NCBI GenBank assembly: GCA_964474445.1
Contig: CAYYSJ010000006.1
Span: 14,213 to 78,212, forward strand
Source: an uncultured Gammaproteobacteria bacterium
GTDB lineage: Bacteria > Patescibacteriota > Microgenomatia > Levybacterales > UBA12049
Direction of reading: 5' to 3'
DNA: 64,000 bases
Shown here: in pieces, positions 1 through 64,000 of the stretch
How the letters are laid out: every line of letters starts with the position of its first letter
Numbering within the stretch: the stretch's first letter is position 1
Made by a program: the position numbers and the translations under genes
Notes under the pieces: generated by a model
The model's input: the letters and a program-made list of their open reading frames with translations, nothing else
Database searches by the model: none
Told to the model about the DNA's origin: nothing

Positions 1-175
1 CTAAGTTTTTTAATTTCATAAGCAAGTCTTTTTGATCTTTTACTGGCAGGACAGCTAAAAAATCTCGAGCCAACTGTCGTGCTTTCTCAACCTCGATTTT
101 ATTTGCTTTTAAATGCGCAATAATCAGGTCTAACAGCTCTTTTTCTATCTGTTTTACTTCCTGTAATAAATCCAT
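1..175 (-). CDS. Hypothetical protein, N-terminal fragment (gene continues past the window start)
   Basis: ATG at 173-175 on the minus strand; reading frame open to position 1 (MDLLQEVKQIEKELLDLIIAHLKANKIEVEKARQ...); no recognisable motif. Confidence 0.3.
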   Translation of the reverse strand, partial: MDLLQEVKQIEKELLDLIIAHLKANKIEVEKARQLARDFLAVLPVKDQKDLLMKLKNL

Positions 176-286
176 ATCTCTCCCTACTATAGTCTTTATT
201 CGTACGCAGGGTCAAGGCTTTCTTCCGAAAGCAGTGTTTCTTGCTTTTGCATCACCTTGCCATGCAGTATAATTATGTAGATTGTA

Positions 287-808
287 ATGCTAGATAAGGC
301 CACCCGCTTGATATTAGAATTACAAAATGTTTACAAGATGAAAGAAGAAGTATCAGCAGGAGGGGTTGTCTTTAGTACCCGTTTGGCAAACTCAAGGCAA
401 ACAGATTCTGGGCATAACCAGAATGACATATTTATCCTCGTTTCCAAGCATTCTGGACACCATGGATGGGTTTTCCCAAAAGGGCACGTGGGAGATAACA
501 TTCATAATGAATCCGCAGAGAGCGCTGCCCTTCGAGAAGTCAAGGAAGAGACAGGTATTACTGGAAAAATACTAGAGGCATTATCTCCCATTGACTACTG
601 GTATGAATTTAATGGAGAGAAGAGACACAAAATAGTCTTATACTTTCTTATGAGGTATGTTTCTGGAAATATTGAAGACCATGATTGGGAAATGGAAGAA
701 GTAGAATGGCTTCCCCTAGACAAAGTGGAAGAAAGACTTACCTACCCAGGAGATAAAAAAGTTTGGAGAGAGGCTAGAACAATAATGAATAAACACATAC
801 CCAAATAA
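287..808 (+). CDS. NUDIX hydrolase
   Basis: Nudix box GDNIHNE-SAESAAL-REVKEETGI matches G-x5-E-x7-REUxEExGU; 173-aa ORF. Confidence 0.8.
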   Translation: MLDKATRLILELQNVYKMKEEVSAGGVVFSTRLANSRQTDSGHNQNDIFILVSKHSGHHGWVFPKGHVGDNIHNESAESAALREVKEETGITGKILEALSPIDYWYEFNGEKRHKIVLYFLMRYVSGNIEDHDWEMEEVEWLPLDKVEERLTYPGDKKVWREARTIMNKHIPK

Positions 809-887
809 TCTAACATAATCAAGTGCTATCTTTTCAAAGCTTTGCTTCCCTCTAGTCAATAATATATAATCAATACTCAATACAAAA

Positions 888-975
888 GGAGAGGTCGCAT
901 AGTTGGTCTAGTGCGCTCGCTTGGAAAGCGGGTATCGTCGTGAGATGATCACGGGTTCGAATCCCGTCCTCTCCG
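888..975 (+). tRNA. tRNA-Ser, anticodon GGA (type II tRNA with long variable arm)
   Basis: Manual fold: acceptor GGAGAGG/CCTCTCC, D-arm GCA..TGC, anticodon stem CTCGC/GCGGG with loop TTGGAAA, long variable arm, T-arm ACGGG-TTCGAAT-CCCGT, discriminator G; CCA not encoded. Confidence 0.85.
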
Positions 976-990
976 CTAAAATTCAAATAA

Positions 991-2241
991 CTACGATTCT
1001 GAGAAAATGCGTTCTGACTGAGTTTTCTTACGTGATATCCTCACGAGCACTCTTGCTCCAGCTCTGGTTTGTCTTTTTTTATTTGTAACTCTAAACCATT
1101 CGCCAAAATGTTGTTCTGCTTGTACTATAAGAGCATCACTCCCTGCCCTAGGCAGCAGAAAAAATTCTACAGGAGGCGTTCTTTTCTTCTTAGTGGGATC
1201 CTGTTGAAATCTATCCTGAGGAAATAGTGTTTTATTTTTATAGATAGTCCGACGAAAATTACCCTCCGCATTTAAAAATGCTGCCGCTTGCAGGGTAAGC
1301 AGATCTGGCACTTCGTCATCAGATTTTAGATCCTCCAGATTTAAACTTTCTGTTCGCTCTAACTTACGCAAGAACTGTTCTCCCTTATTCCAAGTAAACA
1401 CAGCTGTAACTAATTCTTTACGGGTTCCTTTACCAAGTGGTTTAAGAGAATCATCTGGAGAAGGAATTAACCTGTCAAGCGGGAATTCTTCATCGCCATC
1501 AACTAAATTATACTCGCCCTGTTGCACTCGATTACTCACATCCTGCACATCTTGCTCAGATAAAGGGTTCTCTGGATGTTGTCGGAAAAGTTTAAGATCC
1601 GCCCATTCAACACCTGCTTTCATCAGCAATTGATGCAAGTCTCCCATTTCTTGATAATCCCATCTACTCTTATCCTGAGTGAGTCTATCCGTGACAATAA
1701 GTGCCCGGGCAAGAAAATATTGTTCCAAAACTCGTTCCATTTTTTCAGGAGAAAGATCTGCCAAGATTTTCTGCATATCCAGTTGTGTTGCTAGACTAGA
1801 GGCAACTTCTCTCAATTCTTTTTCAAGATAAGGACGGTTTTGTTCCTTAAGATATACGATTTCCTGCCGCAATGACTGTTGTCGTTGTTGCGCTTGTAGT
1901 GCATCAGTAATGAGTTGTGTTTGTATCGCTGAATCCAAACTCTGAAAAAAATTTGATGCTCCAGGATCCTCCACATGCTGAAATAATTCTCTAAGATCTG
2001 CACTTCTTGTTCCATATTCTTGACGCTCATCATGTGGCAAGCTTGCCACATCCATAAGATTTGTGTAGACTTGTCCTGATGCTTGAGCATTGTGTAGAGT
2101 TTGACCTTTATATCTATCTACTTTTGCTATGCGTGATTCGATTTGAGCTGTTTCTTTTCGAGCACTTTTAAGACGTGCTCTCACGTGCCCTTCTGTCTCT
2201 GCTAGAGTCATTTTACTTTCTTCTACATTCCTTGCATCCAT
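991..2241 (-). CDS. Hypothetical protein, coiled-coil rich, with a very basic C-terminal tail
   Basis: 416-aa ORF with ATG start; Q/E/L-rich heptad-like segments; C-terminus KKRQTRAGARVLVRISRKKTQSER; no known motif. Confidence 0.5.
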   Translation of the reverse strand: MDARNVEESKMTLAETEGHVRARLKSARKETAQIESRIAKVDRYKGQTLHNAQASGQVYTNLMDVASLPHDERQEYGTRSADLRELFQHVEDPGASNFFQSLDSAIQTQLITDALQAQQRQQSLRQEIVYLKEQNRPYLEKELREVASSLATQLDMQKILADLSPEKMERVLEQYFLARALIVTDRLTQDKSRWDYQEMGDLHQLLMKAGVEWADLKLFRQHPENPLSEQDVQDVSNRVQQGEYNLVDGDEEFPLDRLIPSPDDSLKPLGKGTRKELVTAVFTWNKGEQFLRKLERTESLNLEDLKSDDEVPDLLTLQAAAFLNAEGNFRRTIYKNKTLFPQDRFQQDPTKKKRTPPVEFFLLPRAGSDALIVQAEQHFGEWFRVTNKKRQTRAGARVLVRISRKKTQSERIFSES

Positions 2242-2336
2242 AGCTCCTCCTATTATGACAAAAAGGCAAAAGAAAGCAAATCCACACTGCTTTTTTGCTT
2301 GACAATCAAGGAAAAATTAACCAAACTAGACATAGC

Positions 2337-4022
2337 ATGAAATTTCTCCGTTTATTTCTTCCAAAAACAGTGTTGAAATATTCCCCTTCCATTATATTTG
2401 GATTGGTAATTCTTTTTTCAGTAATTATGCCAAGTTTTGCACAACGAGACTATACCATGCCCAGTACCGAGACAAACGTACCTCAAAACCTTCATACTTT
2501 GACACAAGGGTTACTCCTTGATCTTCTATCTGCAGCGACTTGCCAACTTGGTGGTGTGGACTTTATGACACCAAACCATAAATGTCTTGTTTATAACTCT
2601 CAAGGTCGACTAAGCTATGCAGATAACAGTTCAGGCGTGGTTGGTTTTCTCACCAATGCAATCCAAATCACCTATACGCCACCACTTCATACCTCCTATT
2701 ATGTGGCATATCTTAAAAATAATTTTGGTCTTGTGAAATCAGCTAATGCAGCAGGAAACAGCGGATTTGATCAACTGCAGCCCCTTACGAAGATTTGGTT
2801 AATATTCCGTAATCTCACATACCTTCTATATGTGATTATTTTTGTTGTTATTGGTTTTGCCATTATGCTTCGAGCGAAAATTGATCCCCGAACAGTTATG
2901 ACCATAGAAAATCAAATACCCAAACTCATTGTTAGCATTGTTCTGATCACTTTCTCCTTCGCTATAGCAGGCCTTCTAATTGATTTCCTTTGGGTGCTCA
3001 TGTATCTTGTCGTTAATGTTTTTGCCGCAGTAGACCCTAATTTACTGCCCGGAAATATTATTAGCGGCATAAGAGATAACCCAATTGGCGTCTATGGGAG
3101 AATTCAAGATGGATCCGTGTTTGGCCTCGCATGGCAAGTTGCAGGAGCATTAAATGACATGCTCAATGTAATCATAGGGAATGCTCTTAGTGCGCAGCTT
3201 GGATCAATACCAGTGGGCGGCCTTTTGTCAAAGATACTTGCCATCCTACCGCCATTTATTATTACTGCAACACTCCCGTGTGTTCCTTCAGCACTGCTAG
3301 GACTTATTCCTGGCTCTAACACTGATTTTGGGAAATGTATTGATGGGAATATGACTGCACAGCTCTCCTTTCTTGGAGCAATTGTTGCTTACCTTATTGT
3401 CCTTGTTGCTATGGTCGTTGCACTCTTTAAAATTTGGTTTACCCTTATTCAATCTTATGCAATGTTTCTCATTCTTGTTGCAACAGGACCGTTATTTATT
3501 TTGTCTGGAGTACTCCCTGGAAGTAAAGTGACATTTGAATGGTGGTTAAGACAACTCCTAGCCTACCTGTCATCCTTTATTGTTACCCTTGGTATTCTTC
3601 TTTTAGGAAAAGTTCTTATGGACGCTTTTGGCAACAGTACCAATGCGTTTGGCCCTCCTCTTATCGGAGGACAAATTGGACAAGTAGCAACAAGTACTCT
3701 TGGCGCAATTATTGGATTTGCAACATTTCTTCTTGTGCCACAAGCACTGACAATGGCCCGGGATGCAATCGGTGCAACACCTATTAAATATCTGCAGGGG
3801 ATTGGAGAAGGACTTGGTGCAGGAACGAAATTTGTTGGTGGAGTTGCTGGTGCAGGATTCAGGAGAGCATTCCACGACAGGAATCTCCAAACTGGGCAGG
3901 GAGAGGGATTTGGTACTCAATTATTGTTGGGACGAATTGACGAAGCGGGGACCTGGAGTGGCAAGTCATGGCAAGGATTTTTACGAAGAATGGCATATGG
4001 CAAGATGAAGGGAATGAAGTGA
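2337..4022 (+). CDS. Polytopic membrane protein, candidate VirB6/TrbL-like T4SS channel component
   Basis: N-terminal signal/TM (MKFLRLFLPKTVLKYSPSIIFGLVILFSVIMPSFAQ), many hydrophobic helices, Gly-rich C-terminus; sits in the T4SS-like cluster. ATG at 2337 preferred over the track's TTG at 2295. Confidence 0.45.
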   Translation: MKFLRLFLPKTVLKYSPSIIFGLVILFSVIMPSFAQRDYTMPSTETNVPQNLHTLTQGLLLDLLSAATCQLGGVDFMTPNHKCLVYNSQGRLSYADNSSGVVGFLTNAIQITYTPPLHTSYYVAYLKNNFGLVKSANAAGNSGFDQLQPLTKIWLIFRNLTYLLYVIIFVVIGFAIMLRAKIDPRTVMTIENQIPKLIVSIVLITFSFAIAGLLIDFLWVLMYLVVNVFAAVDPNLLPGNIISGIRDNPIGVYGRIQDGSVFGLAWQVAGALNDMLNVIIGNALSAQLGSIPVGGLLSKILAILPPFIITATLPCVPSALLGLIPGSNTDFGKCIDGNMTAQLSFLGAIVAYLIVLVAMVVALFKIWFTLIQSYAMFLILVATGPLFILSGVLPGSKVTFEWWLRQLLAYLSSFIVTLGILLLGKVLMDAFGNSTNAFGPPLIGGQIGQVATSTLGAIIGFATFLLVPQALTMARDAIGATPIKYLQGIGEGLGAGTKFVGGVAGAGFRRAFHDRNLQTGQGEGFGTQLLLGRIDEAGTWSGKSWQGFLRRMAYGKMKGMK

Positions 4023-4031
4023 TAGATACTT

Positions 4032-7000
4032 TTATCCTCCAACTTTCAAGCCGCTAAATATCATTTTGAAAAAGGTTCCAAATAACTCTCGAGTTATGTC
4101 TGCCGCAAATCCCACAGTATCTCCCCCATACTCTCCGGCGTAGAGTCTCCACCAAGGATTATTAAACCAGAGCAAGTATCTTCTTATTTTACCTGTATCT
4201 TCTAATAAGCCCAATTTGGCTATTCTGTCCCATTCGTCTATTGTAAAAAAGTCGCGCAAAATCTCAACTTCTTCCCCGTTAAAAGCAACCGATCGTGTCA
4301 TGCTATTAAATAATCCTTGCAGCATTTCTATTTCATTTGCACCGTAATATTTTGCAATCGCTCCTTTTGCACGCCATTGTCTATGAAATCGGATTTGTTC
4401 AGCAATAATATATGCTAAAAGGTTTCGTGCCATACCTGTTTTTTTCCAAGCCTCATCCTGTGTCTTTGAACCAGTATCTGTTTCTACTTCAAATCCATAC
4501 ATTTTCATGTCTTGCACTGTTTTCCCAAACATAAGATCACGCAAGGACTGTGTTGTCATCTTTACTGACCTGTCAACCTTACCTCGATAACCAGGCTGAG
4601 ATGTGTATGTCCAGGTTCGAAACTGTGCTTCAAAATTAGGAGCTTGCAAGTCAAGCATGTATCGAATCGGTTTCCAGAATTTATCAATGAAATCCCAAAA
4701 TGCCGAGGTATCAACGGTTAATAGACCGGTTCGCGGATCTGGTGAAACAATTTTATTAAACTCAATCTCAATTTTATTAAGCATCTTAAAGACAGCAAAA
4801 GCGTTACTTAAGTGATCTCCGTAAAATTGAGACATGGAATTCTCGTAGAAATCAAAAGAAGCAATATCTCCATCTAAATTCATATTGTCTCCTGCACCTC
4901 CCTGAAGGATCTCCCGAAGAGTAGTTCCTTTACCCATATTTCCATATCCACTTTCTCCCTGCTTTTGCACTCTCATGCCTTCATAAAAAGTAAAACTAAT
5001 TTTTTTAATGCCATTTATCGTAAAGACATTCCCGTATGCATTCTTGCCTTCCACTTGTCCCTCTCTATATCTCCTAATATTCATTAATTTGGACCAGGCG
5101 TTAAATCCAATACCAATGACGTCATTTTTTGCAGTACTGCCAAAAATATATGCCAAGTCATACGCATGCATATCAGCATACTTTGCCTCAAAAGCTGACA
5201 ACTTGAGCTGTTTGACCATGGCTGCTCGAAGAGCATCTCTCACTAATGCTCTTGATCCTCCAACCTCCTTGATAGAGCCAAATATATTAAGAAAAATCGC
5301 ATCATTTGAATCCCAGCTTTGTTTTGAGAAAGAAATTGCAAAGTCCTCCAACGACTTTCTCCCCTCTACAAAATCCTTAAATACCCCATTACTTACAAGC
5401 TCCGATGTCATGCCATATCCTTTTCCTACCATTGTATAAAGGAATTCTCTTCTCAAATCTTGAGAGTTCACTCGGGATTTTCTTTCGAGTGTTAGTGCGT
5501 TAAGTTCATTTAATTGTCTTTGAAAGGTCTCTTTCTTTCCAGAATCTGTTGATTGAGAAATATCCTTAGCAAGATCTTCTCGTATTCGAGCGAGGACACG
5601 TGTATAGTCTTCTTGAGAAATTCCCCATTCAACAAACTTTGAGGGTTCCTTTTGCTTTGGATCTCCTTCAAGACCTTTTTTATCTAACAGCAGAATATCC
5701 AACACATCCACTTTCTCCCAGTCTTGTCTTTCTCTAAATGCACCTTTATTTTCTCCCTCTTTCTCTTGGATAAATATTTTATTTAGTTCTTCTGTTAGTT
5801 TTTTTGCCATGCCAAATTGATCAGCGTATTTTTTGTCAAGTGTAATACGGATAACTTCACGGTAAAACTCTTTTGCCCCCTCAGTCCCAAGTGATTTTCT
5901 AAAAAGATTTTCGTACTCTTTTTCTTTTCCTTGCTCATCAACGCCTTTTATTCGAGCTCCCTGGTTAACCTCTGCCATATAGTCGTATGCATTTAACAAG
6001 CGCTGAACTGCTTTTCCAACGGTTCCCTGAGAAGTATAATCGTTATTCTCAACCTGCCTATCAATTTCTCCTTTCCCATTATGTGTTTGTTTATCAGTGC
6101 TTCCATAGCGAAGAATCTTTAGCAAACGATCACGTCCCTCAGTTAATGCATTTGGCTTACTATAAATACTTCCCAAGACTTCTGATAATTTGTCCTCGGA
6201 TCCCATTGCCGCCCGAAAGTCAACAGCAGAGTTGTGAATAAAGTCAGCAAGATAAGGCTCATAAAGGATATCGTCCCGAAGCCTGTCATATGCAGCATCT
6301 TGACGAGAAACCTCACGAACTTTGTAAACTTGAACGTCCTTAGGTTTAGAAGGATCATTAGGATCATATTCTTCTGAGACTTGAATATTAGGAGCAGGGA
6401 CCTCTGCGACAACCCTTAGCTCTCCTCTCTCGTTTTCACTTAAAAGCCCAACCAAGACACGTCCTGCACCATCTTTACGCACTTTACCATTCTCGTCTGT
6501 TAGGACAACACCTTCTCTGTTATACCTTTCCAAATCAACTCGCCAAACTCCATCTTCTTTTTTTACTTCCTGATAAATTTCCGTAGTTCGTTTACCCCAA
6601 TATGCATCAGTACCGTATAATTCAATTAAGTAATATGCACGAGTGGCAGTTGGAAGCTGAATATCCTGCAATAGGTTAATTTTGCTTGTTGCGTTTAAGT
6701 CATGATAAAACCATACTCTTCTTCTCACCCACAAAAGTAAGTTGTCTTTATTTACACGCTTCTCTCCAGTTTCAGAATCAATAGTAATAAGCGCATGTTT
6801 TCCACCAACGGAGAATTCATCAGACACCACATCGGAAATTCTTTCAACTAAATCTTCCAAATTTTTGGGAGTACTATAAAAATCCATCTGCTCATCTCGT
6901 AACTTTTCGTACCCGTAATACTTTTTCAGTGTATTCCCCAACTCTAAAGTCATGAGTCGAGCTGCGTTTTTGTCCTGTGCGGCAACTGTTGTTATCTGTT

Positions 7001-7490
7001 CAAGGCGTTTTTTCAGCTCTACCATCTCTTGTTTAAGACCAGGCGTTGTTTCTAATGCTCTTTTTGCTTTCCAACCCATACCAATAATACCCTCTATCAA
7101 GTTGGTAAACTGTACATCCGATTTTCCTGATTCACGCAATTCTTTCAATAAACTCTCGAGATGTTCTCGAGGGGTTTTAGGCTTTGTAGTTTCATCTTTA
7201 TCTATCTGTGACTGCGCCTCTTTTGCTTTTGCTTTCATGTTATCCCGAAAGTTAGCAGGAGCGGGCTCAATGGTCGATCGTACGTTTTCTCTATTGGACT
7301 CTGTCCCCATTTCTTCTAATACTTGGGCCACTTGTTCTGGAGTTAACCTTTGTCCATTATTAAAGAATCCGCCTTCCGAAATTGGCTGCCCTTGTGCTTC
7401 GGGAGAGGATCCTCCACCATCTATTGCCATACCTTCAGCATAGCTATTTTGAACTCTTGATGTCAATGTTGGGTCAAATTCGTAGTTCAT
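4032..7490 (-). CDS. Large hypothetical protein (about 1150 aa), no TM, no recognisable catalytic motif
   Basis: Long uninterrupted ORF; first ATG at 7490 (track TTG at 7499); no Walker motifs seen; lies between the VirB6-like gene and the pilin-like genes. Confidence 0.6.
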   Translation of the reverse strand: MNYEFDPTLTSRVQNSYAEGMAIDGGGSSPEAQGQPISEGGFFNNGQRLTPEQVAQVLEEMGTESNRENVRSTIEPAPANFRDNMKAKAKEAQSQIDKDETTKPKTPREHLESLLKELRESGKSDVQFTNLIEGIIGMGWKAKRALETTPGLKQEMVELKKRLEQITTVAAQDKNAARLMTLELGNTLKKYYGYEKLRDEQMDFYSTPKNLEDLVERISDVVSDEFSVGGKHALITIDSETGEKRVNKDNLLLWVRRRVWFYHDLNATSKINLLQDIQLPTATRAYYLIELYGTDAYWGKRTTEIYQEVKKEDGVWRVDLERYNREGVVLTDENGKVRKDGAGRVLVGLLSENERGELRVVAEVPAPNIQVSEEYDPNDPSKPKDVQVYKVREVSRQDAAYDRLRDDILYEPYLADFIHNSAVDFRAAMGSEDKLSEVLGSIYSKPNALTEGRDRLLKILRYGSTDKQTHNGKGEIDRQVENNDYTSQGTVGKAVQRLLNAYDYMAEVNQGARIKGVDEQGKEKEYENLFRKSLGTEGAKEFYREVIRITLDKKYADQFGMAKKLTEELNKIFIQEKEGENKGAFRERQDWEKVDVLDILLLDKKGLEGDPKQKEPSKFVEWGISQEDYTRVLARIREDLAKDISQSTDSGKKETFQRQLNELNALTLERKSRVNSQDLRREFLYTMVGKGYGMTSELVSNGVFKDFVEGRKSLEDFAISFSKQSWDSNDAIFLNIFGSIKEVGGSRALVRDALRAAMVKQLKLSAFEAKYADMHAYDLAYIFGSTAKNDVIGIGFNAWSKLMNIRRYREGQVEGKNAYGNVFTINGIKKISFTFYEGMRVQKQGESGYGNMGKGTTLREILQGGAGDNMNLDGDIASFDFYENSMSQFYGDHLSNAFAVFKMLNKIEIEFNKIVSPDPRTGLLTVDTSAFWDFIDKFWKPIRYMLDLQAPNFEAQFRTWTYTSQPGYRGKVDRSVKMTTQSLRDLMFGKTVQDMKMYGFEVETDTGSKTQDEAWKKTGMARNLLAYIIAEQIRFHRQWRAKGAIAKYYGANEIEMLQGLFNSMTRSVAFNGEEVEILRDFFTIDEWDRIAKLGLLEDTGKIRRYLLWFNNPWWRLYAGEYGGDTVGFAADITRELFGTFFKMIFSGLKVGG

Positions 7491-7558
7491 ATGAAGCAAG
7501 TTTACTTCCTAAAAGCACACTTGCCTTGATATTTACCTTACAGAATTCTTTTGATACG

Positions 7559-8902
7559 ATGATACATATGGATTCCGACCATCTTGAATCACTCTATCCA
7601 ACAGCAAGTAGACAAGAAGAAATCACTGAAATTCTTTCCTACGTAAAAGAAGGACAATCTTGTCAATTGATTGCTCTGCCAGGTGTTGGACGAGGAAACT
7701 TACTAAACCTTCTTGCATACAATAGAGATCTTCGAATACTCCATTTAGGAGAGGAGGTATACCTCAAATATCATTTTGTGTTGGCTAATTTTTCTGAGGT
7801 AAAGAATAGATCACTTCTAGACATTATGAAATTTCTTTTCCTCGAACTTTCTTCGTCCTTGCATGAGAGGAAAAGAGACGAGGAATTTTTAGAGGTTGAT
7901 CAAATGTTTAAAGAAGCAATATCTTATAACGATGAATTAGTGCTTTTTCAAGCACTCAAAAAAGCAATTGAGTACTTAACGCTTGAGAAAGATATAACAG
8001 TTGTTTTTCTTCTTGAAAGATTTGAAACGTATGTACCACTTGTTACACAGGATTTTTTTAACAATTTACGGAGTATCCGAAATCGTGCAAAATATAAATT
8101 CTCTGTTGTCTTCTCTGTCACAAGACCGTTAGAGGAAATTCTAGAGCCAGCTCTTCTTGCAGATTTCTACGAATTTGTCGTAGATCATAACATCTATTTG
8201 CCTCTTTTAGATATGCCTGGTATCAATTTCCGTATCAGTTATTTAGAAAAACTGACCAGAAAAAAAATACCAGAAGAAATTACAAAAAAAATTTTAGAAT
8301 TTACTGCTGGACATGGGAAATTAACAAGACTCACCTTGGAAATTGCATGCTCAGATCGTACTGAAGAGCGACAAGTAAACATAATAACACTACTTTCCCA
8401 CAAAACCATTCGAGGAGCTCTATTTGAAATTTGGAATTTTCTTACTCCCGATGAACAAAACGATGTCTTTTCACTAGTAAAAGGAGACTCTGTTTCAAAT
8501 GCTTTTCTAGAACATGTAGGACTTCTCCAAAACGGACATGTCACAATTCCTCTTTTTGCAGATTTCGTTAAGAATTATTTGTCCGAAGAAGTTGCACAAG
8601 AACAACATATCTTCTTTAACCCTGAGACAAATAGTATTACCAAAGGGCATCAGATCCTTTCCGACATTTTAACAGGATCAGAATTTAAACTACTTCGTTT
8701 ACTGCTTGAACATATAGACACAATTATTGACCGCGATCGAATTATCCAAACAGTGTGGACAGATACAAAATCTCAAACAGGAGTTTCGGATCAGGCAGTT
8801 GACCAACTCATATTCAGACTAAGAAAAAAAATTGAAGACGATCCGAATAATCCTGTACATATTCAGACAGTGAAAGGTCGCGGTGTTAAATTTACTCCAT
8901 AA
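7559..8902 (+). CDS. Transcriptional regulator: N-terminal NTPase-like domain plus C-terminal OmpR/PhoB-type winged-helix DNA-binding domain, no receiver domain
   Basis: C-terminus LLRLLLEHIDTIIDRDRIIQTVWTD...AVDQLIFRLRKKIEDDPNNPVHIQTVKGRGVKFTP matches the trans_reg_C pattern; N-terminal LIALPGVGRGNLLNLL is P-loop-like; first ATG at 7559 (track TTG 7382 would overlap the upstream gene). Confidence 0.6.
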   Translation: MIHMDSDHLESLYPTASRQEEITEILSYVKEGQSCQLIALPGVGRGNLLNLLAYNRDLRILHLGEEVYLKYHFVLANFSEVKNRSLLDIMKFLFLELSSSLHERKRDEEFLEVDQMFKEAISYNDELVLFQALKKAIEYLTLEKDITVVFLLERFETYVPLVTQDFFNNLRSIRNRAKYKFSVVFSVTRPLEEILEPALLADFYEFVVDHNIYLPLLDMPGINFRISYLEKLTRKKIPEEITKKILEFTAGHGKLTRLTLEIACSDRTEERQVNIITLLSHKTIRGALFEIWNFLTPDEQNDVFSLVKGDSVSNAFLEHVGLLQNGHVTIPLFADFVKNYLSEEVAQEQHIFFNPETNSITKGHQILSDILTGSEFKLLRLLLEHIDTIIDRDRIIQTVWTDTKSQTGVSDQAVDQLIFRLRKKIEDDPNNPVHIQTVKGRGVKFTP

Positions 8903-8945
8903 CTTTTCTTGACAAAGAAATGCTCACTGTGGGACGATAAACCTA

Positions 8946-9545
8946 ATGAAAAAGCTTTTCCTTTCCCTTGCCATGCTTCCTCTCTTTTTCGTACTTCCTC
9001 AACTGTCATTTGCCGGAGGATGCACTGATAATAGAAGCATCTGTGTAAATCAATCTCTTCCTTCAGGAGTCAAGCCAGGTGATGTTTGCGGAAACTCGAC
9101 GAATTATGTTTATGGTTCAACGTCAGTTTGCTTTGGCGGAGCTTCTCCATGTATTCCCCGTTGCGGACTTGGGGATTGGTGGTGCTGCGATCCAAAACCT
9201 GGATATACTCCGGTAAACAAGGGGCCAGCTGCTCCTCCATGCAACCAATCAGATAATGGTAATTGCCTTTCTGTTGAAACAGGTGTTGGAACGATATCCA
9301 CACAACCCGCAAACTTTGTTAATAGTATTTACAGGATTCTTTTGGGGCTTGCTGGCGGAGTAGCACTACTTCTTATTATTGGAGCTGGATATCAAATGAT
9401 GACATCGCAGGGAAACCCAGAGAAAGTCAAAGAAGCACGAGAACGTCTTACCTCTGCAATAGTCGGACTGCTTTTTATCATTTTTTCATTTACAATCTTG
9501 CAAATAATAGGAGTGCAAATTCTACAAATACCTGGCTTTAAATAA
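8946..9545 (+). CDS. VirB2/TrbC-like pilin-family protein with an N-terminal Cys-rich (10 Cys) extracellular extension
   Basis: Signal peptide MKKLFLSLAMLPLFFVLPQLSFA; Cys-rich segment; C-terminal core AGYQMMTSQGNPEKVKEARERLTSAIVGLLFIIFSF shared with the three downstream paralogues. Confidence 0.5.
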   Translation: MKKLFLSLAMLPLFFVLPQLSFAGGCTDNRSICVNQSLPSGVKPGDVCGNSTNYVYGSTSVCFGGASPCIPRCGLGDWWCCDPKPGYTPVNKGPAAPPCNQSDNGNCLSVETGVGTISTQPANFVNSIYRILLGLAGGVALLLIIGAGYQMMTSQGNPEKVKEARERLTSAIVGLLFIIFSFTILQIIGVQILQIPGFK

Positions 9546-9547
9546 TT

Positions 9548-9889
9548 ATGAAATTACTTGCATTGACAGTTGGTGGAGGTTCATCAGGAGAACCAACATT
9601 TACAATACAACCGCCCTCTGATCTTCTAGATGTTAGCAATCTTACATTAGATAGACTTATTCATAACGGTATTACTTTGCTTCTTTATGTAATTATTCTT
9701 CTTAGCTTTATTTTTGTTGTTATTGCTGGACTCAAATGGATACTTTCCCAAGGAGATAAGAAAGGGGTTGAAGAAGCGCGAAAAACATTAACATTTGCGA
9801 TAGGAGGACTCGTTCTCGCTTTTCTTTCATTCTTTATTATTAATCTTATTGGATATGCACTCGGTGGCATCCCCTTACTTGGCAGGTAG
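9548..9889 (+). CDS. VirB2/TrbC-like pilin-family small membrane protein (paralogue 2)
   Basis: Core GLKWILSQGDKKGVEEARKTLTFAIGGLVLAFLSFFII; two hydrophobic helices flanking a charged loop. Confidence 0.55.
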   Translation: MKLLALTVGGGSSGEPTFTIQPPSDLLDVSNLTLDRLIHNGITLLLYVIILLSFIFVVIAGLKWILSQGDKKGVEEARKTLTFAIGGLVLAFLSFFIINLIGYALGGIPLLGR

Positions 9890-9934
9890 ACACTTGACAA
9901 GGAGTAAAAATACCCATACGATAAAGATAATTCT

Positions 9935-10330
9935 ATGAAGCACTTAGCAACGTTTTTCCTTCCTTTTGTATCATTGGTCATTGTGCCACAAGCCTTTGCA
10001 GATGTTACTGTTAACACATGCCCCCCTGGAAACTTTAATGCGTTATGTTTAAATGCAACTGATTTAGGGAGAGTTATTGGGAATGGAATTAACTTTTTGT
10101 TTGTTGTTGCAGCACTTCTAGCATTTGGATTTCTTGTTCTAGGAGGAATTAAATGGCTTACTTCTCAAGGAGAAAAAGAAGGGATTAATAAAGCTCGAGA
10201 GACAATTGTTGCAGCAGTGGTGGGATTGATTATAATTTTTCTCTCCTACCTCATTGTTAACTTTATCCTTAATCTCTTTGTTGGAGTAAGTCTTTTCAAT
10301 CTTACTCTCCCAACTATTACCGGACATTAA
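9935..10330 (+). CDS. VirB2/TrbC-like pilin-family small membrane protein (paralogue 3)
   Basis: Signal peptide ...VPQAFA; core GIKWLTSQGEKEGINKARETIVAAVVGLIIIFLSYLIV. Confidence 0.55.
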   Translation: MKHLATFFLPFVSLVIVPQAFADVTVNTCPPGNFNALCLNATDLGRVIGNGINFLFVVAALLAFGFLVLGGIKWLTSQGEKEGINKARETIVAAVVGLIIIFLSYLIVNFILNLFVGVSLFNLTLPTITGH

Positions 10331-10351
10331 TCTTTGTAGCAACTAGCTCCA

Positions 10352-10690
10352 TTGCCTTTTTTTATACTCTTTGTTACGCTTTATCATATGTGGGGAACTT
10401 GTATAGTAAATGGCATTCCAACAATACAATGTATTTTCCCTCTCGTAAACATTATTATTAATGCAGCTCTTGGCCTTGTCGGCACTGTTGCAGTGCTCCT
10501 TATCCTTTATGCGTCTATCAAATACATTACTTCTGGAGGCGGAAAAAGCGCAGAAGAGGCAAAAAATATTCTTACCTATGCAATCGTTGGTCTTATTGTT
10601 GTTTTGGGTTCATTTTTTATTGTCAGGCTTATCGCTGGATTCACAGGTGTAGAATGCATCAATACATTTAGTTTCTTCAGTTGTCAATGA
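10352..10690 (+). CDS. VirB2/TrbC-like pilin-family small membrane protein (paralogue 4); start uncertain (TTG 10352 or ATG 10388)
   Basis: Core IKYITSGGGKSAEEAKNILTYAIVGLIVVLGSFFIV. Confidence 0.5.
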   Translation: MPFFILFVTLYHMWGTCIVNGIPTIQCIFPLVNIIINAALGLVGTVAVLLILYASIKYITSGGGKSAEEAKNILTYAIVGLIVVLGSFFIVRLIAGFTGVECINTFSFFSCQ

Positions 10691-11358
10691 CTACGATGAA
10701 GTCTCAATAAACCCTTCGTCATTCCTAACGTTAGGATATCAATAAAGATAGCAATCCCCAAATACCAGATCATTGACGAAAAAAGCAAATTCACAGAAGG
10801 AATTCCAACCCACCCTTGAATATAATTCCAAACATTCACTTTTAAAAAATACAAAAAAACAACAAGGACTATACAAATTGCTAAAAGACCTAAGGCTCCT
10901 TCCATGTCCTTTTTGCTCGAAAACATGGTATTACTTATTTCAAAAACGGCATACAGCAAGAGAAGTGTTTGCCCTGAGATAAGCTTGAGGTGTGGAAGAA
11001 AAAACCAAAAAAGAAGAAACAACATCGAAAGGCCAACAAGAAGTGGAGCAACACCAATAAGAAAACGCCTGAATGGATCTGTAGAGGCAATTGCAACACT
11101 GCCCATTTTCACCTCAGTACCTCGTATTTCAGGTAAAAATTCTATTTCTCCTGTAGGGACAAAAAGAATGCTTGCCGTCAAAAAATGAGAAAGCTCATGA
11201 ACGATAACCCCTGGTAAAAAAAGAATAGATAATAGCTGGATTACAATAGTCTGGTGTTTAAACATGTGGTAGAGCCATACAGACAAAAATTTTGTAAGCT
11301 GTTGGGAAAGAAGAAAAAGCACCACAAGCTCAACAAGAAAAATCCCTAGTATATACAT
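10684..11358 (-). CDS. Polytopic membrane protein with an intramembrane HExxH motif, putative zinc metallopeptidase
   Basis: VIVHELSHFLTASILFV lies within a hydrophobic helix; six or more predicted TM segments; convergent with the pilin array. Confidence 0.5.
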   Translation of the reverse strand: MYILGIFLVELVVLFLLSQQLTKFLSVWLYHMFKHQTIVIQLLSILFLPGVIVHELSHFLTASILFVPTGEIEFLPEIRGTEVKMGSVAIASTDPFRRFLIGVAPLLVGLSMLFLLFWFFLPHLKLISGQTLLLLYAVFEISNTMFSSKKDMEGALGLLAICIVLVVFLYFLKVNVWNYIQGWVGIPSVNLLFSSMIWYLGIAIFIDILTLGMTKGLLRLHRSH

Positions 11359-11483
11359 ACTCTTAGTATACTACCAACATTATTTAAGAAGGTAGGTTTC
11401 TGTTTTCACAAGATTTTTATGCCTAAGGCTGATCTATTTTGTAGGGGTTGCAATGAGATTTTTCACATAGTACGCTTTTGTAT

Positions 11484-12629
11484 ATGGATAATCACCCAAT
11501 CCCCCAAGATGTTACAAACTTCCAATTTCGTCTTATCGGAGATATGACAATAAAGCAGTTTGCTTACCTTGCTGCAGGTGTTGGTTCTGCTTGGATTCTC
11601 TTTGTTCTGCCTCTATCTTTTTTTATAAAATTTCCGCTCGTTGCTTTTTTAGGAGGGGGAGGTATTTTTTTGGCGTTTGTGCCTATTGAGGGGAGACCAG
11701 CAGATGCTATGATGTTATTCTTTTTAAAATCTCTTTTCTCCCCTACTCAATATATTTATCGACAATCTGGTGGTTCTTTTCCAACAACACCTGCTCCTCA
11801 GGACGAGAAGACTACGGTAAAACAGGAAGAGACAAAAGAGGAGAAAAAAGATGAGAAGGATGGAAAAATTCATTTAGAAGCATCGCCTACTCCTCTTGCA
11901 CAAACTGTGCTGCAACCATCACCGGTTGTTGAAGAAAAGAAAGAAGCTATAGAACAACCAGTAGCGACACCTCTTTCTGATGTTTCAACAGAAGAGACAT
12001 CGGCACAAGAGCTTGGGAAAGAAGCTGCAGAACTGGTAAAAGAACTTCAGGACGCAAAGAAGGAAGAGATACAAGCACAAGAAGGATCAAAAGAAGCAAC
12101 TGTTGCTCATGAAAAAGTGGCACAACTTGAAGATGAACTACAAACAATTCTTAAACAAAAACAAGAATTAGAAAAACAGCTTCTTGAACTAGAGAAGCAA
12201 CTAGCAGAAAAGAAACAACAGGTATTTACACCAAGCGCAGCACAAGATCAACCACAACAGACATCTCACGTTATTAAAGTCGCACCCAACCAACAAGCAT
12301 CAGTTGGTACGCCACTCACCAACGATGTCCCTAATCTGATCTCAGGTGTTGTAAAAGATCCTCGGGGGAATGTTTTGCCAAATATTCTTATCGAAGTAAA
12401 AGACAAGGATGGCAACCCCGTCCGTGCATTTAAGACAAATGGACTTGGTCAATTTGCTTCAGCAACCCCTGTTATCAGTGGCGTATATACCATTACCTTT
12501 GAAGACCCACAAGGCAAGCATCGCTTCGATGCTGTTGAGATAACTGCAAACGGGACAGTACTCCCACAACTGGAAGTTATCTCTGTTGACCAACGAGAAG
12601 AACTTCGACGTGAGTTATTTGGAGGATAA
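11484..12629 (+). CDS. PrgI/VirB3-like T4SS membrane protein with a long coiled-coil and a C-terminal beta-sandwich-like extension
   Basis: N-terminal FQFRLIGDMTIKQFAYLAAGVGSAWILFVLPL...GRPADAMMLFFLKSL resembles a PrgI-family TM hairpin; then an E/K/Q-rich coiled coil; C-terminus GVVKDPRGNVLPNILIEVKDKDGNPVRAFKTNGLGQFA. ATG at 11484. Confidence 0.5.
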   Translation: MDNHPIPQDVTNFQFRLIGDMTIKQFAYLAAGVGSAWILFVLPLSFFIKFPLVAFLGGGGIFLAFVPIEGRPADAMMLFFLKSLFSPTQYIYRQSGGSFPTTPAPQDEKTTVKQEETKEEKKDEKDGKIHLEASPTPLAQTVLQPSPVVEEKKEAIEQPVATPLSDVSTEETSAQELGKEAAELVKELQDAKKEEIQAQEGSKEATVAHEKVAQLEDELQTILKQKQELEKQLLELEKQLAEKKQQVFTPSAAQDQPQQTSHVIKVAPNQQASVGTPLTNDVPNLISGVVKDPRGNVLPNILIEVKDKDGNPVRAFKTNGLGQFASATPVISGVYTITFEDPQGKHRFDAVEITANGTVLPQLEVISVDQREELRRELFGG

Positions 12630-12631
12630 TC

Positions 12632-13288
12632 ATGAAACAACCTGCCCGACAAGCATCCACGCAACATTTTACAGAAGTCTTGGATATACACGATGAGATC
12701 GTTCTTCTCTCTGGAGGGAATGCGTGTATCATTGTGGAGGTTCAAGCTGTTAATTTTGCATTATTATCTGCTGAAGAACAGGATGCAAAAGTTTTTGGGT
12801 ACGCAGCACTACTTAATTCTCTTTCTTTCCCTGTTCAGATACTTATGAGAAGTAAAAAAATTGATATTATGCCATATATCAATTCACTTGCTGATGCGGC
12901 AACAAAAACAACGAATCCGAAACTTGCTGAGAATATTAATAAATATAAAGAATTTGTGAAACAATTGGTAACAACTGCAGTTGTTCTCGATAAAAAGTTC
13001 TATATGGTTCTCTCCTATTCTATGCTTGAGGAAGGAGTTGGAAGTATTACCAAGATTGCAAAAAACACTCCTTCTGATATGGATGATTTTTTTGTGAAAG
13101 CAAAGGCAGCCTTGCATACGAAAGCAGAGTCGCTCCTCTCTCAAATAGATAGAATGGCTCTTCGTGCAAAGATAGTAGAAAAAGATGCTCTTATTAACTT
13201 ATTTCACGATATGTTTAATGAGGAAGGAAGCCGTGCAAAGATACATGAAAGCCATGCTGTAACGGCAACCAAAGGAGGTGTTCACTAA
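12632..13288 (+). CDS. Hypothetical protein translationally coupled to VirB4; resembles a VirB4 N-terminal domain
   Basis: RBS GGAGGA then ATG; stop overlaps the VirB4 start (TAATG); segment ILLSGGNACIIVEVQAVNFALLSAEEQDAKVFGYAALLNSLSFPVQILMRS. Confidence 0.4.
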   Translation: MKQPARQASTQHFTEVLDIHDEIVLLSGGNACIIVEVQAVNFALLSAEEQDAKVFGYAALLNSLSFPVQILMRSKKIDIMPYINSLADAATKTTNPKLAENINKYKEFVKQLVTTAVVLDKKFYMVLSYSMLEEGVGSITKIAKNTPSDMDDFFVKAKAALHTKAESLLSQIDRMALRAKIVEKDALINLFHDMFNEEGSRAKIHESHAVTATKGGVH

Positions 13289-15114
13289 TGTTTGGGAAGA
13301 AAAACCCTTCTGCTCAACAAGTAGAGCAACCTCAACAAAATCTGTTAGAGAAAGGCATGCAGTCAATCCCTGATATTATTGCACCCTCATCTGTTGAGGT
13401 AGATTTTAAGTCAATCCGTGTTGGGGAACGATTTTATCGGACCTTTTTTATTGTTGGCTATCCTCGTTATGTATCAACAGGGTGGCTTTCCCCTGTCATT
13501 GATTTTGACCACTCTCTTGACATTAGCATGTTTATTTACCCAGTCTTTACTGATGACGTCTTATCTAATTTGAAGAGGAAAATTGCCGAAATGGAGGCAA
13601 CAATTTCTTCCGATGAAGAGAAGGGCAAGCCAGTAAATCCAAAAATTAACGCAGCGCTGAATGATGCATATGGACTCCAAAACGAATTAGCAAAAGGCAT
13701 TGAACGTTTTTTCCAATTTAGTCTCTATGTCGCTCTCTCTTCGGATGACAAAAAGGATTTAGAGGAAACGACAAAAAAACTTACCAGTACTCTCGCTTCG
13801 CTTTTAGTAACACCGAAGATAGCAACGCTTCAGATGGAAGACGGGTTTAAGACAATACTCCCTATTGGGCAAGATAGACTTTTCATCACGAGAAATATGG
13901 ATACATCCTCACTTGCTTCAACATTCCCCTTTACCTCCGCAACCCTAACACAAGATAAAGGGATTCTTTACGGAGTTAATCAACAAAACGGATCCTTAGT
14001 CGTTTTTGACAGATATTCTTTAGAAAACGCTAACAGTGTTATTTTTGGAAAATCAGGTTCAGGAAAATCATTCATGATTAAGCTTGAAATTATGCGCCAA
14101 TTCATGTTTGGGACAGAGGTTATTGTTATTGATCCTGAAAACGAATACGGAAAATTAGCACAAACGTTGGGAGGGGAATATCTGAACTTTTCAGCAATCT
14201 CTCCTATAAAGATAAACCCTTTTGATTTGGCAGGCGTCTATGAAGAAGGAGAGAACGAACTTGGAACAAAAATTATTTCACTTCGAGCGCTATTGAAAAT
14301 AATGCTTGGCAACATCACCCCAGCGGAGGATGCAATCTTAGATAGAGCCCTGGTAGCAACTTACTCTGAAAAGGGCATTACAGCAGATCCTGCAACGCAA
14401 TCTAAAACTCCACCTATTTTGGAGGATTTATACAAAGTACTCAAAACGATGCAAGATCAGATAGCTCAAGGACTAGCACTTCGTTTGGAGAAATATGTTA
14501 CCGGGAGTCTTGCAGGACTTTTCAACCAACAATCAAATTTTGACATTAAAAATCCACTCACAGTCTTTGCTTTAAGAGATCTAGAGGATGAAGTACGACC
14601 AATTGCCATGCATATTATCCTAGACTTTGTCTGGACACGTGTTCGAAAGACTTTGAAGAAGCGTCTTCTTATCGTGGATGAAGCATGGTATTTAATGAAA
14701 CATGAAGATTCCGCATCATTTATTTACGGCATTGCTAAACGCGCTCGTAAATACTATCTAGGACTCACTACCGCGACCCAGGACGTGCAGGATTTCCTTT
14801 CGAGTGATTATGGTCATGCTATCCTTTCGAACTCCTCTGTTCAAATTCTACTCAAGCAGAGTACTTCAGAAATAGAAACAGTTGCGACCACTTTTTATCT
14901 TTCAGAGGGTGAAAGGCAAATGCTTATTTCAGCTGGTGTTGGCCAAGGACTTTTTTTTGCTGGACAAAGTCATGTTGCCATACAAGTTGTTGCAGCACCA
15001 TTTGAGCATGAGATCATCACATCAAATCCTGCAGAACTACAAAGGCAACAAGAACAAACTTCTAATCAAACACAACCGGTTACAACTCCGCCTAATGCAA
15101 GAGGCATTCAATAA
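13288..15114 (+). CDS. VirB4/TrbE/TraC-family T4SS ATPase, Gram-positive (PrgJ/TrsE) type
   Basis: Walker A GKSGSGKSFMIK, Walker B RLLIVDEAWYLM, DPENEYGKLA, ATTFYLSEGE; RBS AAAGGAGGTG upstream. Confidence 0.85.
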   Translation: MFGKKNPSAQQVEQPQQNLLEKGMQSIPDIIAPSSVEVDFKSIRVGERFYRTFFIVGYPRYVSTGWLSPVIDFDHSLDISMFIYPVFTDDVLSNLKRKIAEMEATISSDEEKGKPVNPKINAALNDAYGLQNELAKGIERFFQFSLYVALSSDDKKDLEETTKKLTSTLASLLVTPKIATLQMEDGFKTILPIGQDRLFITRNMDTSSLASTFPFTSATLTQDKGILYGVNQQNGSLVVFDRYSLENANSVIFGKSGSGKSFMIKLEIMRQFMFGTEVIVIDPENEYGKLAQTLGGEYLNFSAISPIKINPFDLAGVYEEGENELGTKIISLRALLKIMLGNITPAEDAILDRALVATYSEKGITADPATQSKTPPILEDLYKVLKTMQDQIAQGLALRLEKYVTGSLAGLFNQQSNFDIKNPLTVFALRDLEDEVRPIAMHIILDFVWTRVRKTLKKRLLIVDEAWYLMKHEDSASFIYGIAKRARKYYLGLTTATQDVQDFLSSDYGHAILSNSSVQILLKQSTSEIETVATTFYLSEGERQMLISAGVGQGLFFAGQSHVAIQVVAAPFEHEIITSNPAELQRQQEQTSNQTQPVTTPPNARGIQ

Positions 15115-15131
15115 CGATATACTAATTGTAT

Positions 15132-16946
15132 ATGACTACCAACGTGGGGGAAGAAACTGCCTTTGCAAGATTTAGAAGGTTTTTGCTGGAAAAGGAAGGA
15201 GAAAAGAACGAACTTGAAACTGCTATCCAAACGGCAAATACAGAAGATCTTGGGAAAATCGCATACAATAAGGCGCATCAGTATTCTCAGCAAGGCTTAA
15301 TAGATCCTAAAACACTTGATGCCATTCAACAAACTGCTCCAGTAATTAATCCCGAACCTTTTGAACAACCCATCCCAACAATCCCTCCTGAAAAAGGACG
15401 TTCTGCTGACAATTCTTCTGACAAAAAACGCCATAGGAGTGAAAAAGCTCTTTCAAAAACTCCTGGTATACACACCCTTATTATAAATCAGCAAAAGGAA
15501 GAGCTTTTAAAAAAATTCGATGAACTAGCAGCAAATCCTGATAATAAAGACCGACTCCTTGATGAGCTACTCGATAGGTTTGAGGCAAAAGCACTATTTG
15601 ATGACTATCATACAAAATTTATATCGTCAATTCAACAACTCCCTTCTTTCCAGAACCTTACGCACCAACAACAAGCTGACTTGCTAGAGAGACTTACCAA
15701 ACAACAGGAAGAGCTAAGAAAAAGAGATCCACTTGAAAAAGAAGCGGGAGAGATAAGAGCAATAAAAGAAGCAAAAAGAGGTGCTCTAAAGTCTAAGATC
15801 GAAGAGTTATTAGAAACTCAAGACAGAAAAAGAGCGCAAGAAACTTTTTCGTCTCTTGTTTCAACACGTCAAACTGTTCAAGGAGAACTCGTGAAAGAGA
15901 TATTTCAGCCATCTCAACCTATATGGAAATCACAAGATTTTTCTTTTGTTTTCGAACAGCTTTACAATCCCCCTCCTCGGTTCGTCATAGTTGCTACAGT
16001 AGCACAATCACCCATTACACACTCTCTTCAGGAGAGCTACGAGGACGTTGAAAGACCTCTCTCTACACCATCTGATAGTGTTCCAAGACAAGTAAGACAA
16101 CAAGGCAAACAACCATTATTCCCACAGACAAGGGAGTTTGTGAAAAACTTAGGCAAAAATCTAGGGAAAAAACTACGTAATAAGGCAGCAGCAGAGGTCG
16201 GAAAAGGACTTGTAGAAAAAGGTTTCTTACGATGGGCCTTTACTGCACCACCTTATTTAGGAGAGATAGTTCTTGGACTTATGGCTCTCTTTGCTCTTGT
16301 TATGTTCGTAATTATATTCTCCTCGAAAAAATTGAATTCGCCATCTAATAATCAAGATGTTGCCAATATCACCCTTGTTGCGACAACAATTCAACTATGC
16401 GAAAAGACACCACTAGGGTTTTGGCTTCCTCCCGCTCCAGTTTGTGCGCTCACTATTCTTGGTCTTAATATTCTTAGCCCTGGAGATCTATTAAACTTTG
16501 CGAGAGCAATTATTGCTGCATACCCTGATTTTCAATGCGGACAATTCATTTGGGCCGCGGAACGGTATATTTTGCATTGGCCTGTCTTCCCAGGAAATGT
16601 AAATAGCGTGTTCGAGTGGTATCTCATTGATCGTGCAACACATAGTTTGCCTGGGTACACCTGGATTAGTAATCCAGACCTTGCTTCTCATCGACCTGAT
16701 CCGGCAAATATTGCTGCTGGTGATATTATTTTATATGGAAGCACTGGCCATACTGATCCTGGACACATTGCAATCGTGATTGATTTACCAAAGGATAAGA
16801 ATGGGAATGTTGACCACTTCAATATTACCGTTTCTGAGGCGAATTATCATCATGGGGCAATAGACATCCGCCCGACAAATTTATTTGATGACCTTGGAAG
16901 AGGAGCAAATATACTAGGCTGGTGGAGACGAATCGCAACACAATAA
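15132..16946 (+). CDS. Membrane-anchored cell-wall hydrolase with a C-terminal CHAP (Cys/His amidohydrolase/peptidase) domain; VirB1-functional analogue
   Basis: TM helix YLGEIVLGLMALFALVMFVIIF; CHAP signature FQCGQFIWAAERY ... GDIILYGSTGHTDPGHIAIVIDL; ATG at 15132. Confidence 0.65.
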   Translation: MTTNVGEETAFARFRRFLLEKEGEKNELETAIQTANTEDLGKIAYNKAHQYSQQGLIDPKTLDAIQQTAPVINPEPFEQPIPTIPPEKGRSADNSSDKKRHRSEKALSKTPGIHTLIINQQKEELLKKFDELAANPDNKDRLLDELLDRFEAKALFDDYHTKFISSIQQLPSFQNLTHQQQADLLERLTKQQEELRKRDPLEKEAGEIRAIKEAKRGALKSKIEELLETQDRKRAQETFSSLVSTRQTVQGELVKEIFQPSQPIWKSQDFSFVFEQLYNPPPRFVIVATVAQSPITHSLQESYEDVERPLSTPSDSVPRQVRQQGKQPLFPQTREFVKNLGKNLGKKLRNKAAAEVGKGLVEKGFLRWAFTAPPYLGEIVLGLMALFALVMFVIIFSSKKLNSPSNNQDVANITLVATTIQLCEKTPLGFWLPPAPVCALTILGLNILSPGDLLNFARAIIAAYPDFQCGQFIWAAERYILHWPVFPGNVNSVFEWYLIDRATHSLPGYTWISNPDLASHRPDPANIAAGDIILYGSTGHTDPGHIAIVIDLPKDKNGNVDHFNITVSEANYHHGAIDIRPTNLFDDLGRGANILGWWRRIATQ

Positions 16947-16948
16947 CT

Positions 16949-17686
16949 ATGGATAAGAAACTTTTTATTATTGCTGGAGGAAGTACACTTCTTTTATTTT
17001 GTTTCTTTCTCCTTGTTTTCTTTCTCGCCAGTATAAAAGAAAAAAATGTTCATCCTCCGATTGAATCCCCAACCCCGACACCTGTAAAAAGTAGTCAATT
17101 TTTGCTTAATGGACCAAGCAGTACACAGCAAAGACCAGTCAAACTGTTATATTTTTCACCAGCAGATGGGGCACGAAATGTTTCCTCTCAACAAGAAATT
17201 GTTATCACATTTGATCAACCTGTCGCAACAGAAAGTGTCTCTTTTTCGATCTTTCCAGAATTGGATGTCCGTATTTCTTCTCGTCTAAACTCAATTATCA
17301 TTATACCAAATACCCCTTACCAGCCTAATATTATCTATACATACAGTCTATTCACCCCAGATAATACAAAAATAATTTCTGCTTCTTTCTCCTCAGGAAA
17401 TTCTCAAACTCCAATAAACCCATTAAAGGGGGATTATAAAAATACAGATTCACTCGGAGACAGTGCTCAACGAGAGAATTATCCTGATGTTTATTTAGCA
17501 AGCTTTACTCCGTATGATGGCACGAGTTTCTTTGTAAACAATGAGTTTGAGTCATCACCAAGCGGTCACTATATATTTGTGATGACGCAGAAATTACAGA
17601 CTGGAAAGAGTGATTTTTTTGATTGGTTGAAAAAGCTTGGTTTGACACAAAGTCAAATAGATCGCATTACTGTAACATATCAATAA
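16949..17686 (+). CDS. Hypothetical secreted/membrane-anchored protein
   Basis: N-terminal TM MDKKLFIIAGGSTLLLFCFFLLVFFLASI; S/T/P-rich; last gene of the cluster before dnaN. Confidence 0.45.
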   Translation: MDKKLFIIAGGSTLLLFCFFLLVFFLASIKEKNVHPPIESPTPTPVKSSQFLLNGPSSTQQRPVKLLYFSPADGARNVSSQQEIVITFDQPVATESVSFSIFPELDVRISSRLNSIIIIPNTPYQPNIIYTYSLFTPDNTKIISASFSSGNSQTPINPLKGDYKNTDSLGDSAQRENYPDVYLASFTPYDGTSFFVNNEFESSPSGHYIFVMTQKLQTGKSDFFDWLKKLGLTQSQIDRITVTYQ

Positions 17687-17687
17687 T

Positions 17688-18794
17688 CTATGCCTGTGTT
17701 CGAATAGGCATGATCAAGTGGAGAAAAGTTGGATTTCCTTCAGTATGAAATACTCCTGGATTAAGAGGTCCCGTCATTTCAAAAGAAAGTTCTGAGTCTG
17801 TAATATTGGTCAAGGCATCTAAAATATATCGCGCATTAAAGGCGATTTCATTTTCCTCACCAGTAAGCCGTGCATCAACATCAACAGTATTTTCCCCTAA
17901 TGAAGGGGTTTTTGCGCTTACAACTACCTTTTCCTTTTGTAAAGAAAAGGTAATAATATTTGCTGTTTCACGAGCAAATATCGAGCAGATTTTCACTGCC
18001 TTTAATAATTCTTCTCTATCTACCGATACTTTTGTCGCAACGTCTGTTGGAATAACTTTCTCATAATTTGGGAATTCAGCGTCAATAAGACGGCCAACAA
18101 GTATTGTCTCCTCCTGTTCAAATAAAAGCTGATTTGTTTTTTCTGAAACATACATTGTGATGTTACCGTTCTCAGAAAGTACCATTGCTTCTTTGATAAT
18201 ACGTGCCGGAATAATAACTGGCCTTGCCAATTTCACACCATCTGTCGGTGTTGCTACTTCCTCTAAGGAAAGTCTGTACCCATCTGTTGCAACAACAACA
18301 AATCCATTATCTGTTTTTTTAATAAGCACTCCAGCAAGTGCAGGCCTGGTTGCCTCAGGGCTTGAAGAAAAAACAATTTTCCCAAAAATTCCTTTCATCT
18401 TTCCTTTTTCAAATGTTAATAATTCCTCACCCTTTTCATCGTAAAGCATTGGGAATTCATCTTTTGGGGAAGTCTGTAGAAGTGTTTTTGTTTTTTTACT
18501 GATGATCTCTAAACTTCCGTCTTTTGTTTGTAGAGTCATTTTATCTTGAGGAAGAGAATTAACTAATTCTAAGAAAAGTTTTGCTGGTACTGCAATTGCT
18601 CCTTCTTCTTCTATTTGTGCAGGAAGTGTTGTTTCTATTCCTATTTCAAGATCTGTACTAGATATAGATACTTTTCCATTCTTTGTTTCAAGTAAGACAT
18701 GAGAGAGTATTGGTAATTGATTTCGTGAAGAGATAGCATGGTTTGCTAGTGTTAACTTTTTTTGTAGATTTTCTGCTAAAAGGGTGACTTTCAT
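17688..18794 (-). CDS. dnaN: DNA polymerase III beta subunit (sliding clamp)
   Basis: MKVTLLAENLQKKLTLANHAISSRNQLPILSHVLLE...; three-domain length; directly downstream of dnaA. Confidence 0.9.
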   Translation of the reverse strand: MKVTLLAENLQKKLTLANHAISSRNQLPILSHVLLETKNGKVSISSTDLEIGIETTLPAQIEEEGAIAVPAKLFLELVNSLPQDKMTLQTKDGSLEIISKKTKTLLQTSPKDEFPMLYDEKGEELLTFEKGKMKGIFGKIVFSSSPEATRPALAGVLIKKTDNGFVVVATDGYRLSLEEVATPTDGVKLARPVIIPARIIKEAMVLSENGNITMYVSEKTNQLLFEQEETILVGRLIDAEFPNYEKVIPTDVATKVSVDREELLKAVKICSIFARETANIITFSLQKEKVVVSAKTPSLGENTVDVDARLTGEENEIAFNARYILDALTNITDSELSFEMTGPLNPGVFHTEGNPTFLHLIMPIRTQA

Positions 18795-18866
18795 ATATAT
18801 ATTTTTGTAGTTGTAGTAGTGTATCTGGAAATGTGGAAAAAAGCAAGAAGATAGCTTCAAAAATCC

Positions 18867-18945
18867 TGTGGATAACGTGTTGAAAACTTTTGGGATAACA
18901 TGTTGAAAAGATATTTTTTCTCAACTTTCCCTCTTATTATCCACG
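18867..18945. promoter_or_regulatory. DnaA boxes in the dnaA-dnaN intergenic region
   Basis: TGTGGATAA at 18867-18875 and TTATCCACG at 18937-18945. Confidence 0.5.
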
Positions 18946-20289
18946 CATCATTTTAGTTATCCCCATGATTTCCTCAGACAATATTTTGTTTTGTGTGGCT
19001 AAATCCTCCATCTTTTCCACACCATACATCACTGTTGTATGGTCTCTTCCCCCCAAGATATTTCCTATTTCAACATACGTTAATCCCAACTCTTTCTTTA
19101 AAAGAAACATTGTTACCTGTCGTGCTTTAACGAGGGAGGCATCTCTCTTCGGTCCCTTTAATTGGGTTGATTTGATTTTGTAAAAATTGCAGGTTGTTTC
19201 AATAACATCTTCTGCATGGAGGATATGATTCTCCCTATTCTCTCTCCCATTCCCTAATGCTTTTTCTGCGAGGTCCTCGGTTATTTCCGCTCCTCCTGTT
19301 GCTGCAGCTTGGGTAACAACTCGAAGCAACGCTCCTTCAAGGCTTCTGACGTCTTGTTCTTTTTCTGCAATTTTTTTGGCTATTTCAATAGAAAGGTTAT
19401 ATCCGAATTTCTCTGCCTTTTTCAAAACGATTGCTGTCCGAAGCTCAAAATCAGGTGCTTCAACATCAACGGTTAATCCACCTGCAAAGCGAGAGGAAAG
19501 TCTTGCCTCAAGTTTTTTAATCTCACTTGGCGGCCTATCAGAGGACAAAACAATTTGGGCGCCGCCATCAATGAGTGAGTTAAAAGTATGGAAAAGTTCT
19601 TCTTGAACCCTGTCTTTCCCTGCGATAAATTGCACATCGTCAATAATAAGTAAGTTTGCTGAACGGAATTTTTTCTTCATACGAGCAGTATCATTACTTC
19701 GAATAGCCTCAACAACTTCATTCGTAAATTCTTCAGAGGTGATATAAATAATTTTGTTATTAGGATCTTGGGAGTACACCTCATTTGCAATAGCTTGCAT
19801 TAAATGGGTTTTCCCTACTCCCACAGGACCATATATAAACAGAGGATTGTAAGATCGTCCAGGCGTTTTTGCAACATTCCGTGCTGATTCAAAGGCAAGC
19901 CTATTGGAATCAGAGACAGCAAGTGATTCGAAGGTATAATCAGGTCTTACTCGTGGAAGATGGCCAATGGGCATTTTAGGTCTAGTGTCTGTTGCAAAAA
20001 GCGGTGCTTCCTTGTCTTCTCTCTCTGTATGGTTCTGCACACTCTTGGCAACAAAGAGAATATCAGTGTCTTGCTTAGTGTGTTTTTCTAGAGCAGTCTT
20101 AATAGTATCCTTAAACCGTTTTTGGAGAAGGTCAATAACCATTGTGGATGGTGCAGCAATGGTTGCAATATTGTCTTCGAGTGATAATAATGCGGTATTT
20201 TTAAAGAGTGTGAGGAAGTTCGCTCGAGAAACCTCTATTTCTATATCTGAGAGAATATCTTTCCAAAGTTTTTCTGTCTTATCATTCAT
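18937..20289 (-). CDS. dnaA: Chromosomal replication initiator protein DnaA
   Basis: Walker A GPVGVGKTHLMQAIANE, Walker B LLIIDDVQFIAGK, C-terminal DNA-binding DHTTVMYGVEKM. Confidence 0.95.
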   Translation of the reverse strand: MNDKTEKLWKDILSDIEIEVSRANFLTLFKNTALLSLEDNIATIAAPSTMVIDLLQKRFKDTIKTALEKHTKQDTDILFVAKSVQNHTEREDKEAPLFATDTRPKMPIGHLPRVRPDYTFESLAVSDSNRLAFESARNVAKTPGRSYNPLFIYGPVGVGKTHLMQAIANEVYSQDPNNKIIYITSEEFTNEVVEAIRSNDTARMKKKFRSANLLIIDDVQFIAGKDRVQEELFHTFNSLIDGGAQIVLSSDRPPSEIKKLEARLSSRFAGGLTVDVEAPDFELRTAIVLKKAEKFGYNLSIEIAKKIAEKEQDVRSLEGALLRVVTQAAATGGAEITEDLAEKALGNGRENRENHILHAEDVIETTCNFYKIKSTQLKGPKRDASLVKARQVTMFLLKKELGLTYVEIGNILGGRDHTTVMYGVEKMEDLATQNKILSEEIMGITKMMRG

Positions 20290-20308
20290 TGTATGAGCAC
20301 TTTATCAA

Positions 20309-20382
20309 TGTGGATAACTTTTTGTCAAGAGGAATAAAGGTGATTGTTTCAAGAGCTGCACCAGAAAGCCAAATGTGGACAA
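20309..20382. promoter_or_regulatory. DnaA boxes / candidate oriC segment between divergent dnaA and rpmH
   Basis: TGTGGATAA at 20309-20317 (perfect reverse-complement of TTATCCACA) and TGTGGACAA at 20374-20382. Confidence 0.5.
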
Positions 20383-20413
20383 TCAAAAGTATTTTTGTTA
20401 TACTGGTGAGGAT

Positions 20414-20551
20414 ATGAAAAAAGGTCCAGCAATTGCAAAAAAAACAAAAGGTCAAAGAAAACATGGATTTTTAGCTCGAATGGATTCTCATGGAGGACGA
20501 AAAGTTCTTAAGAGAAGACGAGCCGAAGGAAGAGAATCCTTAACAAAATAG
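20414..20551 (+). CDS. rpmH: 50S ribosomal protein L34
   Basis: MKKGPAIAKKTKGQRKHGFLARMDSHGGRKVLKRRRAEGRESLTK; 45 aa, below the ORF-track cutoff; canonical position upstream of rnpA. Confidence 0.85.
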   Translation: MKKGPAIAKKTKGQRKHGFLARMDSHGGRKVLKRRRAEGRESLTK

Positions 20552-20635
20552 TAGTAAGAAGGCTGTATTTTTTAGAAAAAGAAGTCTTTTCTGCAAATCT
20601 TCTTTAATTTGCTACCTTTCCTCCTTTAACAAACT

Positions 20636-20956
20636 ATGTTAGCACGACAATTCCGTTTACCAGCAACTGTTTCATTTCAAAAAGCAAATGTGTTTCATTC
20701 TGCATATTTTACAGTAAGAGTTCTTTCCAACACCCTTTTTCATAATAGATATGCCTTTATTGCAGGAAAAAAACTAGACAAACGAGCTGTTGTGCGCAAT
20801 AAGGTAAAAAGAAGAGTAAGAGCTGTTGTAGAAAAAGAGGGGTTACTCCTGAAGGGGAAAGATGTTCTTTTCCTGTTAAAGCCTTCGACAAAAGATGCAA
20901 CACATGACCAACTTGCTGAAGCAGTCCGTGGTATACTGGAAAAACTGAAGAGCTAG
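20636..20956 (+). CDS. rnpA: Ribonuclease P protein component
   Basis: Basic RnpA pattern ...FIAGKKLDKRAVVRNKVKRRVRAVV; gene order rpmH-rnpA. Confidence 0.85.
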   Translation: MLARQFRLPATVSFQKANVFHSAYFTVRVLSNTLFHNRYAFIAGKKLDKRAVVRNKVKRRVRAVVEKEGLLLKGKDVLFLLKPSTKDATHDQLAEAVRGILEKLKS

Positions 20957-20970
20957 CTGCCCCTTTATCT

Positions 20971-21201
20971 ATGAAATATGTATTGGTAGTACTATTAAAA
21001 TTCTACAAATGGATTCTCTCTCCCCTTCTCCATCAGGTACTTGGGGTAAAGCATGCATGTCGCTACTCGCCAACGTGTAGTGAGTTTGCTATAATACACA
21101 TTAAGAAAGACGGAATATTAAAAGGAGGAATAAAGGCAATACTTAGAGTATTGTACTGCCAGCCCTTTGTTGAATCCCTTCCCTACTCTCTTCGAAAATA
21201 A
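20971..21201 (+). CDS. yidD: Membrane protein insertion efficiency factor YidD
   Basis: LLKFYKWILSPLL...CRYSPTCSEFAI. Confidence 0.85.
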   Translation: MKYVLVVLLKFYKWILSPLLHQVLGVKHACRYSPTCSEFAIIHIKKDGILKGGIKAILRVLYCQPFVESLPYSLRK

Positions 21202-22022
21202 TGAATATATTTAACTTACTGCTTGTTAACCCGATTATTAATATTTTAGTGGTTATTTATCAGGGGCTTGTTGCATTGCATGTTCCTTATGCCTTAGGTT
21301 TTTCAATTATTCTCCTGACCGTTGTTATTAGAGCAATCCTCTACCCGTTAATTCACTCTCAACTGAAAACTTCAAAAAAAATGCAGGAAATTACGCCTCA
21401 TCTCAATAGGCTCAAAGAACAACATAAAAACGATGCAACAAAACTGCAAGCAGAGACAATGAAGTTATATCAAGAACACGGTGTGAATCCAGTTGCTGGG
21501 TGTTTGCCTCTACTTATACAACTTCCTCTTATCTGGGGGCTGTACGGCGTGTTACAACAGGTTGTAAAGACAGATCCAACATCTGTGTTGCAGTACGTAA
21601 ACCATGCGTTATATGTTCCATCAATGAGACTTAGTCATATGTGGGATACCTCCTTTTTCGGTTTGTCTTTAGGGAATACCCCTTCTCATCTTCTCCCCCA
21701 TGTTGGTTTTGGCATTTTACTGATCCCTGTCCTCACCGGTGTTTTTCAACTTGTCCAATCAAAGATGATGTTTTCAACACCAGAACAAACAAATCTTCCT
21801 GCAAAGCAAGGGCAAAAGAAAGAAGATGACTTTGCAAGTGCTTTTCAGACACAATCGATGTATATTTTCCCTCTGATGATCGCATTCTTCTCCTGGACAC
21901 TTCCTGTGGGATTATCTTTGTACTGGAATACTTTCACAATTTTTGGTATACTGCAGCAGTACCAGATTTCAGGATTTGGAGGACTTTCCGAATGGATAAA
22001 CAAGGTACGACCAAATAAATAA
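21201..22022 (+). CDS. yidC: Membrane protein insertase YidC/Oxa1 (short form)
   Basis: Multi-TM; C-terminal LSLYWNTFTIFGILQQY. Confidence 0.85.
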   Translation: MNIFNLLLVNPIINILVVIYQGLVALHVPYALGFSIILLTVVIRAILYPLIHSQLKTSKKMQEITPHLNRLKEQHKNDATKLQAETMKLYQEHGVNPVAGCLPLLIQLPLIWGLYGVLQQVVKTDPTSVLQYVNHALYVPSMRLSHMWDTSFFGLSLGNTPSHLLPHVGFGILLIPVLTGVFQLVQSKMMFSTPEQTNLPAKQGQKKEDDFASAFQTQSMYIFPLMIAFFSWTLPVGLSLYWNTFTIFGILQQYQISGFGGLSEWINKVRPNK

Positions 22023-22026
22023 TCTT

Positions 22027-22479
22027 ATGAATCAAGAACAAACACAAAAAATCCAAGAAGTTGCCGAACATTTACTTTCTCTGCTTGGTATTCAAGCACA
22101 GGTTGAGGTTGTTGCAGGAGAAGAGGGTGTACAGGTACTACTCCAGACAGAAGAATCAGGGATGCTTATTGGATATCACGGAGAAACACTCGAGTCTTTA
22201 CAGACAATCCTTTCCCTCGTTGCAAGTCGACAGCTTGGTGAGTTTGTGAGAGTAAGCATTGAAGTTGGCGATTACAAAAAGAATCGTGTAGAATACCTTA
22301 AGCATCTCGTACAACAGGCAAAAGAGCAAGCTTTGTCTCAAAATACTGGAATCAGTCTTTCTAACTTAAAATCCTGGGAGAGACGTGAAGTACATGTGAT
22401 GCTTGCTAATGATCAAGAAGTTACTACAGAATCTATGGGTGAAGGTAGAGACCGCGTCTTGGTGGTCAAGCCTCGCTAA
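22027..22479 (+). CDS. jag: Jag/KhpB RNA-binding protein (KH plus R3H domain)
   Basis: Conserved position after yidC; R3H-like C-terminus ...SWERREVHVMLAND. Confidence 0.75.
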   Translation: MNQEQTQKIQEVAEHLLSLLGIQAQVEVVAGEEGVQVLLQTEESGMLIGYHGETLESLQTILSLVASRQLGEFVRVSIEVGDYKKNRVEYLKHLVQQAKEQALSQNTGISLSNLKSWERREVHVMLANDQEVTTESMGEGRDRVLVVKPR

Positions 22480-23722
22480 CCTCTTCCATTCTCAACTTGT
22501 CTTTCTTTATCTCCTTATCCTTTTCTTGCCAACGCAACTCGGTAAACATTTTTGGCCCTCATGGAGTTACTTGTATGGGCAACGTATCGATTACCTCTCC
22601 CCTACTCTTTACATAACAGATATTTTGATTGGATTTTTATTTGTTCTCTCCTTGATAAAAAAACAAGTACGTATTCCCCTGCTCTTTGTATTACTTATAC
22701 TTTACCTATCCTTTACTGTTTTTCTCTCTCAAAATCCTCTTGCTGGTTGGTATACTCTTCTTAAATTTTTAGAAATGAGCTTTGTAACATGGTATGTGAT
22801 GTCATCTCTACGAAAATCGACGACTGTAGTAAAAGTAACTACAGGTGTTGTATTGGCTATAACTGTCATCTTTGAAAGTCTTCTCTCTTTTATCCAGTTT
22901 TATCTTCATAGCTCTGTAGGAGGCTTGCTCTACTTTTTAGGAGAGAGAACGTTTAGTAGTGAAACCCCTGGAATAGCAAATGCATCTGTCCACGGTACGT
23001 TAGTGTTAAGACCATATGGAACCTTTTCCCATCCCAACGTCTTAGCAGGGTTCTTGCTTATTGGCATGTTGGTTGTGTGGTACGTTCTCTACGAGGAACA
23101 CAGATGGTGGAAAAGGTATGTTCTTTTTAGCATGTCGCTTCTGGGTTCAGCTGGAATTCTTTTCACCCTCAGCAGAACAACATTATTAGTAGGACTTAGT
23201 ATCGGACTCATTTTCCTACTGAAAAAACTAAATAAAAGAATTATTGTAGCGTCCCTCGGATTATTGGTGTTTCTTGTTTTTCTTTTTCCAACAATTTTCT
23301 ATCGATTTGCCCCAAGTACTTTTGAAGAATCAGCTGTAGTAAGAGAGCGTCTTTTTCAAGCTTCATTGAGCATGACTGCTTCTCATCCTTTCTTTGGTGT
23401 CGGATTAGGGAACTTTTTATCATCACTTCCCTCTTCAATGACCATCCAGCCAGTACATAATATTTTTTTTCTATGGTTATCCGAAACTGGAATAATTGGT
23501 GCGGTAATAGTCTTAGTATTTGTCTTTATTCTTTCTAGACAAATCATCAGGACATGGCAGAGGTCAAAAACCTATGAACGGCAACAATTTCTTCCCTTAC
23601 TCTTTGCTCTGTGCTCTTTGTTTATTCTTGGCATGTTTGATCATTACTTTTTAACATTACAACAAGGGCAACTTCTTTTCGCTTTGGTTATTGGACTAGT
23701 CCTTGCTCACCTGAACAAATAG
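22409..23722 (+). CDS. O-antigen ligase (Wzy_C)-like polytopic membrane protein; start uncertain
   Basis: LSRTTLLVGLSIGLIFLLKK, more than 10 TM helices; track start is TTG 22403, first ATG 22409; either would overlap jag by about 70 nt. Confidence 0.5.
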   Translation: MIKKLLQNLWVKVETASWWSSLANLFHSQLVFLYLLILFLPTQLGKHFWPSWSYLYGQRIDYLSPTLYITDILIGFLFVLSLIKKQVRIPLLFVLLILYLSFTVFLSQNPLAGWYTLLKFLEMSFVTWYVMSSLRKSTTVVKVTTGVVLAITVIFESLLSFIQFYLHSSVGGLLYFLGERTFSSETPGIANASVHGTLVLRPYGTFSHPNVLAGFLLIGMLVVWYVLYEEHRWWKRYVLFSMSLLGSAGILFTLSRTTLLVGLSIGLIFLLKKLNKRIIVASLGLLVFLVFLFPTIFYRFAPSTFEESAVVRERLFQASLSMTASHPFFGVGLGNFLSSLPSSMTIQPVHNIFFLWLSETGIIGAVIVLVFVFILSRQIIRTWQRSKTYERQQFLPLLFALCSLFILGMFDHYFLTLQQGQLLFALVIGLVLAHLNK

Positions 23723-23746
23723 AATCCCTCATGTTACAATACAAGC

Positions 23747-24970
23747 ATGCAACTTTTTAAAAAGATAGCGTCAAATACCTTCTGGCAAATTGTTGCTCGA
23801 GTTGTCTCCTCTGGAATAAGCTTTGTTATCACCATTGTTATTGCAAGAACGTTAGGGGTTACTGGATACGGTGATTTGGCAAAAATTACTGCATTTGTTT
23901 CTCTTTTCTATCTATTCGTTGATTTAGGACTAAACGCCATTTTCTTGCAACTTGATACAGAACAAAATCGATTTCGTGACCTTCTTTCCTTTAGATTGCT
24001 CTTAGCGGTCGGTGTTTTTTGTCTTATTGGTATTGTTGCGCTGTTTCTTCCCTTTAACCTGAGAAATGGCATTGGATATTCTCCCCTTGTTAAGGTGGGC
24101 ATTCTTCTCTTTGGATTGACATTTTTCTCAAGAGCAATTGTTTTTTCAACAGCGGCAGTATTTCAACTGAAATATCAATACAAACTAACAGCGTACGCTA
24201 CAGTACTTGGGTCTCTCGCAACACTAGGAAGTCTTGGAATATTTCTTGTCTTTCACCCCCCCTTTCTTTTTATAGTCGGAGCATATGTTATTGGAGCATT
24301 AATAGAGGCACTGTTTTCGTTGTTCTTTTTGCAACAAAAACTTTTTCCTTTATCTTTGGATAAAACATTTATAAAAGACATGACTCTACAAACTCTTCCT
24401 ATTGCCGCGATGCTACTTCTTAACCTTATTTATTTTCGGGTTGATATGTTTTTCCTTTCTGTCATGAAACCAACACAAGACGTTGCCATATATGACTTTG
24501 CCTATAAGTTCTTTGATTTTCTCATTGCACTGCCCTTATTTTTATCAAACAGCTTTTATCCAATGCTCTTAGATTCAGAAAAAAATATGCGAACTGCGTT
24601 CCCAAAGCTAATGGTTTATTTAGTTGGCTTCGCTTTTTTAGGAGTGTTGACTGCTTTTCCTACATGGTTTGCAGCATCTCTTCTTGGTTTTGTAAAACCG
24701 GAATTTGCTCCGGCAACACTCGCACTGAGACTTCTTGTTTTGTCCCTTCCTATCTTTTTTGCAACGAGTATCATTCAATGGATTTTTATCGCAAAGAAAA
24801 AACAACAGTTTCTCTTGTCTGTTTATGCGAGTTCGTTAGTTCTCAACGTAGTGCTCAATCTTCTTTTTATTCCCCACTATAGTTATGTTGCATCTGCTAT
24901 AATCACTGGAGTCTCAGAGACAGGAGTATTAGCCGCTCTCTTGGGCTATTCCTTATTCGGTAATCTATGA
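23747..24970 (+). CDS. Wzx-like polysaccharide/oligosaccharide flippase (MOP superfamily)
   Basis: FWQIVARVVSSGISFVITIVIARTLGVTGYGDLAKITAF, about 12 TM helices. Confidence 0.6.
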   Translation: MQLFKKIASNTFWQIVARVVSSGISFVITIVIARTLGVTGYGDLAKITAFVSLFYLFVDLGLNAIFLQLDTEQNRFRDLLSFRLLLAVGVFCLIGIVALFLPFNLRNGIGYSPLVKVGILLFGLTFFSRAIVFSTAAVFQLKYQYKLTAYATVLGSLATLGSLGIFLVFHPPFLFIVGAYVIGALIEALFSLFFLQQKLFPLSLDKTFIKDMTLQTLPIAAMLLLNLIYFRVDMFFLSVMKPTQDVAIYDFAYKFFDFLIALPLFLSNSFYPMLLDSEKNMRTAFPKLMVYLVGFAFLGVLTAFPTWFAASLLGFVKPEFAPATLALRLLVLSLPIFFATSIIQWIFIAKKKQQFLLSVYASSLVLNVVLNLLFIPHYSYVASAIITGVSETGVLAALLGYSLFGNL

Positions 24971-25383
24971 AGTTAACAATTTTTACAGATGGTGGATCTC
25001 GTGGTAATCCTGGTCCTGCAGCCTATGGATTTTCTATCTCCAATGAGGACGGGGTGGAAATTGCAGGAGTTGGGGAATACATTGGAACGAATACGAATAA
25101 CGTTGCAGAATATTCAGCGGTGACAGAATCTCTGCAATGGGTGCTTACTCATCGGGAATCGTTAGGAAATCTTTCGGGAATTAGTTATTACATGGATTCA
25201 GAACTTGTGTGTAAGCAACTTAATGGAGAATATAAAGTGAAACATCCAATTATGCAGGGACTTTTTGCAACAGTACAAAAACGCATTCAAGCACTTCACC
25301 TTCCCGTAACATTTACTCACGTCAGGCGGGAAAAGAATAAACGAGCAGATGAACTCGTGAACCGTGCACTGGACAACCTCTAA
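24967..25383 (+). CDS. rnhA: Ribonuclease HI
   Basis: MKLTIFTDGGSRGNPGPAAYGF; start overlaps upstream stop (ATGA). Confidence 0.8.
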   Translation: MKLTIFTDGGSRGNPGPAAYGFSISNEDGVEIAGVGEYIGTNTNNVAEYSAVTESLQWVLTHRESLGNLSGISYYMDSELVCKQLNGEYKVKHPIMQGLFATVQKRIQALHLPVTFTHVRREKNKRADELVNRALDNL

Positions 25384-28078
25384 AGCCCGGCTTTACAATA
25401 AGAATACTATGTATTCCCCGGAACCAGAAAACGTGGAGAAAAAGCAAAAACGCAATGCTCTTATTGTTGATAAAGAAGGAGTAATAGGAAAACCGTTAGC
25501 CCAGAATCTTTCAGAACACATAGCAACTGTTCTTGTCTCAAAAACAAAACCCCCCGCTGATTCAACGATTATTCATATCCCTTTTTCAGAGGTCATTCCT
25601 GCAATTCCTGATGGGTTATACAGCTACATCGTATATATTTTTGACATAAAGAGTAAGGATCTTCTTGATCCTCTCATGAAAAAAGGCGCACTCGATAAAG
25701 CAAACTTTTTTATTGTCGTTCCTTATGAACAAGTTCCTTTGTTGTCAGAGTATTTATCGAACAAAGAAGTCTACGGACATGTGATAGTGGTGGGTGATCT
25801 ATTTGGTTACGAGGATGGAGAGTTAGATGCTTGGCTTTACGAAAGCAAAAAAACGAAGAAGGTTGTCCTTTCCAACATGGGTCTTAACTCGTGGTATCCG
25901 ATTTATTTTAAAGATGCTATCAGCGCTCTCGCAGACATTTGTCTGTCCACTCACCATACAGGGAAACAGATCTACCTTCTTGCACCAACGCATCCTATTA
26001 CACAAATAACCCTCGCTCACGCATTGCAGAAAGCTGACCCTCTTCTTCGCGTTGATTTTTCGGGGACAGGAGAACAAGTCTTTTCTTCTCTTCCAGAAGG
26101 AACGCATGTCTTAGGAGGGTATGATGCCTTGAGCAAAATCACAATATATTACCAAAGTTTACCTATCAATAAACAAACAGAAAAAATATCCTTTTCTTTG
26201 TTTTCAACACCCATCAATCATTCTTCACAAAAAAAGAAAAAGGGGAATGCCATTTTTTTCATTCTCTATACACTCATCACTTTTCTATTTATGCCAGCGC
26301 TTCTTACGGTACTTACCGCAATAACAGGAAAATGGCTTCTGTTCTCGGGAATAGCTGATATAAAACAAGGCAATTTTCAGACAGCCAAACAAAAAATTGC
26401 TGCAGCATCCTCTGATATTTCTCTGTCTCAATTTTTCTCTCAAGTTGTTGGTCAAGAGCTTTCTCTTGCTGGCAAAGGAAACCAACTCGCCTCACTCAAC
26501 AGACAGCTTTCCCTTGCCTCTGTTGCAGTGGGTACATTACAAGAAGGCATTACCGTGGGGATAAACATGCAGTCTGTTATAACAGGGAAGTCTCAAAGAC
26601 CAGTAGAGGATACAAAGACTGCTGTCAATGCCCTCAAAGCAACTTTAATTATGCTGCAAAAACTTGAGGCTGAAGATCTTCCAAAGGAATACAAAGAAAC
26701 ATTACATGGACTCAATACCTATGCGCCATTTCTTGAAACAATCACAGACGAGCTTCCACAGTTGGTTGGAGCAGGGGATGAAAAGAAGTACCTGGTATTA
26801 TTCCAAAATAACACGGAACTTCGTCCTGGGGGCGGTTTTATTGGCTCCTACGGGGTATTACAGTTGAGTCATGGAAGATTCAAAGACTTTACTATCCATG
26901 ATGTGTACGATGCTGATGGACAATTGAAAGGGCATGTTGAGCCTCCATTTGCAATTAGACGATATCTTCCCCTTGTTCACTTATATCTACGCGATAGTAA
27001 CTTTGATGTAGATTTTGTAAAGAGTGCTCAAAAAGCAGCATTTATGCTACAGGCAGAGACAGGGGATAAAGTTGATGGAGTAATGGCCATTGATTTATCC
27101 TATGTTCAAAGTCTCATTAGCGCATTGGGAAGCGTTTATGTGCCAGGATATAACGAAACAGTTACAAAAGATAACTTCTTCCTTCTTACCGAACAACATG
27201 CTGAAAAAAATTCTTTCCCTGGCTCAACACAAAAAAAAGATTTCTTATCCTCACTCTCTTTTGCCCTGAAGGAAAAGTTGCAAACAAAAGGCATTCCTTA
27301 TGAAAAGCTTCTGACAAGTCTTTTAAACGGTATTGATGAGAAGCACGTATTGTTTGCTATCCAAAACCCTGTGGGACAGGAATCCTTTAGTGTTAATGGA
27401 TTGTCTTCTGCGTTATTAGATACGCGAGAAAAAGTTGATGGTATCCTGAACGATTTTATCGGAATTAATGAAGCAAATATTGGCGTTGATAAAGTTAACT
27501 ATTACATAAAAAGATCTCTTGATCAAAAAGTGTTGGTTACTGATAAAGGGGAAGTGAAAGAGTCGGTCATTCTTTCATATACAAATACCTCTGATGGAAC
27601 ATGGCCAGGAGGGGATTACAAAAATTATCTTCGCTTTATTCTCCCCAAGAATGCGACACTGGATAGTGTTGCAATAAACGGTATTGATCAAAAGATCATA
27701 CCAGCAGTGACAGACCCTCAGATCTATGAAGCACCATATTTTGTTGCACCGAAAGGTTTGGAAGTTGAAAGAGCAGACGAAAATGAAAAAAGCATATATG
27801 GTTTCTTAGTAAACATTCCAGTGAAATCCTCTGTACAGGTGGCAATTTCTTACACACTAGCAGAAGCGGTGAATACAAATCAATCTCTCCCAAAATACTC
27901 ACTGCAGCTCTTCAAACAGCCAGGTATCGACATTTTGCCTTATACGTTGGAAGTAGCATATCCCCGAGGGTATTCTTTACTTACCGCTAACCCAAAGGTT
28001 AGTAGTACAAATAGTGTCGTCTCTTTTACCCAAAATATTGTTAAAGATATGCTTCTTGAAGTAGATTTTAAACAGTAA
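25364..28078 (+). CDS. Large membrane protein: N-terminal cytoplasmic domain, one TM, extracytoplasmic DUF4012-like domain
   Basis: TM AIFFILYTLITFLFMPALLTVLTAI; ELRPGGGFIGSYGVLQLSHGRF matches my recollection of DUF4012. Confidence 0.5.
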   Translation: MHWTTSKARLYNKNTMYSPEPENVEKKQKRNALIVDKEGVIGKPLAQNLSEHIATVLVSKTKPPADSTIIHIPFSEVIPAIPDGLYSYIVYIFDIKSKDLLDPLMKKGALDKANFFIVVPYEQVPLLSEYLSNKEVYGHVIVVGDLFGYEDGELDAWLYESKKTKKVVLSNMGLNSWYPIYFKDAISALADICLSTHHTGKQIYLLAPTHPITQITLAHALQKADPLLRVDFSGTGEQVFSSLPEGTHVLGGYDALSKITIYYQSLPINKQTEKISFSLFSTPINHSSQKKKKGNAIFFILYTLITFLFMPALLTVLTAITGKWLLFSGIADIKQGNFQTAKQKIAAASSDISLSQFFSQVVGQELSLAGKGNQLASLNRQLSLASVAVGTLQEGITVGINMQSVITGKSQRPVEDTKTAVNALKATLIMLQKLEAEDLPKEYKETLHGLNTYAPFLETITDELPQLVGAGDEKKYLVLFQNNTELRPGGGFIGSYGVLQLSHGRFKDFTIHDVYDADGQLKGHVEPPFAIRRYLPLVHLYLRDSNFDVDFVKSAQKAAFMLQAETGDKVDGVMAIDLSYVQSLISALGSVYVPGYNETVTKDNFFLLTEQHAEKNSFPGSTQKKDFLSSLSFALKEKLQTKGIPYEKLLTSLLNGIDEKHVLFAIQNPVGQESFSVNGLSSALLDTREKVDGILNDFIGINEANIGVDKVNYYIKRSLDQKVLVTDKGEVKESVILSYTNTSDGTWPGGDYKNYLRFILPKNATLDSVAINGIDQKIIPAVTDPQIYEAPYFVAPKGLEVERADENEKSIYGFLVNIPVKSSVQVAISYTLAEAVNTNQSLPKYSLQLFKQPGIDILPYTLEVAYPRGYSLLTANPKVSSTNSVVSFTQNIVKDMLLEVDFKQ

Positions 28079-28915
28079 CTAACTAACAAAAAGCAAAATT
28101 GCGAGACGATATATTTCCCAGAGTCCCCATAACGCAATACCGATAAATGCAAGACTCCCAAAAAGAATGATAACAGGTTGTTTGACAACTCTAACCGTTG
28201 CCGACGGAGAAGCAAAAAGAGCAATGTTTAAAAGCATGTGTCCTAGGAAAACCCCAATGGAAAATCCAAAGACATTGATAACATTAAAAAGTGGAATATA
28301 CCCCGCAAAATCATCAAGTCCCAAAATAAGTGGGACGGTAAATGCAAAAATCCCAAGAGCAAGGAATGACGACCTGGCAGTTGATTGGGCAGATGTATGA
28401 GGAACAATAACTCTAATAAGGGGCTCAAAGAGTTTATTAATGTCTTTAAGGACTGTTAGTATGGGGTGAATGAGCGAAAGAGTAAACGAGGGGAGGTGTT
28501 TATTAAATGCCAAAAGTTCCTCAAGTCCTTCTTCTGCCATTTCTAACAACACAACTGAGGCAAGAAAAATCATAAACATCATAAGCAGAGGAACTTCTTT
28601 AAAAAATGTCCAAACAATGAGTACAAAGAGCGTTCCTGCTGCATTTCCAAGTGCCGTTCCAATTTCTATAGCAATTCGCTTTCTCCATCCAGGATTTTTT
28701 GCCATTAACTTTCCCATAAAAATTGCAAAATCAACAGAAGTCTTTAGATATATGGTGAGACCTACCAGAATGTCAGTGAGATGAATACGCGGAATTATTT
28801 TGTCAGAAAGAGGAAAAAGATTAAGCAGTGCAATAAAGTTATAGAGAAGAATACAAAGTGCAAAAAATGTTAAAACGGTTAAGAAAATGGGGAAGAGTTG
28901 TTGAGAAAACTTCAT
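28079..28915 (-). CDS. Hypothetical polytopic membrane protein
   Basis: At least eight hydrophobic helices; internal acidic loop EMAEEGLEELLAF; no firm family assignment. Confidence 0.45.
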   Translation of the reverse strand: MKFSQQLFPIFLTVLTFFALCILLYNFIALLNLFPLSDKIIPRIHLTDILVGLTIYLKTSVDFAIFMGKLMAKNPGWRKRIAIEIGTALGNAAGTLFVLIVWTFFKEVPLLMMFMIFLASVVLLEMAEEGLEELLAFNKHLPSFTLSLIHPILTVLKDINKLFEPLIRVIVPHTSAQSTARSSFLALGIFAFTVPLILGLDDFAGYIPLFNVINVFGFSIGVFLGHMLLNIALFASPSATVRVVKQPVIILFGSLAFIGIALWGLWEIYRLAILLFVS

Positions 28916-28977
28916 GGCTTGTCTTATTGGGAGTCACTATCTCTTACCGTAATTTATATTTCTAACTGATGAACTCG

Positions 28978-29682
28978 TCAACTAGTTGAATTGCATAAGA
29001 CACAATCCTCCTGCCCACAATGCAAACGATCTTGTTTTTTCTTCCTCATATTTCTTCCATGTTCAATTAAAAGGTAGGTGAGTGAAAACCAGTCTTTTTG
29101 GTCAAAAAGTTTCATTAAGTCCTGCTCAATCTTTTCCGGAGTTTTCTCTTTGGTAAGACCAAGGAGTTGGGATTGTTTTGCAACATGCGTATCAACAGCA
29201 ATTCCTTCATAAATTCCGTATGCGTTTCCTAAGAAAACATTAGCTGTTTTTCGTCCAACGCCTGGGATAGTTGTTAATTCTGCAATAGAATGGGGGAGAA
29301 TTCCGTGATACGTATCCAACACTGTCTTTGCTGCTGCCTGAACACTACGTGCTTTATTATGATAAAAGCCTGTCGGTTTTATATCTTGCTCAAGTTCCGT
29401 AATTGGTACAAACGCAAAGTTAACAAGCTCAATAATTTCCTCCTTTGGTAATTGAATTCGCATATATTTTTGATAATTGTCAAGGAATTCTGGTCTTTCT
29501 CTCCTGTATTTTGGAAAAACGATGGATGTTACCTCATTAACTTTTTTATCGGTACATTGTGCAGAGAGAATGATAGCAATCAATAGTTCAAAGTTATTCC
29601 CCCATTGCAATATCATTTTTGCATCAGGGTAGTGCTGTTTAAGTAGTTTAAAAATATGATAAGCGTATTCTTTAGAAACCAT
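28978..29682 (-). CDS. nth: Endonuclease III (HhH-GPD DNA glycosylase with 4Fe-4S cluster)
   Basis: HhH LTTIPGVGRKTANVFLGNAYG; C-terminal Cys cluster C-x6-C-x2-C. Confidence 0.85.
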   Translation of the reverse strand: MVSKEYAYHIFKLLKQHYPDAKMILQWGNNFELLIAIILSAQCTDKKVNEVTSIVFPKYRRERPEFLDNYQKYMRIQLPKEEIIELVNFAFVPITELEQDIKPTGFYHNKARSVQAAAKTVLDTYHGILPHSIAELTTIPGVGRKTANVFLGNAYGIYEGIAVDTHVAKQSQLLGLTKEKTPEKIEQDLMKLFDQKDWFSLTYLLIEHGRNMRKKKQDRLHCGQEDCVLCNSTS

Positions 29683-29703
29683 ACAAAGATTATAGCAGAG
29701 GAT

Positions 29704-30903
29704 TTATTTTTTCTTGAGTGCTTCAAGACCGGGGAGAGTACCATTCTCAATAAATTCTAGCATTGCTCCGCCACCAGTTGAAATGTGGGTTATTTTTTCT
29801 AAATGGTGTTTGTGTTGAATGGCATTAAGTGTATCTCCTCCTCCAACGATGGAAATAGCATCGGGGTTGTGAGCAATAGAAAAGTAAATAAAATCTGTCC
29901 CTTGTTTGTATGCTGGGTTCTCAAATAATCCCATTGGCCCATTCCAGACTATTGTTCTGGCTTTTGCAATGATTGCGCCAAAACGTGCTTTCGTCTCAGG
30001 TCCAATATCCAGTGCAGAGCCTCCTTCTGGAATTTCATTAATGCGATAGACTTTTCCGGCATGCTTTGTATTCTTTGGGTCACCCACGACAACATCGGAT
30101 GGCAAAACAACCATGGTATTTCTTTGAGCCGCCATAAAAAGAAGTTTCTTTGCATTCTCTACTTCTTCCAATTCACAGTAACTTTTCCCAATGTTATACC
30201 CTTCTGCACAGAAGAACGTATTAGCAAGCCCTCCTCCTAAAATCAGGTAATCTGCAAGTTCGAGCAATTTCCCAAGAATAGGGAGTTTGGTTGAAATTTT
30301 TGCTCCTCCAATAATTGCAACAAGAGGTTTTTTAGGATTTTTAATAACCTTTGCAATCATGGTTACTTCCTTAGTAAGAAGGAGGCCTGCATATGAGGGA
30401 AGATAGTGAGGAAGACCAACAACTGTTGCAGATTTCCTATGAGAAACACCAAAAGCATCATTTACAAAAACATCACCGAGAGAGGCAAGTTCTTTGGTAA
30501 AAGTTTGATCGTTTGTTTTTTCTCCTGGATAGAATCGAAGATTCTCCAAAAGAATAATGTCTTTCTCTGTTTGATCTTCAAGTTGTTTTTTCCCTTCTTC
30601 AGTTTGAAAATCATTGACCAAAACAATATTGAAGTGTGGAAAATATTTCTGCAAATCTTTAGCAACAATTGCGAGGGAAAAATTCGGATCTCGTTCCTCA
30701 GGTCTTCCTAAGTGTGACAGAAGAATAAGCTTATTTTTGTGTTTTAACAAATATTCAAGAGTAGGGAGGGATTGGGTAATACGAGTATCATTTGCTATTT
30801 CCCCGTCATGAAGAGCAATATTATAATCAACCCGAATAATAACTCGCTTATTTTCTATCTTTGCATCTTGAATCGTTGGAATATTAAATCCGTCTTTTAT
30901 CAT
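29704..30903 (-). CDS. pgk: Phosphoglycerate kinase
   Basis: VNDAFGVSHR and GGGAMLEFIENGTLPG motifs; about 400 aa. Confidence 0.9.
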   Translation of the reverse strand: MIKDGFNIPTIQDAKIENKRVIIRVDYNIALHDGEIANDTRITQSLPTLEYLLKHKNKLILLSHLGRPEERDPNFSLAIVAKDLQKYFPHFNIVLVNDFQTEEGKKQLEDQTEKDIILLENLRFYPGEKTNDQTFTKELASLGDVFVNDAFGVSHRKSATVVGLPHYLPSYAGLLLTKEVTMIAKVIKNPKKPLVAIIGGAKISTKLPILGKLLELADYLILGGGLANTFFCAEGYNIGKSYCELEEVENAKKLLFMAAQRNTMVVLPSDVVVGDPKNTKHAGKVYRINEIPEGGSALDIGPETKARFGAIIAKARTIVWNGPMGLFENPAYKQGTDFIYFSIAHNPDAISIVGGGDTLNAIQHKHHLEKITHISTGGGAMLEFIENGTLPGLEALKKK

Positions 30904-31847
30904 TGGTACTGTAAGTATTCTAAAACATTTTTCCTGCTACCCGCAATGAGAGGAATTCTTTGATGAATATGGGTAGGTTTTGCTTTAAGCAATGGGGAAT
31001 GTCCTTGTACCGCCATACCTCCTGCTGTTTCAATAAGAAAAGCCATTGGATTTGCTTCAAGCATCAGTCGAAGTTTTCCTTCAGGGTGTTTGGTCTCAGA
31101 AGGGTAGAGAAAAATGCCACCTTTGAGAAGAGTCCGATGAATATCTGCGACTAGTGATCCAATATATCGAAGAGACGATTTTGGTTTGTTTTTGAGTGAT
31201 GAGAGGTATGCTTGTATGTGTGTTGAAAAAAGTGGGGAGTACGCTTCATTAAGAGAGTATGTTGATCCCTCTTCTGGAATTTTGATATCAGGATGAGAGA
31301 GTAGGAAACTTCCCATAGATGGATCTAAAGTAAATCCATTAACGCTTTCGCCTGTTGTATAGACAAGCATGGTACTTGAGCCGTAGATAGCATAGCCAGC
31401 AGCGACTTGTTTGGTTCCCTGTTGAAGAAGGGTCTTCCCTTTATGATAAATAGAAAAAATTGTTCCGATAGGGGCGTTTGTATCAATGTTGGACGATCCA
31501 TCTAAAGGGTCGAAATAAACAATATAGTCTCCAGCCTGTTTTTTAGGAGTATAAATAGGGTGTTCCACCTCTTCTGAAATAAGTGCGTAGGTTTGACCGC
31601 TTGCTTGTAGCATAGCGGTAAGTTTGGTATTACTAAATTCATCAAGTTTTTGTACTTCTTCTTGAAATGAGTTTGTTTTTCCTGTTGACCCGAGAATATC
31701 AACAAGCCCTGACTCTCTCACATGACTTGCAATAATTTTTGCAGCATTTTCGAGTTGTACCAATAAAAGGGTAAAATTGCCTGTTGCATGTGGATGCTTC
31801 TCTTCTTCAGCAAGGAGAAAGTCTGTAAACGTAACAATATGATTCAT
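30900..31847 (-). CDS. fbp: Fructose-1,6-bisphosphatase class 1
   Basis: DPLDGSSNIDTNAPIGTIFSIY metal-binding motif; 4-nt overlaps with pgk and gdhA. Confidence 0.85.
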   Translation of the reverse strand: MNHIVTFTDFLLAEEEKHPHATGNFTLLLVQLENAAKIIASHVRESGLVDILGSTGKTNSFQEEVQKLDEFSNTKLTAMLQASGQTYALISEEVEHPIYTPKKQAGDYIVYFDPLDGSSNIDTNAPIGTIFSIYHKGKTLLQQGTKQVAAGYAIYGSSTMLVYTTGESVNGFTLDPSMGSFLLSHPDIKIPEEGSTYSLNEAYSPLFSTHIQAYLSSLKNKPKSSLRYIGSLVADIHRTLLKGGIFLYPSETKHPEGKLRLMLEANPMAFLIETAGGMAVQGHSPLLKAKPTHIHQRIPLIAGSRKNVLEYLQYQ

Positions 31848-33142
31848 TTGTTTCCTTGTTTTCCCCAGACTTTAACAATTCTTTTTAATGCGAGTATATA
31901 TGCAGCGTCTCTCAGATTTACTTTATATGTTTTCTGTGCTGCAAGCACTTCTCTCGTTACTCTCTCGAGTCGATTTTTTAAACGAGAAAAAACTTCTTTT
32001 TTATTCCATGTTTCCTCATGCATATTTTGATACCACTCATAATAAGATGTTGTTACTCCTCCTGAATTAGCAAGGATATCTGGAATAACAATTGTTCCTT
32101 CTTTATCTAACAGGGCATCTGCACCATTGGTAATAGGCCCATTTGCCATTTCCAAAATAATCGACGCTTTAACCCGAGAAGCATTTTCTTTTGTAATAAC
32201 ATTTTCAAGGGCTGCTGGGACTAAAACATCCACATCAAGCTCCAATAGCTCTTCATTTGTTATCTTTCGTCCTTTTTTTAAATCGCATACTGATCCAACG
32301 CAATAACATCCTGAGAGGTATCCTTTCTTTTGTTTGCATTCAAGTGTTAGCTTTGGATTAAGACCCTCCTCGACGAAAATACCTTCTTTCGAGTCGGAGA
32401 CTGCTACGACTTTCATGCCAGCATCTGCTAAATACGTAGCAATGTAATAGCCAACATTTCCAAATCCTTGCACTGCAACGGTCATTCCTTTTGGATTCTT
32501 CTTCAACTTTCGAAGCGTTTCAAGAAGTACGTAACTTCCTCCAATCCCTGTTGCTTCTGTTCTCCCTCGAGAACCACCTTTATTCAACGGTTTTCCTGTG
32601 AGAGCAGCTCGTAATTGGGCCTTTGGCAATTGCTGTTTGACATGTTTTGCATATTCATCAACCATCCATGCCATAACTTTGGGATTTGTATTCACATCAG
32701 GAGCTGGGACATCAATTGTCGGTCCAATTACTGTTCCAAGACGGTTGATAAACAATTTACTTAATTGCTTTAACTCTTCTTCAGATAATTCTTTTGGATT
32801 GACAGTAATTCCTCCTTTTCCTCCACCAAAAGGGATATCAACAACAGCACATTTCATCGTCATCCAAAAAGCAAGTGCACGTACTTCATCCATGGAGACA
32901 TCTGGGTGATAGCGAAGACCTCCTTTGTACGGTCCAAGAATGTTATCATGCTGAACCCGATATCCTTCAAAGACTTTGACAGTTCCATTATCCATTTTCA
33001 AAGGAAGTGACACTGAAATTGTCCTATCTGGTTCAGAGAGTCGTGCTAGAAGAAGAGGAGGGATATTGATCTGTGCAGAAACTTTTTCTAATTGTCTTTT
33101 TGCTCGAAGCCAAGGGTTATTTGTATCCATGTGAGATAGCAT
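31844..33142 (-). CDS. gdhA: Glutamate dehydrogenase (Glu/Leu/Phe/Val dehydrogenase family)
   Basis: GGGKGGITVNP active-site region and NAD(P) Rossmann QGFGNVGYYIATYLADAGMKVVAVSD; start at ATG 33142 (MLSHMDTNNP) or 33130. Confidence 0.85.
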   Translation of the reverse strand: MLSHMDTNNPWLRAKRQLEKVSAQINIPPLLLARLSEPDRTISVSLPLKMDNGTVKVFEGYRVQHDNILGPYKGGLRYHPDVSMDEVRALAFWMTMKCAVVDIPFGGGKGGITVNPKELSEEELKQLSKLFINRLGTVIGPTIDVPAPDVNTNPKVMAWMVDEYAKHVKQQLPKAQLRAALTGKPLNKGGSRGRTEATGIGGSYVLLETLRKLKKNPKGMTVAVQGFGNVGYYIATYLADAGMKVVAVSDSKEGIFVEEGLNPKLTLECKQKKGYLSGCYCVGSVCDLKKGRKITNEELLELDVDVLVPAALENVITKENASRVKASIILEMANGPITNGADALLDKEGTIVIPDILANSGGVTTSYYEWYQNMHEETWNKKEVFSRLKNRLERVTREVLAAQKTYKVNLRDAAYILALKRIVKVWGKQGNK

Positions 33143-33238
33143 AGAGTATATAGTACTCCCCAACTTGACGCAAGAAAAACATTTACAAACACAAATACCT
33201 GACAAAACTCATGGCAAAAAAAAGAAAAAAGAGCTATA

Positions 33239-34561
33239 ATGCACCCAACTATGGACATTTCAGTTACAGAAATGCAGTATCCCCTTAGCTTTCGTACCCA
33301 GGAAGCACGTCTTCTGGGAGATAATCTTCAACATCGCCATAGCGTCGAATTTATTGGCATGAAACGGGTTGGTATTAGTAACTTCCTGAGATTTTTTCTC
33401 TATCATAAGGACATCAAGAAACAATATCTTCCTCATGATGGCAAAAATCTTTTTATTCCTGTTGACCTGAATAACCTTATTGAACGAGAAATTTTCCCTT
33501 TCTGGAGACTTACGTTCAAAAGAATTGTCGATACAGTTGAAAATAACCTTTTTGATAGCGCAATAAAACAGAAAATTAATGATCTGTTTCTGAGTAGTAT
33601 CCAATCAGGGGACTTATTCCTTACGTTTGATGGAGTACGAGAATCACTCGTGCAATTGGTAAAAGCAAATATCTATCCAACAATTTTTTTACTTCGTTTC
33701 GATAGACTTTCAGAAGCAGCTACTCCAGAATTTTTCAACAACCTACAAAGCCTTCAAGATGCTACTAATCAAAAACTTTCCTATGTCTTCACCAGTTCTC
33801 GAGAATTGGATAAATTGTCTCCGACTGTTTTTTCAAGACAAGCAGTTTCTTCCTTTGTTAACACGCTCTATATAAAGCCATCAGGAAAAGCAGATATGGA
33901 TATTATTTTTGAAACAATTGCTGAAAAATACAATTTGTCAGTTCCTCCCACTTTGAAAGATATTTTGATTGATCTTTCGGGGGGCCATTTGCAGTATTTA
34001 CAACTCTCACTTACCATTCTGCATGAGTTAAGCACAAAGAAAAAATTGGCGACAGAAGATGAAGTTATTATGGCAATAGAATCAGACGAGCGTATCTCTT
34101 TGCAGTCTGAAGAATTATGGGAAAGCCTCACTCCAGAAGAACGCGATATTGCAAAACGAGTAGATGAAGGGAAAAAGGTTACCCCTTCTGAAAAAGAAGC
34201 AGCAAAATATTTATGGAATACGGGTTTTGTTGTTGAAGATCATGGAATGAGTCATCTTTTCAGCCCATTGTTATCAAATTTTGTTGAAAATGGGGAAAAG
34301 AAGAAAAATCCAGAGGGAGTTGCTATTGAATTCAGTAAAAAAGAGAATATGCTTTTTGAACTTTTATCCGAACATCCAAACATTGTCGTTGAGCGGGAGA
34401 AAATTGTTGAGGAAGTCTGGCCTGAATATAAAGAATATGGTGTTTCGGATTGGTCTGTTGATAGACTTGTTGCTCGAGTAAGACAGAAACTCAAAAAGCG
34501 ACGAAGCGATGTGGAGATAATTACAGTCAGAACTCGTGGATACAAATTGGTTACTAAATAA
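33239..34561 (+). CDS. Second NTPase-like plus OmpR/PhoB-type winged-helix regulator (paralogue of 7559..8902), no receiver domain
   Basis: C-terminus FELLSEHPNIVVEREKIVEEVWPEYKEYGVSDWSVDRLVARVRQKLKKRRSDVEIITVRTRGYKLV (trans_reg_C); N-terminal SVEFIGMKRVGISNFLRFF P-loop-like. Confidence 0.55.
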   Translation: MHPTMDISVTEMQYPLSFRTQEARLLGDNLQHRHSVEFIGMKRVGISNFLRFFLYHKDIKKQYLPHDGKNLFIPVDLNNLIEREIFPFWRLTFKRIVDTVENNLFDSAIKQKINDLFLSSIQSGDLFLTFDGVRESLVQLVKANIYPTIFLLRFDRLSEAATPEFFNNLQSLQDATNQKLSYVFTSSRELDKLSPTVFSRQAVSSFVNTLYIKPSGKADMDIIFETIAEKYNLSVPPTLKDILIDLSGGHLQYLQLSLTILHELSTKKKLATEDEVIMAIESDERISLQSEELWESLTPEERDIAKRVDEGKKVTPSEKEAAKYLWNTGFVVEDHGMSHLFSPLLSNFVENGEKKKNPEGVAIEFSKKENMLFELLSEHPNIVVEREKIVEEVWPEYKEYGVSDWSVDRLVARVRQKLKKRRSDVEIITVRTRGYKLVTK

Positions 34562-34572
34562 AGCCTTACGTT

Positions 34573-34601
34573 TTGACAAGATAATGCGTGAGTGGTATAG
34601 T
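34573..34601 (+). promoter_or_regulatory. Sigma-70-type promoter upstream of valS
   Basis: TTGACA (34573-34578), 17-bp spacer, TATAGT (34596-34601). Confidence 0.5.
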
Positions 34602-34679
34602 GCAGTATATGAATAGAAAAAACTCAGTTGTCACTATCGTCCCTCTTTCTTGAGGCGGATTGACCGTGACACGCTCGAT

Positions 34680-34708
34680 ACCGCCGGAAGGCGGTTTTTC
34701 TTTATTTG
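34680..34708 (+). terminator. Leader terminator/attenuator hairpin between the valS promoter and start codon
   Basis: ACCGCC-GGAA-GGCGGT hairpin with GNRA loop, then TTTTTCTTTATTT; upstream GGCGG (34654-34658) could pair with the 5-prime arm. Confidence 0.5.
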
Positions 34709-34735
34709 AAAGGTTAAACAGGGTATAATAAGCAT

Positions 34736-36892
34736 ATGGATAAAACATACGATCATACAAAAGTTGAGGAAAAGACTTATGAGTTGTGGGAAAAGGGAGG
34801 GTATTTTAAACCTGAGGTTAATCCAAACGGAAAACCGTTTAGTATTGTTTTACCCCCACCTAATGTAACAGGAACCCTCCATATTGGCCATGCTCTCATG
34901 TTGGTTATTGAAGATATCCTTGTACGATACCACCGCATGAAAGGGGATAAAGCACTGTGGCTTCCAGGAACAGATCATGCTGCGATTGCTACCCAATCAA
35001 AGGTAGAAGCCTTAATTTATAAGGCAGAGGAAAAAACTCGTTTTGATTTGGGTCGTGAAGCATTCTTAAAGCGTGTTGAACAATTTGCACAAGAGAGTCA
35101 CGACACCATAGAACATCAGATACGAAAAATGGGTGCTTCTGTTGATTGGGATAGAGAAGCATATACCCTTGATACCGCAAGAAATTTGGCTGTTCGAAAA
35201 GCCTTTGTGAGTATGTATGAAGATGGACTTATTTATCGAGGAGAGACAATTGTTAACTGGGACCCAAAATTACAAACAACAGTGTCAGACGATGAAATAG
35301 AATGGGTAGAAGAACAAGGACAATTCTATTACCTTCAATATGGTCCTTTTATGATTGGTACTGCACGTCCTGAGACGAAATTCGGTGACAAATATGTTGT
35401 CATGCATCCTGAGGACAAGAGATATAAAGACTATCATGAGGGAGATACGTTTGAGCTAGAGTGGATAAATGGAAAAGTAACGGCAACAGTTATTAAAGAT
35501 TCCATTGTTGACATGGAATTTGGAACAGGAGTTATGACAATTACTCCTTGGCATGATAAAACAGATTTTGAAATTGCAAAACGCCATAATCTTCCGGTTG
35601 AGCAAGTAATTGATTTTAATGGAAAATTGTTGCCAATTGCGGGGGAGTTTGCAGGAATGCATATTAAAAAAGTGCGTCCCCTTCTTGTTGAAAAGCTTAA
35701 ACAAAAAGGATTATTAGTAAAAACAGATGAAAGTTACACTCACCGTTTAGCAACCAACTATCGAGGCGGAGGTGTGATTGAACCCCAAGTGAAAAAACAA
35801 TGGCTTGTTGATGTAAACCGAGAATTTGTGCTTAAGCACTCAGAGATAGAGGGTATCCCTAGTGGGAGCGTTGTTACTCTTAAAAAACTTATGAAACAAG
35901 TTATTGAGACAAAACAGATTACGATTAACCCTTCAAACTTTGTCAAAACCTATTATCATTGGATAGACAATCTCCGTGATTGGTGTATTTCGCGCCAAAT
36001 TTGGTACGGGCATAGGATCCCCGTTTGGTATAAAGGAGAAGATATGTATGTGGGCATCGATGCACCAGCAGGGGAAGGTTGGGAACAGGACTCAGACACT
36101 CTTGATACGTGGTTTTCATCAGGGCTTTGGACATTTTCAACTCTAGGATGGCCACAGGATACAGAAGATTTACGAACATTCCATCCGACAAGTGTCTTAG
36201 AAACTGGCTATGATATTTTATTCTTCTGGGTTGCACGAATGATTCTTATGACGACGTACCTGTTAGGCCAAGTGCCGTTTAAGCAAGTGCTTCTCCATGG
36301 TTTAGTGCGAGATGCAAATAGACAAAAAATGAGTAAATCAAAAGGAAATGTTATCGATCCTTTAGATGTGGCTTCTTTATATGGAACAGATGCCCTTCGT
36401 ATTGCTCTTGTTTTTTCAACTGCTGCTGGGAATGATATTCCCATGTCTGAAGATAAAGTAAGAGGAATGAAGTTCTTTACAAATAAAGTATGGAATATGG
36501 CACGATTTATCGAAATGAAAAAACCAGAAGGTATGGAAAGTGTGCAAGAAATGACTCTGCACGAGTTACGTAAGATGGCTCTCTCACAACCTGATAAAGA
36601 CATGATAGACGCTGTCGAAAGAATGGCAGCAACCATTACGCAAGATATTGAGAACTTTCGCTTACATGAGGCAGCTCAAGAACTCTATCAATTTACGTGG
36701 CATATTTTTGCGGATAAGTACATTGAAGATGTAAAAAATAGAGTTGATGAAAATTCATACACTGTTTTGAAGAATTTGTTTTTAACACTGATAACCCTGC
36801 TCCACCCTTTTATGCCATTTGTAACTGAGGAGATTTATAGCAAGATAGGGGATAATAATATGCCGCTTATTGTAACTTCCTGGCCAAAATAG
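34736..36892 (+). CDS. valS: Valine--tRNA ligase (compact form lacking the C-terminal coiled-coil)
   Basis: PPPNVTGTLHIGHAL (HIGH) and KMSKSKGN (KMSKS); 718 aa. Confidence 0.85.
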   Translation: MDKTYDHTKVEEKTYELWEKGGYFKPEVNPNGKPFSIVLPPPNVTGTLHIGHALMLVIEDILVRYHRMKGDKALWLPGTDHAAIATQSKVEALIYKAEEKTRFDLGREAFLKRVEQFAQESHDTIEHQIRKMGASVDWDREAYTLDTARNLAVRKAFVSMYEDGLIYRGETIVNWDPKLQTTVSDDEIEWVEEQGQFYYLQYGPFMIGTARPETKFGDKYVVMHPEDKRYKDYHEGDTFELEWINGKVTATVIKDSIVDMEFGTGVMTITPWHDKTDFEIAKRHNLPVEQVIDFNGKLLPIAGEFAGMHIKKVRPLLVEKLKQKGLLVKTDESYTHRLATNYRGGGVIEPQVKKQWLVDVNREFVLKHSEIEGIPSGSVVTLKKLMKQVIETKQITINPSNFVKTYYHWIDNLRDWCISRQIWYGHRIPVWYKGEDMYVGIDAPAGEGWEQDSDTLDTWFSSGLWTFSTLGWPQDTEDLRTFHPTSVLETGYDILFFWVARMILMTTYLLGQVPFKQVLLHGLVRDANRQKMSKSKGNVIDPLDVASLYGTDALRIALVFSTAAGNDIPMSEDKVRGMKFFTNKVWNMARFIEMKKPEGMESVQEMTLHELRKMALSQPDKDMIDAVERMAATITQDIENFRLHEAAQELYQFTWHIFADKYIEDVKNRVDENSYTVLKNLFLTLITLLHPFMPFVTEEIYSKIGDNNMPLIVTSWPK

Positions 36893-36972
36893 ATGACAAG
36901 TAGTAAGTACTTTATTTCTTGAGAGTTAATAGAAACCTCCCTAAGCATTACTAAATACGCTACAATACTTCT

Positions 36973-37473
36973 ATGGTTAAAAAGGAACTTCCAAAGCGTG
37001 TTTTTAAAAGAGGGAAAAAACCGCTCGGTAAAACATCGGGGAAAGTTCGGGAAAAGAAAGAGAAAATTCTTGCACAGGAGATAAAGGAGTCGAAGTTTGT
37101 CTTTGAATTCCCGAATATTCACCTATTTTTTGCCGAAAGCAAAAAACAACTACGATCCATTTCTGGAGTACGTTATGGCTGGATCATTGTCATTGCTGCT
37201 GGAATCTTGTTGTGTCTTTGGCAATTGTGGGTATTTGTTAGTATCTCTCCTCAATTTTTCCATCTCATATCAGAGAGAACAATGCTTGAAGCCCAATTAC
37301 ATACATGGGAAAGTCTTGGAAATCGTTATACAAGCTACCGAGATGCACATTTTGAGTCTGCACTCTTGGCATATAGGTTAGGGAAGAAGGATGTCATGGA
37401 TGAAGAGCTAAAAAAGGTTTTAGAAATAGATCCAAATTTTGCGCTGGTACAACAATTGCAAAAAGAAAAGTAA
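36973..37473 (+). CDS. Hypothetical membrane protein with basic N-terminus and TPR-like C-terminus
   Basis: TM GWIIVIAAGILLCLWQLWVFVSI; C-terminal ...ALLAYRLGKKDVMDEELKKVLEIDPNFA. Confidence 0.4.
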   Translation: MVKKELPKRVFKRGKKPLGKTSGKVREKKEKILAQEIKESKFVFEFPNIHLFFAESKKQLRSISGVRYGWIIVIAAGILLCLWQLWVFVSISPQFFHLISERTMLEAQLHTWESLGNRYTSYRDAHFESALLAYRLGKKDVMDEELKKVLEIDPNFALVQQLQKEK

Positions 37474-37490
37474 TTTGATTGGGGTAACTG

Positions 37491-38168
37491 TTATTCTGCT
37501 GGCGTTTCTGCTCCCTCTGTTGGGGCTTCTCCACCTTCTGCTGGTGCTTCGCCTTCGCCACTTACTGCTTCTGCTGCAGCTGCTTCTTCGGCTGCCTGTT
37601 CTTCAGCTTCATGACTGACAAGTTCTGCAATTCGTGCAACTTCATGTTCACCATCTGTAACAATGCTAACTCCTGCTGGGGTTTTCAAATCTGCAACCTT
37701 AATACTATCTCCAACTTGTGCTAGATGAGTGACATCAGCTTCTATCTTTTCAGGAAGATCTGTTGGTAATGCTTCAACTTCAACTTCATTCAATGAATGC
37801 ATAAGAAGTCCAAGCTTTTCTGTAACTGCTTGTGGCTCTCCAACTAAAACTACTGGAACAACTGCTTTTACTTTTTCCTTCAAGTTCACTTTATAAAAAT
37901 CAACGTGCAATAAATCGTGGTTAATATGATCATACGTTACTTCATGAACCAGTGTTGGAATTGCTTTTCCATCTATTGTCAACTCAACAACTCCTGAATG
38001 GCCTGCTTTCTCAAAGACATCTGAAAATACTTTCGTAGGCATTTGGACAGCAACAGATGCAAAATCATGTCCATAAATATTTCCTGGGAGAGTTCCTTCT
38101 TTTCGAAGGTTTTTTACTTTTTTGCCAAAGATTTCTCGCTTTGTGACAGAAAGTGTATGCTTTTGCAT
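37491..38168 (-). CDS. rplY: 50S ribosomal protein L25 / general stress protein Ctc
   Basis: MQKHTLSVTKREIFGKKVKNLRKEGTLPGNIYG...; acidic A/E-rich C-terminal extension. Confidence 0.8.
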   Translation of the reverse strand: MQKHTLSVTKREIFGKKVKNLRKEGTLPGNIYGHDFASVAVQMPTKVFSDVFEKAGHSGVVELTIDGKAIPTLVHEVTYDHINHDLLHVDFYKVNLKEKVKAVVPVVLVGEPQAVTEKLGLLMHSLNEVEVEALPTDLPEKIEADVTHLAQVGDSIKVADLKTPAGVSIVTDGEHEVARIAELVSHEAEEQAAEEAAAAEAVSGEGEAPAEGGEAPTEGAETPAE

Positions 38169-38213
38169 AGAGCTATTATACAGAAACCTTTTCCTATATG
38201 CAAATCGATTGTA

Positions 38214-38258
38214 GGTTCATAGTTCTTGGTTCATAGAAAGGGGTGTGGTACTATGAAC
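38214..38258. promoter_or_regulatory. Repeat element in the divergent rplY/ruvC promoter region
   Basis: GGTTCATAG at 38214-38222 and 38228-38236; inverted copy CTATGAAC at 38251-38258. Confidence 0.35.
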
Positions 38259-38273
38259 AATGTGTAAACTATT

Positions 38274-38753
38274 ATGCGTATTCTTGGTATTGATCCTGGT
38301 ATTGGAAGAATGGGATGGGGAATTATAGAAAAGATGCACGGAGCATCGTTTACCGTTCATGGGTACGGATGTGTGGAGACAGAACCTAATTCCGATGTTC
38401 CAGGACGATTATACGCAATTTATGATGAAGTCTGTCGGATAATTGATGAATATCAACCCGAAACGTTAGCTATTGAGGATTTGTTTTTTGCTAAAAATGT
38501 TAAAACAGCATTTACTGTCGGACAAGCACGAGGTGTTATTCTCCTTGCTGCATCACAAAAAAACCTTAATGTTGTTGTCTACACACCATTGCAAGTAAAA
38601 AGTGCTATCACAGGATATGGGAAGGCTGAGAAAAAGCAGGTTGGGCAAATGGTCAAGGTTCTTCTTCACTTGAAAGAAATTCCCAAACCTGATGATACAG
38701 CTGATGCATTGGCAATTGCATTAACCTATGCTGTCATGCAGAAATATGCATAA
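38274..38753 (+). CDS. ruvC: Holliday junction resolvase RuvC
   Basis: MRILGIDPGIGRMGWGIIE ... catalytic D/E pattern; 159 aa. Confidence 0.85.
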   Translation: MRILGIDPGIGRMGWGIIEKMHGASFTVHGYGCVETEPNSDVPGRLYAIYDEVCRIIDEYQPETLAIEDLFFAKNVKTAFTVGQARGVILLAASQKNLNVVVYTPLQVKSAITGYGKAEKKQVGQMVKVLLHLKEIPKPDDTADALAIALTYAVMQKYA

Positions 38754-39291
38754 CATCGTTATTACTATTGGTTTTTGTCTTTTAGTGATACGAAGCGTGT
38801 ACTGGGTCTATGCAGTATGGGAAAAAGGAAATCCAGGAGGGAACGTGTTGGTAGGACAGTTAGGCGAACTTTTCCTTCTCCTTTTTCTTTTTACGCAGGT
38901 GAGCGGTCTTCGTGTCCTGCCAATGCCTTTTTCTCCCGTAACATTCTGGATAGGTTTTCTCTTCACGGTTGGAGGTGCTGGGATGAGTTTTATGGGCAAG
39001 GGGCAATTGGGGAGTAGTTGGCACTATGCAGGGGGCGTGAAAGAGACAAAAAAGCTTGTGATAACAGGACTGTACAAATACGTTCGTCATCCAATTTATG
39101 GAGGATATATTCTCTCATTTGTGGGAATTGAGTTGCTTCTCGGAAGCTACTTATGGGTTTCTTTCTTGGGGCTTTTTATTCCATTCTTATTGCAAATTCA
39201 CAAGGAAGAAGTATCTTTGGAAAAACGATTTGGGATTTTGTATAAGGAATATAAAAGAAAAACAAAATCTGTTATTCCATTTATTTGGTAA
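38728..39291 (+). CDS. Isoprenylcysteine carboxyl methyltransferase (ICMT/PEMT) family membrane methyltransferase
   Basis: GLYKYVRHPIYGGYILSFVG matches the RHPxY-hydrophobic-E family motif; 4-5 TM helices; overlaps the ruvC 3-prime end, start uncertain. Confidence 0.6.
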   Translation: MLSCRNMHNIVITIGFCLLVIRSVYWVYAVWEKGNPGGNVLVGQLGELFLLLFLFTQVSGLRVLPMPFSPVTFWIGFLFTVGGAGMSFMGKGQLGSSWHYAGGVKETKKLVITGLYKYVRHPIYGGYILSFVGIELLLGSYLWVSFLGLFIPFLLQIHKEEVSLEKRFGILYKEYKRKTKSVIPFIW

Positions 39292-39340
39292 TACGTACAA
39301 TACTTACTGCAGGCTGTGTTATAATCAACTAACTTCACGT

Positions 39341-39910
39341 ATGATTGGGCTTCTTAAAGGAATATTGTTGCTTCGTAATGACCCCTATGTCGTGGTAGAC
39401 GTGCATGGTGTTGGTTATAAGGTTTGTGCAAGTCCTGATTTTCTTTCGAAATATCATATTGGAGATACCATAACGTTATTTATTCATACCCATGTTCGAG
39501 AAGATGCACTTGAATTGTTCGGCTTTACAGATCAGGCACATCTTGAGTTATTTGAGCTTTTAATTAGTGTGAGTGGTATTGGGCCAAAAACAGCAATTGG
39601 AGTATTCGGTATTGGAGGGAAGGACCAAATTATTGGAGCAATTCGAAAAGCAGACGTTGATTTTTTCACTGGAGTACCCAGACTTGGAAAGAAAAATGCA
39701 CAGAAAATTATCATAGAACTTAAAAATAAGATTGGGGCAGTGGAAGAGCTGGACTTAGCAGGAGAAAGAGATGTTGATGAAGTTGTTTCTGCTCTTACTT
39801 CTTTTGGATTCTCAGAAGCAGAAGCAAAAGCGGCGTTAAGACAAATTGGAGAAACTGATGCAAGTGTTTCTGAAAAAGTGCGCTTAGCATTAAAGTACTT
39901 AGGCAAATAA
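39341..39910 (+). CDS. ruvA: Holliday junction branch migration protein RuvA
   Basis: MIGLLKGILLLRNDPYVVVDVHGVGYKV...; HhH LISVSGIGPKTAIGVFG; ATG 39341 chosen over the longer track ORF. Confidence 0.85.
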   Translation: MIGLLKGILLLRNDPYVVVDVHGVGYKVCASPDFLSKYHIGDTITLFIHTHVREDALELFGFTDQAHLELFELLISVSGIGPKTAIGVFGIGGKDQIIGAIRKADVDFFTGVPRLGKKNAQKIIIELKNKIGAVEELDLAGERDVDEVVSALTSFGFSEAEAKAALRQIGETDASVSEKVRLALKYLGK

Positions 39911-39935
39911 ACAGACTCAGTGACGGAATACATGT

Positions 39936-40958
39936 ATGAATAATGGTAAAGATGAATTTTTAGAGAGTTCTCCTGAAGAGGAAAAGCTGTTCACTAATTT
40001 GCGGGCAAGCGATTGGTCTGAGTTCTATGGACAAGATACTGTTAAGGAAGCATTACAAATTGCTATTGCTGCAGCCAAAAAACGAGAAGAGGCTCTTGAG
40101 CACGTTCTTCTCTATGGTCCTCCTGGTCTTGGAAAAACAACGCTTTCTCATTTAATAACAAAAGAAATGGGAGCTCATATACGAATTACGTCTGGTCCGG
40201 CAATTGAACGGGCTGGAGATTTAGCGTCAATTCTTACAAATTTAGAAAAAGGGGATATTCTTTTTATTGATGAAATTCATCGACTAAACAAAGTTGTGGA
40301 AGAAATTTTATATCCCGCAATGGAGGATTATGCATTGGATATTGTCATAGGAAAAGGTCCAGCTGCACGGACTATCCGGCTTGACTTACAACCTTTTACA
40401 ATAATCGGGGCAACAACGAAAGTAGGAAGTTTATCTGCACCACTTCGAGATAGGTTTGGGCATATTCATCGGCTTGATTTTTATGCGCCAGAACAACTAG
40501 AAAAAATTATAGCGAAAGCTGCAGAGAAAATGACAATTGAGATAGATGCGGAAAGTGTGTTGGAAATTGCTCGTAGGTCGCGAGGAACGCCTCGTATTGC
40601 ATTGAAATTGCTCAAACGCGCACGGGATTTTGCACAAGTAAAAGGGAAGGGTCGTGTTGTACCGTCTCTAACGCATGAAGTAATGGCGATGTTGGAGATA
40701 GATGATGTAGGACTCGATAAATCAGATATCCGCTTTCTTAGGGCCATTGTAGAGCACCACAATGGGGGTCCAGTAGGCGTTGAAACATTGGCGGCAACAC
40801 TCTCAGAAGATGCGAATACCATTGAGGAAGTTATTGAACCATTCTTATTACAACGTGGGCTATTGAAAAAAACGGCACGGGGTCGTATTGCAACAGAACT
40901 TGCTTACAAACACTTAGGGAAAGCGTTTGATAAAGAAAAACAAGGACAACTACTGTAA
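39936..40958 (+). CDS. ruvB: Holliday junction branch migration helicase RuvB
   Basis: Walker A LLYGPPGLGKTTLSHLI, Walker B ILFIDEIHRL, sensor SRGTPRIA. Confidence 0.9.
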   Translation: MNNGKDEFLESSPEEEKLFTNLRASDWSEFYGQDTVKEALQIAIAAAKKREEALEHVLLYGPPGLGKTTLSHLITKEMGAHIRITSGPAIERAGDLASILTNLEKGDILFIDEIHRLNKVVEEILYPAMEDYALDIVIGKGPAARTIRLDLQPFTIIGATTKVGSLSAPLRDRFGHIHRLDFYAPEQLEKIIAKAAEKMTIEIDAESVLEIARRSRGTPRIALKLLKRARDFAQVKGKGRVVPSLTHEVMAMLEIDDVGLDKSDIRFLRAIVEHHNGGPVGVETLAATLSEDANTIEEVIEPFLLQRGLLKKTARGRIATELAYKHLGKAFDKEKQGQLL

Positions 40959-40983
40959 CCTCATCAACTGTATAAACATTTCT

Positions 40984-41624
40984 GTGGATATCTGTTCTAT
41001 CCAACAATATCTCTGAAAGCTTTTTGTTATATCTGGTAACTCAATAGATTCTTTCGTCAAGCATGGACGTTATCCCCAAGATATCCACATGATACGTATT
41101 CTCTAGAGCAAGAATATGGACTTTACAAGAAAGGTAATCAATTCATAAGATTTGTGAAAGAACTGTCTGTCAATGGTTGCAGTAATGACCCCACAACTGT
41201 TTAAGAAAATTCTGGAAGTTTATTGAGAAACAAAGCTCTCCTATGAGCTAAAGCCGTTTCTTCTGGGTTGGAGTATGTTTCAATATCCATAAGATGTTGA
41301 AATGGGGAGTTTTTTCCCCTTAACCATCAGAATTGAGGCTAGAGATACTAGATGTGTTGGTAGTTTTGCATACCTGGAAAAAGGTTAATGTTTAAAGAAC
41401 TGCAACGTTGTTTGTGCAACTCATTTTGGAGAACTTTTAAAAATGAGAGTATGAGAGAAGGCTATTGGAGTTCCTAACGTTCTTTTTATTTTTTCCGATT
41501 TTGTCTAGTTTCCTGTCATAATCAAAGTAAACAATGATAAAGAATAGAACAATTGGATTGTAAGGGAAAGACGTTATTGGTTTTTGTATTTCCCTCCACA
41601 TAGAATATCCACAAGTTATCCACA
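40984..41624. promoter_or_regulatory. Cluster of five or more DnaA-box-like 9-mers in an 890-bp non-coding gap
   Basis: TGTGGATAT 40984-40992; TTATCCCCA 41070-41078; ATATCCACA 41081-41089; ATATCCACA 41605-41613; perfect TTATCCACA 41616-41624; AT-rich surroundings; no credible ORF. Confidence 0.5.
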
Positions 41625-41848
41625 GGAAAAAAGTAAATCTTTTTTATGAAAAATCTCCGCCGCATTTTTGAGAGCAAAAAAGCTTTTGTAGTATATCTTA
41701 AAATACATGTGTAAAAACCTGTATATGCTTAAAAAGCACACTGCATTACGAAGGCTGTATTACAGAATTTTTATGATTTTCTTTCAATGTGTCAATATAA
41801 ATCTTACGTTCTTCTTGCACAGCATTTATAGCATAAGTATTACTGCCT

Positions 41849-43009
41849 ATGTCTCAACAATCCCAAAATTATCTTTTGAAAAAAATTTCTAAGGCAGCTC
41901 TCCAGTTTTCAATACAGCTCACTCCAGATGAAACCTACAATACCATTATTTCCGAAGCTCTTTCTCTTGCAAAAGGAGATGAAGGAGTGGTTATTCTACA
42001 TAAACAAGACCATTTAGAACCTGTGTACACCAAGCCTGCAAGTAGTATGCGAGTAGAACCTCGGAAAGAAGGATTTGCATATAAAGCTTTAGAAACAGGA
42101 AAAGCATTCCTTGTGCATGATACAATTTTTGGAGAAATCCACCCCGAACTTGCAGCAAAAATAAAAAGCTCATTGTTTATTCCTCTTTCTTATGAATCAA
42201 CGCACATTGGGGTATTAGTGATTCGTTTTTATAAACACAAGAATCTTTCTCAGGAAGTATTAGATGCGTTAAATCTTTTTGGTTCAATAGCAAGCATGAA
42301 TATCCATAAAATGCAGTTGTATTCTGATTCTCAAAAAGCACTTATGATGAGAGATCTTTTTATTGCTCTCGCATCTCATGAGTTAAAGACTCCTTTAACA
42401 ACAATGACAATGTATGTGCAGCTATTTGAGTCACGTTTACAAATGGGAAGACCTCTCGAAGAAAAGTGGGTCAAAAACCTTTCTATGGAAACGACAAGAT
42501 TAGCTCATCTTGTCAATGAGCTTTTACAGCTGGATCAAATTGAGAAAGGGCACCTTCATTTTACACCCAAAACATGCAGCCTTAAAAGCATTATTGAGCG
42601 TGCAATAAATGATTTTCGACTTCTCCATTCAGAATATACGGTCTCTTTACTAGACAATACACATGGAAAAGATATGTTGGAATGCGATTATGACAAAATG
42701 CTACAAGTAGTTATCAATCTTTTAAATAATGCAGCAAAGTTCTCAGACCATCACAAGGAAATTCAGTTAAGCCTTGTTAGGAAAAAAAAGATGCTCTGTC
42801 TTCGTATTAAAGATAAAGGACAAGGCATTGCAACACGTGATTTACCAAAAGTCTTTGATCAATTTTATAAAGGGACTTCTCATAAAAAGGATGGGATGGG
42901 ACTGGGGCTTTTTCTGACAAAAAACATTATAGAAAATCACGGAGGGCAAATTTCTATTCACTCAGAACTGCATAAAGGAACTGCAGTGGAGGTACAACTA
43001 CCTATATGA
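41849..43009 (+). CDS. Sensor histidine kinase (GAF-like N-terminus, HisKA, HATPase_c)
   Basis: H-box ALASHELKTPLTTM; N-box LNNAAKFSD; G-boxes DKGQGIA and GMGLGLFLTKNIIENHGG. Confidence 0.8.
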   Translation: MSQQSQNYLLKKISKAALQFSIQLTPDETYNTIISEALSLAKGDEGVVILHKQDHLEPVYTKPASSMRVEPRKEGFAYKALETGKAFLVHDTIFGEIHPELAAKIKSSLFIPLSYESTHIGVLVIRFYKHKNLSQEVLDALNLFGSIASMNIHKMQLYSDSQKALMMRDLFIALASHELKTPLTTMTMYVQLFESRLQMGRPLEEKWVKNLSMETTRLAHLVNELLQLDQIEKGHLHFTPKTCSLKSIIERAINDFRLLHSEYTVSLLDNTHGKDMLECDYDKMLQVVINLLNNAAKFSDHHKEIQLSLVRKKKMLCLRIKDKGQGIATRDLPKVFDQFYKGTSHKKDGMGLGLFLTKNIIENHGGQISIHSELHKGTAVEVQLPI

Positions 43010-43068
43010 CGTTTGATGATAGTTCTCCTCCAAATAGAGAACACGTGAGGATGAGGAATGGTCCTGAA

Positions 43069-44481
43069 TTACGATTGTAATACATTATTAAGTTTCTTTA
43101 GGAAAAGGGCTGTGCTCTTTTTTGCAGTGCCTATATGTGTAGACGGATTGCAGAGTTGTTGCAATTGGCTTGGACTGAGATATTTTGTTATTTCAGGTTC
43201 ATTTTGCAAAAGAGCTAACAGTGAAGTTTCTTCTCCCTGGTCCTTAGCTTCCCAAACTTTCATACTCATATGTTTCAGTAACTCATGCATCTGCTGCCTG
43301 TTGGCACCCTTTTTTGTGATTGCCATCAGTATTGGCTCAACTCCAGAAAATTGACCATAGGTTGCAAGGTTCTTTTCAATGGCAGCCTGATTAATAAGGA
43401 GGTTATCGAGTAATCCTTGTACTGTGTGCAAGCACTCGTCAATTGTTAAAAATCCTTCAGGAAGAAAAATGCGCTGAGCAGCTGAATCATCAAGAGTTCT
43501 CTCTAGCAGAGCATTTGCAGGATTACTCCACGCGAGAGGGACTAGAGACGAAACATATCGGCAAAGAGAACATACTTTTTCTGCTTTATCAGGATTTCTT
43601 TTAAAGGGCATGGCCGAAGATCCAATTCGTTTAGAATTTCTTTTTTCAACCCATTCCCCAAAAGCAGGACTTTGCATAATGCGAAAATCAAAACAGAACT
43701 TATGTAAAGAGGCTGCTATATTGGATAGTGCTTCTACAATAAGCAAGTCAATTTTCCTGGGGTACGTTTGGGTAGCAATGTCTACTGCCTGTATTCCAAG
43801 CTCTTGTAAAATACTTTCTTCAAGCTGTTGTACTTTTTCTTCAGAACCAAGAAGTTGTGTATAACTTGCTGCAGTTCCTACTGCTCCCTTCATGCCTTTT
43901 CCTTGTAAAAAGGGTTCTATTTTTTCTAGGAATTGTAAGTCAATAAGCAGGTCTTGTGCATAAAATGCAAATCGATAGCCGAGAGTTGTTGGTTCAGCAG
44001 GCTGAAGATGGGTATACCCCATACATACGACGTTTTGATATTCTTTGATTTTTTCTACAAATGTTTTGAGAAGATTTCGGAGATTTCTCTTTGTTAAATT
44101 GAGTGCTTCATGAATTTGGATCATCTGAGCGTTATCTAAAATATCAGCACTGGTTGCTCCTAAATGGATTTTTCCTCCACCAATTGGTGCAATTTCTGCA
44201 AATGCTTTAATCTCAGACATTAATTCGTGATACACATCTTTTTCTATTTCCTTACTTCGTACGATATCAAGGTTTCCACTCTGTTTTTCTATGTCAAGAA
44301 ACTCATCTTTTGTAAGAAATCCTGCTTGGTACTCTGCTCGCGCAAGCTCAGTCCAGACTTTTCTCCACAGTTTTCGTCTATTCTCCTCCGACCAAATGGT
44401 TCGCATTTCCGAACTTCCGTAACGAGTAGTAAATGGGGAAAGATACGTAGAGTAATCAAAAGAGTTTTTCATGCTTGTCAT
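43069..44481 (-). CDS. purB: Adenylosuccinate lyase
   Basis: N-terminal YLSPFTTRYGSSEMRTIWSEE and fumarate-lyase signature GSSAMPFKRNP. Confidence 0.85.
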   Translation of the reverse strand: MTSMKNSFDYSTYLSPFTTRYGSSEMRTIWSEENRRKLWRKVWTELARAEYQAGFLTKDEFLDIEKQSGNLDIVRSKEIEKDVYHELMSEIKAFAEIAPIGGGKIHLGATSADILDNAQMIQIHEALNLTKRNLRNLLKTFVEKIKEYQNVVCMGYTHLQPAEPTTLGYRFAFYAQDLLIDLQFLEKIEPFLQGKGMKGAVGTAASYTQLLGSEEKVQQLEESILQELGIQAVDIATQTYPRKIDLLIVEALSNIAASLHKFCFDFRIMQSPAFGEWVEKRNSKRIGSSAMPFKRNPDKAEKVCSLCRYVSSLVPLAWSNPANALLERTLDDSAAQRIFLPEGFLTIDECLHTVQGLLDNLLINQAAIEKNLATYGQFSGVEPILMAITKKGANRQQMHELLKHMSMKVWEAKDQGEETSLLALLQNEPEITKYLSPSQLQQLCNPSTHIGTAKKSTALFLKKLNNVLQS

Positions 44482-44520
44482 TGATGCTCATGGCCTCTTA
44501 GTTTGCCAATAAACCATAAA

Positions 44521-47671
<3,151 letters not shown>

Positions 47672-47717
47672 TGGTGGGGTTCCCCTTTTAACCCATATTT
47701 GATACAATACGCATACT

Positions 47718-48803
47718 ATGAAAGCGCAAAAGGGAATTAATCTATTAGGTGATATCGCAGATTCTGCAAAGAAGCGTGGATACATTACTCAGGAAGAGAT
47801 CCTCGGAATCTTTAGCAAGCCAGAAGAACACGTAGAAGAACTTGATGAGTTATATGACAAGCTCATGAAGATGGATATTGACGTGTTTGAGAACGTTGAT
47901 GAGGAGAAGGACCAAGCAAAGCCAATTGAGGATTTGGAAAAAGAGTTAGAAGCTCTCACTGTACTTACAGAAGGTACAGTAAGCGATCCCGTGAGAATGT
48001 ATCTCAAAGAAATTGGTCGAATTCCGCTTCTGACATTTGACGAAGAAATTGAACTTGCAAAGCAAGTTGAAAAGGGGAGCAAAGAAGCAAAGCAAAAATT
48101 AATTACTTCTAACCTTCGTTTGGTTGTGTCTATTGCAAAGAAATATGTAGGAAGAGGTTTAACCTTGCTGGACTTAATCCAAGAAGGTAACCAGGGACTA
48201 ATTCGTGCAGTTGAAAAATATGACTGGAGACGAGGATACAAATTCTCAACCTATGCTACCTGGTGGATCAGACAAAGTATTACTCGTGCTATTGCTGACC
48301 AAGCACGTACTATTCGTATTCCAGTTCATATGGTTGAAAATATTAATAGATTTTTGAGAGCTTCGCGAAAACTTATGCAGGAATTAGGTCGTGAGCCAAC
48401 TCCAGAGGAAGTTGCAAAAGTACTTGGTATCGAGCCTGATAAAGCGCTAGAAATTATTAAAATTTCCCAGGAGCCAGCCTCTCTTGAATCCCCTGTCGGC
48501 GATGAGGAAGATAGTAGACTTGGAGACTTTATTCATGATACAAGCACTCCAACGCTTTTTGATGCGGCATCGCGCGAACTTTTAAAAGAACAAGTAGCAC
48601 AAGTGTTGGAATCTCTATCTGATCGTGAGAGAGAAGTACTTAAACAACGATTCGGTCTTGACGATGGACGACCAAAGACACTTGAAGAAGTTGGCAAACT
48701 CTTTAAAGTTACTCGTGAACGTATTCGACAGATTGAAGCAAAAGCACTTCGAAAATTACGACATCCTTCTCGAGGGAACAAATTAAGAGACTACTTGGCA
48801 TAA
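47718..48803 (+). CDS. rpoD: RNA polymerase sigma factor RpoD (sigma-70)
   Basis: Region 2.4 [33 protein letters not shown]; region 4 [15 protein letters not shown]; dnaG-rpoD order. Confidence 0.9.
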
Positions 48804-48815
48804 AGACACTGGTTT

Positions 48816-49589
48816 TTACTCTTGGAGCAAGAAGTACTCTGTTCCAGAAGAATTTGATAAATTTTTCTTCACAATATCAGCACATTTGCTTGGATCTGGG
48901 ACAGAATCTAGATATATCTTTTCTTTTAATGCGGGGTTATATATCTCAATAGAACCAAAATTAAACAATCTTCCCCAAAAGCCTTGTTCAAAAGTTACTT
49001 GTTGTGTATGATTACACAAAAATATTTTTTCACTGTGTTTTAAAATACCGCTTTTATATCGTATTTCCCCCCGTCCGATATGATACCGGTTTGTTACCCA
49101 TCCTAAAGCGGCAATAAGCATAATAATAACTTTCATGATATTTAATAAGACAAAACAAACAAAATAAGCTGGCATTAATTGATTTTGTAATGCAGGAGAA
49201 AAGCTAAAATAAATTGATGGGAATTTTAAGCCAATGTAGATAAGGTCAAAAAATATTTCGATACTAATGAGATTGATAATAAGGAGGAAAACACTTCGTC
49301 GAAGGACAACTTTTTCTGGAACAGAAGTGGCCGCAAAATTGCTTTGAGTTATGTTAGAAGCAACGGATTCGATGGCTTGTGTACTGGTGTTTTTATCTAA
49401 AGGGTTTCGTCTTAAATAGGCATTACGGTATGCTTCGCGGAGAATGCCAAAAGGAACCTTTCGCAACCAAGAGTAAAATTCCTGTTGTTTCTTGTATTGT
49501 AGTGATTCGTGTCTCTCTTCATGGGATGGTATATTATTACCCCCTATAATCATTATCTGGATTATTACACAAATACAATTTGCTGTCAA
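48816..49589 (-). CDS. Membrane protein with a YdbS/YdbT-like bacterial PH (bPH_2) domain
   Basis: Two TM helices then IRYKSGILKHSEKIFLCNHTQQVTFEQGFWGRLFNFGSIEIYN (bPH_2-like pattern); TTG start. Confidence 0.4.
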   Translation of the reverse strand: MTANCICVIIQIMIIGGNNIPSHEERHESLQYKKQQEFYSWLRKVPFGILREAYRNAYLRRNPLDKNTSTQAIESVASNITQSNFAATSVPEKVVLRRSVFLLIINLISIEIFFDLIYIGLKFPSIYFSFSPALQNQLMPAYFVCFVLLNIMKVIIMLIAALGWVTNRYHIGRGEIRYKSGILKHSEKIFLCNHTQQVTFEQGFWGRLFNFGSIEIYNPALKEKIYLDSVPDPSKCADIVKKNLSNSSGTEYFLLQE

Positions 49590-49697
49590 AATCGTGCTAA
49601 ACTAAAAAAAAGATTTTTAAAGAATATTATTGTGAAGGATCATTTATAAATTTTGGGGTGGATTTCAGAAATGTTTGATGCTAAAATAATCTAATCT

Positions 49698-49769
49698 TCC
49701 GCGATAGCTCAATGGTAGAGCAGGTCGCTGTTAACGACAAGGTTCTAGGTTCGAGTCCTAGTCGCGGAG
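49698..49769 (+). tRNA. tRNA-Asn, anticodon GTT
   Basis: Manual fold: acceptor TCCGCGA/TCGCGGA, D-arm GCTC-AATGGTA-GAGC, anticodon stem GGTCG/CGACA with loop CTGTTAA, T-arm CTAGG-TTCGAGT-CCTAG, discriminator G. Confidence 0.85.
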
Positions 49770-49833
49770 CAGAAATCGTCCTATAGCCATGTCCTAATGG
49801 GACAGCTTAAATTCTTTCTGTTACACTAATTAC

Positions 49834-50682
49834 GTGTTAATTATTTATTCATTCATTGCTCTGTTCGTATTGTTCCAAACTCTTAGTAGTGCATTATCCA
49901 GTTGGGTGACAAAAAAGACTCGGTATGAGGGGGCATATACCGTTCTTTGGCAACTTACTAGTGGAGGTCTTATGTTTTTTACTTTGCCTTTTGTTAAGCT
50001 TTATACAAATTTTGATGTAAAAATCCTTTTAATTTTTGCAATATCTCTTATTTTTTGGGCGTTAACAAATGTTTTCCTCTTTAAAGCTTATAAAAATGAG
50101 GATGTAAGCATAATAACAACTGTATATCCTCTTTATAATATTATCGCCTTCGGTGTTACTGCATTATTTTTTGGTGCTAAATTTAATTTGGTAATAGTAC
50201 TTGGATTTTTACTTATCACCTTTGCCAGTTTTTTGACTGGTTTTTATAGAACTAAATTTAATCCATCAAAAGGCGTAAGATTTATCCTTTTAAGTGTTCT
50301 TTGCGAAGGAATTGCACTTGGACTTAGTATTCCAGTAACAAAAGTTTACTCAAGCTTTCTGTATATTGCAGTTGGTTTTACTGTGCCTGGACTTATAAAT
50401 CTATTTCTTTTTATCCGTCCAAAAATATCACACCTTGCATATGAATTAAGTAGACAATGGAAAGCAATTTTTATTAATGCAATATGCGTTGATTTGCTTT
50501 ATATATTCGAATATGCAGCACTTCAAAGAGGAAATGTCTCACAGGTTGTTTCGTTTGGTGAAGCTTCTACATTATTAACTGTTATATCAGGTATAGTGTT
50601 TTTACACGAAAGAAAGCATATAGCTATCAAGCTAACAGCGGCAATAATAGTAATAGTTGGAATTATTTTAGCTCAGCAGTAG
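49834..50682 (+). CDS. DMT/EamA-like transporter family membrane protein (about 10 TM helices)
   Basis: Two internally similar five-helix halves; GTG start. Confidence 0.45.
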   Translation: MLIIYSFIALFVLFQTLSSALSSWVTKKTRYEGAYTVLWQLTSGGLMFFTLPFVKLYTNFDVKILLIFAISLIFWALTNVFLFKAYKNEDVSIITTVYPLYNIIAFGVTALFFGAKFNLVIVLGFLLITFASFLTGFYRTKFNPSKGVRFILLSVLCEGIALGLSIPVTKVYSSFLYIAVGFTVPGLINLFLFIRPKISHLAYELSRQWKAIFINAICVDLLYIFEYAALQRGNVSQVVSFGEASTLLTVISGIVFLHERKHIAIKLTAAIIVIVGIILAQQ

Positions 50683-50688
50683 GAAGCT

Positions 50689-50853
50689 TTAGATATCCTT
50701 TTCAATGTTTTTAATAATTTGCTCTAAGTCTTCAATTACCATTTGAAAATGTTCCATTTCTGCTTTTTTATGTGATTTCTTGAGCATTTTCAATACATCA
50801 ATTGCCTTAAGAATGTCTTTTATAATTTGATGCTTTGCATTTTCATCAGTCAT
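50689..50853 (-). CDS. Small hypothetical protein (54 aa), charged and helical
   Basis: ATG-initiated ORF MTDENAKHQIIKDILKAIDVLKMLKKSHKKAEMEHFQMVIEDLEQIIKNIEKDI, below track cutoff; no homology recognised. Confidence 0.25.
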   Translation of the reverse strand: MTDENAKHQIIKDILKAIDVLKMLKKSHKKAEMEHFQMVIEDLEQIIKNIEKDI

Positions 50854-51274
50854 GCTTGTAGTTTATCACCTATCTATTTGACTTAACAAGTATTGTGTTT
50901 GTTCAAAGATAATCTTTGGATATTCAACTTCCGCCAGTCTTCCGTAGAAATTGTCCCACTGGGCGAGCAGAAAAACACCGTTTCAGAACGAGTATCTCGT
51001 TAGCTTCAAAAGGTAGATAAAAGAATTTGGATGAGTAACCGAATGTTGGAGTGATGAAGTTCCTTTAAGACCATTTAAATGGTCTTGCACAATTAGTGAA
51101 CATTTAGAGTCTTCTCTTTAAAAATATCCATTGAACTACAAATCTGCATATTTGAATGATTCAAACCCTTTCATACTTTTTGTAAATTGTGATACGTCAA
51201 AAATTTTTATTAGACAAGATAGTAATTGCGTCACAAAAAGTTCTTTCTCCCGTTTTATATAAGTAGATAAAGAT

Positions 51275-51685
51275 ATGCCATCACTCATTCTTCTTATTGC
51301 ATTCGGACTTGGAATTGCATTTTTTGCAACGCAGAACACTGGAGCTGTTCATATCGTTTTGGGCAATTATGTTTTAACGAATATTCCACTTTATACGATC
51401 GTTGTTGGATCAATTCTTTTCGGCGTTTTTGTTAGCTGGCTAGTTAATATTGTGGATACACTTTTCACTCTTTTTACATTGCGCAATAAAGATAGTCTGT
51501 TAAAAAAATCTCAACATACCATGGAAAAATTGCAAGAAAAAAATTTTGAACTTGAAAAAGAGATAGCGCAACTTAAAGAAAATACAAATGTCCCAGATCA
51601 AGAAGACAGTGAGAAAAAAGATGTAAATTATGAACCAGAACTGCTTAAAAGTTTCAAACATGGATTAAACCTGTCTCAGCAATAA
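51275..51685 (+). CDS. LapA-domain (DUF1049)-like membrane protein with C-terminal coiled coil
   Basis: MPSLILLIAFGLGIAFFATQNTGAVHIVLGNYVLTNIPLYTIVVGSILFGVFVSWLV, then E/K-rich helix. Confidence 0.4.
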   Translation: MPSLILLIAFGLGIAFFATQNTGAVHIVLGNYVLTNIPLYTIVVGSILFGVFVSWLVNIVDTLFTLFTLRNKDSLLKKSQHTMEKLQEKNFELEKEIAQLKENTNVPDQEDSEKKDVNYEPELLKSFKHGLNLSQQ

Positions 51686-51963
51686 TAACGATGAATATAA
51701 AAGGGGGAATGTATATGGCAACAATATTGTATATTTTGCTCGTTTTTTTTACTCCTATGCAATTCAACTTTTTTTGGTTTTTTGTCAGTGTGCTTTTTTC
51801 TCTTGTTGAAACAGGCGGAAGAATCATTTACCGATATACAACAGATAAGTCATTGGCAGGACATATGGAGGAATTATAAAGTAGGTTTTTTCCTAATTTG
51901 ATTAGGAAAAAAGGACATTTTTAATATAATTCATTGGCAAACAGTGTTTGCTATACTGGGAAT

Positions 51964-52253
51964 ATGAAATCGGTAAATTGTGTCGATACATACATTGAGA
52001 ATGTCCAAAAGAAGTACAAGGGAGACTTCGAGAGATTCGGTAAGCAATCAAATCAGTTGCTCCAGATACTGAAGAAACGATAAGTTATGGAATGCCCTAT
52101 TATCATTACAAGGGACGACTTGCTTATTTTGCAGTCTTTAAAAACCATATAAGTCTTTTTGCAATTCCCCCAATTGTAGAAGAACACAAAAGTGAACTAG
52201 TAAAATATAAAATCAACAATTCAATTCCCTTTAGATCAAAAACTTTCTATTAA
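51964..52253 (+). pseudogene. DUF1801 (YdhG-like) gene disrupted by a frameshift
   Basis: Frame 1 MKSVNCVDTYIENVQKKYKGDFERFGKQ... stops at 52081-52083; a second frame continues IKSVAPDTEETISYGMPYYHYKGRLAYFAVFKNHISLFAIPP... to the stop at 52251-52253; shift near 52041-52050. Confidence 0.55.
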
Positions 52254-52317
52254 TTTGATAAAAAAGCTGGTGAAAGCACAGATTAAAAAAATTGAAGAAG
52301 GACAAAAGAGAAAATAA

Positions 52318-52680
52318 TTATTTTCTCCCAGGTTTCATACGAGAGCCTACTGCCAATGCTATTGCAGCAAAAAAGATGGCAAAATCTCGAAAAAGAATAT
52401 CAATTTGCGTAGAATTTGCTCCTATAATGCCCAAAAGCGTTAGTGCTGCAAGTGATGCAGCATAGAATGTCTTCCATCCGGTCAGTATCCATACACTGAG
52501 TACAGTCTGGAATAAAGAGAATCCAAGAAGCAGTAGTTGTGCAGGAAATATATTTCGTGCGATCTGAGGAATATAACCGATCCAATTGTATGGCTGAAAT
52601 GTTGCGGCAACTGCTGCATAGAGAAAAACACTAGCAATGCTAAGACGAAGAAGAAGAAAGACAAGTTTAGGATGGGACAT
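52318..52680 (-). CDS. DoxX-family membrane protein
   Basis: MSHPKLVFLLLRLSIASVFLYAAVAATFQPYNWIGYIPQ, four TM helices. Confidence 0.5.
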   Translation of the reverse strand: MSHPKLVFLLLRLSIASVFLYAAVAATFQPYNWIGYIPQIARNIFPAQLLLLGFSLFQTVLSVWILTGWKTFYAASLAALTLLGIIGANSTQIDILFRDFAIFFAAIALAVGSRMKPGRK

Positions 52681-52681
52681 A

Positions 52682-53164
52682 TTATTGGACGATGATTATT
52701 CCTGTTTGACCTGGGTTAAGATGATTATGATATCCGTAAGTGCCAGGTGTAGGGAATGTTAGGGAAAGCGATCCTCCATTAGAAAAGCTTCCGAGGTTAA
52801 GTGGCGGATAGGCAGTATGTGTGGGGTGGGGATTTGAATTGACAGTTGCAGTTTGGCCACTCTTATTAATCCACGTCACTGTTTGACCTGTTTTAATAGT
52901 AAGCGTTGCCGGAGACCATCCATTCTGTGTCAATGTAATGATATTTTGTTGTTGTGCTGGTGATTGAGCAGGCGTTGTTTTGCTTGCTGTTGTGGGAGAT
53001 GCATATTCTCCTCGTTCGTTATTGTTATAGCTACCCCTTCTGGCAAAGACAAAGTAGTAAATAAGACCGTACAAAATGGCTCCAATAACAACATAGAGAA
53101 GAAGCCATTGCCATAATGGTCGCTTTCCATAACCAGAAGTATTTTGTTGTATAGTATCTGCCAT
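52682..53164 (-). CDS. Membrane-anchored cupredoxin-fold protein lacking the canonical Cys copper ligand
   Basis: N-terminal TM; C-terminal ATLTIKTGQTVTWINKSGQTATVNSNPHPTHTAYPPLNLGSFSNGGSLSLTFPTPGTYGYHNHLNPGQTGIIIVQ fits the plastocyanin/amicyanin fold but has no Cys. Confidence 0.5.
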   Translation of the reverse strand: MADTIQQNTSGYGKRPLWQWLLLYVVIGAILYGLIYYFVFARRGSYNNNERGEYASPTTASKTTPAQSPAQQQNIITLTQNGWSPATLTIKTGQTVTWINKSGQTATVNSNPHPTHTAYPPLNLGSFSNGGSLSLTFPTPGTYGYHNHLNPGQTGIIIVQ

Positions 53165-53330
53165 CTTAGTTTATCTTCATACATTGAAAGTAAGAAATCA
53201 AGTCGTGGTTCCCAAAGAAATTGTGATGAGTTTAGAGAAAGGCGCTTCACAAATATAGTTGAAAAATTGGCCTTGCAGTCTGCTATAGTTATATGAAGCA
53301 GTAAGATAATTTGTAAAGGGGGTGATAACA

Positions 53331-53738
53331 ATGACGCAACTTACTCCATATCTTTCATTTGATGGAAATTGTACTGAAGCAATGGAATTTTATAAATCCT
53401 GTCTTGGTGGAGAGCTCGATATTCAAAAAGTAGGAGATAGTCCAATGAGAAGTGAAGATCCAAGAAAAAATGACCAGGTAATGCACTCAGTACTTACATC
53501 AAATGCGATTGTCTTAATGGCATCAGACCTTGTAATGGGAGGAGATCTACAGCGAGGAAATGGTGTAACACTCACTCTTAGTGGTGGCAGTAAAGAAGAA
53601 ACGAAAAAACTCTTTACCAAACTCTCAGAAGGTGGTCATGTAACCCACGCGTTTGAGGAAACATTCTTTGGCTATTATGGTGACTTAACTGACAAATACG
53701 GTGTTTTGTGGGCTTTCCAAGCTGACAAACAAGAATAG
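53331..53738 (+). CDS. VOC-superfamily protein, PhnB / 3-demethylubiquinone-9 3-methyltransferase-like
   Basis: MTQLTPYLSFDGNCTEAMEFYKSCLGGEL...FGYYGDLTDKYGVLWAF. Confidence 0.65.
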   Translation: MTQLTPYLSFDGNCTEAMEFYKSCLGGELDIQKVGDSPMRSEDPRKNDQVMHSVLTSNAIVLMASDLVMGGDLQRGNGVTLTLSGGSKEETKKLFTKLSEGGHVTHAFEETFFGYYGDLTDKYGVLWAFQADKQE

Positions 53739-54053
53739 TAATGTCATCATGAAGAGCATAAAAACAAAGCAATCGCCTATTGAATGAGATTAAAATTGTT
53801 GTGAACTATTCCAATCTTTTCAATGGCACTTCTTAAGAAAGAAAACTGCTGGTTGAATCTCTCCCAGCAGTTTTTTCTAGAACTTACATTCCAAAGAAAA
53901 CGATTTTAATAATTGCTGCAATAAGGACAATTGTAAAAAAGAAAATAGAAAGTCCAATAGGTGATCCCCATCCATACCACTTCATTGCATACTCTGTTGG
54001 TAGGCCATGTATATCTTCTAAATGATGGTTTTTATTCATTTATGCCACCTCCT

Positions 54054-54563
54054 TTATATGTCCAAATACTCAACTGGCTTTTCTTCTTTTTCTAAAAGAT
54101 TTACCAGTGTTGTATATAAGTCACTTGGTAGTTTCTTCTCGAAATCTTTTGGCTTTGTGCCGACAAAAAGTTCAGCATGCCAAGGATTTATAAGATAATC
54201 ACCACTCTCTTTCCATGCTTTTTTATCAGTCAAAAGTGAGGCTTTGCAAACAGTTATAACGTGTACTGCCCAGTTATCTTTTTGTGTATGATAGATGGTT
54301 GCTTGCATCCACCATTGCTTGTCATCACTAAATCCTTGCCATTTTCCAATAGTGCTTCCCACAAATCTTTTTTCGCTTTCTACATCATGGCTACCGACAC
54401 GCAGAGATACTTCCTTCATCCCTTTTGCTTTTTGCTGATGTCTCGCAACATACTCACGAAGTGCAATAGAAATAACGGAAGAGAGGGCTTCTCCTGCTAA
54501 CTGCTTTGCTTCTTCAAATAGTGATGCATCTGCTTCACTGACGTAAATAGTTTTATTTGGCAT
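54054..54563 (-). CDS. Hypothetical protein
   Basis: ATG at 54563 (MPNKTIYVSEADASLFEEAKQLAGEAL...); Trp-rich C-terminal half; no family recognised. Confidence 0.4.
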   Translation of the reverse strand: MPNKTIYVSEADASLFEEAKQLAGEALSSVISIALREYVARHQQKAKGMKEVSLRVGSHDVESEKRFVGSTIGKWQGFSDDKQWWMQATIYHTQKDNWAVHVITVCKASLLTDKKAWKESGDYLINPWHAELFVGTKPKDFEKKLPSDLYTTLVNLLEKEEKPVEYLDI

Positions 54564-54767
54564 ATGCATATAATATACGTATATGTATATTTTGTCAAGA
54601 AGGAGAAATGGTTGAGATGTGCTCACGGTGCTTGAAGGGGAAATCAAATTGGGAAATGGATTATATATATCAAAAACAGTAACATCAACAAAGTAACTTT
54701 TTTTAAAAAAGAAAATAATTCAAAAATATTCCTTGACGAGAATATTCCTCTTTGGTAATATATTTTT

Positions 54768-55088
54768 ATGAATCCACAGATGTTTAGTGTTTTATCTGAA
54801 CAAAATCGTTTAAATATTGTAGAACTCCTTTATGATCATCCTCGGTCAGTGAACGAGCTAGTTGATACTCTTCACCTTAGACAGCCTCAAGTAAGTAAAC
54901 ATTTAAAAGTTTTGGCAGATGCGGGGGTGGTTGACATGAAGCCAAATAAAAACAAAAGAGTTTATGCACTTAAGTCTGAACCATTTAAAGAATTAGACAA
55001 ATGGCTCGAAAAATATCGCAAAATGTGGGAGGACAGATTTGATAGACTCGATAAACTCTTAAGGAAGGAGGTTAAAAAAAAGAATTGA
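54768..55088 (+). CDS. ArsR/SmtB-family transcriptional regulator
   Basis: LSEQNRLNIVELLYDHPRSVNELVDTLHLRQPQVSKHLKVLADAGVV winged HTH. Confidence 0.75.
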   Translation: MNPQMFSVLSEQNRLNIVELLYDHPRSVNELVDTLHLRQPQVSKHLKVLADAGVVDMKPNKNKRVYALKSEPFKELDKWLEKYRKMWEDRFDRLDKLLRKEVKKKN

Positions 55089-55465
55089 AATTACTAAAAA
55101 GTATTGGAGCAGTACTTGCCGGTTTTATGGCCGTTGTTATTTTAAGTATTGTTACCGATTTTATTGTTGAATCACTAAAGTTTTTCCCTCCAGCGAATCA
55201 GTCAACTGCCTATGTTTGGTGGATGCTTTTAATTGCACTTATCTATAGAACTCTCTATACAGTAGTGGGAGGCTATGTGACCGCTTTGTTAGCGCCAAAC
55301 AAGCCAATTCGTCATACAGTAATTCTTGGAATAGTAGGAATTATTGCAGGGATATTAGGAACAGTGGCCAACTGGAATATGGGAAATCAATGGTATCCAA
55401 TTATGCTAGTAGTCTTGGCTCTTCCTTCTACATGGTTAGGAGGTCGGTTGTTTGCAAAAAAGTGA
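55085..55465 (+). CDS. Small four-TM membrane protein, hypothetical
   Basis: Hydrophobic ORF overlapping the arsR stop by 4 nt (operonic). Confidence 0.4.
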   Translation: MKLLKSIGAVLAGFMAVVILSIVTDFIVESLKFFPPANQSTAYVWWMLLIALIYRTLYTVVGGYVTALLAPNKPIRHTVILGIVGIIAGILGTVANWNMGNQWYPIMLVVLALPSTWLGGRLFAKK

Positions 55466-55535
55466 ATTGTCATTCTTGATCTTATAGAGAACCCGACAAG
55501 AGATTTTGTTTTTGTGGAAATGACAATGAAAGGAG

Positions 55536-56048
55536 GTGACAAAAATGGAAGAACAGAAGAAAATAATCATTGAAAGAATTTTTGATGCTCCACGAGAAAA
55601 AGTGTGGAAAACATGGACTACTCCAGAACTTGTGAAAGAGTGGTGGGGTCCAGAAGGCTTCTCTGCACCTTCTGTAAAAATAGATTTTCGAGTTGGAGGG
55701 AAATATATCTATGCGATGCATGGGCCAGAAGGATCTCCTTGGGATAGAGATTTATATAGTGCGGGAGTCTTTAAAGAAATCGTTCCAATGGAAAGACTTG
55801 TTATCACAGATTATTTTTCCGATGACGAAGGAAATAAAACGAGTCCGACAGAGCAAGGTTTAAGCAGTGATATGCCGGCAGAAATGACAGTCGTCGTGCG
55901 CTTTGAAGATGTTAATGGAAGTAAGACCAAACTCTCAATTATTTATACTGCTGATTCAGAAGAGATGTATCAAGCTATGATCAAAAGTGGTATGCAAGAA
56001 GGATGGAGTACCTCTTTGGATAAGTTTGCAAGGGTTGTGGAAAGATAA
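55536..56048 (+). CDS. SRPBCC-superfamily protein (AHSA1 / activator of Hsp90 ATPase homologue-like)
   Basis: IIERIFDAPREKVWKTWTTPELVKEWWGPEGFS; strong RBS AAAGGAGGTGA. Confidence 0.7.
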   Translation: MTKMEEQKKIIIERIFDAPREKVWKTWTTPELVKEWWGPEGFSAPSVKIDFRVGGKYIYAMHGPEGSPWDRDLYSAGVFKEIVPMERLVITDYFSDDEGNKTSPTEQGLSSDMPAEMTVVVRFEDVNGSKTKLSIIYTADSEEMYQAMIKSGMQEGWSTSLDKFARVVER

Positions 56049-56096
56049 AAGTTTTTATCTTATTTCGGGGTAAGCATAGAAAGGAGGTGAGCATGA

Positions 56097-56591
56097 ATGG
56101 CACAGACACAAAAAATTACACCATATTTATGGTTTGACAATAATGCAGAGGAAGCAGTGAGTTTCTATATTTCAGTATTTGGAGATGGCAAAGTCTTACA
56201 TACAAGCCGATTTGATGAAGCAGGGTCAAAAGTGTCAGGTATGCCTGTAGGTACAGTAATGGTCATAGAATTTGAGCTCTTTGGTCAAAAGTTTGCAGCT
56301 CTCAACGGAGGACCTGTGTTTCAATTTAATGAGGCAATTTCTTTTCTGGTAAATTGTGACACCCAAGAAGAAATAGATAAGTATTGGGAAGTACTTTCAT
56401 CAGATCCGAAAGACGAACAGTGTGGATGGTTGAAAGATAAATTTGGTCTTTCCTGGCAAATTGTTCCAAAGCAACTTAGTGAGCTAATGAGTGATCAAAA
56501 TGCAAAAAAGTCAGGAGCAGTCATGCAAGCGATGCTGCAAATGAAAAAGATTGATATTGGACAGTTGCAGAAAGCATATGAGAGGGCCTAA
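56097..56591 (+). CDS. VOC-superfamily protein, PhnB-like
   Basis: KITPYLWFDNNAEEAVSFYISVFGDGKV...FGLSWQIVP; RBS GAAAGGAGGTG. Confidence 0.65.
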   Translation: MAQTQKITPYLWFDNNAEEAVSFYISVFGDGKVLHTSRFDEAGSKVSGMPVGTVMVIEFELFGQKFAALNGGPVFQFNEAISFLVNCDTQEEIDKYWEVLSSDPKDEQCGWLKDKFGLSWQIVPKQLSELMSDQNAKKSGAVMQAMLQMKKIDIGQLQKAYERA

Positions 56592-56673
56592 GTTCTCTTG
56601 TTGTCCTGAAAAGTTCAGGACAACGAACAAATAAAATTCCGAAATAAGTTCGGAATTTTATGATCGAAAGGAG

Positions 56674-57162
56674 GTGAAACAGATGAATCAAACAAAAATA
56701 ACAACAGAGCCTAACAAACAGGAAATCTGGATTGAACGTGAATTTGACGCCCCACGAGAATTAGTTTTCAAACTAACAACAGATCCAAAATATATCCCAC
56801 AGTGGTGGGGACCACGCATGTATACTACGTCAATAGATAAAGCGGACATACGGTCTGGCGGAGAATGGCGATATGTGCAGCAAGCAAATGGTCAGGATTT
56901 TGGATTTCATGGCGTATATCATGAAGTCTTAGCACCAGAGAGAGTTATTGACACATTTGAATGGGAAGGACTTCCTGAGAAAGGGCATGTTATTTTGGAG
57001 ACTGCGCGGTATGAAGAACTACCAGAGAATAGAACCAAACTACGAATACAGCAAGTCTTCCAATCAGTTCAAGATCGTGATGGCATGGTAGCCTCCGGTC
57101 AAAAAGAAGGACTTGAAGAGTCTTATGAAAGACTTGATGAGTTACTTGCAAAACTGAAGTAA
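56674..57162 (+). CDS. SRPBCC-superfamily protein (AHSA1-like), second copy
   Basis: [30 protein letters not shown]; RBS AAAGGAGGTGA. Confidence 0.7.
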
Positions 57163-57207
57163 TTCAAGGAGAAATTACACACTCGGTGTGAGTATAAAAT
57201 ACATCGG

Positions 57208-57642
57208 GTGTGGATTTTCCCTGAATTGTTTGACATAATAAATCAAATGGCTGAAGAGAAAACATCACAGAAAATGCTATGGTTAGGAAGAGGGCTTAGC
57301 ACATTTGTTACTCTTTTTTTACTCCTTGATGCAGTTATTCATGTCATGAATGTCCCTCCAGTTGTTGCTGCATCTCACCAATTAGGGCTTCCAGACTCAA
57401 TGGCTCTGACAATTGGGATTATCGAATTTATCTCCCTCATATTGTATGTCATTCCAAAAACATCAATACTTGGAGCAATTCTTTTAACGGGCTATTTGGG
57501 AGGTGCAGTTGCTAGCAATTTACGCGCAAATATGCCTCTTCTTTCAAACACTCTTTTTCCTGTTTACACAGGACTTTTTGTTTGGGGCGGCCTTTTTTTC
57601 AGGGAAAAAAGACTGCGGGAACTGATTCCTTTTAAAAAATAA
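57208..57642 (+). CDS. DoxX-like membrane protein
   Basis: Four TM helices (LWLGRGLSTFVTLFLLLDAVIHV...); start may be the internal ATG (MAEEKTSQK). Confidence 0.4.
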   Translation: MWIFPELFDIINQMAEEKTSQKMLWLGRGLSTFVTLFLLLDAVIHVMNVPPVVAASHQLGLPDSMALTIGIIEFISLILYVIPKTSILGAILLTGYLGGAVASNLRANMPLLSNTLFPVYTGLFVWGGLFFREKRLRELIPFKK

Positions 57643-57643
57643 T

Positions 57644-58213
57644 ATGAGGAAAGTGTTTTTATTTATGATGACTTCCCTCGACGGATATATTGAAGGGCCA
57701 GACCATGATTTGTCATGGCACAATGTCGATGATGAGTTTAATAAATTTGCTGCAGAACAAATGGGTGAGGCCGGTACTATTATATTTGGTCGTCGAACAT
57801 ATCAATTGATGGAAAGCTTTTGGCCAACAAAGGCAGGACTAGAGGAAGATCCAGTAGTGGCAAAATATATGAATGAAGCACAAAAGGTTATTTTTTCTCA
57901 TACATTAGAAAGCGTTACAGAAACAGAAATTTGGAAAAATGTTCGGTTGGTGAGAAGCAATGTTGCACAAGAAGTTGCAAAACTCAAAGAACAATTAGGA
58001 AAAGATATTGTTGTGCTTGGAAGTAATAATTTTTGTGTCACACTGTTGGAATTAGGTTTACTTGATGAAGCTCGTATTATGGTTAATCCTGTTGTAATAG
58101 GTAGGGGGACGCCACTCTTTGTAGGTATAAAAGAAAAAGTAAAATTTGAACTTCTCAAAACAAGAAATTTTCAAAACGGGAATATCCTTCTTACCTACGA
58201 CGTCATAAGTTAA
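57644..58213 (+). CDS. Dihydrofolate reductase-like protein (RibD C-terminal domain family)
   Basis: MRKVFLFMMTSLDGYIEGPDHDLSWH...IIFGRRTYQLM...VLGSNNFCVTLLELGLLDEARIMVNPVVIGRGTPLF. Confidence 0.7.
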   Translation: MRKVFLFMMTSLDGYIEGPDHDLSWHNVDDEFNKFAAEQMGEAGTIIFGRRTYQLMESFWPTKAGLEEDPVVAKYMNEAQKVIFSHTLESVTETEIWKNVRLVRSNVAQEVAKLKEQLGKDIVVLGSNNFCVTLLELGLLDEARIMVNPVVIGRGTPLFVGIKEKVKFELLKTRNFQNGNILLTYDVIS

Positions 58214-58219
58214 AAATTT

Positions 58220-58489
58220 CTATCTTCCGAAAAGCTTCCTTAATTCATTTTTTGCCTCTTCTAAAATTTCTCTTTTTTCAGATGTAAGGTTTTTTCCTGC
58301 ACGATTGATATAAAAATTAAGCATGCTCATAGCTGACTGAAATGGAGAAGCCTTTCTTCTTGTGCTCGTTTCTGCGGAGTGTTTCAGGCTTTGAGCAATT
58401 TTCTTTGGACTCTTCCACGTAAATACTCCTTCATCTAAATCTAGAGCTCTGCTTGTTTTGGTAATCTCTGCAGACCATCGAGTTTTCAT
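58220..58489 (-). CDS. DUF3175-family small protein
   Basis: WSAEITKTSRALDLDEGVFTWKSPKKIAQSLKHSAETSTRRKASPFQSAMSMLNFYINRAGKNL matches my memory of the DUF3175 consensus. Confidence 0.55.
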   Translation of the reverse strand: MKTRWSAEITKTSRALDLDEGVFTWKSPKKIAQSLKHSAETSTRRKASPFQSAMSMLNFYINRAGKNLTSEKREILEEAKNELRKLFGR

Positions 58490-58555
58490 AAAAATATTGT
58501 ACTACGCATGAGTAATAAGAGTAAGGTTGTGTCAAAAACATATTGAAATCTTACA

Positions 58556-58954
58556 ATGGAAGAATATAATAGAAATATGCTGAATTTTAATTCTATTCTT
58601 CTCTTCTCCGAAAATCCCGAAGCACTTGCAGATTTTTATAAAAGTGTTTTTGAAAAAAATCCGGATATGGTTGGAGATGGCTATTTTGGCTTTATGGTGG
58701 GGAGTGGATTTTTTACTATTGGCCCTCATGATAAAGTAAAAGGGGAAAATTCGAATCCAGAACGGGTTCTCCTAAATTTTGAGGCAGAAGATGTACAGCA
58801 GGAATTTGAAAGAATAAAAAATTTGGGAGCAACAGTGATTGCAGAGCCTTATCAGCCCTCAGAATCAGAAGAAGAGATGTGGATAGCAACATTTGCAGAT
58901 CCTGATAATAATTACTTTCAGCTCATGTCCCCATGGAAGCAACCAAGCAACTGA
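58556..58954 (+). CDS. Glyoxalase/VOC-family protein
   Basis: βαβββ-like pattern ILLFSENPEALADFYKSVF ... GFMVGSGFFTIGPH ... GATVIAEP. Confidence 0.55.
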   Translation: MEEYNRNMLNFNSILLFSENPEALADFYKSVFEKNPDMVGDGYFGFMVGSGFFTIGPHDKVKGENSNPERVLLNFEAEDVQQEFERIKNLGATVIAEPYQPSESEEEMWIATFADPDNNYFQLMSPWKQPSN

Positions 58955-59515
58955 TTATTCACACCCTGCTTTTTCTCCTCTTGTAATAAGCTGATAAAGA
59001 GTTTGAACAGTCCAACCATTATTTTGTGCTAGGAGCCTATGTCCACAAAGACTGGTTGTTTTATATACATCAGGTCCCAATGACAACACAGTATCATAGT
59101 CTGCAAGTGCCTTTTGCTTATCTTTGAGATAATAGTAATTGTATATGTCTCCTCGATTCATCAAGGCGTTGACATATGCAGGTCGAATCTGAATAGCAGC
59201 ATCCAAATCTGGTAAAGCTTTACTATATTGGTGCATTCTCATATAGGTATATGCCCTATTGTTATATGCTTCAGCAAAATTTGGATTGGCTTGCAAAGCT
59301 TGTGTATAGTCGACAATTGCCTTGAGGCAATCGCCTATATCATAGTCATAATTTCCTTGATCAAAGTAGTCTTGAGCTGTCGTGACTTGAGTTGGTGGTT
59401 TGTTAGTGGTTATATGCGTCTTAATGCATTGCGTGTCTTGCTGCGATGTTTTTAAGCTAATAACGACTCCGCCTCCAATGATAAAAAGAATACATAACAA
59501 AACAACATACCTCAT
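58955..59515 (-). CDS. Secreted/lipo- TPR-repeat protein
   Basis: Signal MRYVVLLCILFIIGGGVV; TPR repeats (AIVDYTQALQANPNFAEAYNNRAYTYMRMHQYSKAL...). Confidence 0.6.
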   Translation of the reverse strand: MRYVVLLCILFIIGGGVVISLKTSQQDTQCIKTHITTNKPPTQVTTAQDYFDQGNYDYDIGDCLKAIVDYTQALQANPNFAEAYNNRAYTYMRMHQYSKALPDLDAAIQIRPAYVNALMNRGDIYNYYYLKDKQKALADYDTVLSLGPDVYKTTSLCGHRLLAQNNGWTVQTLYQLITRGEKAGCE

Positions 59516-59739
59516 AAGATTTTATTCTAGTCTCCAGGAGAAGACTATCTATATACTATATATAGTATAGTCAGGTTTTTGCAAAAAGAGTACATGCACT
59601 TTATACTTATGTTATGAAAAGAAAAAGAGTGAGAATAAAAAGTAAGCAGTTACAAAAACTTCTAGAAAAAGGAGAGAGACAAGAAGTTCGGAAGGATTTC
59701 TTTGAACTTCTTCGCCGTGCAGCTAATCATACCCCTGTT

Positions 59740-60210
59740 TCATCTTGAGGTATCTTGTTTCTGGACCACTTTAAATTCAAATGTGTTAAAGAATGTCCAT
59801 TTAATAACTTCTTCAGATTCAGTCAATAGGTCTCCATTGTTCAATCTCATTAAATCTTTTATGTTTTTATACATTCTCCATGCAGTTTTATATGTAACTT
59901 CTAGTTCTTGTTGCAATTGGCGGATAGAAATTTTTGCGCGTGTATGTGTCATAAGAAACATACAGAAAAACCACAAGCGAAGCGGTGTTGTCGTTTTCTC
60001 GAAGATAGTTCCAACAAGTGGATATACCTGATGTCTACAATATTCACATGCATATGCGTTGCGTTTTTCCACTTTATAATGTTTGGTTATCCTGTTACAA
60101 AGAGGACATTCTATGCCCTTTGGATAGCGGAGTTTTTTTACTTCTTCCAGGCATGATTCATCAGAAGGGAATTGTTTTAAAAAATCTGAGAAAGTAAATG
60201 GCCGAATCAT
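59740..60210 (-). mobile_element. IS1595-family transposase, N-terminal zinc-ribbon/HTH fragment (DDE domain missing)
   Basis: FPSDESCLEEVKKLRYPKGIECPLCNRITKHYKVEKRNAYACEYCRHQVYPLVGTIFEKTTTPLRLWFFCMFLMTHTRAKISIRQLQQELEVTYKTAWRMYKNIKDLM matches the IS1595/ISXO2 N-terminal domain; ORF stops after 156 aa with no DDE-like frame downstream. Confidence 0.6.
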
Positions 60211-60349
60211 AAAAATATTATATTGAATTTATTTACGTGTTTTCAAGGGATAACTAGTTAAATTGCTTGTTGACGACTTTTCAAGTTTTTGTTTACTATT
60301 GTAATAGATACAATTTAGTATCTGTTAGTCTTTATACTATTTAATATAT

Positions 60350-62638
60350 ATGAGAAATACAATTTCATTATTTGTTGATGGTGCAATAACACTTCTTCTC
60401 CTCGTTGTTGCTGGTCTTACCCCTCTTCTTTTCATTGGTCAGATGACAGAATTCTATGAAATGCCAAAACTGGCTTTTTTAGTTGTTAGTACAATATTAC
60501 TTCTTGGTCTTTGGATTTTCTCCTGGATTGTGAAAGGGAAAGTAAGTATCAATAGAACGCCTCTTGATATTCCATTGTTAGCATTATTAGTAGTTATTCT
60601 CGTTTCAACATACTTCAGTGTCTCCAAGCCAGTTGCTATTTTTGGTAACTTTCCGAAAGTACATGGATCAACTATTGCGTGGGTAACGTATATACTATTA
60701 TATTTTGTTACTGTATCCAATTTGCGATCTTTGAATAAAATAAAAAATTTTCTCTATGTTTTGTATGCAAGTGGAGTGGTAGTTGCAGTTCTCACAATCC
60801 TCTCATTCTTTAGTGTTTTTCTTCCTTTAGATTTTGCAAGAGCTGTTAATTTTACCCCAACTGGTTCATCCTTCTCAACTATTGCATTCTTGTTATTGCT
60901 ATTGCCATTACCATTGCTCTCTTTAGTTAATCCTAGTAAATATATGCCAATTCCAATGGCCACCATATTGGCAATACTCTTTGGTGTTACTATTGCTTTA
61001 ACTGGATCACTTCCAACGTATGTTGCACTGCTGCTTGTTGTTGCCCTGTGTGTTGTCGTTGCAAAGCCACAACATATCCGCAGAACTCTTCCATTGTTTG
61101 TCTTACCAATTGTTGCAACTGCATTGGCCTTAGCACTTGCGTACTTACCACTTCCAGGAAATAAAGTGCAAAAATTAGAAGCAAACTTCCCTAAAGAAGT
61201 ACAACTTCCTTTCTCAATATCATGGAAAATAAGTGCATCAGCTTTTAGAGATGGTCCATTCATTGGCTCAGGTCCTTCCTCCTATCTTTTCAACTTTACA
61301 AGTTACAAACCAGCAGAGTTCAATGCAACCAATCTTTGGAGCTTCTCATTTGATGCAGCCTACAACGAATTCTTGCAAGTCTTGGGTACCTTAGGAGTCT
61401 TTGGACTTGGTGCTGTAGTACTTTTTGTACTGGTTGTTTTGAATGTTACTAGAAAAAATATAGCTATGCACAGTGGAGAAGAAGATGAAAGTACTCGTAT
61501 AATGCTTCCATCTTTAGCAGTGAGTGGAATTATGTCTGTTGTCCTGCTTGCTATTCATGCGACGACACTTGTCTCTATTGTTGTTACATTTTTTGTGCTC
61601 GCAGCTTTCATGATGTCTCAAAGATCTATTAGAGAAAAAGTTATGGAATTATCCATGGGTCTTAAAGCATCAACAGCAGATGGATCACACTTTGACCTTT
61701 TCCCAGTTATTATTTTCATCCTTTTCCTTGTGGGGGCTGTACCTACTATGTATCAAACCTATACAACAGTTGCTGCAGACTACTATCATAGACAAGCTCT
61801 TGTCCAAGCAAATAAGAGTGGTACGGCAACATATCAGAACTTGCAAAAAGCAGAAACCCTTAACCCATACATTGACCTTTACAGAGTTGATATGGCGCAA
61901 ACTAATTTTGCCTTGGCAAATGCTCTTGCTGCTCAAAAAGGACCAACTCAAGCAAATCCAAATGGCTCTTTGACTGACCAAGATAAAGCAACGATTCAGA
62001 CCCTTCTTTCTCAAGCAATTGCTGAGGGAAGAGTAAGTGTAGCTCTCAATCCTCTTTCATCAAGAAATTGGGTAGTATTAGCATCAGTTTACAGAAATAT
62101 TAGTGGGGTTGCTCAAAACGCACTTGCATTTGCCCTTGATGCATATGGACGAGCAATCCAACTTGATCCTCTTAATCCTGCTCTTCGTGTAAGTGTTGGA
62201 GGAATTTACTACAGTGCTAAGAATTATCCTCTTGCAACAAGATATTTCACAGATGCAGCTAATTTGAAACCTGATTATGCAAACGCATACTACAATTTAG
62301 CTATAACATTACAAGATAGTAATGACCTTACTAATGCTGCTCTTGTTGCACAACAACTTGTTAACCTTGTCTCAAAAGATACACAAAGTCCTGACTATAA
62401 AACAGCGAATTCACTTCTTTCAGATCTGAAATCTAAATTAGCAAATGCTCAATCTCAACAGCAGACACAAGCAGGACAATTGCAATCCACGCCAACACAA
62501 TCAAATAGCGCATTGCAAAACCCAAATCTTCCTAATGTAACGACATTAAGTAATCCTCCACAGGTAACACCAGTACCAGCTGTAAAGCCAAATCCTAATG
62601 CAAACATCCCTCAGCTAAGTCCAGTACCTTCTAAATAA
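60350..62638 (+). CDS. Large polytopic membrane protein (O-antigen ligase-like region) with C-terminal TPR repeats and a Pro/Gln-rich tail
   Basis: About 12 TM helices; TPR-like YYNLAITLQDSNDLTNAALVAQQLV; tail NPPQVTPVPAVKPNPNANIPQLSPVPSK. Confidence 0.5.
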   Translation: MRNTISLFVDGAITLLLLVVAGLTPLLFIGQMTEFYEMPKLAFLVVSTILLLGLWIFSWIVKGKVSINRTPLDIPLLALLVVILVSTYFSVSKPVAIFGNFPKVHGSTIAWVTYILLYFVTVSNLRSLNKIKNFLYVLYASGVVVAVLTILSFFSVFLPLDFARAVNFTPTGSSFSTIAFLLLLLPLPLLSLVNPSKYMPIPMATILAILFGVTIALTGSLPTYVALLLVVALCVVVAKPQHIRRTLPLFVLPIVATALALALAYLPLPGNKVQKLEANFPKEVQLPFSISWKISASAFRDGPFIGSGPSSYLFNFTSYKPAEFNATNLWSFSFDAAYNEFLQVLGTLGVFGLGAVVLFVLVVLNVTRKNIAMHSGEEDESTRIMLPSLAVSGIMSVVLLAIHATTLVSIVVTFFVLAAFMMSQRSIREKVMELSMGLKASTADGSHFDLFPVIIFILFLVGAVPTMYQTYTTVAADYYHRQALVQANKSGTATYQNLQKAETLNPYIDLYRVDMAQTNFALANALAAQKGPTQANPNGSLTDQDKATIQTLLSQAIAEGRVSVALNPLSSRNWVVLASVYRNISGVAQNALAFALDAYGRAIQLDPLNPALRVSVGGIYYSAKNYPLATRYFTDAANLKPDYANAYYNLAITLQDSNDLTNAALVAQQLVNLVSKDTQSPDYKTANSLLSDLKSKLANAQSQQQTQAGQLQSTPTQSNSALQNPNLPNVTTLSNPPQVTPVPAVKPNPNANIPQLSPVPSK

Positions 62639-62880
62639 GTTTTCATAACAGTGCTAACACCTCTTATACGAACTAATATGCAAGTATTTCTAAATAGCTT
62701 TTGGTGAGACTTTCTAGGTTCAAGTATTACATGTTTTCTTAAGGACGGATAATAGTATTTCAAAAGGAGAATAGGATGGGGTTGAGAAATTAGCCTAAGA
62801 GATGTATAAATACAAGTTTTTTGAAGTATACCCTTCCTCTCATCTTTTCTCACTGCTTCATCTATCGGAGTACTTATTAT

Positions 62881-63960
62881 CTATAGTCCTTCAGAAGCGC
62901 TTTGTAGATCTTGAAGGTTGAGAGAATTTCCATTTATGCGTTTCATAATAGTATTTGCCAGCTCCAGTACTTGAGTAGGATCCGAAGCAAATTGGAGTGT
63001 CTCAAAGAGAATAAGATTTTTGCTATAAAATCCATCTCCATAGACACGATCTAATGTCTTTTCAAGCCGTTTCTCATCTTTAGCAAAATAAATATCTGCG
63101 AGTTCACTCTCAGGGATGATTTTGGTCATTTCAGAAATAATTTTGACATAAACAGGATATCCTAGATTAGTATCAACATGAAAATTATCTTTTATTGTTT
63201 GTCTAGCAAAATATTCGGTAAGTCCTTCTTCAAAAAAAGTACTGACAAATTGTTTATTGGGAATGTAACTTGCGTAGTGAAGATATTCATGAGCTACGGT
63301 CTCAAAATAGTTGGCAATGATATGAGTACCTTTACTTGTGACGACAATCTGTACATTGTTAGGTTGGAGAAAAAGGCCTAGCTCAAATGGAATGTTTGCT
63401 TTAGTTACTTGCATTACTTGTTTTTGAGCAGTAAAAAATTTTTGATAATATTCATAACTTGCTAGTTGTTCCTGGTCGTAACTTAATTGTTTTTGCCATG
63501 TGGTAAGATCATTCGTAGTTGTTTGCTGGATTGTTTCTTGATTGTCACGTATTCTTTGGCAGTAGTCTCTGCTGTTATAGTGTAGAAACTCATTCCCATT
63601 GTAATACCCAGCATTAATGCAGTCGGTGTATTGTTTCTCATTTTTTATGGATGTTTGATTAATAGCACTTTGTGTCGTTGTAATAAGATCTTTATCATAC
63701 TGAATATGTGCAGAGGTTGAACTGATATCTGATGCAATTGTTTTTAATTCATCACCGATTTTGCTAAGTTTCGCTGCATACTCGTCAGTTCGTGTTTTTT
63801 CGTATTCTGCTGGGGTCATAACTTGCACGTTAGGATATGCTTTGATTTTTCGTGTTGGGAAATACTGCTGTACCAACAGATTCCCAATAATAGGAGTGAT
63901 TTTTTGTAAGTCACCCCTACTTATTTTGGTTACAATAAGCGTATTATCAATAAGCAGCAT
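62881..63960 (-). CDS. Hypothetical protein with HExxH motif (zincin-like); true start may lie at or beyond the window edge
   Basis: ETVAHEYLHYASYIP ... FFEEGLTEYFA (HExxH plus downstream Glu). Confidence 0.45.
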   Translation of the reverse strand: MLLIDNTLIVTKISRGDLQKITPIIGNLLVQQYFPTRKIKAYPNVQVMTPAEYEKTRTDEYAAKLSKIGDELKTIASDISSTSAHIQYDKDLITTTQSAINQTSIKNEKQYTDCINAGYYNGNEFLHYNSRDYCQRIRDNQETIQQTTTNDLTTWQKQLSYDQEQLASYEYYQKFFTAQKQVMQVTKANIPFELGLFLQPNNVQIVVTSKGTHIIANYFETVAHEYLHYASYIPNKQFVSTFFEEGLTEYFARQTIKDNFHVDTNLGYPVYVKIISEMTKIIPESELADIYFAKDEKRLEKTLDRVYGDGFYSKNLILFETLQFASDPTQVLELANTIMKRINGNSLNLQDLQSASEGL

Positions 63961-64000
63961 ACTCGATGTGGGTTGAATAATTGGAAGTACTAAGAGACTT

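Follow-up and report, generated by a model that had tools for sequence, protein, structure and literature searches.

Introduction

Type IV secretion systems (T4SSs) of the kind considered here have been in the literature since 2023 (Wang et al. 2023, PMC10633639; Quinonero-Coronel et al. 2025, PMC12102498; review PMC12857230), and in Southlakia epibionticum the system was found by Tn-seq to be essential (Wang et al. 2023, PMC10633639). A survey of Patescibacteria T4SSs described pilin arrays of 2-11 members, missing relaxases and proximity to dnaA, dnaN, rnpA and rpmH (PMC12102498), and a 2024 review called the role of these systems "completely unknown" (PMC11665869).

Here we analyse a cluster at positions 2295-17686 of a 64-kb window, the whole stretch of DNA under study. 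From its sequence we identify it as a Patescibacteria (CPR)-clade T4SS/pilus cluster without a relaxase, of the kind found beside the replication origin in these ultrasmall bacteria, in a Levybacteria/Microgenomatia-like genome. A first-pass annotation had put it forward as an undescribed system, a claim that falls, since the same composition and the same proximity to the origin have already been reported (PMC10633639, PMC12102498, PMC12857230).

Results

Core machinery, pilins and surface proteins

The cluster encodes one VirB6-like protein, a PrgI/VirB3-like protein, a VirB4 split into a TrsD-like protein and a motor, four VirB2-like pilins, an anchored CHAP hydrolase and an Ig-like surface protein (Table 1). 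The earlier gene calls and coordinates hold, and the reading as a Gram-positive-type T4SS-like apparatus with VirB2-like pilins is borne out by profile matches to the TrbL, PF18895, PrgI and VirB4 families; in the window copy TrsD, CHAP and the second pilin lie below curated thresholds.

Table 1. Features of the cluster and its flanks (window positions).
Feature	Position	Strand	Basis or remark
tRNA-Ser(GGA)	888..976	+	ARAGORN
416-aa charged ORF	991..2241	-	no detectable family
VirB6/TrbL-like polytopic membrane protein	2295..4022, probable start 2337	+	PF04610
1155-aa soluble protein (candidate lead)	4032..7499	-	no TM segment, signal peptide or Cys
Regulator, ~445 aa: P-loop-NTPase-like N-domain and OmpR/PhoB winged helix	7559..8902	+	PF00486
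Pilin 1: signal peptide, ~95-aa Cys-rich head (10 Cys), C-terminal VirB2-like hairpin	8946..9545	+	PF18895, PF04956
Pilin 2, VirB2-like paralogue	9548-9889	+	PF18895
Pilin 3, VirB2-like paralogue	9935-10330	+	PF18895
Pilin 4, VirB2-like paralogue	10352-10690	+	PF18895
HExxH membrane protein, 224 aa, 5-6 helices	10684..11358	-	invariant HExxH
PrgI/VirB3-like hairpin, long charged coiled linker, CarboxypepD_reg beta-sandwich	11478..12629 (start 11478/11484)	+	PF12666, PF13620
TrsD-like protein, 218 aa	12632..13288	+	NCBIfam VirB4_plasma, TrsD
VirB4 ATPase, MPF_FATA/CD1110 type, without N-domain	13288..15114	+	NF045971, PF19044
VirB1-like wall hydrolase, CHAP	15126..16946 (start 15126/15132)	+	weak CHAP profile and homology
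Membrane-anchored Ig-like (Big_5) protein, last gene before dnaN	16922..17686	+	PF13205
dnaN	17688-18860	-	Pfam
dnaA	18937-20289	-	Pfam
rpmH (L34-like ORF)	~20414-20551	+	recognised by eye

Both the VirB4 and the PrgI assignments made at first pass stand up to profile searches. VirB4 matches NCBIfam NF045971 (the CD1110 family) with 410 bits against a cut-off of 325, over model positions 178-734 of 752, and PF19044 with 110 bits; its best PDB match is Thermoanaerobacter VirB4 (4ag5, E 5e-50). It has more than 8000 relatives, the nearest up to 91% identical, and most of the named top matches carry Patescibacteria or Levybacteria labels, one being mis-labelled Eisenbacteria and some records wrongly labelled. 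Directly upstream in 72 of 80 related loci, and in the window with its stop overlapping the virB4 start, lies the gene of the TrsD-like protein, which aligns to positions 128-284 of the VirB4_plasma model (E 2e-7) and end to end with TrsD (E 1.7e-3), both far under their cut-offs; a weak PF26593 TraC-like match is on record for an identical contig. This TrsD-like protein corresponds to a detached VirB4 N-terminal domain. PrgI passes PF12666 (34.4 bits against 27) and, at its C-terminus, CarboxypepD_reg PF13620 (35.1 against 32.3), a full-length architecture common to many related loci. The VirB6-like protein, with about eight hydrophobic segments, matches TrbL (PF04610) at 29.9 bits against a cut-off of 25.9 (E 5.9e-7), and ORFs of 568-575 aa occupy its position in the related loci L090 and L092. 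No VirB8-like protein was found.

The pilin paralogues are mutually 32-45% identical. Pilin 1 scores 40.3 bits with PF18895 and E 1.7e-4 with TrbC (PF04956), and its positional homologues, 414-624 aa long, carry the pilin domain at their very C-terminal end; pilins 2, 3 and 4 score 24.3, 34.6 and 34.7 bits with PF18895, the first of these falling under the cut-off of 26.6.

The wall hydrolase has a coiled-coil part of ~370 aa on the cytoplasmic side, a pair of TM segments and, outside the cell, a CHAP domain. The earlier CHAP assignment does not reach the profile cut-off in the window copy (22 bits against 26), but it is backed by 54% identity over 232 aa to the syntenic L090 protein, which has a strong CHAP match, and by retention of both the Cys ('QCGQ') and the His ('PGHIA'). 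Proteins at this position in other genomes carry M23, SLT, SLT_3, CHAP or Amidase_3 domains. The Ig-like protein (PF13205, 32 bits against 23.6; N-terminal TM segment) occurs in the equivalent position in L003, L004 and L090, and its positional counterpart in Southlakia is the Ig-like exported SEML1_0005.

Accessory genes

For three further products, the 1155-aa family, the HExxH membrane protein and the NTPase-wHTH regulator, we found no published description, and neither the text of PMC12102498 nor those of its supplements that were examined mention them; we treat them as leads, not findings. The 1155-aa protein had been called an orphan, which is incorrect, as 141 clusters of relatives exist. 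The 224-aa protein is a candidate minimal site-2-protease-like metalloprotease. The regulator ORF is open from 7382 (506 aa), with a likely start at 7559-7568 and a call of 444 aa on the identical contig. Its winged helix matches PF00486 with E 1.6e-18 at residues 430-503 of the 506-aa ORF (~371-444 from start 7559), and its PDB matches span the wHTH alone. The family carries a Walker A-like GLPG[VAST]G[KR][SN]N, degenerate in the window copy (GVGRGN), and a Walker B-like hhhhLFDRF[DE], and it adjoins the pilin array in 18-21 loci.

Boundaries, synteny and mobility genes

On its right the cluster ends at an origin block, formed by dnaN-dnaA-rpmH and clusters of DnaA boxes (six at 18832-19021 and two at 20309-20382; 37 in the window against 19 expected), which is a conserved boundary; rnpA, yidD and yidC follow beyond dnaA. 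That the cluster abuts dnaN-dnaA on one side and a tRNA gene on the other is right for the dnaN side, but not for the tRNA side, where a 416-aa ORF intervenes. This ORF has zero Pfam or NCBIfam matches, is missing from the syntenic locus L090 and is a lineage-specific insertion, probably outside the apparatus. The tRNA-Ser(GGA) is a conserved landmark on the left of the locus, not a scar left by integration: in L090 it is flanked immediately by the VirB6-like gene and NUDIX, and a tRNA-Ser (SEML1_0022) also closes the Southlakia locus.

Among 80 species-level related genomes, TrsD was found in 72, PrgI in 66, dnaN in 67, dnaA in 64 and the pilin array in ~38, so that PrgI-TrsD-VirB4 is retained in 66-72 and dnaN/dnaA lie downstream in 64-67; a full-length syntenic copy of the cluster is present in L090/L091. 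Because most of the 80 genomes keep the synteny with dnaN/dnaA, we regard the cluster as vertically inherited and not as an integrative conjugative element (ICE). The window has a flat GC content, with no anomaly, and holds no second, att-like copy of the tRNA 3' end. The first-pass view of a chromosomally fixed apparatus is upheld.

In agreement with that annotation, no window ORF of at least 100 aa has a family match to a relaxase, a VirD4/TraG coupling protein or an integrase, and none of the three was found in the 4.4 kb upstream, which were taken from a contig carrying an identical NUDIX gene. For the coupling protein (T4CP) this absence covers the visible DNA, 64 kb plus 4.4 kb, with a source contig of 83 kb. 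T4CP homologues lie far from virB4 in most Patescibacteria (PMC12102498); one could lie elsewhere in this genome, in which case transfer of substrates from the cytoplasm would again be an option.

Discussion

Taken as a whole, the locus is probably best explained as a Patescibacteria T4SS, belonging to a clade nested in monoderm MPF_FATA conjugation machinery and working as a pilus conduit. In the mechanism we propose, the hydrolase would open the cell wall locally, and VirB4, docked on PrgI and VirB6, would pull Sec-inserted pilins out of the membrane into a VirB2-type tubular pilus, in which Cys-rich pilin 1 may act as a specialised head subunit. The NTPase-like/OmpR-wHTH protein would probably control the pilin operon, and the pilus or channel would form a contact-dependent passage between epibiont and host cell for cargo other than conjugatively transferred DNA. 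In the Agrobacterium VirB system, VirB4 is the pilin dislocase and VirD4 is dispensable for pilus biogenesis. A pilus conduit has been suggested for Patescibacteria T4SSs (PMC12857230), and tubular structures at a parasite-host interface have been read as possible T4SS pili (bioRxiv 10.64898/2026.06.21.733656).

We think it unlikely, if worth keeping in view, that the apparatus is a dedicated effector translocator into the host, with the 1155-aa family as its substrate, or as a platform replacing the coupling protein, recognised via an N-terminal motif. The literature leans, speculatively, towards effector delivery (PMC11665869, PMC10633639), and the 1155-aa protein lacks a Sec signal, is always encoded inside the cluster and diverges quickly, copies from close genomes being 22-31% identical. 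Its conserved N-terminal motif (MNYEFDPTLTSRVQNSYAEGMA), lying in a disordered tail, is present in the form ELT...(F)M in 96 of 123 family members against ~3.5% of controls, and an HMM of it, run against all locus ORFs, matches only these large T4SS-linked proteins. Known T4SS signals, however, are C-terminal and depend on a T4CP, of which none is visible here, and the conserved, well-folded core of the family, with its near-invariant polar residues, would suit a housekeeping enzyme or scaffold equally well. Searches for a PDB fold match or domain assignment gave no clue to the protein, and the Southlakia cluster showed no counterpart.

Rather less probable still is an import machine that would bring in nucleic acids of the host, or other macromolecules, by way of the channel or pilus, in the manner of ComB and Ced, and feed an organism unable to make nucleotides. 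Import needs neither relaxase nor T4CP, uptake has been proposed in reviews (PMC11665869, PMC12857230), and one parasite in cultivation, which bears putative T4SS pili, obtains RNA from its host (bioRxiv 10.64898/2026.06.21.733656). VirB4 does match CedB weakly (NF041017, E 7e-18), but it resembles conjugative VirB4 far more closely, and profile searches recognised no DNA/RNA-binding or nuclease component in the cluster; that the competence pathway of Southlakia is dispensable and its T4SS essential neither proves nor excludes import.

A decayed or cryptic ICE at tRNA-Ser, with its relaxase, coupling protein and integrase recently lost or outside the window, is scarcely credible: the tRNA neighbour, the conjugative family of the VirB4 and the ~19 kb of source contig and remaining genome beyond the searched range speak for it, but another class as well as 64-67 of 80 species-level genomes keep the order and position by dnaN/dnaA, the tRNA-Ser is itself a conserved neighbour, the window shows no att repeat or GC shift, 68 kb hold no mobility gene, and VirB4 transfer between classes is rare (PMC12102498).

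Comparison with known systems

With Helicobacter ComB and Sulfolobales Ced the pilus-conduit T4SS proposed here shares a chromosomal location and independence of relaxase and T4CP, but the CedB-level match is weak (E 7e-18 against 1.7e-122 for CD1110), and CedA, CedA1 and CedA2 were not recognised. Agrobacterium VirB/MPF_T has in common with it the VirB2-type pilins, the VirB3/VirB4/VirB6 inner-membrane platform and a VirB1-type hydrolase, whereas in the window VirB5, VirB7-VirB11 and VirD4 were not detected, the envelope is monoderm and the VirB4 is of another class. Bartonella and Anaplasma likewise have VirB2 paralogues in tandem (PMC12102498).

With the MPF_FATA systems (CTn2 CD1110, pCF10 Prg, pGO1 Trs) the cluster shares a VirB4 over the CD1110 equivalog cut-off, PrgI, TrsD-like and VirB6-like proteins, a CHAP-type hydrolase and the lack of an outer-membrane core. 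Unlike them, it has no relaxase, T4CP, oriT or PrgB-type adhesin, is chromosomally fixed and not mobile, and carries VirB2-like pilins, which are absent from monoderm conjugative systems. The loci surveyed in PMC12102498 have the MPF_FATA-related VirB4, the adjacent TrsD, a PrgI-type VirB3, VirB2 arrays (abundant in Microgenomatia), no relaxase and dnaA/dnaN/rnpA/rpmH nearby, all as in the window. In that survey VirB6 homologues were scarce in Microgenomatia and only 22.6% of VirB3 homologues lay near virB4 (PMC12102498), whereas the window cluster holds both VirB6 and VirB3, and PrgI adjoins TrsD-VirB4 in 66 of 80 related loci.

Southlakia epibionticum ML1 (SEML1_0004-0019, PMC10633639) belongs to Saccharimonadia, whereas the window genome is Microgenomatia-like, and essentiality is known for its T4SS alone. 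It has six pilins, against four in the window, and where the window has one short VirB6 it has two long VirB6-like proteins of 999 and 1089 aa whose cytoplasmic domains are ARM-like. Southlakia also has recF, a further large peptidase of 1114 aa and an NTF2/VirB8-like protein that is not essential; the window has in addition the 1155-aa family, the NTPase-wHTH regulator and the HExxH membrane protein, for which no Southlakia counterpart was seen. Both clusters lack a relaxase and a recognisable coupling protein, both encode a wall hydrolase with a Cys-peptidase domain, and both are set in the same frame, which in Southlakia runs from dnaA-dnaN-recF through the Ig-like protein, hydrolase, VirB4, TrsD-like protein, PrgI, VirB6-like proteins and pilins to tRNA-Ser.

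Gene content of the cluster

A six-frame ORF listing combined with profile searches of the window reproduced the gene calls of the first-pass annotation nearly to the base, and its view of what the genes are was upheld (Table). The four pilin paralogues of the array, all PF18895 proteins, share 32-45% identity, and dnaN begins 2 bp past the last cluster gene. A promoter and terminator scan returned background only, with 43 promoter-like sites observed against 43.3 expected.

Table. Features of the cluster and its flanks (window coordinates), followed by motif-bearing large proteins from four syntenic loci of related genomes (coordinates of each locus).
Feature	Coordinates	Strand	Basis
tRNA-Ser(GGA)	888-976
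VirB6/TrbL-like protein, ~8 TM segments	2295/2337-4022	+	PF04610, 29.9 bits vs cut-off 25.9
1155-aa protein	4032-7499	-	ORF call
Protein with OmpR-type winged helix	7382/7559-8902	+	profile search
Four VirB2-like pilins	8946-10690	+	PF18895, three above cut-off
224-aa membrane protein, HExxH	10684-11358	-	ORF call
PrgI/VirB3-like protein; long linker and C-terminal CarboxypepD_reg sandwich	11478-12629	+	PF12666 above cut-off
218-aa TrsD-like ORF	12632-13288	+	sub-threshold TrsD and VirB4 N-region matches
VirB4	13288-15114	+	NF045971 CD1110
606-aa protein, C-terminal CHAP-like domain	15126-16946	+	CHAP below cut-off
Membrane-anchored Big_5 Ig-like protein	16922-17686	+	profile search
dnaN, dnaA, L34-like ORF, rnpA, yidD, yidC	directly from 17688 on
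Motif-bearing large protein, L017	960-4073	-	motif
Motif-bearing large protein, L010	194-3229	-	motif
Motif-bearing large protein, L001	594-3968	-	motif
Motif-bearing large protein, L003	202-3777	-	motif

VirB4 passes the NCBIfam NF045971 equivalog cut-off (CD1110; CTn2, MPF_FATA) with 410 bits against 325, while aligning to model positions 178-734 only, and its best relative of solved structure is the Thermoanaerobacter VirB4 (PDB 4ag5, E 5e-50). The adjoining 218-aa ORF matches TrsD from end to end as well as the VirB4 N-region, both below their cut-offs, and carries a weak TraC-like annotation on an identical contig; a PDB search with it gave no match. Judged from these sub-threshold sequence matches, the 218-aa ORF appears to supply the N-domain that is missing from VirB4. 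More than 8000 relatives of VirB4 were found, the closest at 65-91% identity and, where named, mostly labelled Patescibacteria or Levybacteria. From these nearest neighbours we infer that the protein belongs to the Patescibacteria clade of VirB4; an Eisenbacteria label on one close relative is a mis-assignment. Many public MAG records with a locus of the Patescibacteria type carry the title uncultured Gammaproteobacteria, Pseudomonadales, Nevskiaceae or Eisenbacteria (among them those of syntenic loci L001, L003, L006, L034, L072 and others), and these titles are probably mis-assigned taxonomy.

The CHAP domain of the 606-aa protein scores 22 bits against a cut-off of 26 in the window copy. 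Over 232 residues this domain shares 54% identity with a syntenic protein whose CHAP match is strong, Cys471 and His547 are conserved, and the 606-aa protein may play a VirB1-like part in T4SS assembly. Across 51 loci the slot between virB4 and dnaN ranges from 0 to 6.5 kb (for example L001:11859-13772 and L007:12104-15541), and its largest ORF carries an M23 domain in 6 of them, SLT_3 in 6, CHAP in 5, SLT in 4 and Amidase_3 in 1. Such variety suggests that domains have been swapped in a VirB1-like role, and the differences among genomes fit adaptation of the hydrolase to the cell's own wall or to that of its host.

A fixed chromosomal locus rather than a mobile element

When all ORFs of at least 100 aa in the 64 kb, part of an 83-kb source contig, were scanned, none gave a family match to a relaxase, a VirD4/TraG coupling protein or an integrase. 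Housekeeping functions fill the remainder of the window: polysaccharide genes, PGK, FBPase, GDH, LeuRS, RuvABC, PurA/B, DnaG, RpoD and small stress proteins. A further 4.4 kb to the left, recovered from a contig carrying an identical NUDIX gene, holds UDG and three unannotated ORFs and likewise contains no mobility domain, so that the search recommended upstream for an integrase, relaxase or VirD4 came back empty over this distance and the reported lack of a relaxase or coupling protein holds for the window and the 4.4 kb beyond it. The 3' end of the tRNA has no second copy within the window, and GC content does not shift over the length of the cluster.

To place the locus among its relatives, a scan using one genome per GTDB species yielded 80 loci, whose neighbouring genes were identified by tblastn. 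Of the 80 loci, 72 have TrsD next to VirB4 and 66 have PrgI. Downstream, 67 have dnaN and 64 have dnaA; about 38 loci possess the four-pilin array and 21 the regulator, the protein with the winged helix. Counts of VirB6 and of the 1155-aa protein are low partly for technical reasons, because the flank fetched upstream of virB4 ended at 10 kb. A metagenomic relative, L090/L091, keeps the entire order: NUDIX, tRNA-Ser, VirB6-like protein, 1155-aa homologue, regulator and four pilins, then a 225-aa membrane protein, PrgI, TrsD-like ORF, VirB4, CHAP and Big_5. An integrative and conjugative element is therefore rejected, on the grounds of a position kept in 64-67 of the 80 genomes and of the absent att repeat. 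The cluster is inherited vertically at a fixed site and is not an integrated element; the chromosomal fixation proposed in the first-pass annotation stands, both on the dnaN/dnaA neighbourhood and on the whole order seen in L090/L091.

Between tRNA-Ser and the VirB6-like gene lies a charged 416-aa ORF (991-2241, minus strand), which is missing from L090 (15143-15392), where tRNA-Ser is also on the opposite strand relative to NUDIX. The extra ORF and the flipped tRNA mark a minor rearrangement or insertion at the tRNA that is specific to the lineage. On the other flank, DnaA-box clusters occur at 18832-19021 and 20309-20382. Five further DnaA-box-like sites, one of them exact, are clustered at 40983-41624, 21 kb from dnaA, in the AT-rich intergenic 890 bp that separate ruvB from a GAF histidine kinase gene, and the cumulative GC-skew minimum falls near 33 kb, not at dnaA. 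Because this box cluster and the skew minimum lie away from dnaA, oriC may lie at dnaA or elsewhere.

Accessory protein families

Although a word-indexed homologue search with the 1155-aa protein returned only itself, a full HMMER scan found 141 cluster representatives, nearly all of 850-1650 aa, so the protein is not the orphan it had been taken for. Conservation is concentrated in residues 730-1100 and 160-310, where some polar positions hardly vary. All three further members checked adjoin an ORF of 568-608 aa in the VirB6 position, and the regulator and pilins come next in both of the contigs that are long enough. The AF2 model is confident (pLDDT 79, pTM 0.80). Its first ~50 residues are disordered and yet carry a conserved motif, approximately [ED]LT x3-22 (F)M[PAE], which occurs in 96 of 123 family members as against about 3.5% of controls. 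Run against all ORFs of the 80 loci and the window, an HMM of this motif matched large T4SS-linked proteins only (Table), one of them without other detectable similarity to the family. Of the leads to a possible substrate or recruiting factor, the 1155-aa protein is the best, though it is no more than a lead.

In some relatives the interval between pilins and prgI holds an additional pair of unannotated genes (L040:3400-7749, L007:2974-7536, L092:639-5168), encoding proteins of ~1000 aa and ~450 aa that have no sequence kinship to the 1155-aa family or the regulator. Searches with jackhmmer and hhalign gave no link between the 1155-aa protein and other ~1000-aa proteins of related loci, and those at L040 and L007 were rejected as its relatives and assigned to a separate extra module.

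The regulator has Walker A/B-like motifs in its N-terminal ~340 aa, the P-loop being degenerate in the window copy (GVGRGN), followed by the OmpR-type winged helix. It has no receiver domain and for this reason is not a response regulator; its domain make-up is more like that of an ATP-binding one-component regulator. A paralogue of 23% identity lies far from the T4SS at 33239-34561 (plus strand), beside the glutamate dehydrogenase gene. The two closest relatives, L001 (4073-5419, minus strand) and L002 (1-1170, minus strand), whose regulators share 75% and 67% amino acid identity with that of the window, carry the regulator gene flipped with respect to the pilin array; L003, L005 and L017 have the orientation seen in the window. 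The idea of an invertible regulator switch was dropped when a search for flanking inverted repeats gave chance-level pairs only.

The HExxH protein belongs to an unnamed Patescibacteria family of 837 homologues of ~220 aa, in which HExxH is invariant, and in some of the genomes its gene separates the pilin array from prgI. This membrane protein bears a weak resemblance to site-2 proteases. Neither it nor the 1155-aa family nor the regulator is named in the published surveys, and the three families offer possible candidate substrates, maturation factors and switches for functional work.

A model that joins the three is, taken as a whole, improbable in our view. It would give the Levybacteria-type T4SS its own substrate-selection module as a substitute for the coupling protein, together with an S2P-like pilin protease and a regulator switch. 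The module would be a family of large proteins (850-2000 aa) that evolve fast, have no signal and are of unknown fold. The split VirB4/TrsD, or else VirB6, would recognise the conserved N-terminal ELT...(F)M peptide in their disordered tail, the large protein itself being delivered to the host or gating delivery. The S2P-like metalloprotease would mature the pilins, and the NTPase-winged-helix regulator would switch the pilin operon.

A putative pilus-building mechanism

By analogy, the pilins, VirB3, VirB4, VirB6 and wall hydrolase would make up a VirB-type pilus-building set. VirD4 is dispensable for pilus biogenesis in Agrobacterium, where VirB4 acts as a pilin dislocase. We favour a pilus mechanism because the pilus-building parts are present and the Agrobacterium pilus needs no VirD4. 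The CHAP hydrolase, anchored through two TM segments, would open the wall, after which the split VirB4, working on PrgI and VirB6, would extract pilins and polymerise them into a tubular VirB2 filament. The first pilin, with its Cys-rich head, may be a specialised or tip subunit. In this first gene of the array the VirB2-like hairpin always comes at the end, preceded by a variable N-terminal head, which in the window is ~95 Cys-rich residues (8946-9545) and elsewhere 300-550 unannotated residues (L040:376-1773, L017:5518-6762, L011:4773-6647); heads of that length in other genomes make the role of specialised or tip subunit plausible. The filament or channel would link epibiont and host. Export of effector proteins and import of host macromolecules are two separate rival variants, both less probable.

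Comparison with known systems

The cluster is a Patescibacteria-clade T4SS, a system already described (PMC12102498, PMC10633639), and the proposal that it is undescribed falls accordingly. VirB4 was found in 2,417 of 3,035 Patescibacteria genomes, where it forms a monophyletic clade nested in MPF_FATA with TrsD and PrgI homologues adjacent to virB4 (Quinonero-Coronel 2025, PMC12102498). In the same survey VirB2 genes form arrays of 2-11, above all in Microgenomatia and Saccharimonadia, relaxases are almost absent, and dnaA, dnaN, rnpA and rpmH are often close by.

In Candidatus Southlakia epibionticum, SEML1_0006-0019 are essential for epibiotic growth by Tn-seq (Wang 2023, PMC10633639), the requirement for host-dependent growth coming from Tn-seq in this species only; its cluster has pilins and is missing coupling and relaxase proteins. 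The Southlakia order runs dnaA, dnaN, recF, a hypothetical and an Ig-like exported protein (PMC10633639 supplement), then a lysozyme/Cys-peptidase protein, a large peptidase, VirB4, a 294-aa protein and PrgI, two VirB6-like proteins either side of a non-essential NTF2-like protein, and lastly six pilins, Hsp20, one further ORF and tRNA-Ser (PMC10633639). This is the same frame as in the window, the tRNA-Ser landmark included, and the tRNA is not a scar of integration.

A 2024 perspective called the role of the Patescibacteria T4SS completely unknown (PMC11665869), a 2025 FEMS review counted these systems among the 'most exciting newcomers' of the superfamily and speculated on a pilus conduit (PMC12857230), and a 2026 preprint describes tubular structures at the parasite-host interface as possible T4SS pili (bioRxiv 10.64898/2026.06.21.733656). 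The class is nearly universal in a phylum that accounts for much of bacterial diversity; the sole species tested cannot live as a parasite without it, and no other monoderm T4SS has VirB2-type pilins. The window adds no new kind of system, and its interest rests on the accessory families and not on the cluster itself, which is a clean and complete Microgenomatia-type example sharing its frame with the experimental Saccharibacteria model.

Follow-up and report, generated by a model that had tools for sequence, protein, structure and literature searches.

Within the 64-kb window, by which we mean the whole stretch of DNA that was analysed, a large gene on the minus strand lies in a T4SS gene cluster, between a TrbL/VirB6 gene and a Trans_reg_C regulator gene that is followed by four T4SS_pilin genes. 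These neighbours are all on the plus strand, and the genes of the locus are the following.

2295..4022 (+): VirB6/TrbL-like polytopic membrane protein, 575 aa, Pfam TrbL E=5.9e-07, TM-like segments
4032..7490 (-): large-protein CDS from its most likely start, 1152 aa plus stop codon 4032-4034; the maximal ORF reaches TTG 7499
7559..8902 (+): adjacent regulator, 447 aa from ATG 7559, Trans_reg_C E=1.6e-18
8946..17686 (mostly +): remainder of the T4SS, in the same order in related loci, with the seven entries below
8946-10690 (+): four T4SS_pilin genes
10684-11358 (-): 6-TM HExxH protein
11478-12629 (+): PrgI/VirB3-like
12632-13288 (+): TrsD-like
13288-15114 (+): VirB4
15126-16946 (+): CHAP-domain protein
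16922-17686 (+): Big_5 protein, after which dnaN and dnaA come

The minus-strand ORF 4032..7499 can be read through 1155 codons without interruption, and it is, as the initial annotation had it, a real gene. The length of 1155 aa given there is however probably wrong. The true start is most likely ATG 7490, because TTG 7499 overlaps a putative -10 hexamer that is conserved in 16 loci, because the homologues open MN(x)E..LT exactly like the ATG form, and because the NCBI-derived record of the protein likewise has 1152 aa.

The large gene and virB6 are convergent, with their stop codons 9 nt apart in the window, and the large gene does have the opposite orientation to both of its neighbours that was first reported. 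It lies within about 20 genes of virB4, and together with VirB6, PrgI/VirB3-like, TrsD-like and VirB2-type pilin genes. In 24 related loci the same neighbours are present as far as the contigs reach, and there is exactly one intact copy of the large gene in each; neither paralogues in the neighbourhood nor a fusion with VirB6 were found. The two genes stand tail-to-tail in 22/22 cases where a contig carries both, and in 21 of these the gap between them is -4 to +20 nt. On the opposite side of the large gene the related loci have the pilin array, PrgI, TrsD and VirB4, the last of which had been put forward as a marker to look for in related genomes. The suggested link to the T4SS cluster is thus upheld by a single-copy gene that is tail-to-tail with virB6 in every related locus that is long enough.

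The region is otherwise one of housekeeping genes (dnaA, dnaN, rnpA, yidC), and the large protein could have a cellular role unrelated to the T4SS and be found beside virB6 merely through conserved oriC gene order, as may be the case for the NUDIX hydrolase whose gene is conserved two genes away. The searches revealed no T4SS component related to the protein by homology or fold, which fits such a role, and so does a promoter element of its own that is not common to the pilin or VirB4 operons. The large gene is however placed inside the T4SS gene set and not at its edge, and all 22 contigs that extend past its 3' end carry virB6. The junction with virB6 also stays intact although NUDIX and the regulator switch orientation among loci, and other neighbours invert or move. 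No members of the family were found in plasmids, phages or viral contigs, and all members with an organism name come from Patescibacteria, which makes an unrelated role rather unlikely.

The protein had been called an orphan, which is wrong. At E<=1e-3 an exhaustive HMMER scan gave 141 cluster representatives, between 750 and 2000 aa long, and at E<=1e-10 it gave 115. Those that carry a name are all annotated 'hypothetical protein' and come from Levybacteria or other Patescibacteria. Word-indexed homology searches with the full protein, a 15-sequence profile and a D3 profile returned self only or nothing, and it is index-based searching that makes the protein look like an orphan. There was no above-threshold match among the curated families of Pfam-A 2025, NCBIfam 20, PHROGs 4 and PADLOC 2, where the best sub-threshold noise was DUF3213 (16.8 bits against a cut-off of 27), and sequence and profile searches of the PDB gave nothing above threshold. 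Profile searches of six long family members revealed no informative fusions. Since plasmids and phages (tblastn) as well as viral contigs (scan) yielded no relatives, the large gene is not a mobile-element gene. The family is neither named nor described in the protein-family libraries and the literature examined, which supports the earlier idea of an undescribed component. The large protein belongs to a previously undescribed, strongly conserved family that occurs only in T4SS gene clusters of Levybacteria-type Patescibacteria, always back-to-back with virB6, and not to a housekeeping family that is unlinked to T4SS elsewhere.

The family has a common layout of three conserved blocks, an N-terminal peptide motif with a disordered arm, and a Gly/Phe-rich hydrophobic helix at the C-terminus. 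In the window protein the parts are, from the N-terminus:

7179..7490 (-): N-terminal arm, residues 1-104, pLDDT <50 throughout
within the arm: conserved peptide motif, residues 9-21, LT-x(6-22)-hydrophobic-M (LTSRVQNSYAEGM)
6888..7172 (-): variable helical, coiled-coil-like region, residues 107-201, helices in the model, low conservation
6561..6878 (-): conserved block D1, residues 205-310, matched in 129/142 sequences
just upstream of D2: variable beta-rich insert, residues 311-394
5811..6308 (-): conserved block D2, residues 395-560, matched in 130/142 sequences
4209..5321 (-): conserved block D3, the family signature, residues 724-1094, matched in 142/142 sequences
4035..4157 (-): C-terminal tail helix, residues 1112-1152, whose end is hydrophobic or amphipathic and rich in Gly/Phe/Ala/Leu (..ELFGTFFKMIFSGLKVGG)

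The N-terminal motif is present in 60 of 121 homologues, compared with 1.7% of internal control windows, and L9, T10 and M21 are invariant in a 15-sequence alignment; an acidic, Gly/Pro-rich segment that is predicted to be disordered comes after it. For the region 107-201 designed coiled coils are the only PDB profile 'hits'. The consensus of D1 is ENFLxWxRxRxxxYHDFxPxxxINLF, with N250, W254 and R256 near-invariant. D2 has the motifs YExWL..SHNxDxxYR..MGxE and QGSVGKAxRR and conserved E411, Y425, T450 and G492, and D3 has LNIF, YWTGISARNDTxGIGFDAWSK, YRLRQ and LQGGxG in its first part, followed by GNAMRQFxxDH, WKxLRYxFD, ARNVFAYLIAxxLxxHR and FFxxxEW. A search for internal repeats, which had been proposed earlier, found none. 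The near-invariant polar set N250, R256, E411, N789, D790, D797, R809, H893, R943 and H1036 suggests a catalytic or ligand-binding site, although position 797, which is Asp in 91% of the family members, is Asn in the window protein.

The full-length model has a pTM of 0.71, which points to one packed body, and the D3 domain model (pLDDT 84, pTM 0.85) is mostly helical with three hairpins. Foldseek, run as had been recommended on predicted structures (full model: PDB and BFVD; D3 model: PDB), gave nothing at E <0.05 and assigned no known family. The highest rows are nucleic-acid enzymes, and RpoC and Rpb1 chains top both PDB searches. A very distant relationship to the multisubunit RNA polymerase large subunit, an idea that was prompted only by these rows, is extremely improbable, since the E-values are 0.06-1, the probability and TM-score at most 0.13 and the rmsd >20 A, and since many of the rows are one protein deposited repeatedly. 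The protein also has no conserved DxDxD metal motif, and the fold of D3, with its helices and hairpins, is not a double-psi beta-barrel. We rejected the polymerase rows as noise.

Neither a coupling protein nor a relaxase was found within the window, and other patescibacterial T4SS clusters are likewise reported to be without them (PMC12102498, PMC10633639). The large protein could then be the missing nucleic-acid-handling enzyme, i.e. a non-canonical relaxase, nuclease or translocase adaptor for DNA or RNA moved by the T4SS. It has been proposed that Patescibacteria draw host nucleic acids via T4SS-like pili, and a 2026 preprint proposes uptake of host RNA, possibly through T4SS pili (10.64898/2026.06.21.733656). 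The near-invariant Asp, Asn, His, Arg and Tyr of D3 may resemble an active site, the nearby NUDIX hydrolase is conserved, and the non-significant Foldseek rows point the same way. We nevertheless give this explanation only a small chance, as there is no HUH, HxH, Walker, DxD or DEAD motif and no Pfam match to a relaxase or nuclease, the Foldseek E-values are >=0.06 with TM <=0.13, and the window copy has Asn in place of the Asp at 797. The initial annotation had considered a missing DNA-processing function, for which we found neither a relaxase or NTPase signature nor a matching fold; its statement that Walker A, HExxH and relaxase motifs are absent agrees with our motif scan and profile searches, which found no Walker A, HExxH, HxH or CxxC motif and no cysteine. 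A coupling protein (VirD4/TcpA) was rejected on the lack of Walker A, of a P-loop Pfam match in 15 members and of an N-terminal TM, a conjugative relaxase (MOB) on the lack of HxH, of a relaxase family in Pfam/NCBIfam and of a fold match, and a VirB1-like cell-wall hydrolase on the lack of a lytic transglycosylase, CHAP or peptidase domain and of cysteine, in a cluster that already has the CHAP protein.

The N-terminus is polar in the window copy and across the family, and no 19-residue window of the protein exceeds Kyte-Doolittle 0.98. The last ~30 residues form the hydrophobic Gly/Phe/Ala/Leu-rich helix, and in 69% of 89 homologues no other stretch is as hydrophobic. In several of them the helix attains TM-like hydropathy, while that of the window protein stays below it. 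Of the earlier statement that the protein has no signal peptide and no TM segment, the first half stands and the second needs a rider for this tail. The amphipathicity of the tail is modest, ~1 standard deviation above shuffled controls, and its hydrophobicity and composition are a firmer signal; from the sequence it is a putative membrane-association element. A surface adhesin, another role that had been suggested, does not agree with the absence of a signal peptide, a wall anchor and an adhesin domain, and a PrgB-like Gram-positive adhesin was rejected on the same polar N-terminus and the lack of an anchor motif or adhesin domain.

Being large and soluble, lacking a Sec signal and encoded inside a T4SS locus, the protein could instead be a translocated substrate, either a conserved effector or a translocator inserted into the host membrane, delivered by the epibiont to its host. 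The C-terminal helix would then be a secretion signal or a membrane-insertion peptide, and the N-terminal peptide a recognition tag. Both termini have conserved peptides beside disordered or variable regions, and the composition of the tail (G, F, A, L) may be likened to fusion peptides or glycine zippers. Over deep divergences the protein is also the least conserved of the cluster, with a median pairwise identity of 30% compared with 36% for VirB6 and 49% for the regulator, the length of its relatives varies more than twofold, and the N-terminal region evolves faster (omega 0.2-0.27). The lack of a relaxase further suggests protein export or another non-conjugative role for the T4SS (PMC10633639, PMC12102498). 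Purifying selection on the large gene, however, exceeds that on virB6. Its dN/dS is 0.055 and 0.068 and drops to 0.01-0.05 in the conserved blocks, whereas in these genome pairs virB6 has 0.112 and 0.087, and NUDIX has 0.10. The gene is strictly kept in one copy and one position, whereas effector repertoires usually vary, and the C-terminus has a net charge near zero (+0.7), unlike the Arg-rich signals of the VirE2/VirF type. There is also no linked coupling protein (PMC12102498), which the known cytoplasmic T4SS substrates generally need. A translocated substrate is the main rival to the reading that we prefer below, but we find it doubtful.

Upstream of the large gene there is a conserved element, which recurs in a second copy near the edge of the window.

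7525..7556 (-): conserved upstream element, putative operator for an OmpR/PhoB-type activator
7499..7504 (-): putative -10 hexamer TAAACT (family TAnAnT), 20 nt after the box and 8 nt before ATG 7490
281..325 (-): second box copy TTGTAATTCTAATATCAAG at 307-325, then TACAAT at 281-286

The element holds a 19-nt box, CTGTAAGGTAAATATCAAG, at 7525-7543, which is unique in the window, and a weaker repeat upstream of it. The family consensus is TTGTAAGG-TTT-TTGTAAGG-TAA-ATATCAAG, i.e. direct repeats with 11-bp spacing, and in all 16 non-redundant loci that retain upstream sequence the order is 11-bp direct repeats with ATATCAAG at their end, TAnAnT and ATG. In the 16-locus alignment TCAAG is invariant, as are T, A, A and T of the hexamer, which is followed by the ATG at 6-9 nt. 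A PWM scan placed 15 of its 21 matches directly upstream of the large gene. As in OmpR/PhoB-type promoters, the repeats are direct, have a 10-11-bp periodicity and are adjacent to or overlap the -35 position. The short distance from the hexamer to ATG 7490 implies a leaderless or nearly leaderless mRNA, and the element looks like an activator-dependent, near-leaderless promoter. At its C-terminus the adjacent regulator has a winged helix of the OmpR/PhoB type. It lacks a receiver domain, and its N-terminal domain contains the degenerate, P-loop-like LPGVGRGN; its NCBIfam matches are limited to the C-terminal DNA-binding part. In each of the 19 loci that reach far enough its gene lies immediately upstream of the large gene, in divergent orientation in 12 of them and in the same direction in 7. 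The regulator is a candidate activator of the large gene.

The PWM scan found no box upstream of the pilin, PrgI/VirB4 or virB6 genes, and the large gene is therefore not co-regulated with them through the box, which is specific to the large gene and, in the window's subclade, to one other operon. The second box points away from the NUDIX gene and toward the gene of a small helical protein, which begins at 175 and is cut by the window edge. The same arrangement recurs in four related loci (L001, L008, L010 and L013), where a ~650-aa tail-anchored protein is encoded downstream.

We tentatively propose, with a probability of about 0.4, that the large protein is a cytoplasmic partner of the VirB6 channel that is tethered to the membrane and specific to the lineage. 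The large gene would encode an accessory protein of the chromosomal, oriC-proximal T4SS of Levybacteria-type Patescibacteria. The one-component OmpR-type regulator would bind the 11-bp direct repeats, which extend over the -35 position, and activate the near-leaderless transcript. The protein, lacking a signal peptide, would remain cytoplasmic, and its Gly/Phe-rich C-terminal helix would hold it to the inner face of the membrane. The three conserved blocks would fold into a single compact body, of a fold not yet seen, that bears the near-invariant polar residues, and the disordered N-terminal arm with its conserved terminal peptide may recruit a partner. At the cytoplasmic mouth of the channel the protein could work with VirB6 in substrate recruitment, gating or assembly. 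Several observations count against such a partner of VirB6: the box is shared with neither the pilin, PrgI/VirB4 nor virB6 genes, the amphipathicity of the tail is weak, the protein is the least conserved of the cluster over deep divergences, and Asn replaces Asp797 in the window copy. The protein cannot be a universal core subunit, as no equivalent is evident by annotation in the cluster of Southlakia epibionticum (SEML1_0004-0019; PMC10633639 Table S2), the only patescibacterial one to have been studied genetically.

There is a more far-reaching version, to which we attach little weight, in which the protein is a key lineage-specific part of the T4SS with a fold not in the PDB and a dedicated, anciently conserved regulator-operator pair. 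It would then be either a cytoplasmic substrate-handling enzyme that replaces coupling protein and relaxase, e.g. one that processes nucleic acid taken from the host via the T4SS pilus, or the main protein injected or inserted into the host envelope to open a conduit.

The predicted architecture, a large cytoplasmic body with a short hydrophobic or amphipathic helix at the extreme C-terminus, is like that of MinD, FtsA and tail-anchored proteins, and in L001 and L008 the C-terminus of the ~650-aa co-regulated neighbour is a true TM segment. MinD and FtsA have however no sequence relationship to the large protein, and its helix in the window is below TM-like hydropathy. CagA of Helicobacter pylori and VirE2 of Agrobacterium are large T4SS substrates encoded inside the secretion locus. 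They resemble the large protein in being large (~1100-1200 aa or otherwise), partly disordered, lineage-restricted and without a Sec signal, but there is no similarity in sequence or fold. CagA is also noted for diversifying selection, while the core of the large protein, whose translocation is putative, is under strong purifying selection. The proposed site, membrane-tethered and substrate-recruiting at the cytoplasmic face of the channel, is like that of VirD4/TraG/TcpA and DotL-DotM-DotN-IcmSW. The large protein lacks the Walker A/B motifs, P-loop fold and N-terminal TM segments of coupling proteins, and we speculate that any resemblance to these or to docking platforms is one of function and not of membership.

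The pho box consists of 7-bp direct repeats with 4-bp spacers in place of a -35 element. The element here is similar, with two to three direct repeats of 11-bp periodicity (TTGTAAG-N4-TTGTAAG-N4-TATCAAG) immediately upstream of the -10 hexamer, no recognisable -35 and a Trans_reg_C gene next to it, but it differs from the PhoB system in the regulator without a receiver domain, in the repeat sequence and in the apparently leaderless promoter.

Among the closest known systems is the chromosomal T4SS cluster of Patescibacteria, which is MPF-FATA-derived (Quinonero-Coronel et al. 2025, PMC12102498) and of which the SEML1_0006-0019 genes are essential in S. epibionticum (Wang et al. 2023, PMC10633639). 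It has the same gene set of VirB4, TrsD-like, PrgI/VirB3-like, VirB6, tandem VirB2-type pilins and a cell-wall hydrolase, and like the one in the window it is chromosomal, lies beside dnaA/dnaN and has no linked relaxase or coupling protein. The large-protein family, the regulator and the operator are described in neither PMC12102498 nor PMC10633639. The S. epibionticum cluster has a peptidase and VirB6-like membrane proteins as its large proteins, whereas the window has a 575-aa VirB6 and a separate soluble protein of 1152 aa. In the one species tested, the patescibacterial T4SS is essential to epibiotic growth, and it is missing the parts that explain the cargo of other T4SSs (PMC10633639, PMC12102498). 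For the Levybacteria-type branch, a new family can now be defined from what annotation pipelines call 'hypothetical protein': a large, strongly constrained protein with no fold match, tied to virB6 and with its own conserved regulator-operator pair. The protein, the operator sequence and the regulator offer three experimental handles on the role of the secretion system.

The large gene at issue here is real and is a member of a sizeable, undescribed family; it is strongly constrained and locked to virB6 and to the gene of an OmpR-type regulator, and the element upstream of it is anciently conserved. The surrounding cluster is the oriC-proximal chromosomal T4SS layout of Patescibacteria, an arrangement that has been described for this group (PMC12102498; PMC10633639):

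4032..7499 (-), large ORF of 1155 uninterrupted codons, from the ORF reading
2295-4022 (+), TrbL/VirB6 gene (virB6), one flank of the large gene
other flank, regulator of 447-506 aa with a C-terminal OmpR-type winged helix
after the regulator, four T4SS_pilin genes
beyond the pilins, PrgI/VirB3-like, TrsD-like, VirB4, a CHAP protein and a Big_5 protein, then dnaN and dnaA

The remaining genes of the window are housekeeping genes (rnpA, yidD, yidC, pgk, a class I aminoacyl-tRNA synthetase, ruvAB, dnaG and a sigma-70-family factor), and neither a coupling protein nor a relaxase was found within the 64 kb. GC content is about 0.38 across the window, apart from a dip to 0.315 at 50001-52000. A VirB1-like protein at 15126-16946 (+) has a highly charged N-terminal region of about 370 aa, two TM-like segments and a weak CHAP domain (E=2.3e-4, under the Pfam cut-off). 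Directly past the four pilin genes and encoded on the other strand (10684-11358, -) comes a protein of 224 aa that has about six TM-like segments and an HExxH motif (HELSH). It has no match in Pfam or NCBIfam and is conserved at 47-69% identity in three related loci (L001, L008 and L013); a possible role for it is that of an intramembrane metalloprotease processing VirB2-type pilins. Between tRNA-Ser (888-976) and virB6 there is a charged soluble ORF of 416 aa (991-2241, -), with no match in Pfam, NCBIfam, or by tblastn in 24 related loci. In those loci the NUDIX gene and virB6 are closer together than in the window, and the ORF has the look of an insertion specific to this genome, next to the tRNA gene.

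The large protein had been regarded as an orphan in the initial annotation, and a word-indexed homology search returns only the self-match, but when 1.84 billion representatives were scanned exhaustively with HMMER, there were 141 relatives at E<=1e-3 (115 at E<=1e-10, 40 at E<=1e-30), almost all of them 750-2000 aa long. All named members are called 'hypothetical protein' and come from Candidatus Levybacteria (Microgenomates group), 'Patescibacteria group bacterium' and one 'Saccharimonadales'; the plasmid, phage and viral-contig collections contain no relative. Among the related loci, L003, L004, L008, L009, L010 and L012 are from MAGs labelled 'uncultured Gammaproteobacteria' and L005 from one labelled 'Candidatus Eisenbacteria', all with a complete Patescibacteria-type cluster, and the VirB4 of L004 and L008 is 68-81% identical to that of the window. 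The other-phylum labels on L003-L005, L008-L010 and L012 are probably due to mislabelled or contaminated bins. The features that the initial annotation could not see are indeed missing: there is no Walker A or HExxH motif, the N-terminus is polar and the 19-residue hydropathy is at most 0.98, and the protein also lacks HxH, CxxC and any cysteine. The proposed check for internal repeats gave none, tandem or otherwise. Adhesins, hydrolases, relaxases, coupling proteins and RNA polymerases were each tested as families for the large protein, and it could be placed in none of them.

We compared 24 loci from genomes and metagenomes, about 19 of them non-redundant. Each has exactly one intact copy of the large gene, and virB6 is the next gene, convergent, in all 22 loci where the contig continues, at a distance of -4 to +20 nt in 21 of them and with overlapping stop codons in several. 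The two 3' ends are 9 nt apart in the window (4023-4031) and overlap by 4 nt in several loci. This leaves no room for terminators, so the convergent transcripts must overlap, and the two genes might therefore interfere with each other through antisense transcription. The NUDIX gene follows virB6 in varying orientation, the OmpR-type regulator gene is always immediately upstream of the large gene (divergent in 12 loci, co-directional in 7), and on contigs that are long enough the pilin array, PrgI, TrsD and VirB4 lie past the regulator gene. A function unrelated to the T4SS, with the gene kept merely through conserved gene order, is a poor fit with a virB6 junction that stays invariant amid local rearrangements, and we regard it as improbable.

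Across long evolutionary distances the large protein diverges most within the cluster: its identity to the window protein is 22-33%, where VirB4 has 65-81%, the regulator 44-66% and VirB6 28-43%, and its median pairwise identity is 30% (VirB6 36%, regulator 49%). In two closely related genome pairs, on which the comparison rests and in one of which dS is close to saturation, purifying selection is stronger on the large gene than on its neighbours (dN/dS 0.055/0.068, against 0.112/0.087 for virB6 and 0.10 for NUDIX). Within the gene the conserved blocks have ratios of 0.01-0.05, the N-terminal region 0.2-0.27. The deep divergence, together with size variation and conserved terminal peptides, is what could be expected of a translocated substrate or a translocator; the selection pattern and the lack of a coupling protein speak against this main rival explanation, which is in our opinion rather unlikely. 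The architecture of the protein, derived from alignments and per-block HMM searches, is from the N-terminus (residues of the 1152-aa form):

peptide motif: LT, 6-22 residues, hydrophobic-Met
arm: acidic, Gly/Pro-rich, disordered
variable helical region
205-310, block D1
variable beta-rich insert
395-560, block D2
variable helical linker
724-1094, block D3, in 142/142 sequences
terminal helix, C-terminal to D3

Among 121 members, 60 carry the N-terminal motif; the rate in internal control windows is 1.7%. Residues shared by 80% or more of 129 members include N250, W254, R256, E411, Y425, T450, G492, N735 and N789, as well as D790, D797, Y808, R809, Q812, H893, R943, Y944 and H1036. At residue 797 (window ~5100-5102, -) the window copy has Asn (GIGFNAWSK) where 91% of the 129 members have Asp (GIGFDAWSK); Asn is also found in at least one other family member (P0007). 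In 69% of members hydrophobicity peaks in the final 30-40 residues, which are about twofold enriched in Gly and Phe, with TM-like hydropathy in a few members and an amphipathic moment in modest excess over controls. The AlphaFold2 model of the whole chain (15 sequences) has pLDDT 69 and pTM 0.71, with low confidence in the N-terminal 104 residues and the tail, and the model of D3 alone (31 sequences), mostly helices with three beta hairpins, reaches pLDDT 84 and pTM 0.85. A non-canonical nucleic-acid enzyme would agree with the NUDIX neighbour and with a recent suggestion that host RNA is taken up through T4SS-like pili (10.64898/2026.06.21.733656), but neither motif nor fold backs it and we find it very improbable. 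Given the lack of an export signal, the hydrophobic tail, the tightly constrained core and the single-copy, syntenic gene, our tentative reading, with a probability of roughly 0.4, is that the large protein is a cytoplasmic, membrane-tethered accessory protein that would act together with VirB6 at the cytoplasmic opening of the channel. It might possibly be enzymatic, in a system without linked coupling protein and relaxase.

When all 16 non-redundant loci retaining the upstream region are aligned, the consensus upstream of the large gene is TATTGTAAGGTTTTTGTAAGGTAAATATCAAG, with a TAnAnT hexamer 20-21 nt downstream of it and the ATG 6-9 nt further on; TCAAG and four hexamer positions are invariant in the 16 loci. 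The repeats TTGTAAG, TTGTAAG and TATCAAG have an 11-bp periodicity, the spacing of OmpR/PhoB-family sites that take the place of a -35 element. In the window the elements are:

7525-7543 (-), box, from the 16-locus alignment
7499-7504 (-), hexamer, overlapping the TTG of the maximal ORF
307-325 (-), NUDIX-side copy of the box, then a TACAAT hexamer (window 1-325)

Since the hexamer overlaps that TTG, translation most likely starts at the ATG at 7490, on an mRNA that would have little or no leader. When about 670 kb were scanned with a position-weight matrix, 21 matches came up, 15 directly upstream of the large gene (including four loci outside the matrix-building set), five adjoining the NUDIX gene and pointing away from it, and one weak stray, with none upstream of pilin, PrgI/VirB4 or virB6 genes. 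Downstream of the NUDIX-side box is the gene of a small helical protein of about 120 aa (175..1, -, cut by the window edge), followed in the corresponding units of L001 (unit at 9965-12370) and L008 (unit at 15522-18083) by that of a protein of about 650 aa with a true C-terminal TM segment and an acidic, Pro/Gln-rich, disordered N-terminus of about 300 aa; neither has a match in Pfam. Judged from the box positions, the regulator probably controls the two box-preceded units as one regulon, and proteins that combine a disordered arm with a hydrophobic C-terminal helix are encoded in both. There are two paralogous-looking regulators of about 440 aa in the window, 7559-8902 (+) and 33239-34561 (+), both with a C-terminal OmpR-type winged helix and no receiver domain, and the former with a degenerate P-loop-like LPGVGRGN near the N-terminus. 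They appear to be one-component regulators and not response regulators.

The large protein, its pairing with the regulator and the operator are absent from the cluster catalogues (PMC12102498; PMC10633639) and from all family libraries searched. Their reach is one branch of Patescibacteria only, and the large protein is there a concrete, testable handle on an essential yet unexplained secretion system, the patescibacterial T4SS, which as a system is already known.

What the first reader, a model, noticed from the sequence alone, without database searches (positions are those of the whole stretch)
7559..8902. Two paralogous regulators (7559..8902 and 33239..34561) pair an NTPase-like N-domain with an OmpR-type winged helix but lack a receiver domain
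Both proteins end in a clear OmpR/PhoB trans_reg_C domain (...RLRKKIEDDPNNPVHIQTVKGRGVKFTP and ...RVRQKLKKRRSDVEIITVRTRGYKLV). Instead of a receiver domain they carry about 350 aa with a P-loop-like segment (LPGVGRGNLLNLL and GMKRVGISNFLRFF). This is the reverse of SARP/AfsR architecture, where the DNA-binding domain is N-terminal. One copy sits directly upstream of the pilin array and is a plausible dedicated regulator of the T4SS-like cluster. The only histidine kinase in the window (41849..43009) has no cognate response regulator nearby.
Basis: partly seen in the sequence, partly recalled or inferred. Interest (0 to 1): 0.6.

Follow-up and report, generated by a model that had tools for sequence, protein, structure and literature searches.

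The report
Pilin-linked regulators with dead ATPase domain
Two related DNA-binding proteins in this candidate-phyla-radiation (CPR, Patescibacteria) genome join an OmpR-type DNA-binding domain to a switch-ATPase-like domain whose catalytic residues are lost, and one of them is always encoded beside the secretion-system pilin genes, so it is the best candidate regulator of that system.

Summary
Genes A (7568..8902) and B (33251..34561) are full-length paralogues (23% identity, E 3e-31). Each ends in a Pfam Trans_reg_C winged helix, and neither has a receiver domain.

The N-terminal ~335 aa form a confident AAA+/STAND-like module: core, lid and winged helix. Its relatives with intact motifs match Pfam nSTAND1 and carry the same C-terminal winged helix.

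In A and B the catalytic motifs are systematically lost:
- Walker A Lys is Arg in 153 of 168 A-type proteins and Ile in 190 of 194 B-type proteins.
- Walker B Glu is Arg in 93-97% of both types.
- The STAND sensor-I Arg is kept.

Both types are conserved, mostly unnamed families of Patescibacteria (mainly Levybacteria/Microgenomatia) and co-occur on the same contigs.

A lies next to the T4SS pilin array in 53 of 53 fully flanked loci. It is co-directional in 43 and inverted in 10.

B upstream regions carry TGAC direct repeats phased at 11 bp, like a PhoB box. This is a candidate operator.

I found no DNA motif shared by the pilin promoter and the A promoter, so regulation of the pilins rests on synteny alone.

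Verdict: a new variant of STAND/AAA+-type transcription factors. It is undescribed in the literature I could search and moderately interesting.

The parts
7568..8902 (+). Gene A (444 aa): degenerate STAND/AAA+ module, winged-helix-like domain, linker helix, then OmpR/PhoB winged helix
   Evidence: ORF. Start fixed by orthologue N-termini and by the 100% identical P0001. AF2 model pLDDT 92.3, pTM 0.79. Foldseek finds ORC4/Orc1/Cdc6/PAB2304 for the N-part and RstA/YycF/PhoB/OmpR/ToxR DNA-binding domains for the C-part.
7673..7699 (+). A: degenerate Walker A loop ALPGVGRGN (Lys replaced by Arg, Ser/Thr by Gly)
   Evidence: Alignment columns. Among 168 A-type proteins the Lys position is R in 153, K in 13, Q in 2.
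8003..8026 (+). A: Walker B strand VFLLERFE. The acidic Asp position is kept (Glu). The catalytic Glu is replaced by Arg154, which is invariant in the 61-sequence alignment
   Evidence: The Walker B Glu position is R in 156 of 168 A-type proteins. Relatives with intact motifs have hhhhFDEFD.
8123..8125 (+). A: Arg189 after strand beta4 (motif hhhS/T-x-T-R), at the position of the STAND sensor-I arginine; retained
   Evidence: Nearly invariant, invariant. R in 158 of 168 A-type and 184 of 194 B-type proteins. Assigning it as sensor I is my inference from the known hhhTTR motif of STAND NTPases.
8603..8899 (+). A: OmpR/PhoB-type winged-helix DNA-binding domain (beta-sheet platform plus wHTH; recognition helix GVSDQAVDQLIFRLRKKI)
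   Evidence: Pfam PF00486, 66.9 bits. PDB profile hits WalR, RegX3, PhoB and others, E down to 2e-14. Foldseek TM-score relative to target (TMt) 0.7-0.82 to solved DNA-binding domains.
7525..7542 (+). Conserved element CTTGATATTTACCTTACA in the A promoter, lying between A and the divergent large ORF. It is the -35 region plus a conserved spacer and is a tentative autoregulatory operator
   Evidence: Present in 35 orthologous upstream regions with consensus CTTGATATTTACCTnACAAAAA..TTACAATA. Unique in the window. Excess of 4-mer self-matches at lag 11, z 7.1, in 32 sequences. It is weak in the window's own subgroup and absent in L005.
8909..8938 (+). Pilin-array promoter just after the A stop codon: TTGACA, 18 nt, GACGAT, then 7 nt to ATG 8946 (leaderless or nearly so)
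   Evidence: Sequence. Family consensus CTTGCAw, 17/18 nt, TACGATAAAA, 2-4 nt, GTG/ATG across about 40 loci.
8946..10690 (+). Four tandem T4SS pilin genes (VirB2-like, PF18895), the conserved neighbours of A
   Evidence: Pfam T4SS_pilin, E 3e-10 to 3e-5. Same arrangement in L001 and L003 and in 53 of 53 fully flanked loci.
4032..7499 (-). Large ORF (1155 aa, no Pfam or PADLOC match) transcribed divergently from A. It is the neighbour on the other side of A in many but not all loci
   Evidence: A homologue is adjacent in 25 of the A-type loci. Equivalent large unannotated ORFs occur in L001 and L003.
33251..34561 (+). Gene B (436 aa): paralogue of A with the same architecture. Walker A is GMKRVGISN (Lys to Ile). 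Walker B is FLLRFD (Asp lost, Glu to Arg)
   Evidence: Lys to Ile in 190 of 194 B-type proteins. Glu to Arg in 189 of 194.
34322..34549 (+). B: Trans_reg_C winged helix (recognition helix GVSDWSVDRLVARVRQKL)
   Evidence: Pfam PF00486, 59.1 bits, E 4.4e-16.
33165..33207 (+). Candidate B operator between gdh (-) and B (+): TTGAC (33165-33169), two degenerate repeats, then CCTGACAAAA (33198-33207). It lies just upstream of the B promoter (-35 TGGCAA 33212-33217, -10 TATAAT 33235-33240)
   Evidence: Sequence. In 69 unique B upstream regions, TGAC pairs at lags 11/22/33 number 13/9/8 against fewer than 0.1 expected, and 4-mer self-matches at lag 11 have z 6.5. 22 of 69 sequences are phased, against 0 of 470 random windows. 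Stereotyped element GCTTGACttttttCCTGACgccaaCCTGACAA. In the window itself the two good repeats are 34 bp apart, not 33.
34676..34700 (+). GC-rich hairpin plus T-run between B and valS. It is a terminator-like site, so B is probably not co-transcribed with valS
   Evidence: Sequence, fold. valS has its own -10 TATAAT (34724-34729), 6 nt before its ATG.

Best explanation
A and B are one-component transcription factors. In each, an OmpR/PhoB winged helix is driven by a STAND/AAA+-type oligomerisation module (nucleotide-binding-like core, helical lid, winged helix) instead of a phospho-receiver.

The module descends from nSTAND1-like STAND NTPases that already carried the same C-terminal winged helix. 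In A and B it has lost the catalytic Walker A Lys and Walker B Glu, so it most likely cannot hydrolyse ATP. It keeps the glycine-rich loop and the sensor-I Arg. I therefore infer that it still serves as a ligand- or partner-controlled assembly scaffold. That scaffold would line up several winged helices head to tail on direct repeats spaced about 11 bp apart, much as DnaA or Orc1/Cdc6 place their C-terminal DNA-binding domains.

- A is the dedicated regulator of the T4SS pilin locus: its own gene, the pilin array and perhaps the divergent large ORF.
- B binds a TGACA repeat array next to its own promoter. This implies autoregulation, and possibly control of neighbouring carbon-metabolism genes.

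Shown here: the architecture, the fold, the motif losses, the conservation, the synteny and the phased repeats.
Inferred: DNA binding to those repeats, oligomerisation, loss of hydrolysis and the regulatory targets.
For: Architecture and fold:
- Trans_reg_C matches. PDB profile hits fall only on OmpR-family DNA-binding domains.
- Full-length AF2 model pLDDT 92.3. N-domain model pLDDT 92.3, pTM 0.90.
- Foldseek hits to ORC4, Orc1/Cdc6, RFC, MuB, CED-4 and PAB2304.

Descent from active STAND + wHTH proteins:
- The N-domain profile finds 2045 clusters. Members at E 1e-36 to 1e-45 carry intact GxxGxGKS and hhhhFDEFD motifs.
- Those members match Pfam nSTAND1/AAA_16/AAA_22 and, in most cases, a C-terminal Trans_reg_C.

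Systematic motif loss: counts over 425 proteins.

Conservation and co-occurrence:
- More than 1200 homologues of each type.
- The same contigs carry both types.

Synteny:
- A is adjacent to pilins in 53 of 53 fully flanked loci, in two orientations.
- This T4SS type is essential for epibiotic growth in a cultured Saccharibacterium (PMC10633639).

Operator evidence for B:
- TGAC repeats at lags 11, 22 and 33.
- Stereotyped 3-5 repeat arrays occur almost only in B loci.

Operator evidence for A: a conserved promoter element with the same 12 + 11 bp repeat geometry.
Against: - No experiment exists, and no binding site is demonstrated.
- The pilin promoter looks like a self-sufficient sigma-70 promoter. 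It shares no element with the A promoter beyond the hexamers.
- The A 'operator' coincides with the -35 and -10 boxes. The lag-11 match is missing in the window's own subgroup, and the element is absent in the closest relative L005, where the gene is inverted.
- In the window the B repeats are degenerate: two good copies, 34 bp apart.
- Only 30 of 49 B loci keep the aaRS neighbour, and the upstream genes vary, so B's targets are unknown.
- Lys to Arg in A is conservative and 13 of 168 A-type proteins keep Lys, so nucleotide binding, or even slow hydrolysis, cannot be excluded.
- The related upstream sequences are not independent samples.
Confidence: 0.6

Rival explanations
1. A and B are still nucleotide-driven STAND switches. 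ATP/ADP exchange, not mere scaffolding, gates DNA binding, as in MalT or AfsR. The Arg substitutions would only slow hydrolysis and lock a long-lived ATP state.
For: - The glycine-rich loop is kept (G44 invariant), as is the sensor-I Arg.
- The A-type Lys to Arg change is conservative, and 13 of 168 A-type proteins keep Lys.
- Relatives with intact motifs and the same architecture exist.
Against: - B-type proteins have Ile at the Lys position (190 of 194) and have lost the Walker B Asp (187 of 194).
- Both types carry Arg where the catalytic Glu should be. That side chain would occupy or repel the Mg-phosphate site.
- The GxP motif of the lid is lost: GGHGKL in A and GGHVQY in B, against GGHPGL in relatives with intact motifs.
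Confidence: 0.2
2. They are remnants or members of an nSTAND1-type conflict (anti-phage or abortive-infection) system rather than housekeeping regulators. The winged helix would sense invader DNA.
For: - Distant relatives occur in conflict-system architectures: P0412 is nSTAND1 + Trans_reg_C + TCAD9 + TIR, and P0406 is Pkinase + nSTAND1.
- P0400 sits next to a Response_reg-TCAD9-APH gene.
- Inactive STAND modules have been proposed as nucleic-acid sensors (PMC8195603).
Against: - No effector domain is fused or adjacent.
- There is no PADLOC match.
- Both genes are conserved with stable synteny across a whole lineage, next to the T4SS and housekeeping genes. Patchy, mobile defence genes behave differently.
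- No MoxR or vWA partners are present.
Confidence: 0.07
3. They are initiator-like (ORC/DnaA-like) origin or chromosome-organising proteins. They would bind repeat arrays near oriC rather than act as gene-specific transcription factors.
For: - The best fold matches are ORC4, Orc1/Cdc6 and MuB.
- A lies about 10 kb from dnaN and dnaA.
- Phased repeat arrays resemble initiator box arrays.
Against: - The linkage is to the pilin array, not to dnaA. A canonical DnaA is present.
- B lies about 13 kb on the other side of dnaA, and its arrays sit at promoters of B and, once, of an aldolase gene.
- The DNA-binding domain is of the OmpR transcription-factor type.
Confidence: 0.05
4. The N-domain is a degenerate receiver domain, or the winged-helix assignment is spurious.
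For: None found.
Against: - There is no Response_reg match in Pfam or NCBIfam or with a receiver HMM.
- The confident model has a five-stranded AAA+ core, a lid and a winged helix spanning 335 aa.
- Trans_reg_C scores are more than twice the gathering cut-off.
Confidence: 0.01

Closest known systems
Uncharacterised nSTAND1 (PF20703) + Trans_reg_C proteins (e.g. P0371, P0379, P0390, P0394, P0400, P0403)
   Same: Same length (about 450 aa) and same two-part architecture. The N-domains are clearly homologous (E 1e-36 to 1e-45 to the A/B N-domain profile).
   Different: Those proteins keep GxxGxGKS, hhhhFDEFD and GGHPGL. At least one lies in a TCAD9 signalling/conflict context. A and B have lost the catalytic residues and sit beside the T4SS or housekeeping genes of Patescibacteria.
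MalT / LAL-type STAND transcription activators
   Same: [quoted passage not shown] Multimers bind repeated sites (my knowledge of the family).
   Different: MalT uses a LuxR-type HTH, has a large C-terminal sensor (SUPR/TPR-like) region and needs ATP. A and B have an OmpR winged helix, no sensor repeats and degenerate ATP motifs.
AfsR / large SARP regulators
   Same: An OmpR-type winged helix is combined with a STAND (NB-ARC) ATPase in one polypeptide (PMC10936776, listed).
   Different: The domain order is reversed: SARP wHTH + BTAD at the N-terminus, then NOD and TPR. A and B have no BTAD and no TPR, their ATPase-like module belongs to a different STAND clade, and the ATP site is inactivated.
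Archaeal Orc1/Cdc6 and bacterial DnaA
   Same: An AAA+ core and lid are followed by a C-terminal DNA-binding (winged-helix or HTH) domain. These are the best fold matches. They bind arrays of repeated boxes as oligomers.
   Different: They are replication initiators with functional ATP sites. Sequence similarity is negligible (10-17% identity in the structural alignments). The DNA-binding domain of A and B is of the OmpR/PhoB type.
OmpR/PhoB response regulators
   Same: The C-terminal domain is a bona fide member (Pfam, PDB profile and fold). The candidate operators are direct repeats with an 11-bp period, like pho boxes.
   Different: There is no receiver domain and no phospho-acceptor Asp. 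Control must come from the STAND-like module, not from a histidine kinase.
iSTAND / iSTAND2 inactive STAND modules of MoxR-vWA ternary conflict systems (PMC7159879, PMC8195603)
   Same: They set a precedent for catalytically inactive STAND modules retained as sensor or assembly units.
   Different: Those come with MoxR and vWA partners and N-terminal effector or adaptor domains, in multicellular bacteria. A and B have none of these and carry a transcription-factor domain.

Membership tests
OmpR/PhoB winged-helix DNA-binding domain (Trans_reg_C, PF00486) | Profile match above the curated threshold | tested here: met
   A 66.9 bits and B 59.1 bits against a cut-off of 26.2. All 61 sampled family members match.
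OmpR/PhoB winged-helix DNA-binding domain (Trans_reg_C, PF00486) | Fold: N-terminal beta-sheet platform, three-helix wHTH and C-terminal hairpin wing | tested here: met
   The AF2 model of A has strands at 351-362, helices at 373-425 and a hairpin at 435-445. Foldseek TMt is 0.69-0.82 with rmsd 1.8-3.4 Å to the DNA-binding domains of RstA, YycF, PhoB, OmpR, VicR and ToxR. B was not modelled.
OmpR/PhoB winged-helix DNA-binding domain (Trans_reg_C, PF00486) | Binds tandem direct repeats about one helical turn apart | tested here: inconclusive
   Phased TGAC repeats lie upstream of B genes. A weaker 12 + 11 bp repeat pattern lies in A promoters. Binding itself cannot be tested with these tools.
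Two-component response regulator | N-terminal receiver (CheY-like) domain with a phospho-acceptor Asp | tested here: not met
   No Response_reg hit appears. NCBIfam response-regulator models align only to the C-terminal ~100 aa. A receiver HMM finds nothing in the window. The N-domain fold is AAA+/STAND.
STAND NTPases (nSTAND1-like clade) | Sequence homology to the clade | tested here: inconclusive
   A and B themselves give only weak hits: AAA_35 in 10 of 61 members, nSTAND1 in 2 of 61, AAA_16 in 4 of 61. Their N-domain profile, however, retrieves proteins at E 1e-36 to 1e-45 that score 24-33 bits on nSTAND1, around the 27.1-bit cut-off. Membership is therefore transitive.
STAND NTPases (nSTAND1-like clade) | Walker A GxxxxGK[ST] | tested here: not met
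   The Lys position is Arg in 153 of 168 A-type and Ile in 190 of 194 B-type proteins.
STAND NTPases (nSTAND1-like clade) | Walker B hhhhD[DE] with a catalytic acidic residue | tested here: not met
   The second acidic position is Arg in 156 of 168 A-type and 189 of 194 B-type proteins. The first Asp is deleted in 187 of 194 B-type proteins.
STAND NTPases (nSTAND1-like clade) | Sensor-I arginine after strand beta4 (hhhTTR-like) | tested here: met
   Arg in 158 of 168 A-type and 184 of 194 B-type proteins. Equating this Arg with sensor I rests on my knowledge of the family.
STAND NTPases (nSTAND1-like clade) | Three-part module: nucleotide-binding domain, helical lid, winged helix | tested here: met
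   In the model the core spans about residues 20-215, the lid 219-264 and a small helical/winged-helix domain 275-330. Matches include CED-4 (TM-score relative to query, TMq, 0.47) and PAB2304 (TMq 0.51).
STAND NTPases (nSTAND1-like clade) | C-terminal sensor repeats (TPR, WD40, LRR or similar) | tested here: not met
   Only a linker helix and the winged helix follow the module. No repeat families appear in Pfam.
SARP / AfsR family | N-terminal OmpR-type wHTH followed by BTAD | tested here: not met
   The wHTH is C-terminal. No BTAD or TPR match appears.
ORC/Cdc6/DnaA initiator AAA+ proteins | [quoted passage not shown] | tested here: met
   The top Foldseek hits are ORC4, Orc1 and Cdc6 at E 1e-6 to 1e-4, but TM-scores are only 0.3-0.47. 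This is a resemblance of fold and layout only.
ORC/Cdc6/DnaA initiator AAA+ proteins | Functional ATP site and a role at the replication origin | tested here: not met
   The ATP motifs are degenerate. A canonical dnaA lies at 18937..20289. Synteny is with the pilins, not with the origin. The role at the origin itself was not tested.
iSTAND ternary conflict systems | Adjacent MoxR AAA+ and vWA genes, with N-terminal effector or adaptor domains | tested here: not met
   The neighbours are T4SS, aaRS, Ruv and metabolic genes. There is no PADLOC hit.

The most novel reading that the evidence does not exclude
A and B are a lineage-specific pair of nucleotide-independent, initiator-like transcription factors. 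They polymerise, possibly as A-B hetero-oligomers, into short helical filaments on 11-bp-phased repeat arrays. A would be the master switch that turns on the essential T4SS pilus of ultrasmall epibiotic bacteria in response to a host-derived ligand or partner sensed by the dead ATPase pocket. That would be a new signalling logic, replacing two-component systems in these reduced genomes.
Probability: 0.15. Interest if true: 0.8.

Novelty: new variant of a known kind. Interest (0 to 1): 0.55.

Why it matters
Patescibacteria make up a large share of bacterial diversity and live attached to host cells. Their unusual pilin-bearing T4SS is essential for epibiotic growth in the one genetically tractable species (PMC10633639). 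Neither of the two T4SS papers I read names a regulator for it (PMC10633639; the comparative survey PMC12102498).

Here is a conserved DNA-binding protein that is always encoded at the pilin array in Levybacteria/Microgenomatia. That gives a concrete handle on how these cells control the apparatus.

More generally, the pair shows a STAND/AAA+ switch module that lost its catalytic residues but was kept under strong selection as the input domain of an OmpR-type transcription factor. It would be a pseudo-ATPase one-component regulator. The phased-repeat operators give directly testable binding sites.

Tried and rejected
1. Degenerate receiver domain: rejected.
2. Direct Pfam or NCBIfam naming of the N-domain: nothing above threshold. 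Only faint DnaA, AAA_35 and nSTAND1 hits appeared.
3. PDB profile search of the full-length alignment: it hit only OmpR-family DNA-binding domains and nothing for the N-domain.
5. A DNA motif shared by the A promoter, the pilin promoter and other cluster genes:
   - The A element occurs once in the window.
   - A looser -35-like pattern is not enriched.
   - The pilin promoter shows no phased repeats.
6. Other phased TGAC arrays in the window, as a possible B regulon: none in intergenic DNA beyond B's own upstream region, and pairs are not enriched overall (8 against 13.9 expected).
7. Defence-system membership: no PADLOC hits.
8. Literature: no paper in the library describes this architecture or a regulator of the Patescibacteria T4SS. 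Southlakia ML1 has no such gene at its pilin array.
9. Taxon names of the relatives with intact motifs could not be obtained.
10. An Rfam search of the B-valS spacer found nothing.
Full report
**1. What is in the sequence**

Both ORFs named in the finding exist on the + strand.
- Orthologue N-termini (M-[DE]-x-x-H-[LF]-E-S-L-Y-P for A; M-D-x-x-V-x-E-x-x-Y-P for B) and database proteins that are 100% identical place the starts at ATG 7568 (444 aa, P0001) and ATG 33251 (436 aa, P0121). That is 3 and 4 codons downstream of the coordinates in the finding.
- The ATG at 33239 overlaps the -10 box of the B promoter.
- The two proteins align end to end at 23% identity, E 3e-31, so they are paralogues.

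**2. C-terminal domain**

Both proteins match Pfam Trans_reg_C at more than twice the gathering score (66.9 and 59.1 bits against 26.2).
- A family profile hits only OmpR/PhoB-family DNA-binding domains in the PDB (WalR, RegX3, YycF, PhoB, ToxR, CadC and others).
- The AlphaFold model of A superposes on solved DNA-binding domains with a TM-score relative to the target (TMt) of 0.69-0.82.
- The winged-helix assignment therefore passes. B was not modelled.

**3. N-terminal domain**

It is not a receiver.
- Pfam and NCBIfam give no receiver match. Response-regulator models align only to the last ~100 residues.
- A receiver HMM finds nothing in any window ORF.

Two models were built: full-length A from a 61-sequence alignment (pLDDT 92.3, pTM 0.79), and the N-domain alone (pLDDT 92.3, pTM 0.90). 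Both show:
- a five-stranded alpha/beta core (about residues 20-215);
- a helical lid (219-264);
- a small winged-helix-like domain (275-330);
- in the full-length model, a linker helix (331-348) and the OmpR-type domain.

Foldseek against the PDB returns AAA+ proteins of the initiator, clamp-loader and STAND kinds: ORC4, Orc1/Cdc6, RFC, MuB, RuvB, CED-4 and the Pyrococcus Walker-type ATPase PAB2304. E-values are 1e-6 to 1e-3, and TM-scores relative to the query (TMq) reach 0.51.

At the sequence level the family gives only weak hits: AAA_35 in 10 of 61 members, and AAA_16, ORC-CDC6-like and nSTAND1 in a few.

**4. Origin and degeneration of the ATPase module**

A profile of the N-domain alone was searched against 1.84 billion cluster representatives. 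It finds 2045 clusters at E <= 1e-3, 1045 at <= 1e-10 and 218 at <= 1e-30.

Members at E 1e-36 to 1e-45 are about 450 aa long.
- They match Pfam nSTAND1/AAA_16/AAA_22 and, in most cases, a C-terminal Trans_reg_C.
- Other relatives fuse the module to a protein kinase (P0406) or to TCAD9 + TIR (P0412).
- One relative (P0400) follows a Response_reg-TCAD9-APH gene.
- These relatives keep Walker A GxxGxGKSN, Walker B hhhhFDEFD and a GGHPGL lid motif.

Motif counts over 425 proteins:

| Position | A-type (n = 168) | B-type (n = 194) | Distant relatives (n = 45) |
|---|---|---|---|
| Walker A Lys | Arg 153, Lys 13, Gln 2 | Ile 190 | Lys 38 |
| Walker B Asp | Asp 115, Glu 51 | deleted in 187 | Asp 40 |
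| Walker B Glu | Arg 156 | Arg 189 | Glu 18, Gln 11, Arg 10 |
| Arg after beta4 | Arg 158 | Arg 184 | variable (Arg 11) |

The Arg after strand beta4 sits where STAND NTPases have their sensor-I Arg; that assignment is my reading of the hhhTTR motif. The last glycine of the P-loop (G44) is invariant.

So A and B are degenerate descendants of an nSTAND1-like STAND + winged-helix protein. Each has its own fixed set of substitutions, which means the pocket is under selection rather than decaying. Loss of hydrolysis is inferred from the known roles of these residues in P-loop NTPases. Residual nucleotide binding, especially in A, is not excluded.

**5. Distribution**

Each paralogue has more than 1200 homologues.
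- They come from Patescibacteria MAGs. Record titles of the genome loci are mostly Candidatus Levybacteria/Levyibacteriota or Microgenomates. The many 'uncultured Gammaproteobacteria' titles are, I infer, placeholder names.
- Both types occur on the same contigs. An example is Ga0209647_1000005, with A at about 123.5 kb and B at about 153 kb.

**6. Context of A**

The window carries a T4SS-like cluster:

| Coordinates | Strand | Gene |
|---|---|---|
| 2295..4022 | + | TrbL/VirB6-like |
| 4032..7499 | - | 1155-aa ORF, no family match |
| 7568..8902 | + | A |
| 8946..10690 | + | four T4SS_pilin genes |
| 11478..12629 | + | PrgI-like |
| 12632..13288 | + | 218-aa ORF, no Pfam hit here; the equivalent gene in L001 is TraC-like |
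| 13288..15114 | + | VirB4 |
| 15126..16946 | + | CHAP hydrolase |
| 17688..18860 | - | dnaN |
| 18937..20289 | - | dnaA |

Among 80 A-type loci from species-representative genomes, all 53 with at least 3 kb on both sides have pilin genes adjacent to A.
- In 43 loci the pilins lie co-directionally downstream.
- In 10 loci the regulator gene alone is inverted, so that it diverges from the pilins. This includes the closest relative, L005.
- The 8 loci without a pilin hit are all truncated.

The pilin array has its own promoter directly after the A stop codon: TTGACA (8909), 18 nt, GACGAT, 7 nt, ATG 8946. The family consensus is CTTGCAw, 17/18 nt, TACGATAAAA, 2-4 nt, start codon. This implies a leaderless mRNA.

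The two T4SS papers I read do not mention a regulator (PMC10633639, PMC12102498). Southlakia ML1 (Saccharimonadia) has no such gene at its pilin array. A is therefore a lineage-specific addition.

**7. Candidate operators**

*B.* Upstream regions of B (positions -140 to -31; 69 unique sequences) show a sharp excess of 4-mer self-matches at lag 11: 96 against 39 expected, z 6.5, with nothing at lag 10 or 12.
- TGAC pairs occur at lags 11, 22 and 33 (13, 9 and 8 pairs, against fewer than 0.1 expected).
- 22 of 69 sequences have a phased pair. The controls are 1 of 69 at off-phase lags, 0 of 470 random windows and 6 of 302 upstream regions of other ORFs.
- The element is stereotyped: GCTTGACttttttCCTGACgccaaCCTGACAA, with spacing 12 + 11.
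- 13 of the 14 arrays of three or more repeats, in 3.2 Mb of fetched DNA, lie in B loci. One five-repeat array precedes a class-II aldolase gene.
- This is the geometry expected for OmpR/PhoB-family proteins (pho-box-like).
- In the window the array lies between gdh (-) and B (+). It runs from TTGAC at 33165 to CCTGACAAAA at 33198-33207, with two degenerate middle repeats, just upstream of the B promoter (TGGCAA, 17 nt, TATAAT, about 10 nt, ATG).

*A.* The A promoter carries a conserved element CTTGATATTTACCTnACA (7525-7542). It is unique in the window and present in 35 orthologous regions.
- Many orthologues read TTGATA-12-TTACA-11-TTACAAT, which is the same 12 + 11 geometry.
- The outer repeats are the -35 and -10 boxes. 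The window's own subgroup lacks the lag-11 match, and L005 lacks the element altogether.
- I therefore treat this as tentative.

No element is shared between the pilin promoter and the A promoter beyond the sigma-70 hexamers.

**8. Context of B**

- 30 of 49 loci have a class-I aminoacyl-tRNA synthetase (valS-like) directly downstream. The upstream genes vary.
- In the window a terminator-like hairpin (34676-34700) and a separate leaderless valS promoter separate B from valS.
- B's targets beyond its own promoter are unknown. The aldolase case and the neighbouring PGK, DeoC, PfkB and GDH genes hint at carbon metabolism.

**9. Interpretation**

The best-supported reading is a pair of one-component transcription factors. 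In each, a catalytically degenerate STAND/AAA+ module replaces the receiver domain as the input and oligomerisation unit for an OmpR-type winged helix.

Arrays of three to five phased repeats fit head-to-tail multimers assembled by such a module. The layout is the one used by DnaA and Orc1/Cdc6.

That A regulates the pilin/T4SS locus rests on invariant synteny in two orientations, not on a demonstrated site.

Rivals:
- an ATP-dependent switch;
- a conflict-system remnant;
- an initiator-like chromosome protein;
- a degenerate receiver.

They are weighed in the Rival explanations section. The last is refuted.

**10. Novelty**

The components and the general idea are known: STAND-regulated transcription factors such as MalT and AfsR, and inactive STAND modules such as iSTAND. 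nSTAND1 + Trans_reg_C proteins also exist in the databases.

Three things appear undescribed in the literature I could search:
- this pair of Patescibacteria families with fixed catalytic substitutions;
- the invariant linkage of A to the T4SS pilin array;
- the phased TGACA operator of B.

I rate it a new variant of a known kind and moderately interesting.

Noticed in passing
window 8909-8946; 33212-33251; 34704-34738; 7490-7505 (- strand): Promoter-like -10 boxes lie only 6-10 nt before the start codons of pilin 1, B, valS and the large divergent ORF. The same holds across dozens of orthologous loci. This suggests that leaderless mRNAs are common in this lineage.
   Followed up: partly
window 34574-34700 (+): Between B and valS lies a strong promoter-like site (TTGACA-17-TATAGT, 34574-34602). 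It is followed by about 95 nt of structured sequence (MFE -30.1 kcal/mol, z -2.3) ending in a GC hairpin and T-run. This could be a small RNA, or simply the B terminator. There is no Rfam match.
   Followed up: partly
window 4032-7499 (-): A 1155-aa ORF with no Pfam or PADLOC match is transcribed divergently from A. Homologues or equivalent large unannotated ORFs (942-1693 aa) flank A in many loci. It may be a T4SS-associated component or substrate.
   Followed up: partly
window 2295-20289: The whole T4SS-like cluster abuts dnaN and dnaA: VirB6-like, pilins, PrgI-like, a TraC-like-position gene, VirB4 and a CHAP hydrolase. This matches the origin-proximal placement reported for Patescibacteria T4SS (PMC12102498).
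   Followed up: partly
window 40958-41849: About 900 bp without any ORF of 60 aa or more lie between ruvB and the cytoplasmic GAF-HisKA-HATPase_c kinase (41849..43009). There is no Rfam hit at gathering thresholds, and no receiver-domain ORF anywhere in the window.
   Followed up: no
L123 3508-3557 (- strand), upstream of the ORF at 2148-3470: A five-copy TCTGACA array with 11/12-bp spacing precedes a class-II fructose-bisphosphate aldolase gene, 1.4 kb from the B gene. It is a possible member of the B regulon.
   Followed up: partly
L009, L013, L018, L019, L024, L025, L032, L035, L102 (flanks of the A or B genes): Small 'four-helix-bundle'-like genes, with short tandem repeats (for example CTAGTCGCTAGTCG... 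and TTTGAATTTTGTAATTT...), are inserted between the regulator genes and their neighbours in several genomes.
   Followed up: no
P0252 (metagenome protein, 416 aa): A B-type N-domain is followed by an S1 RNA-binding domain instead of the winged helix. It is seen on a single contig, so it is either a domain swap or an assembly chimera.
   Followed up: no
P0412 (1784 aa); L165 4205-7392: Relatives of the module with intact motifs occur fused to, or next to, TCAD9, TIR and Response_reg domains. This links the ancestral nSTAND1 + winged-helix protein to signalling or conflict systems outside Patescibacteria.
   Followed up: partly
window 51190-51240 (- strand): A TGAC pair 34 bp apart (TTTTGTGACGCAA...TTTTTGACG) lies in the intergenic region upstream of the ORF at 51275, on the opposite strand. 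It resembles the window's own B element, but it may be chance.
   Followed up: no
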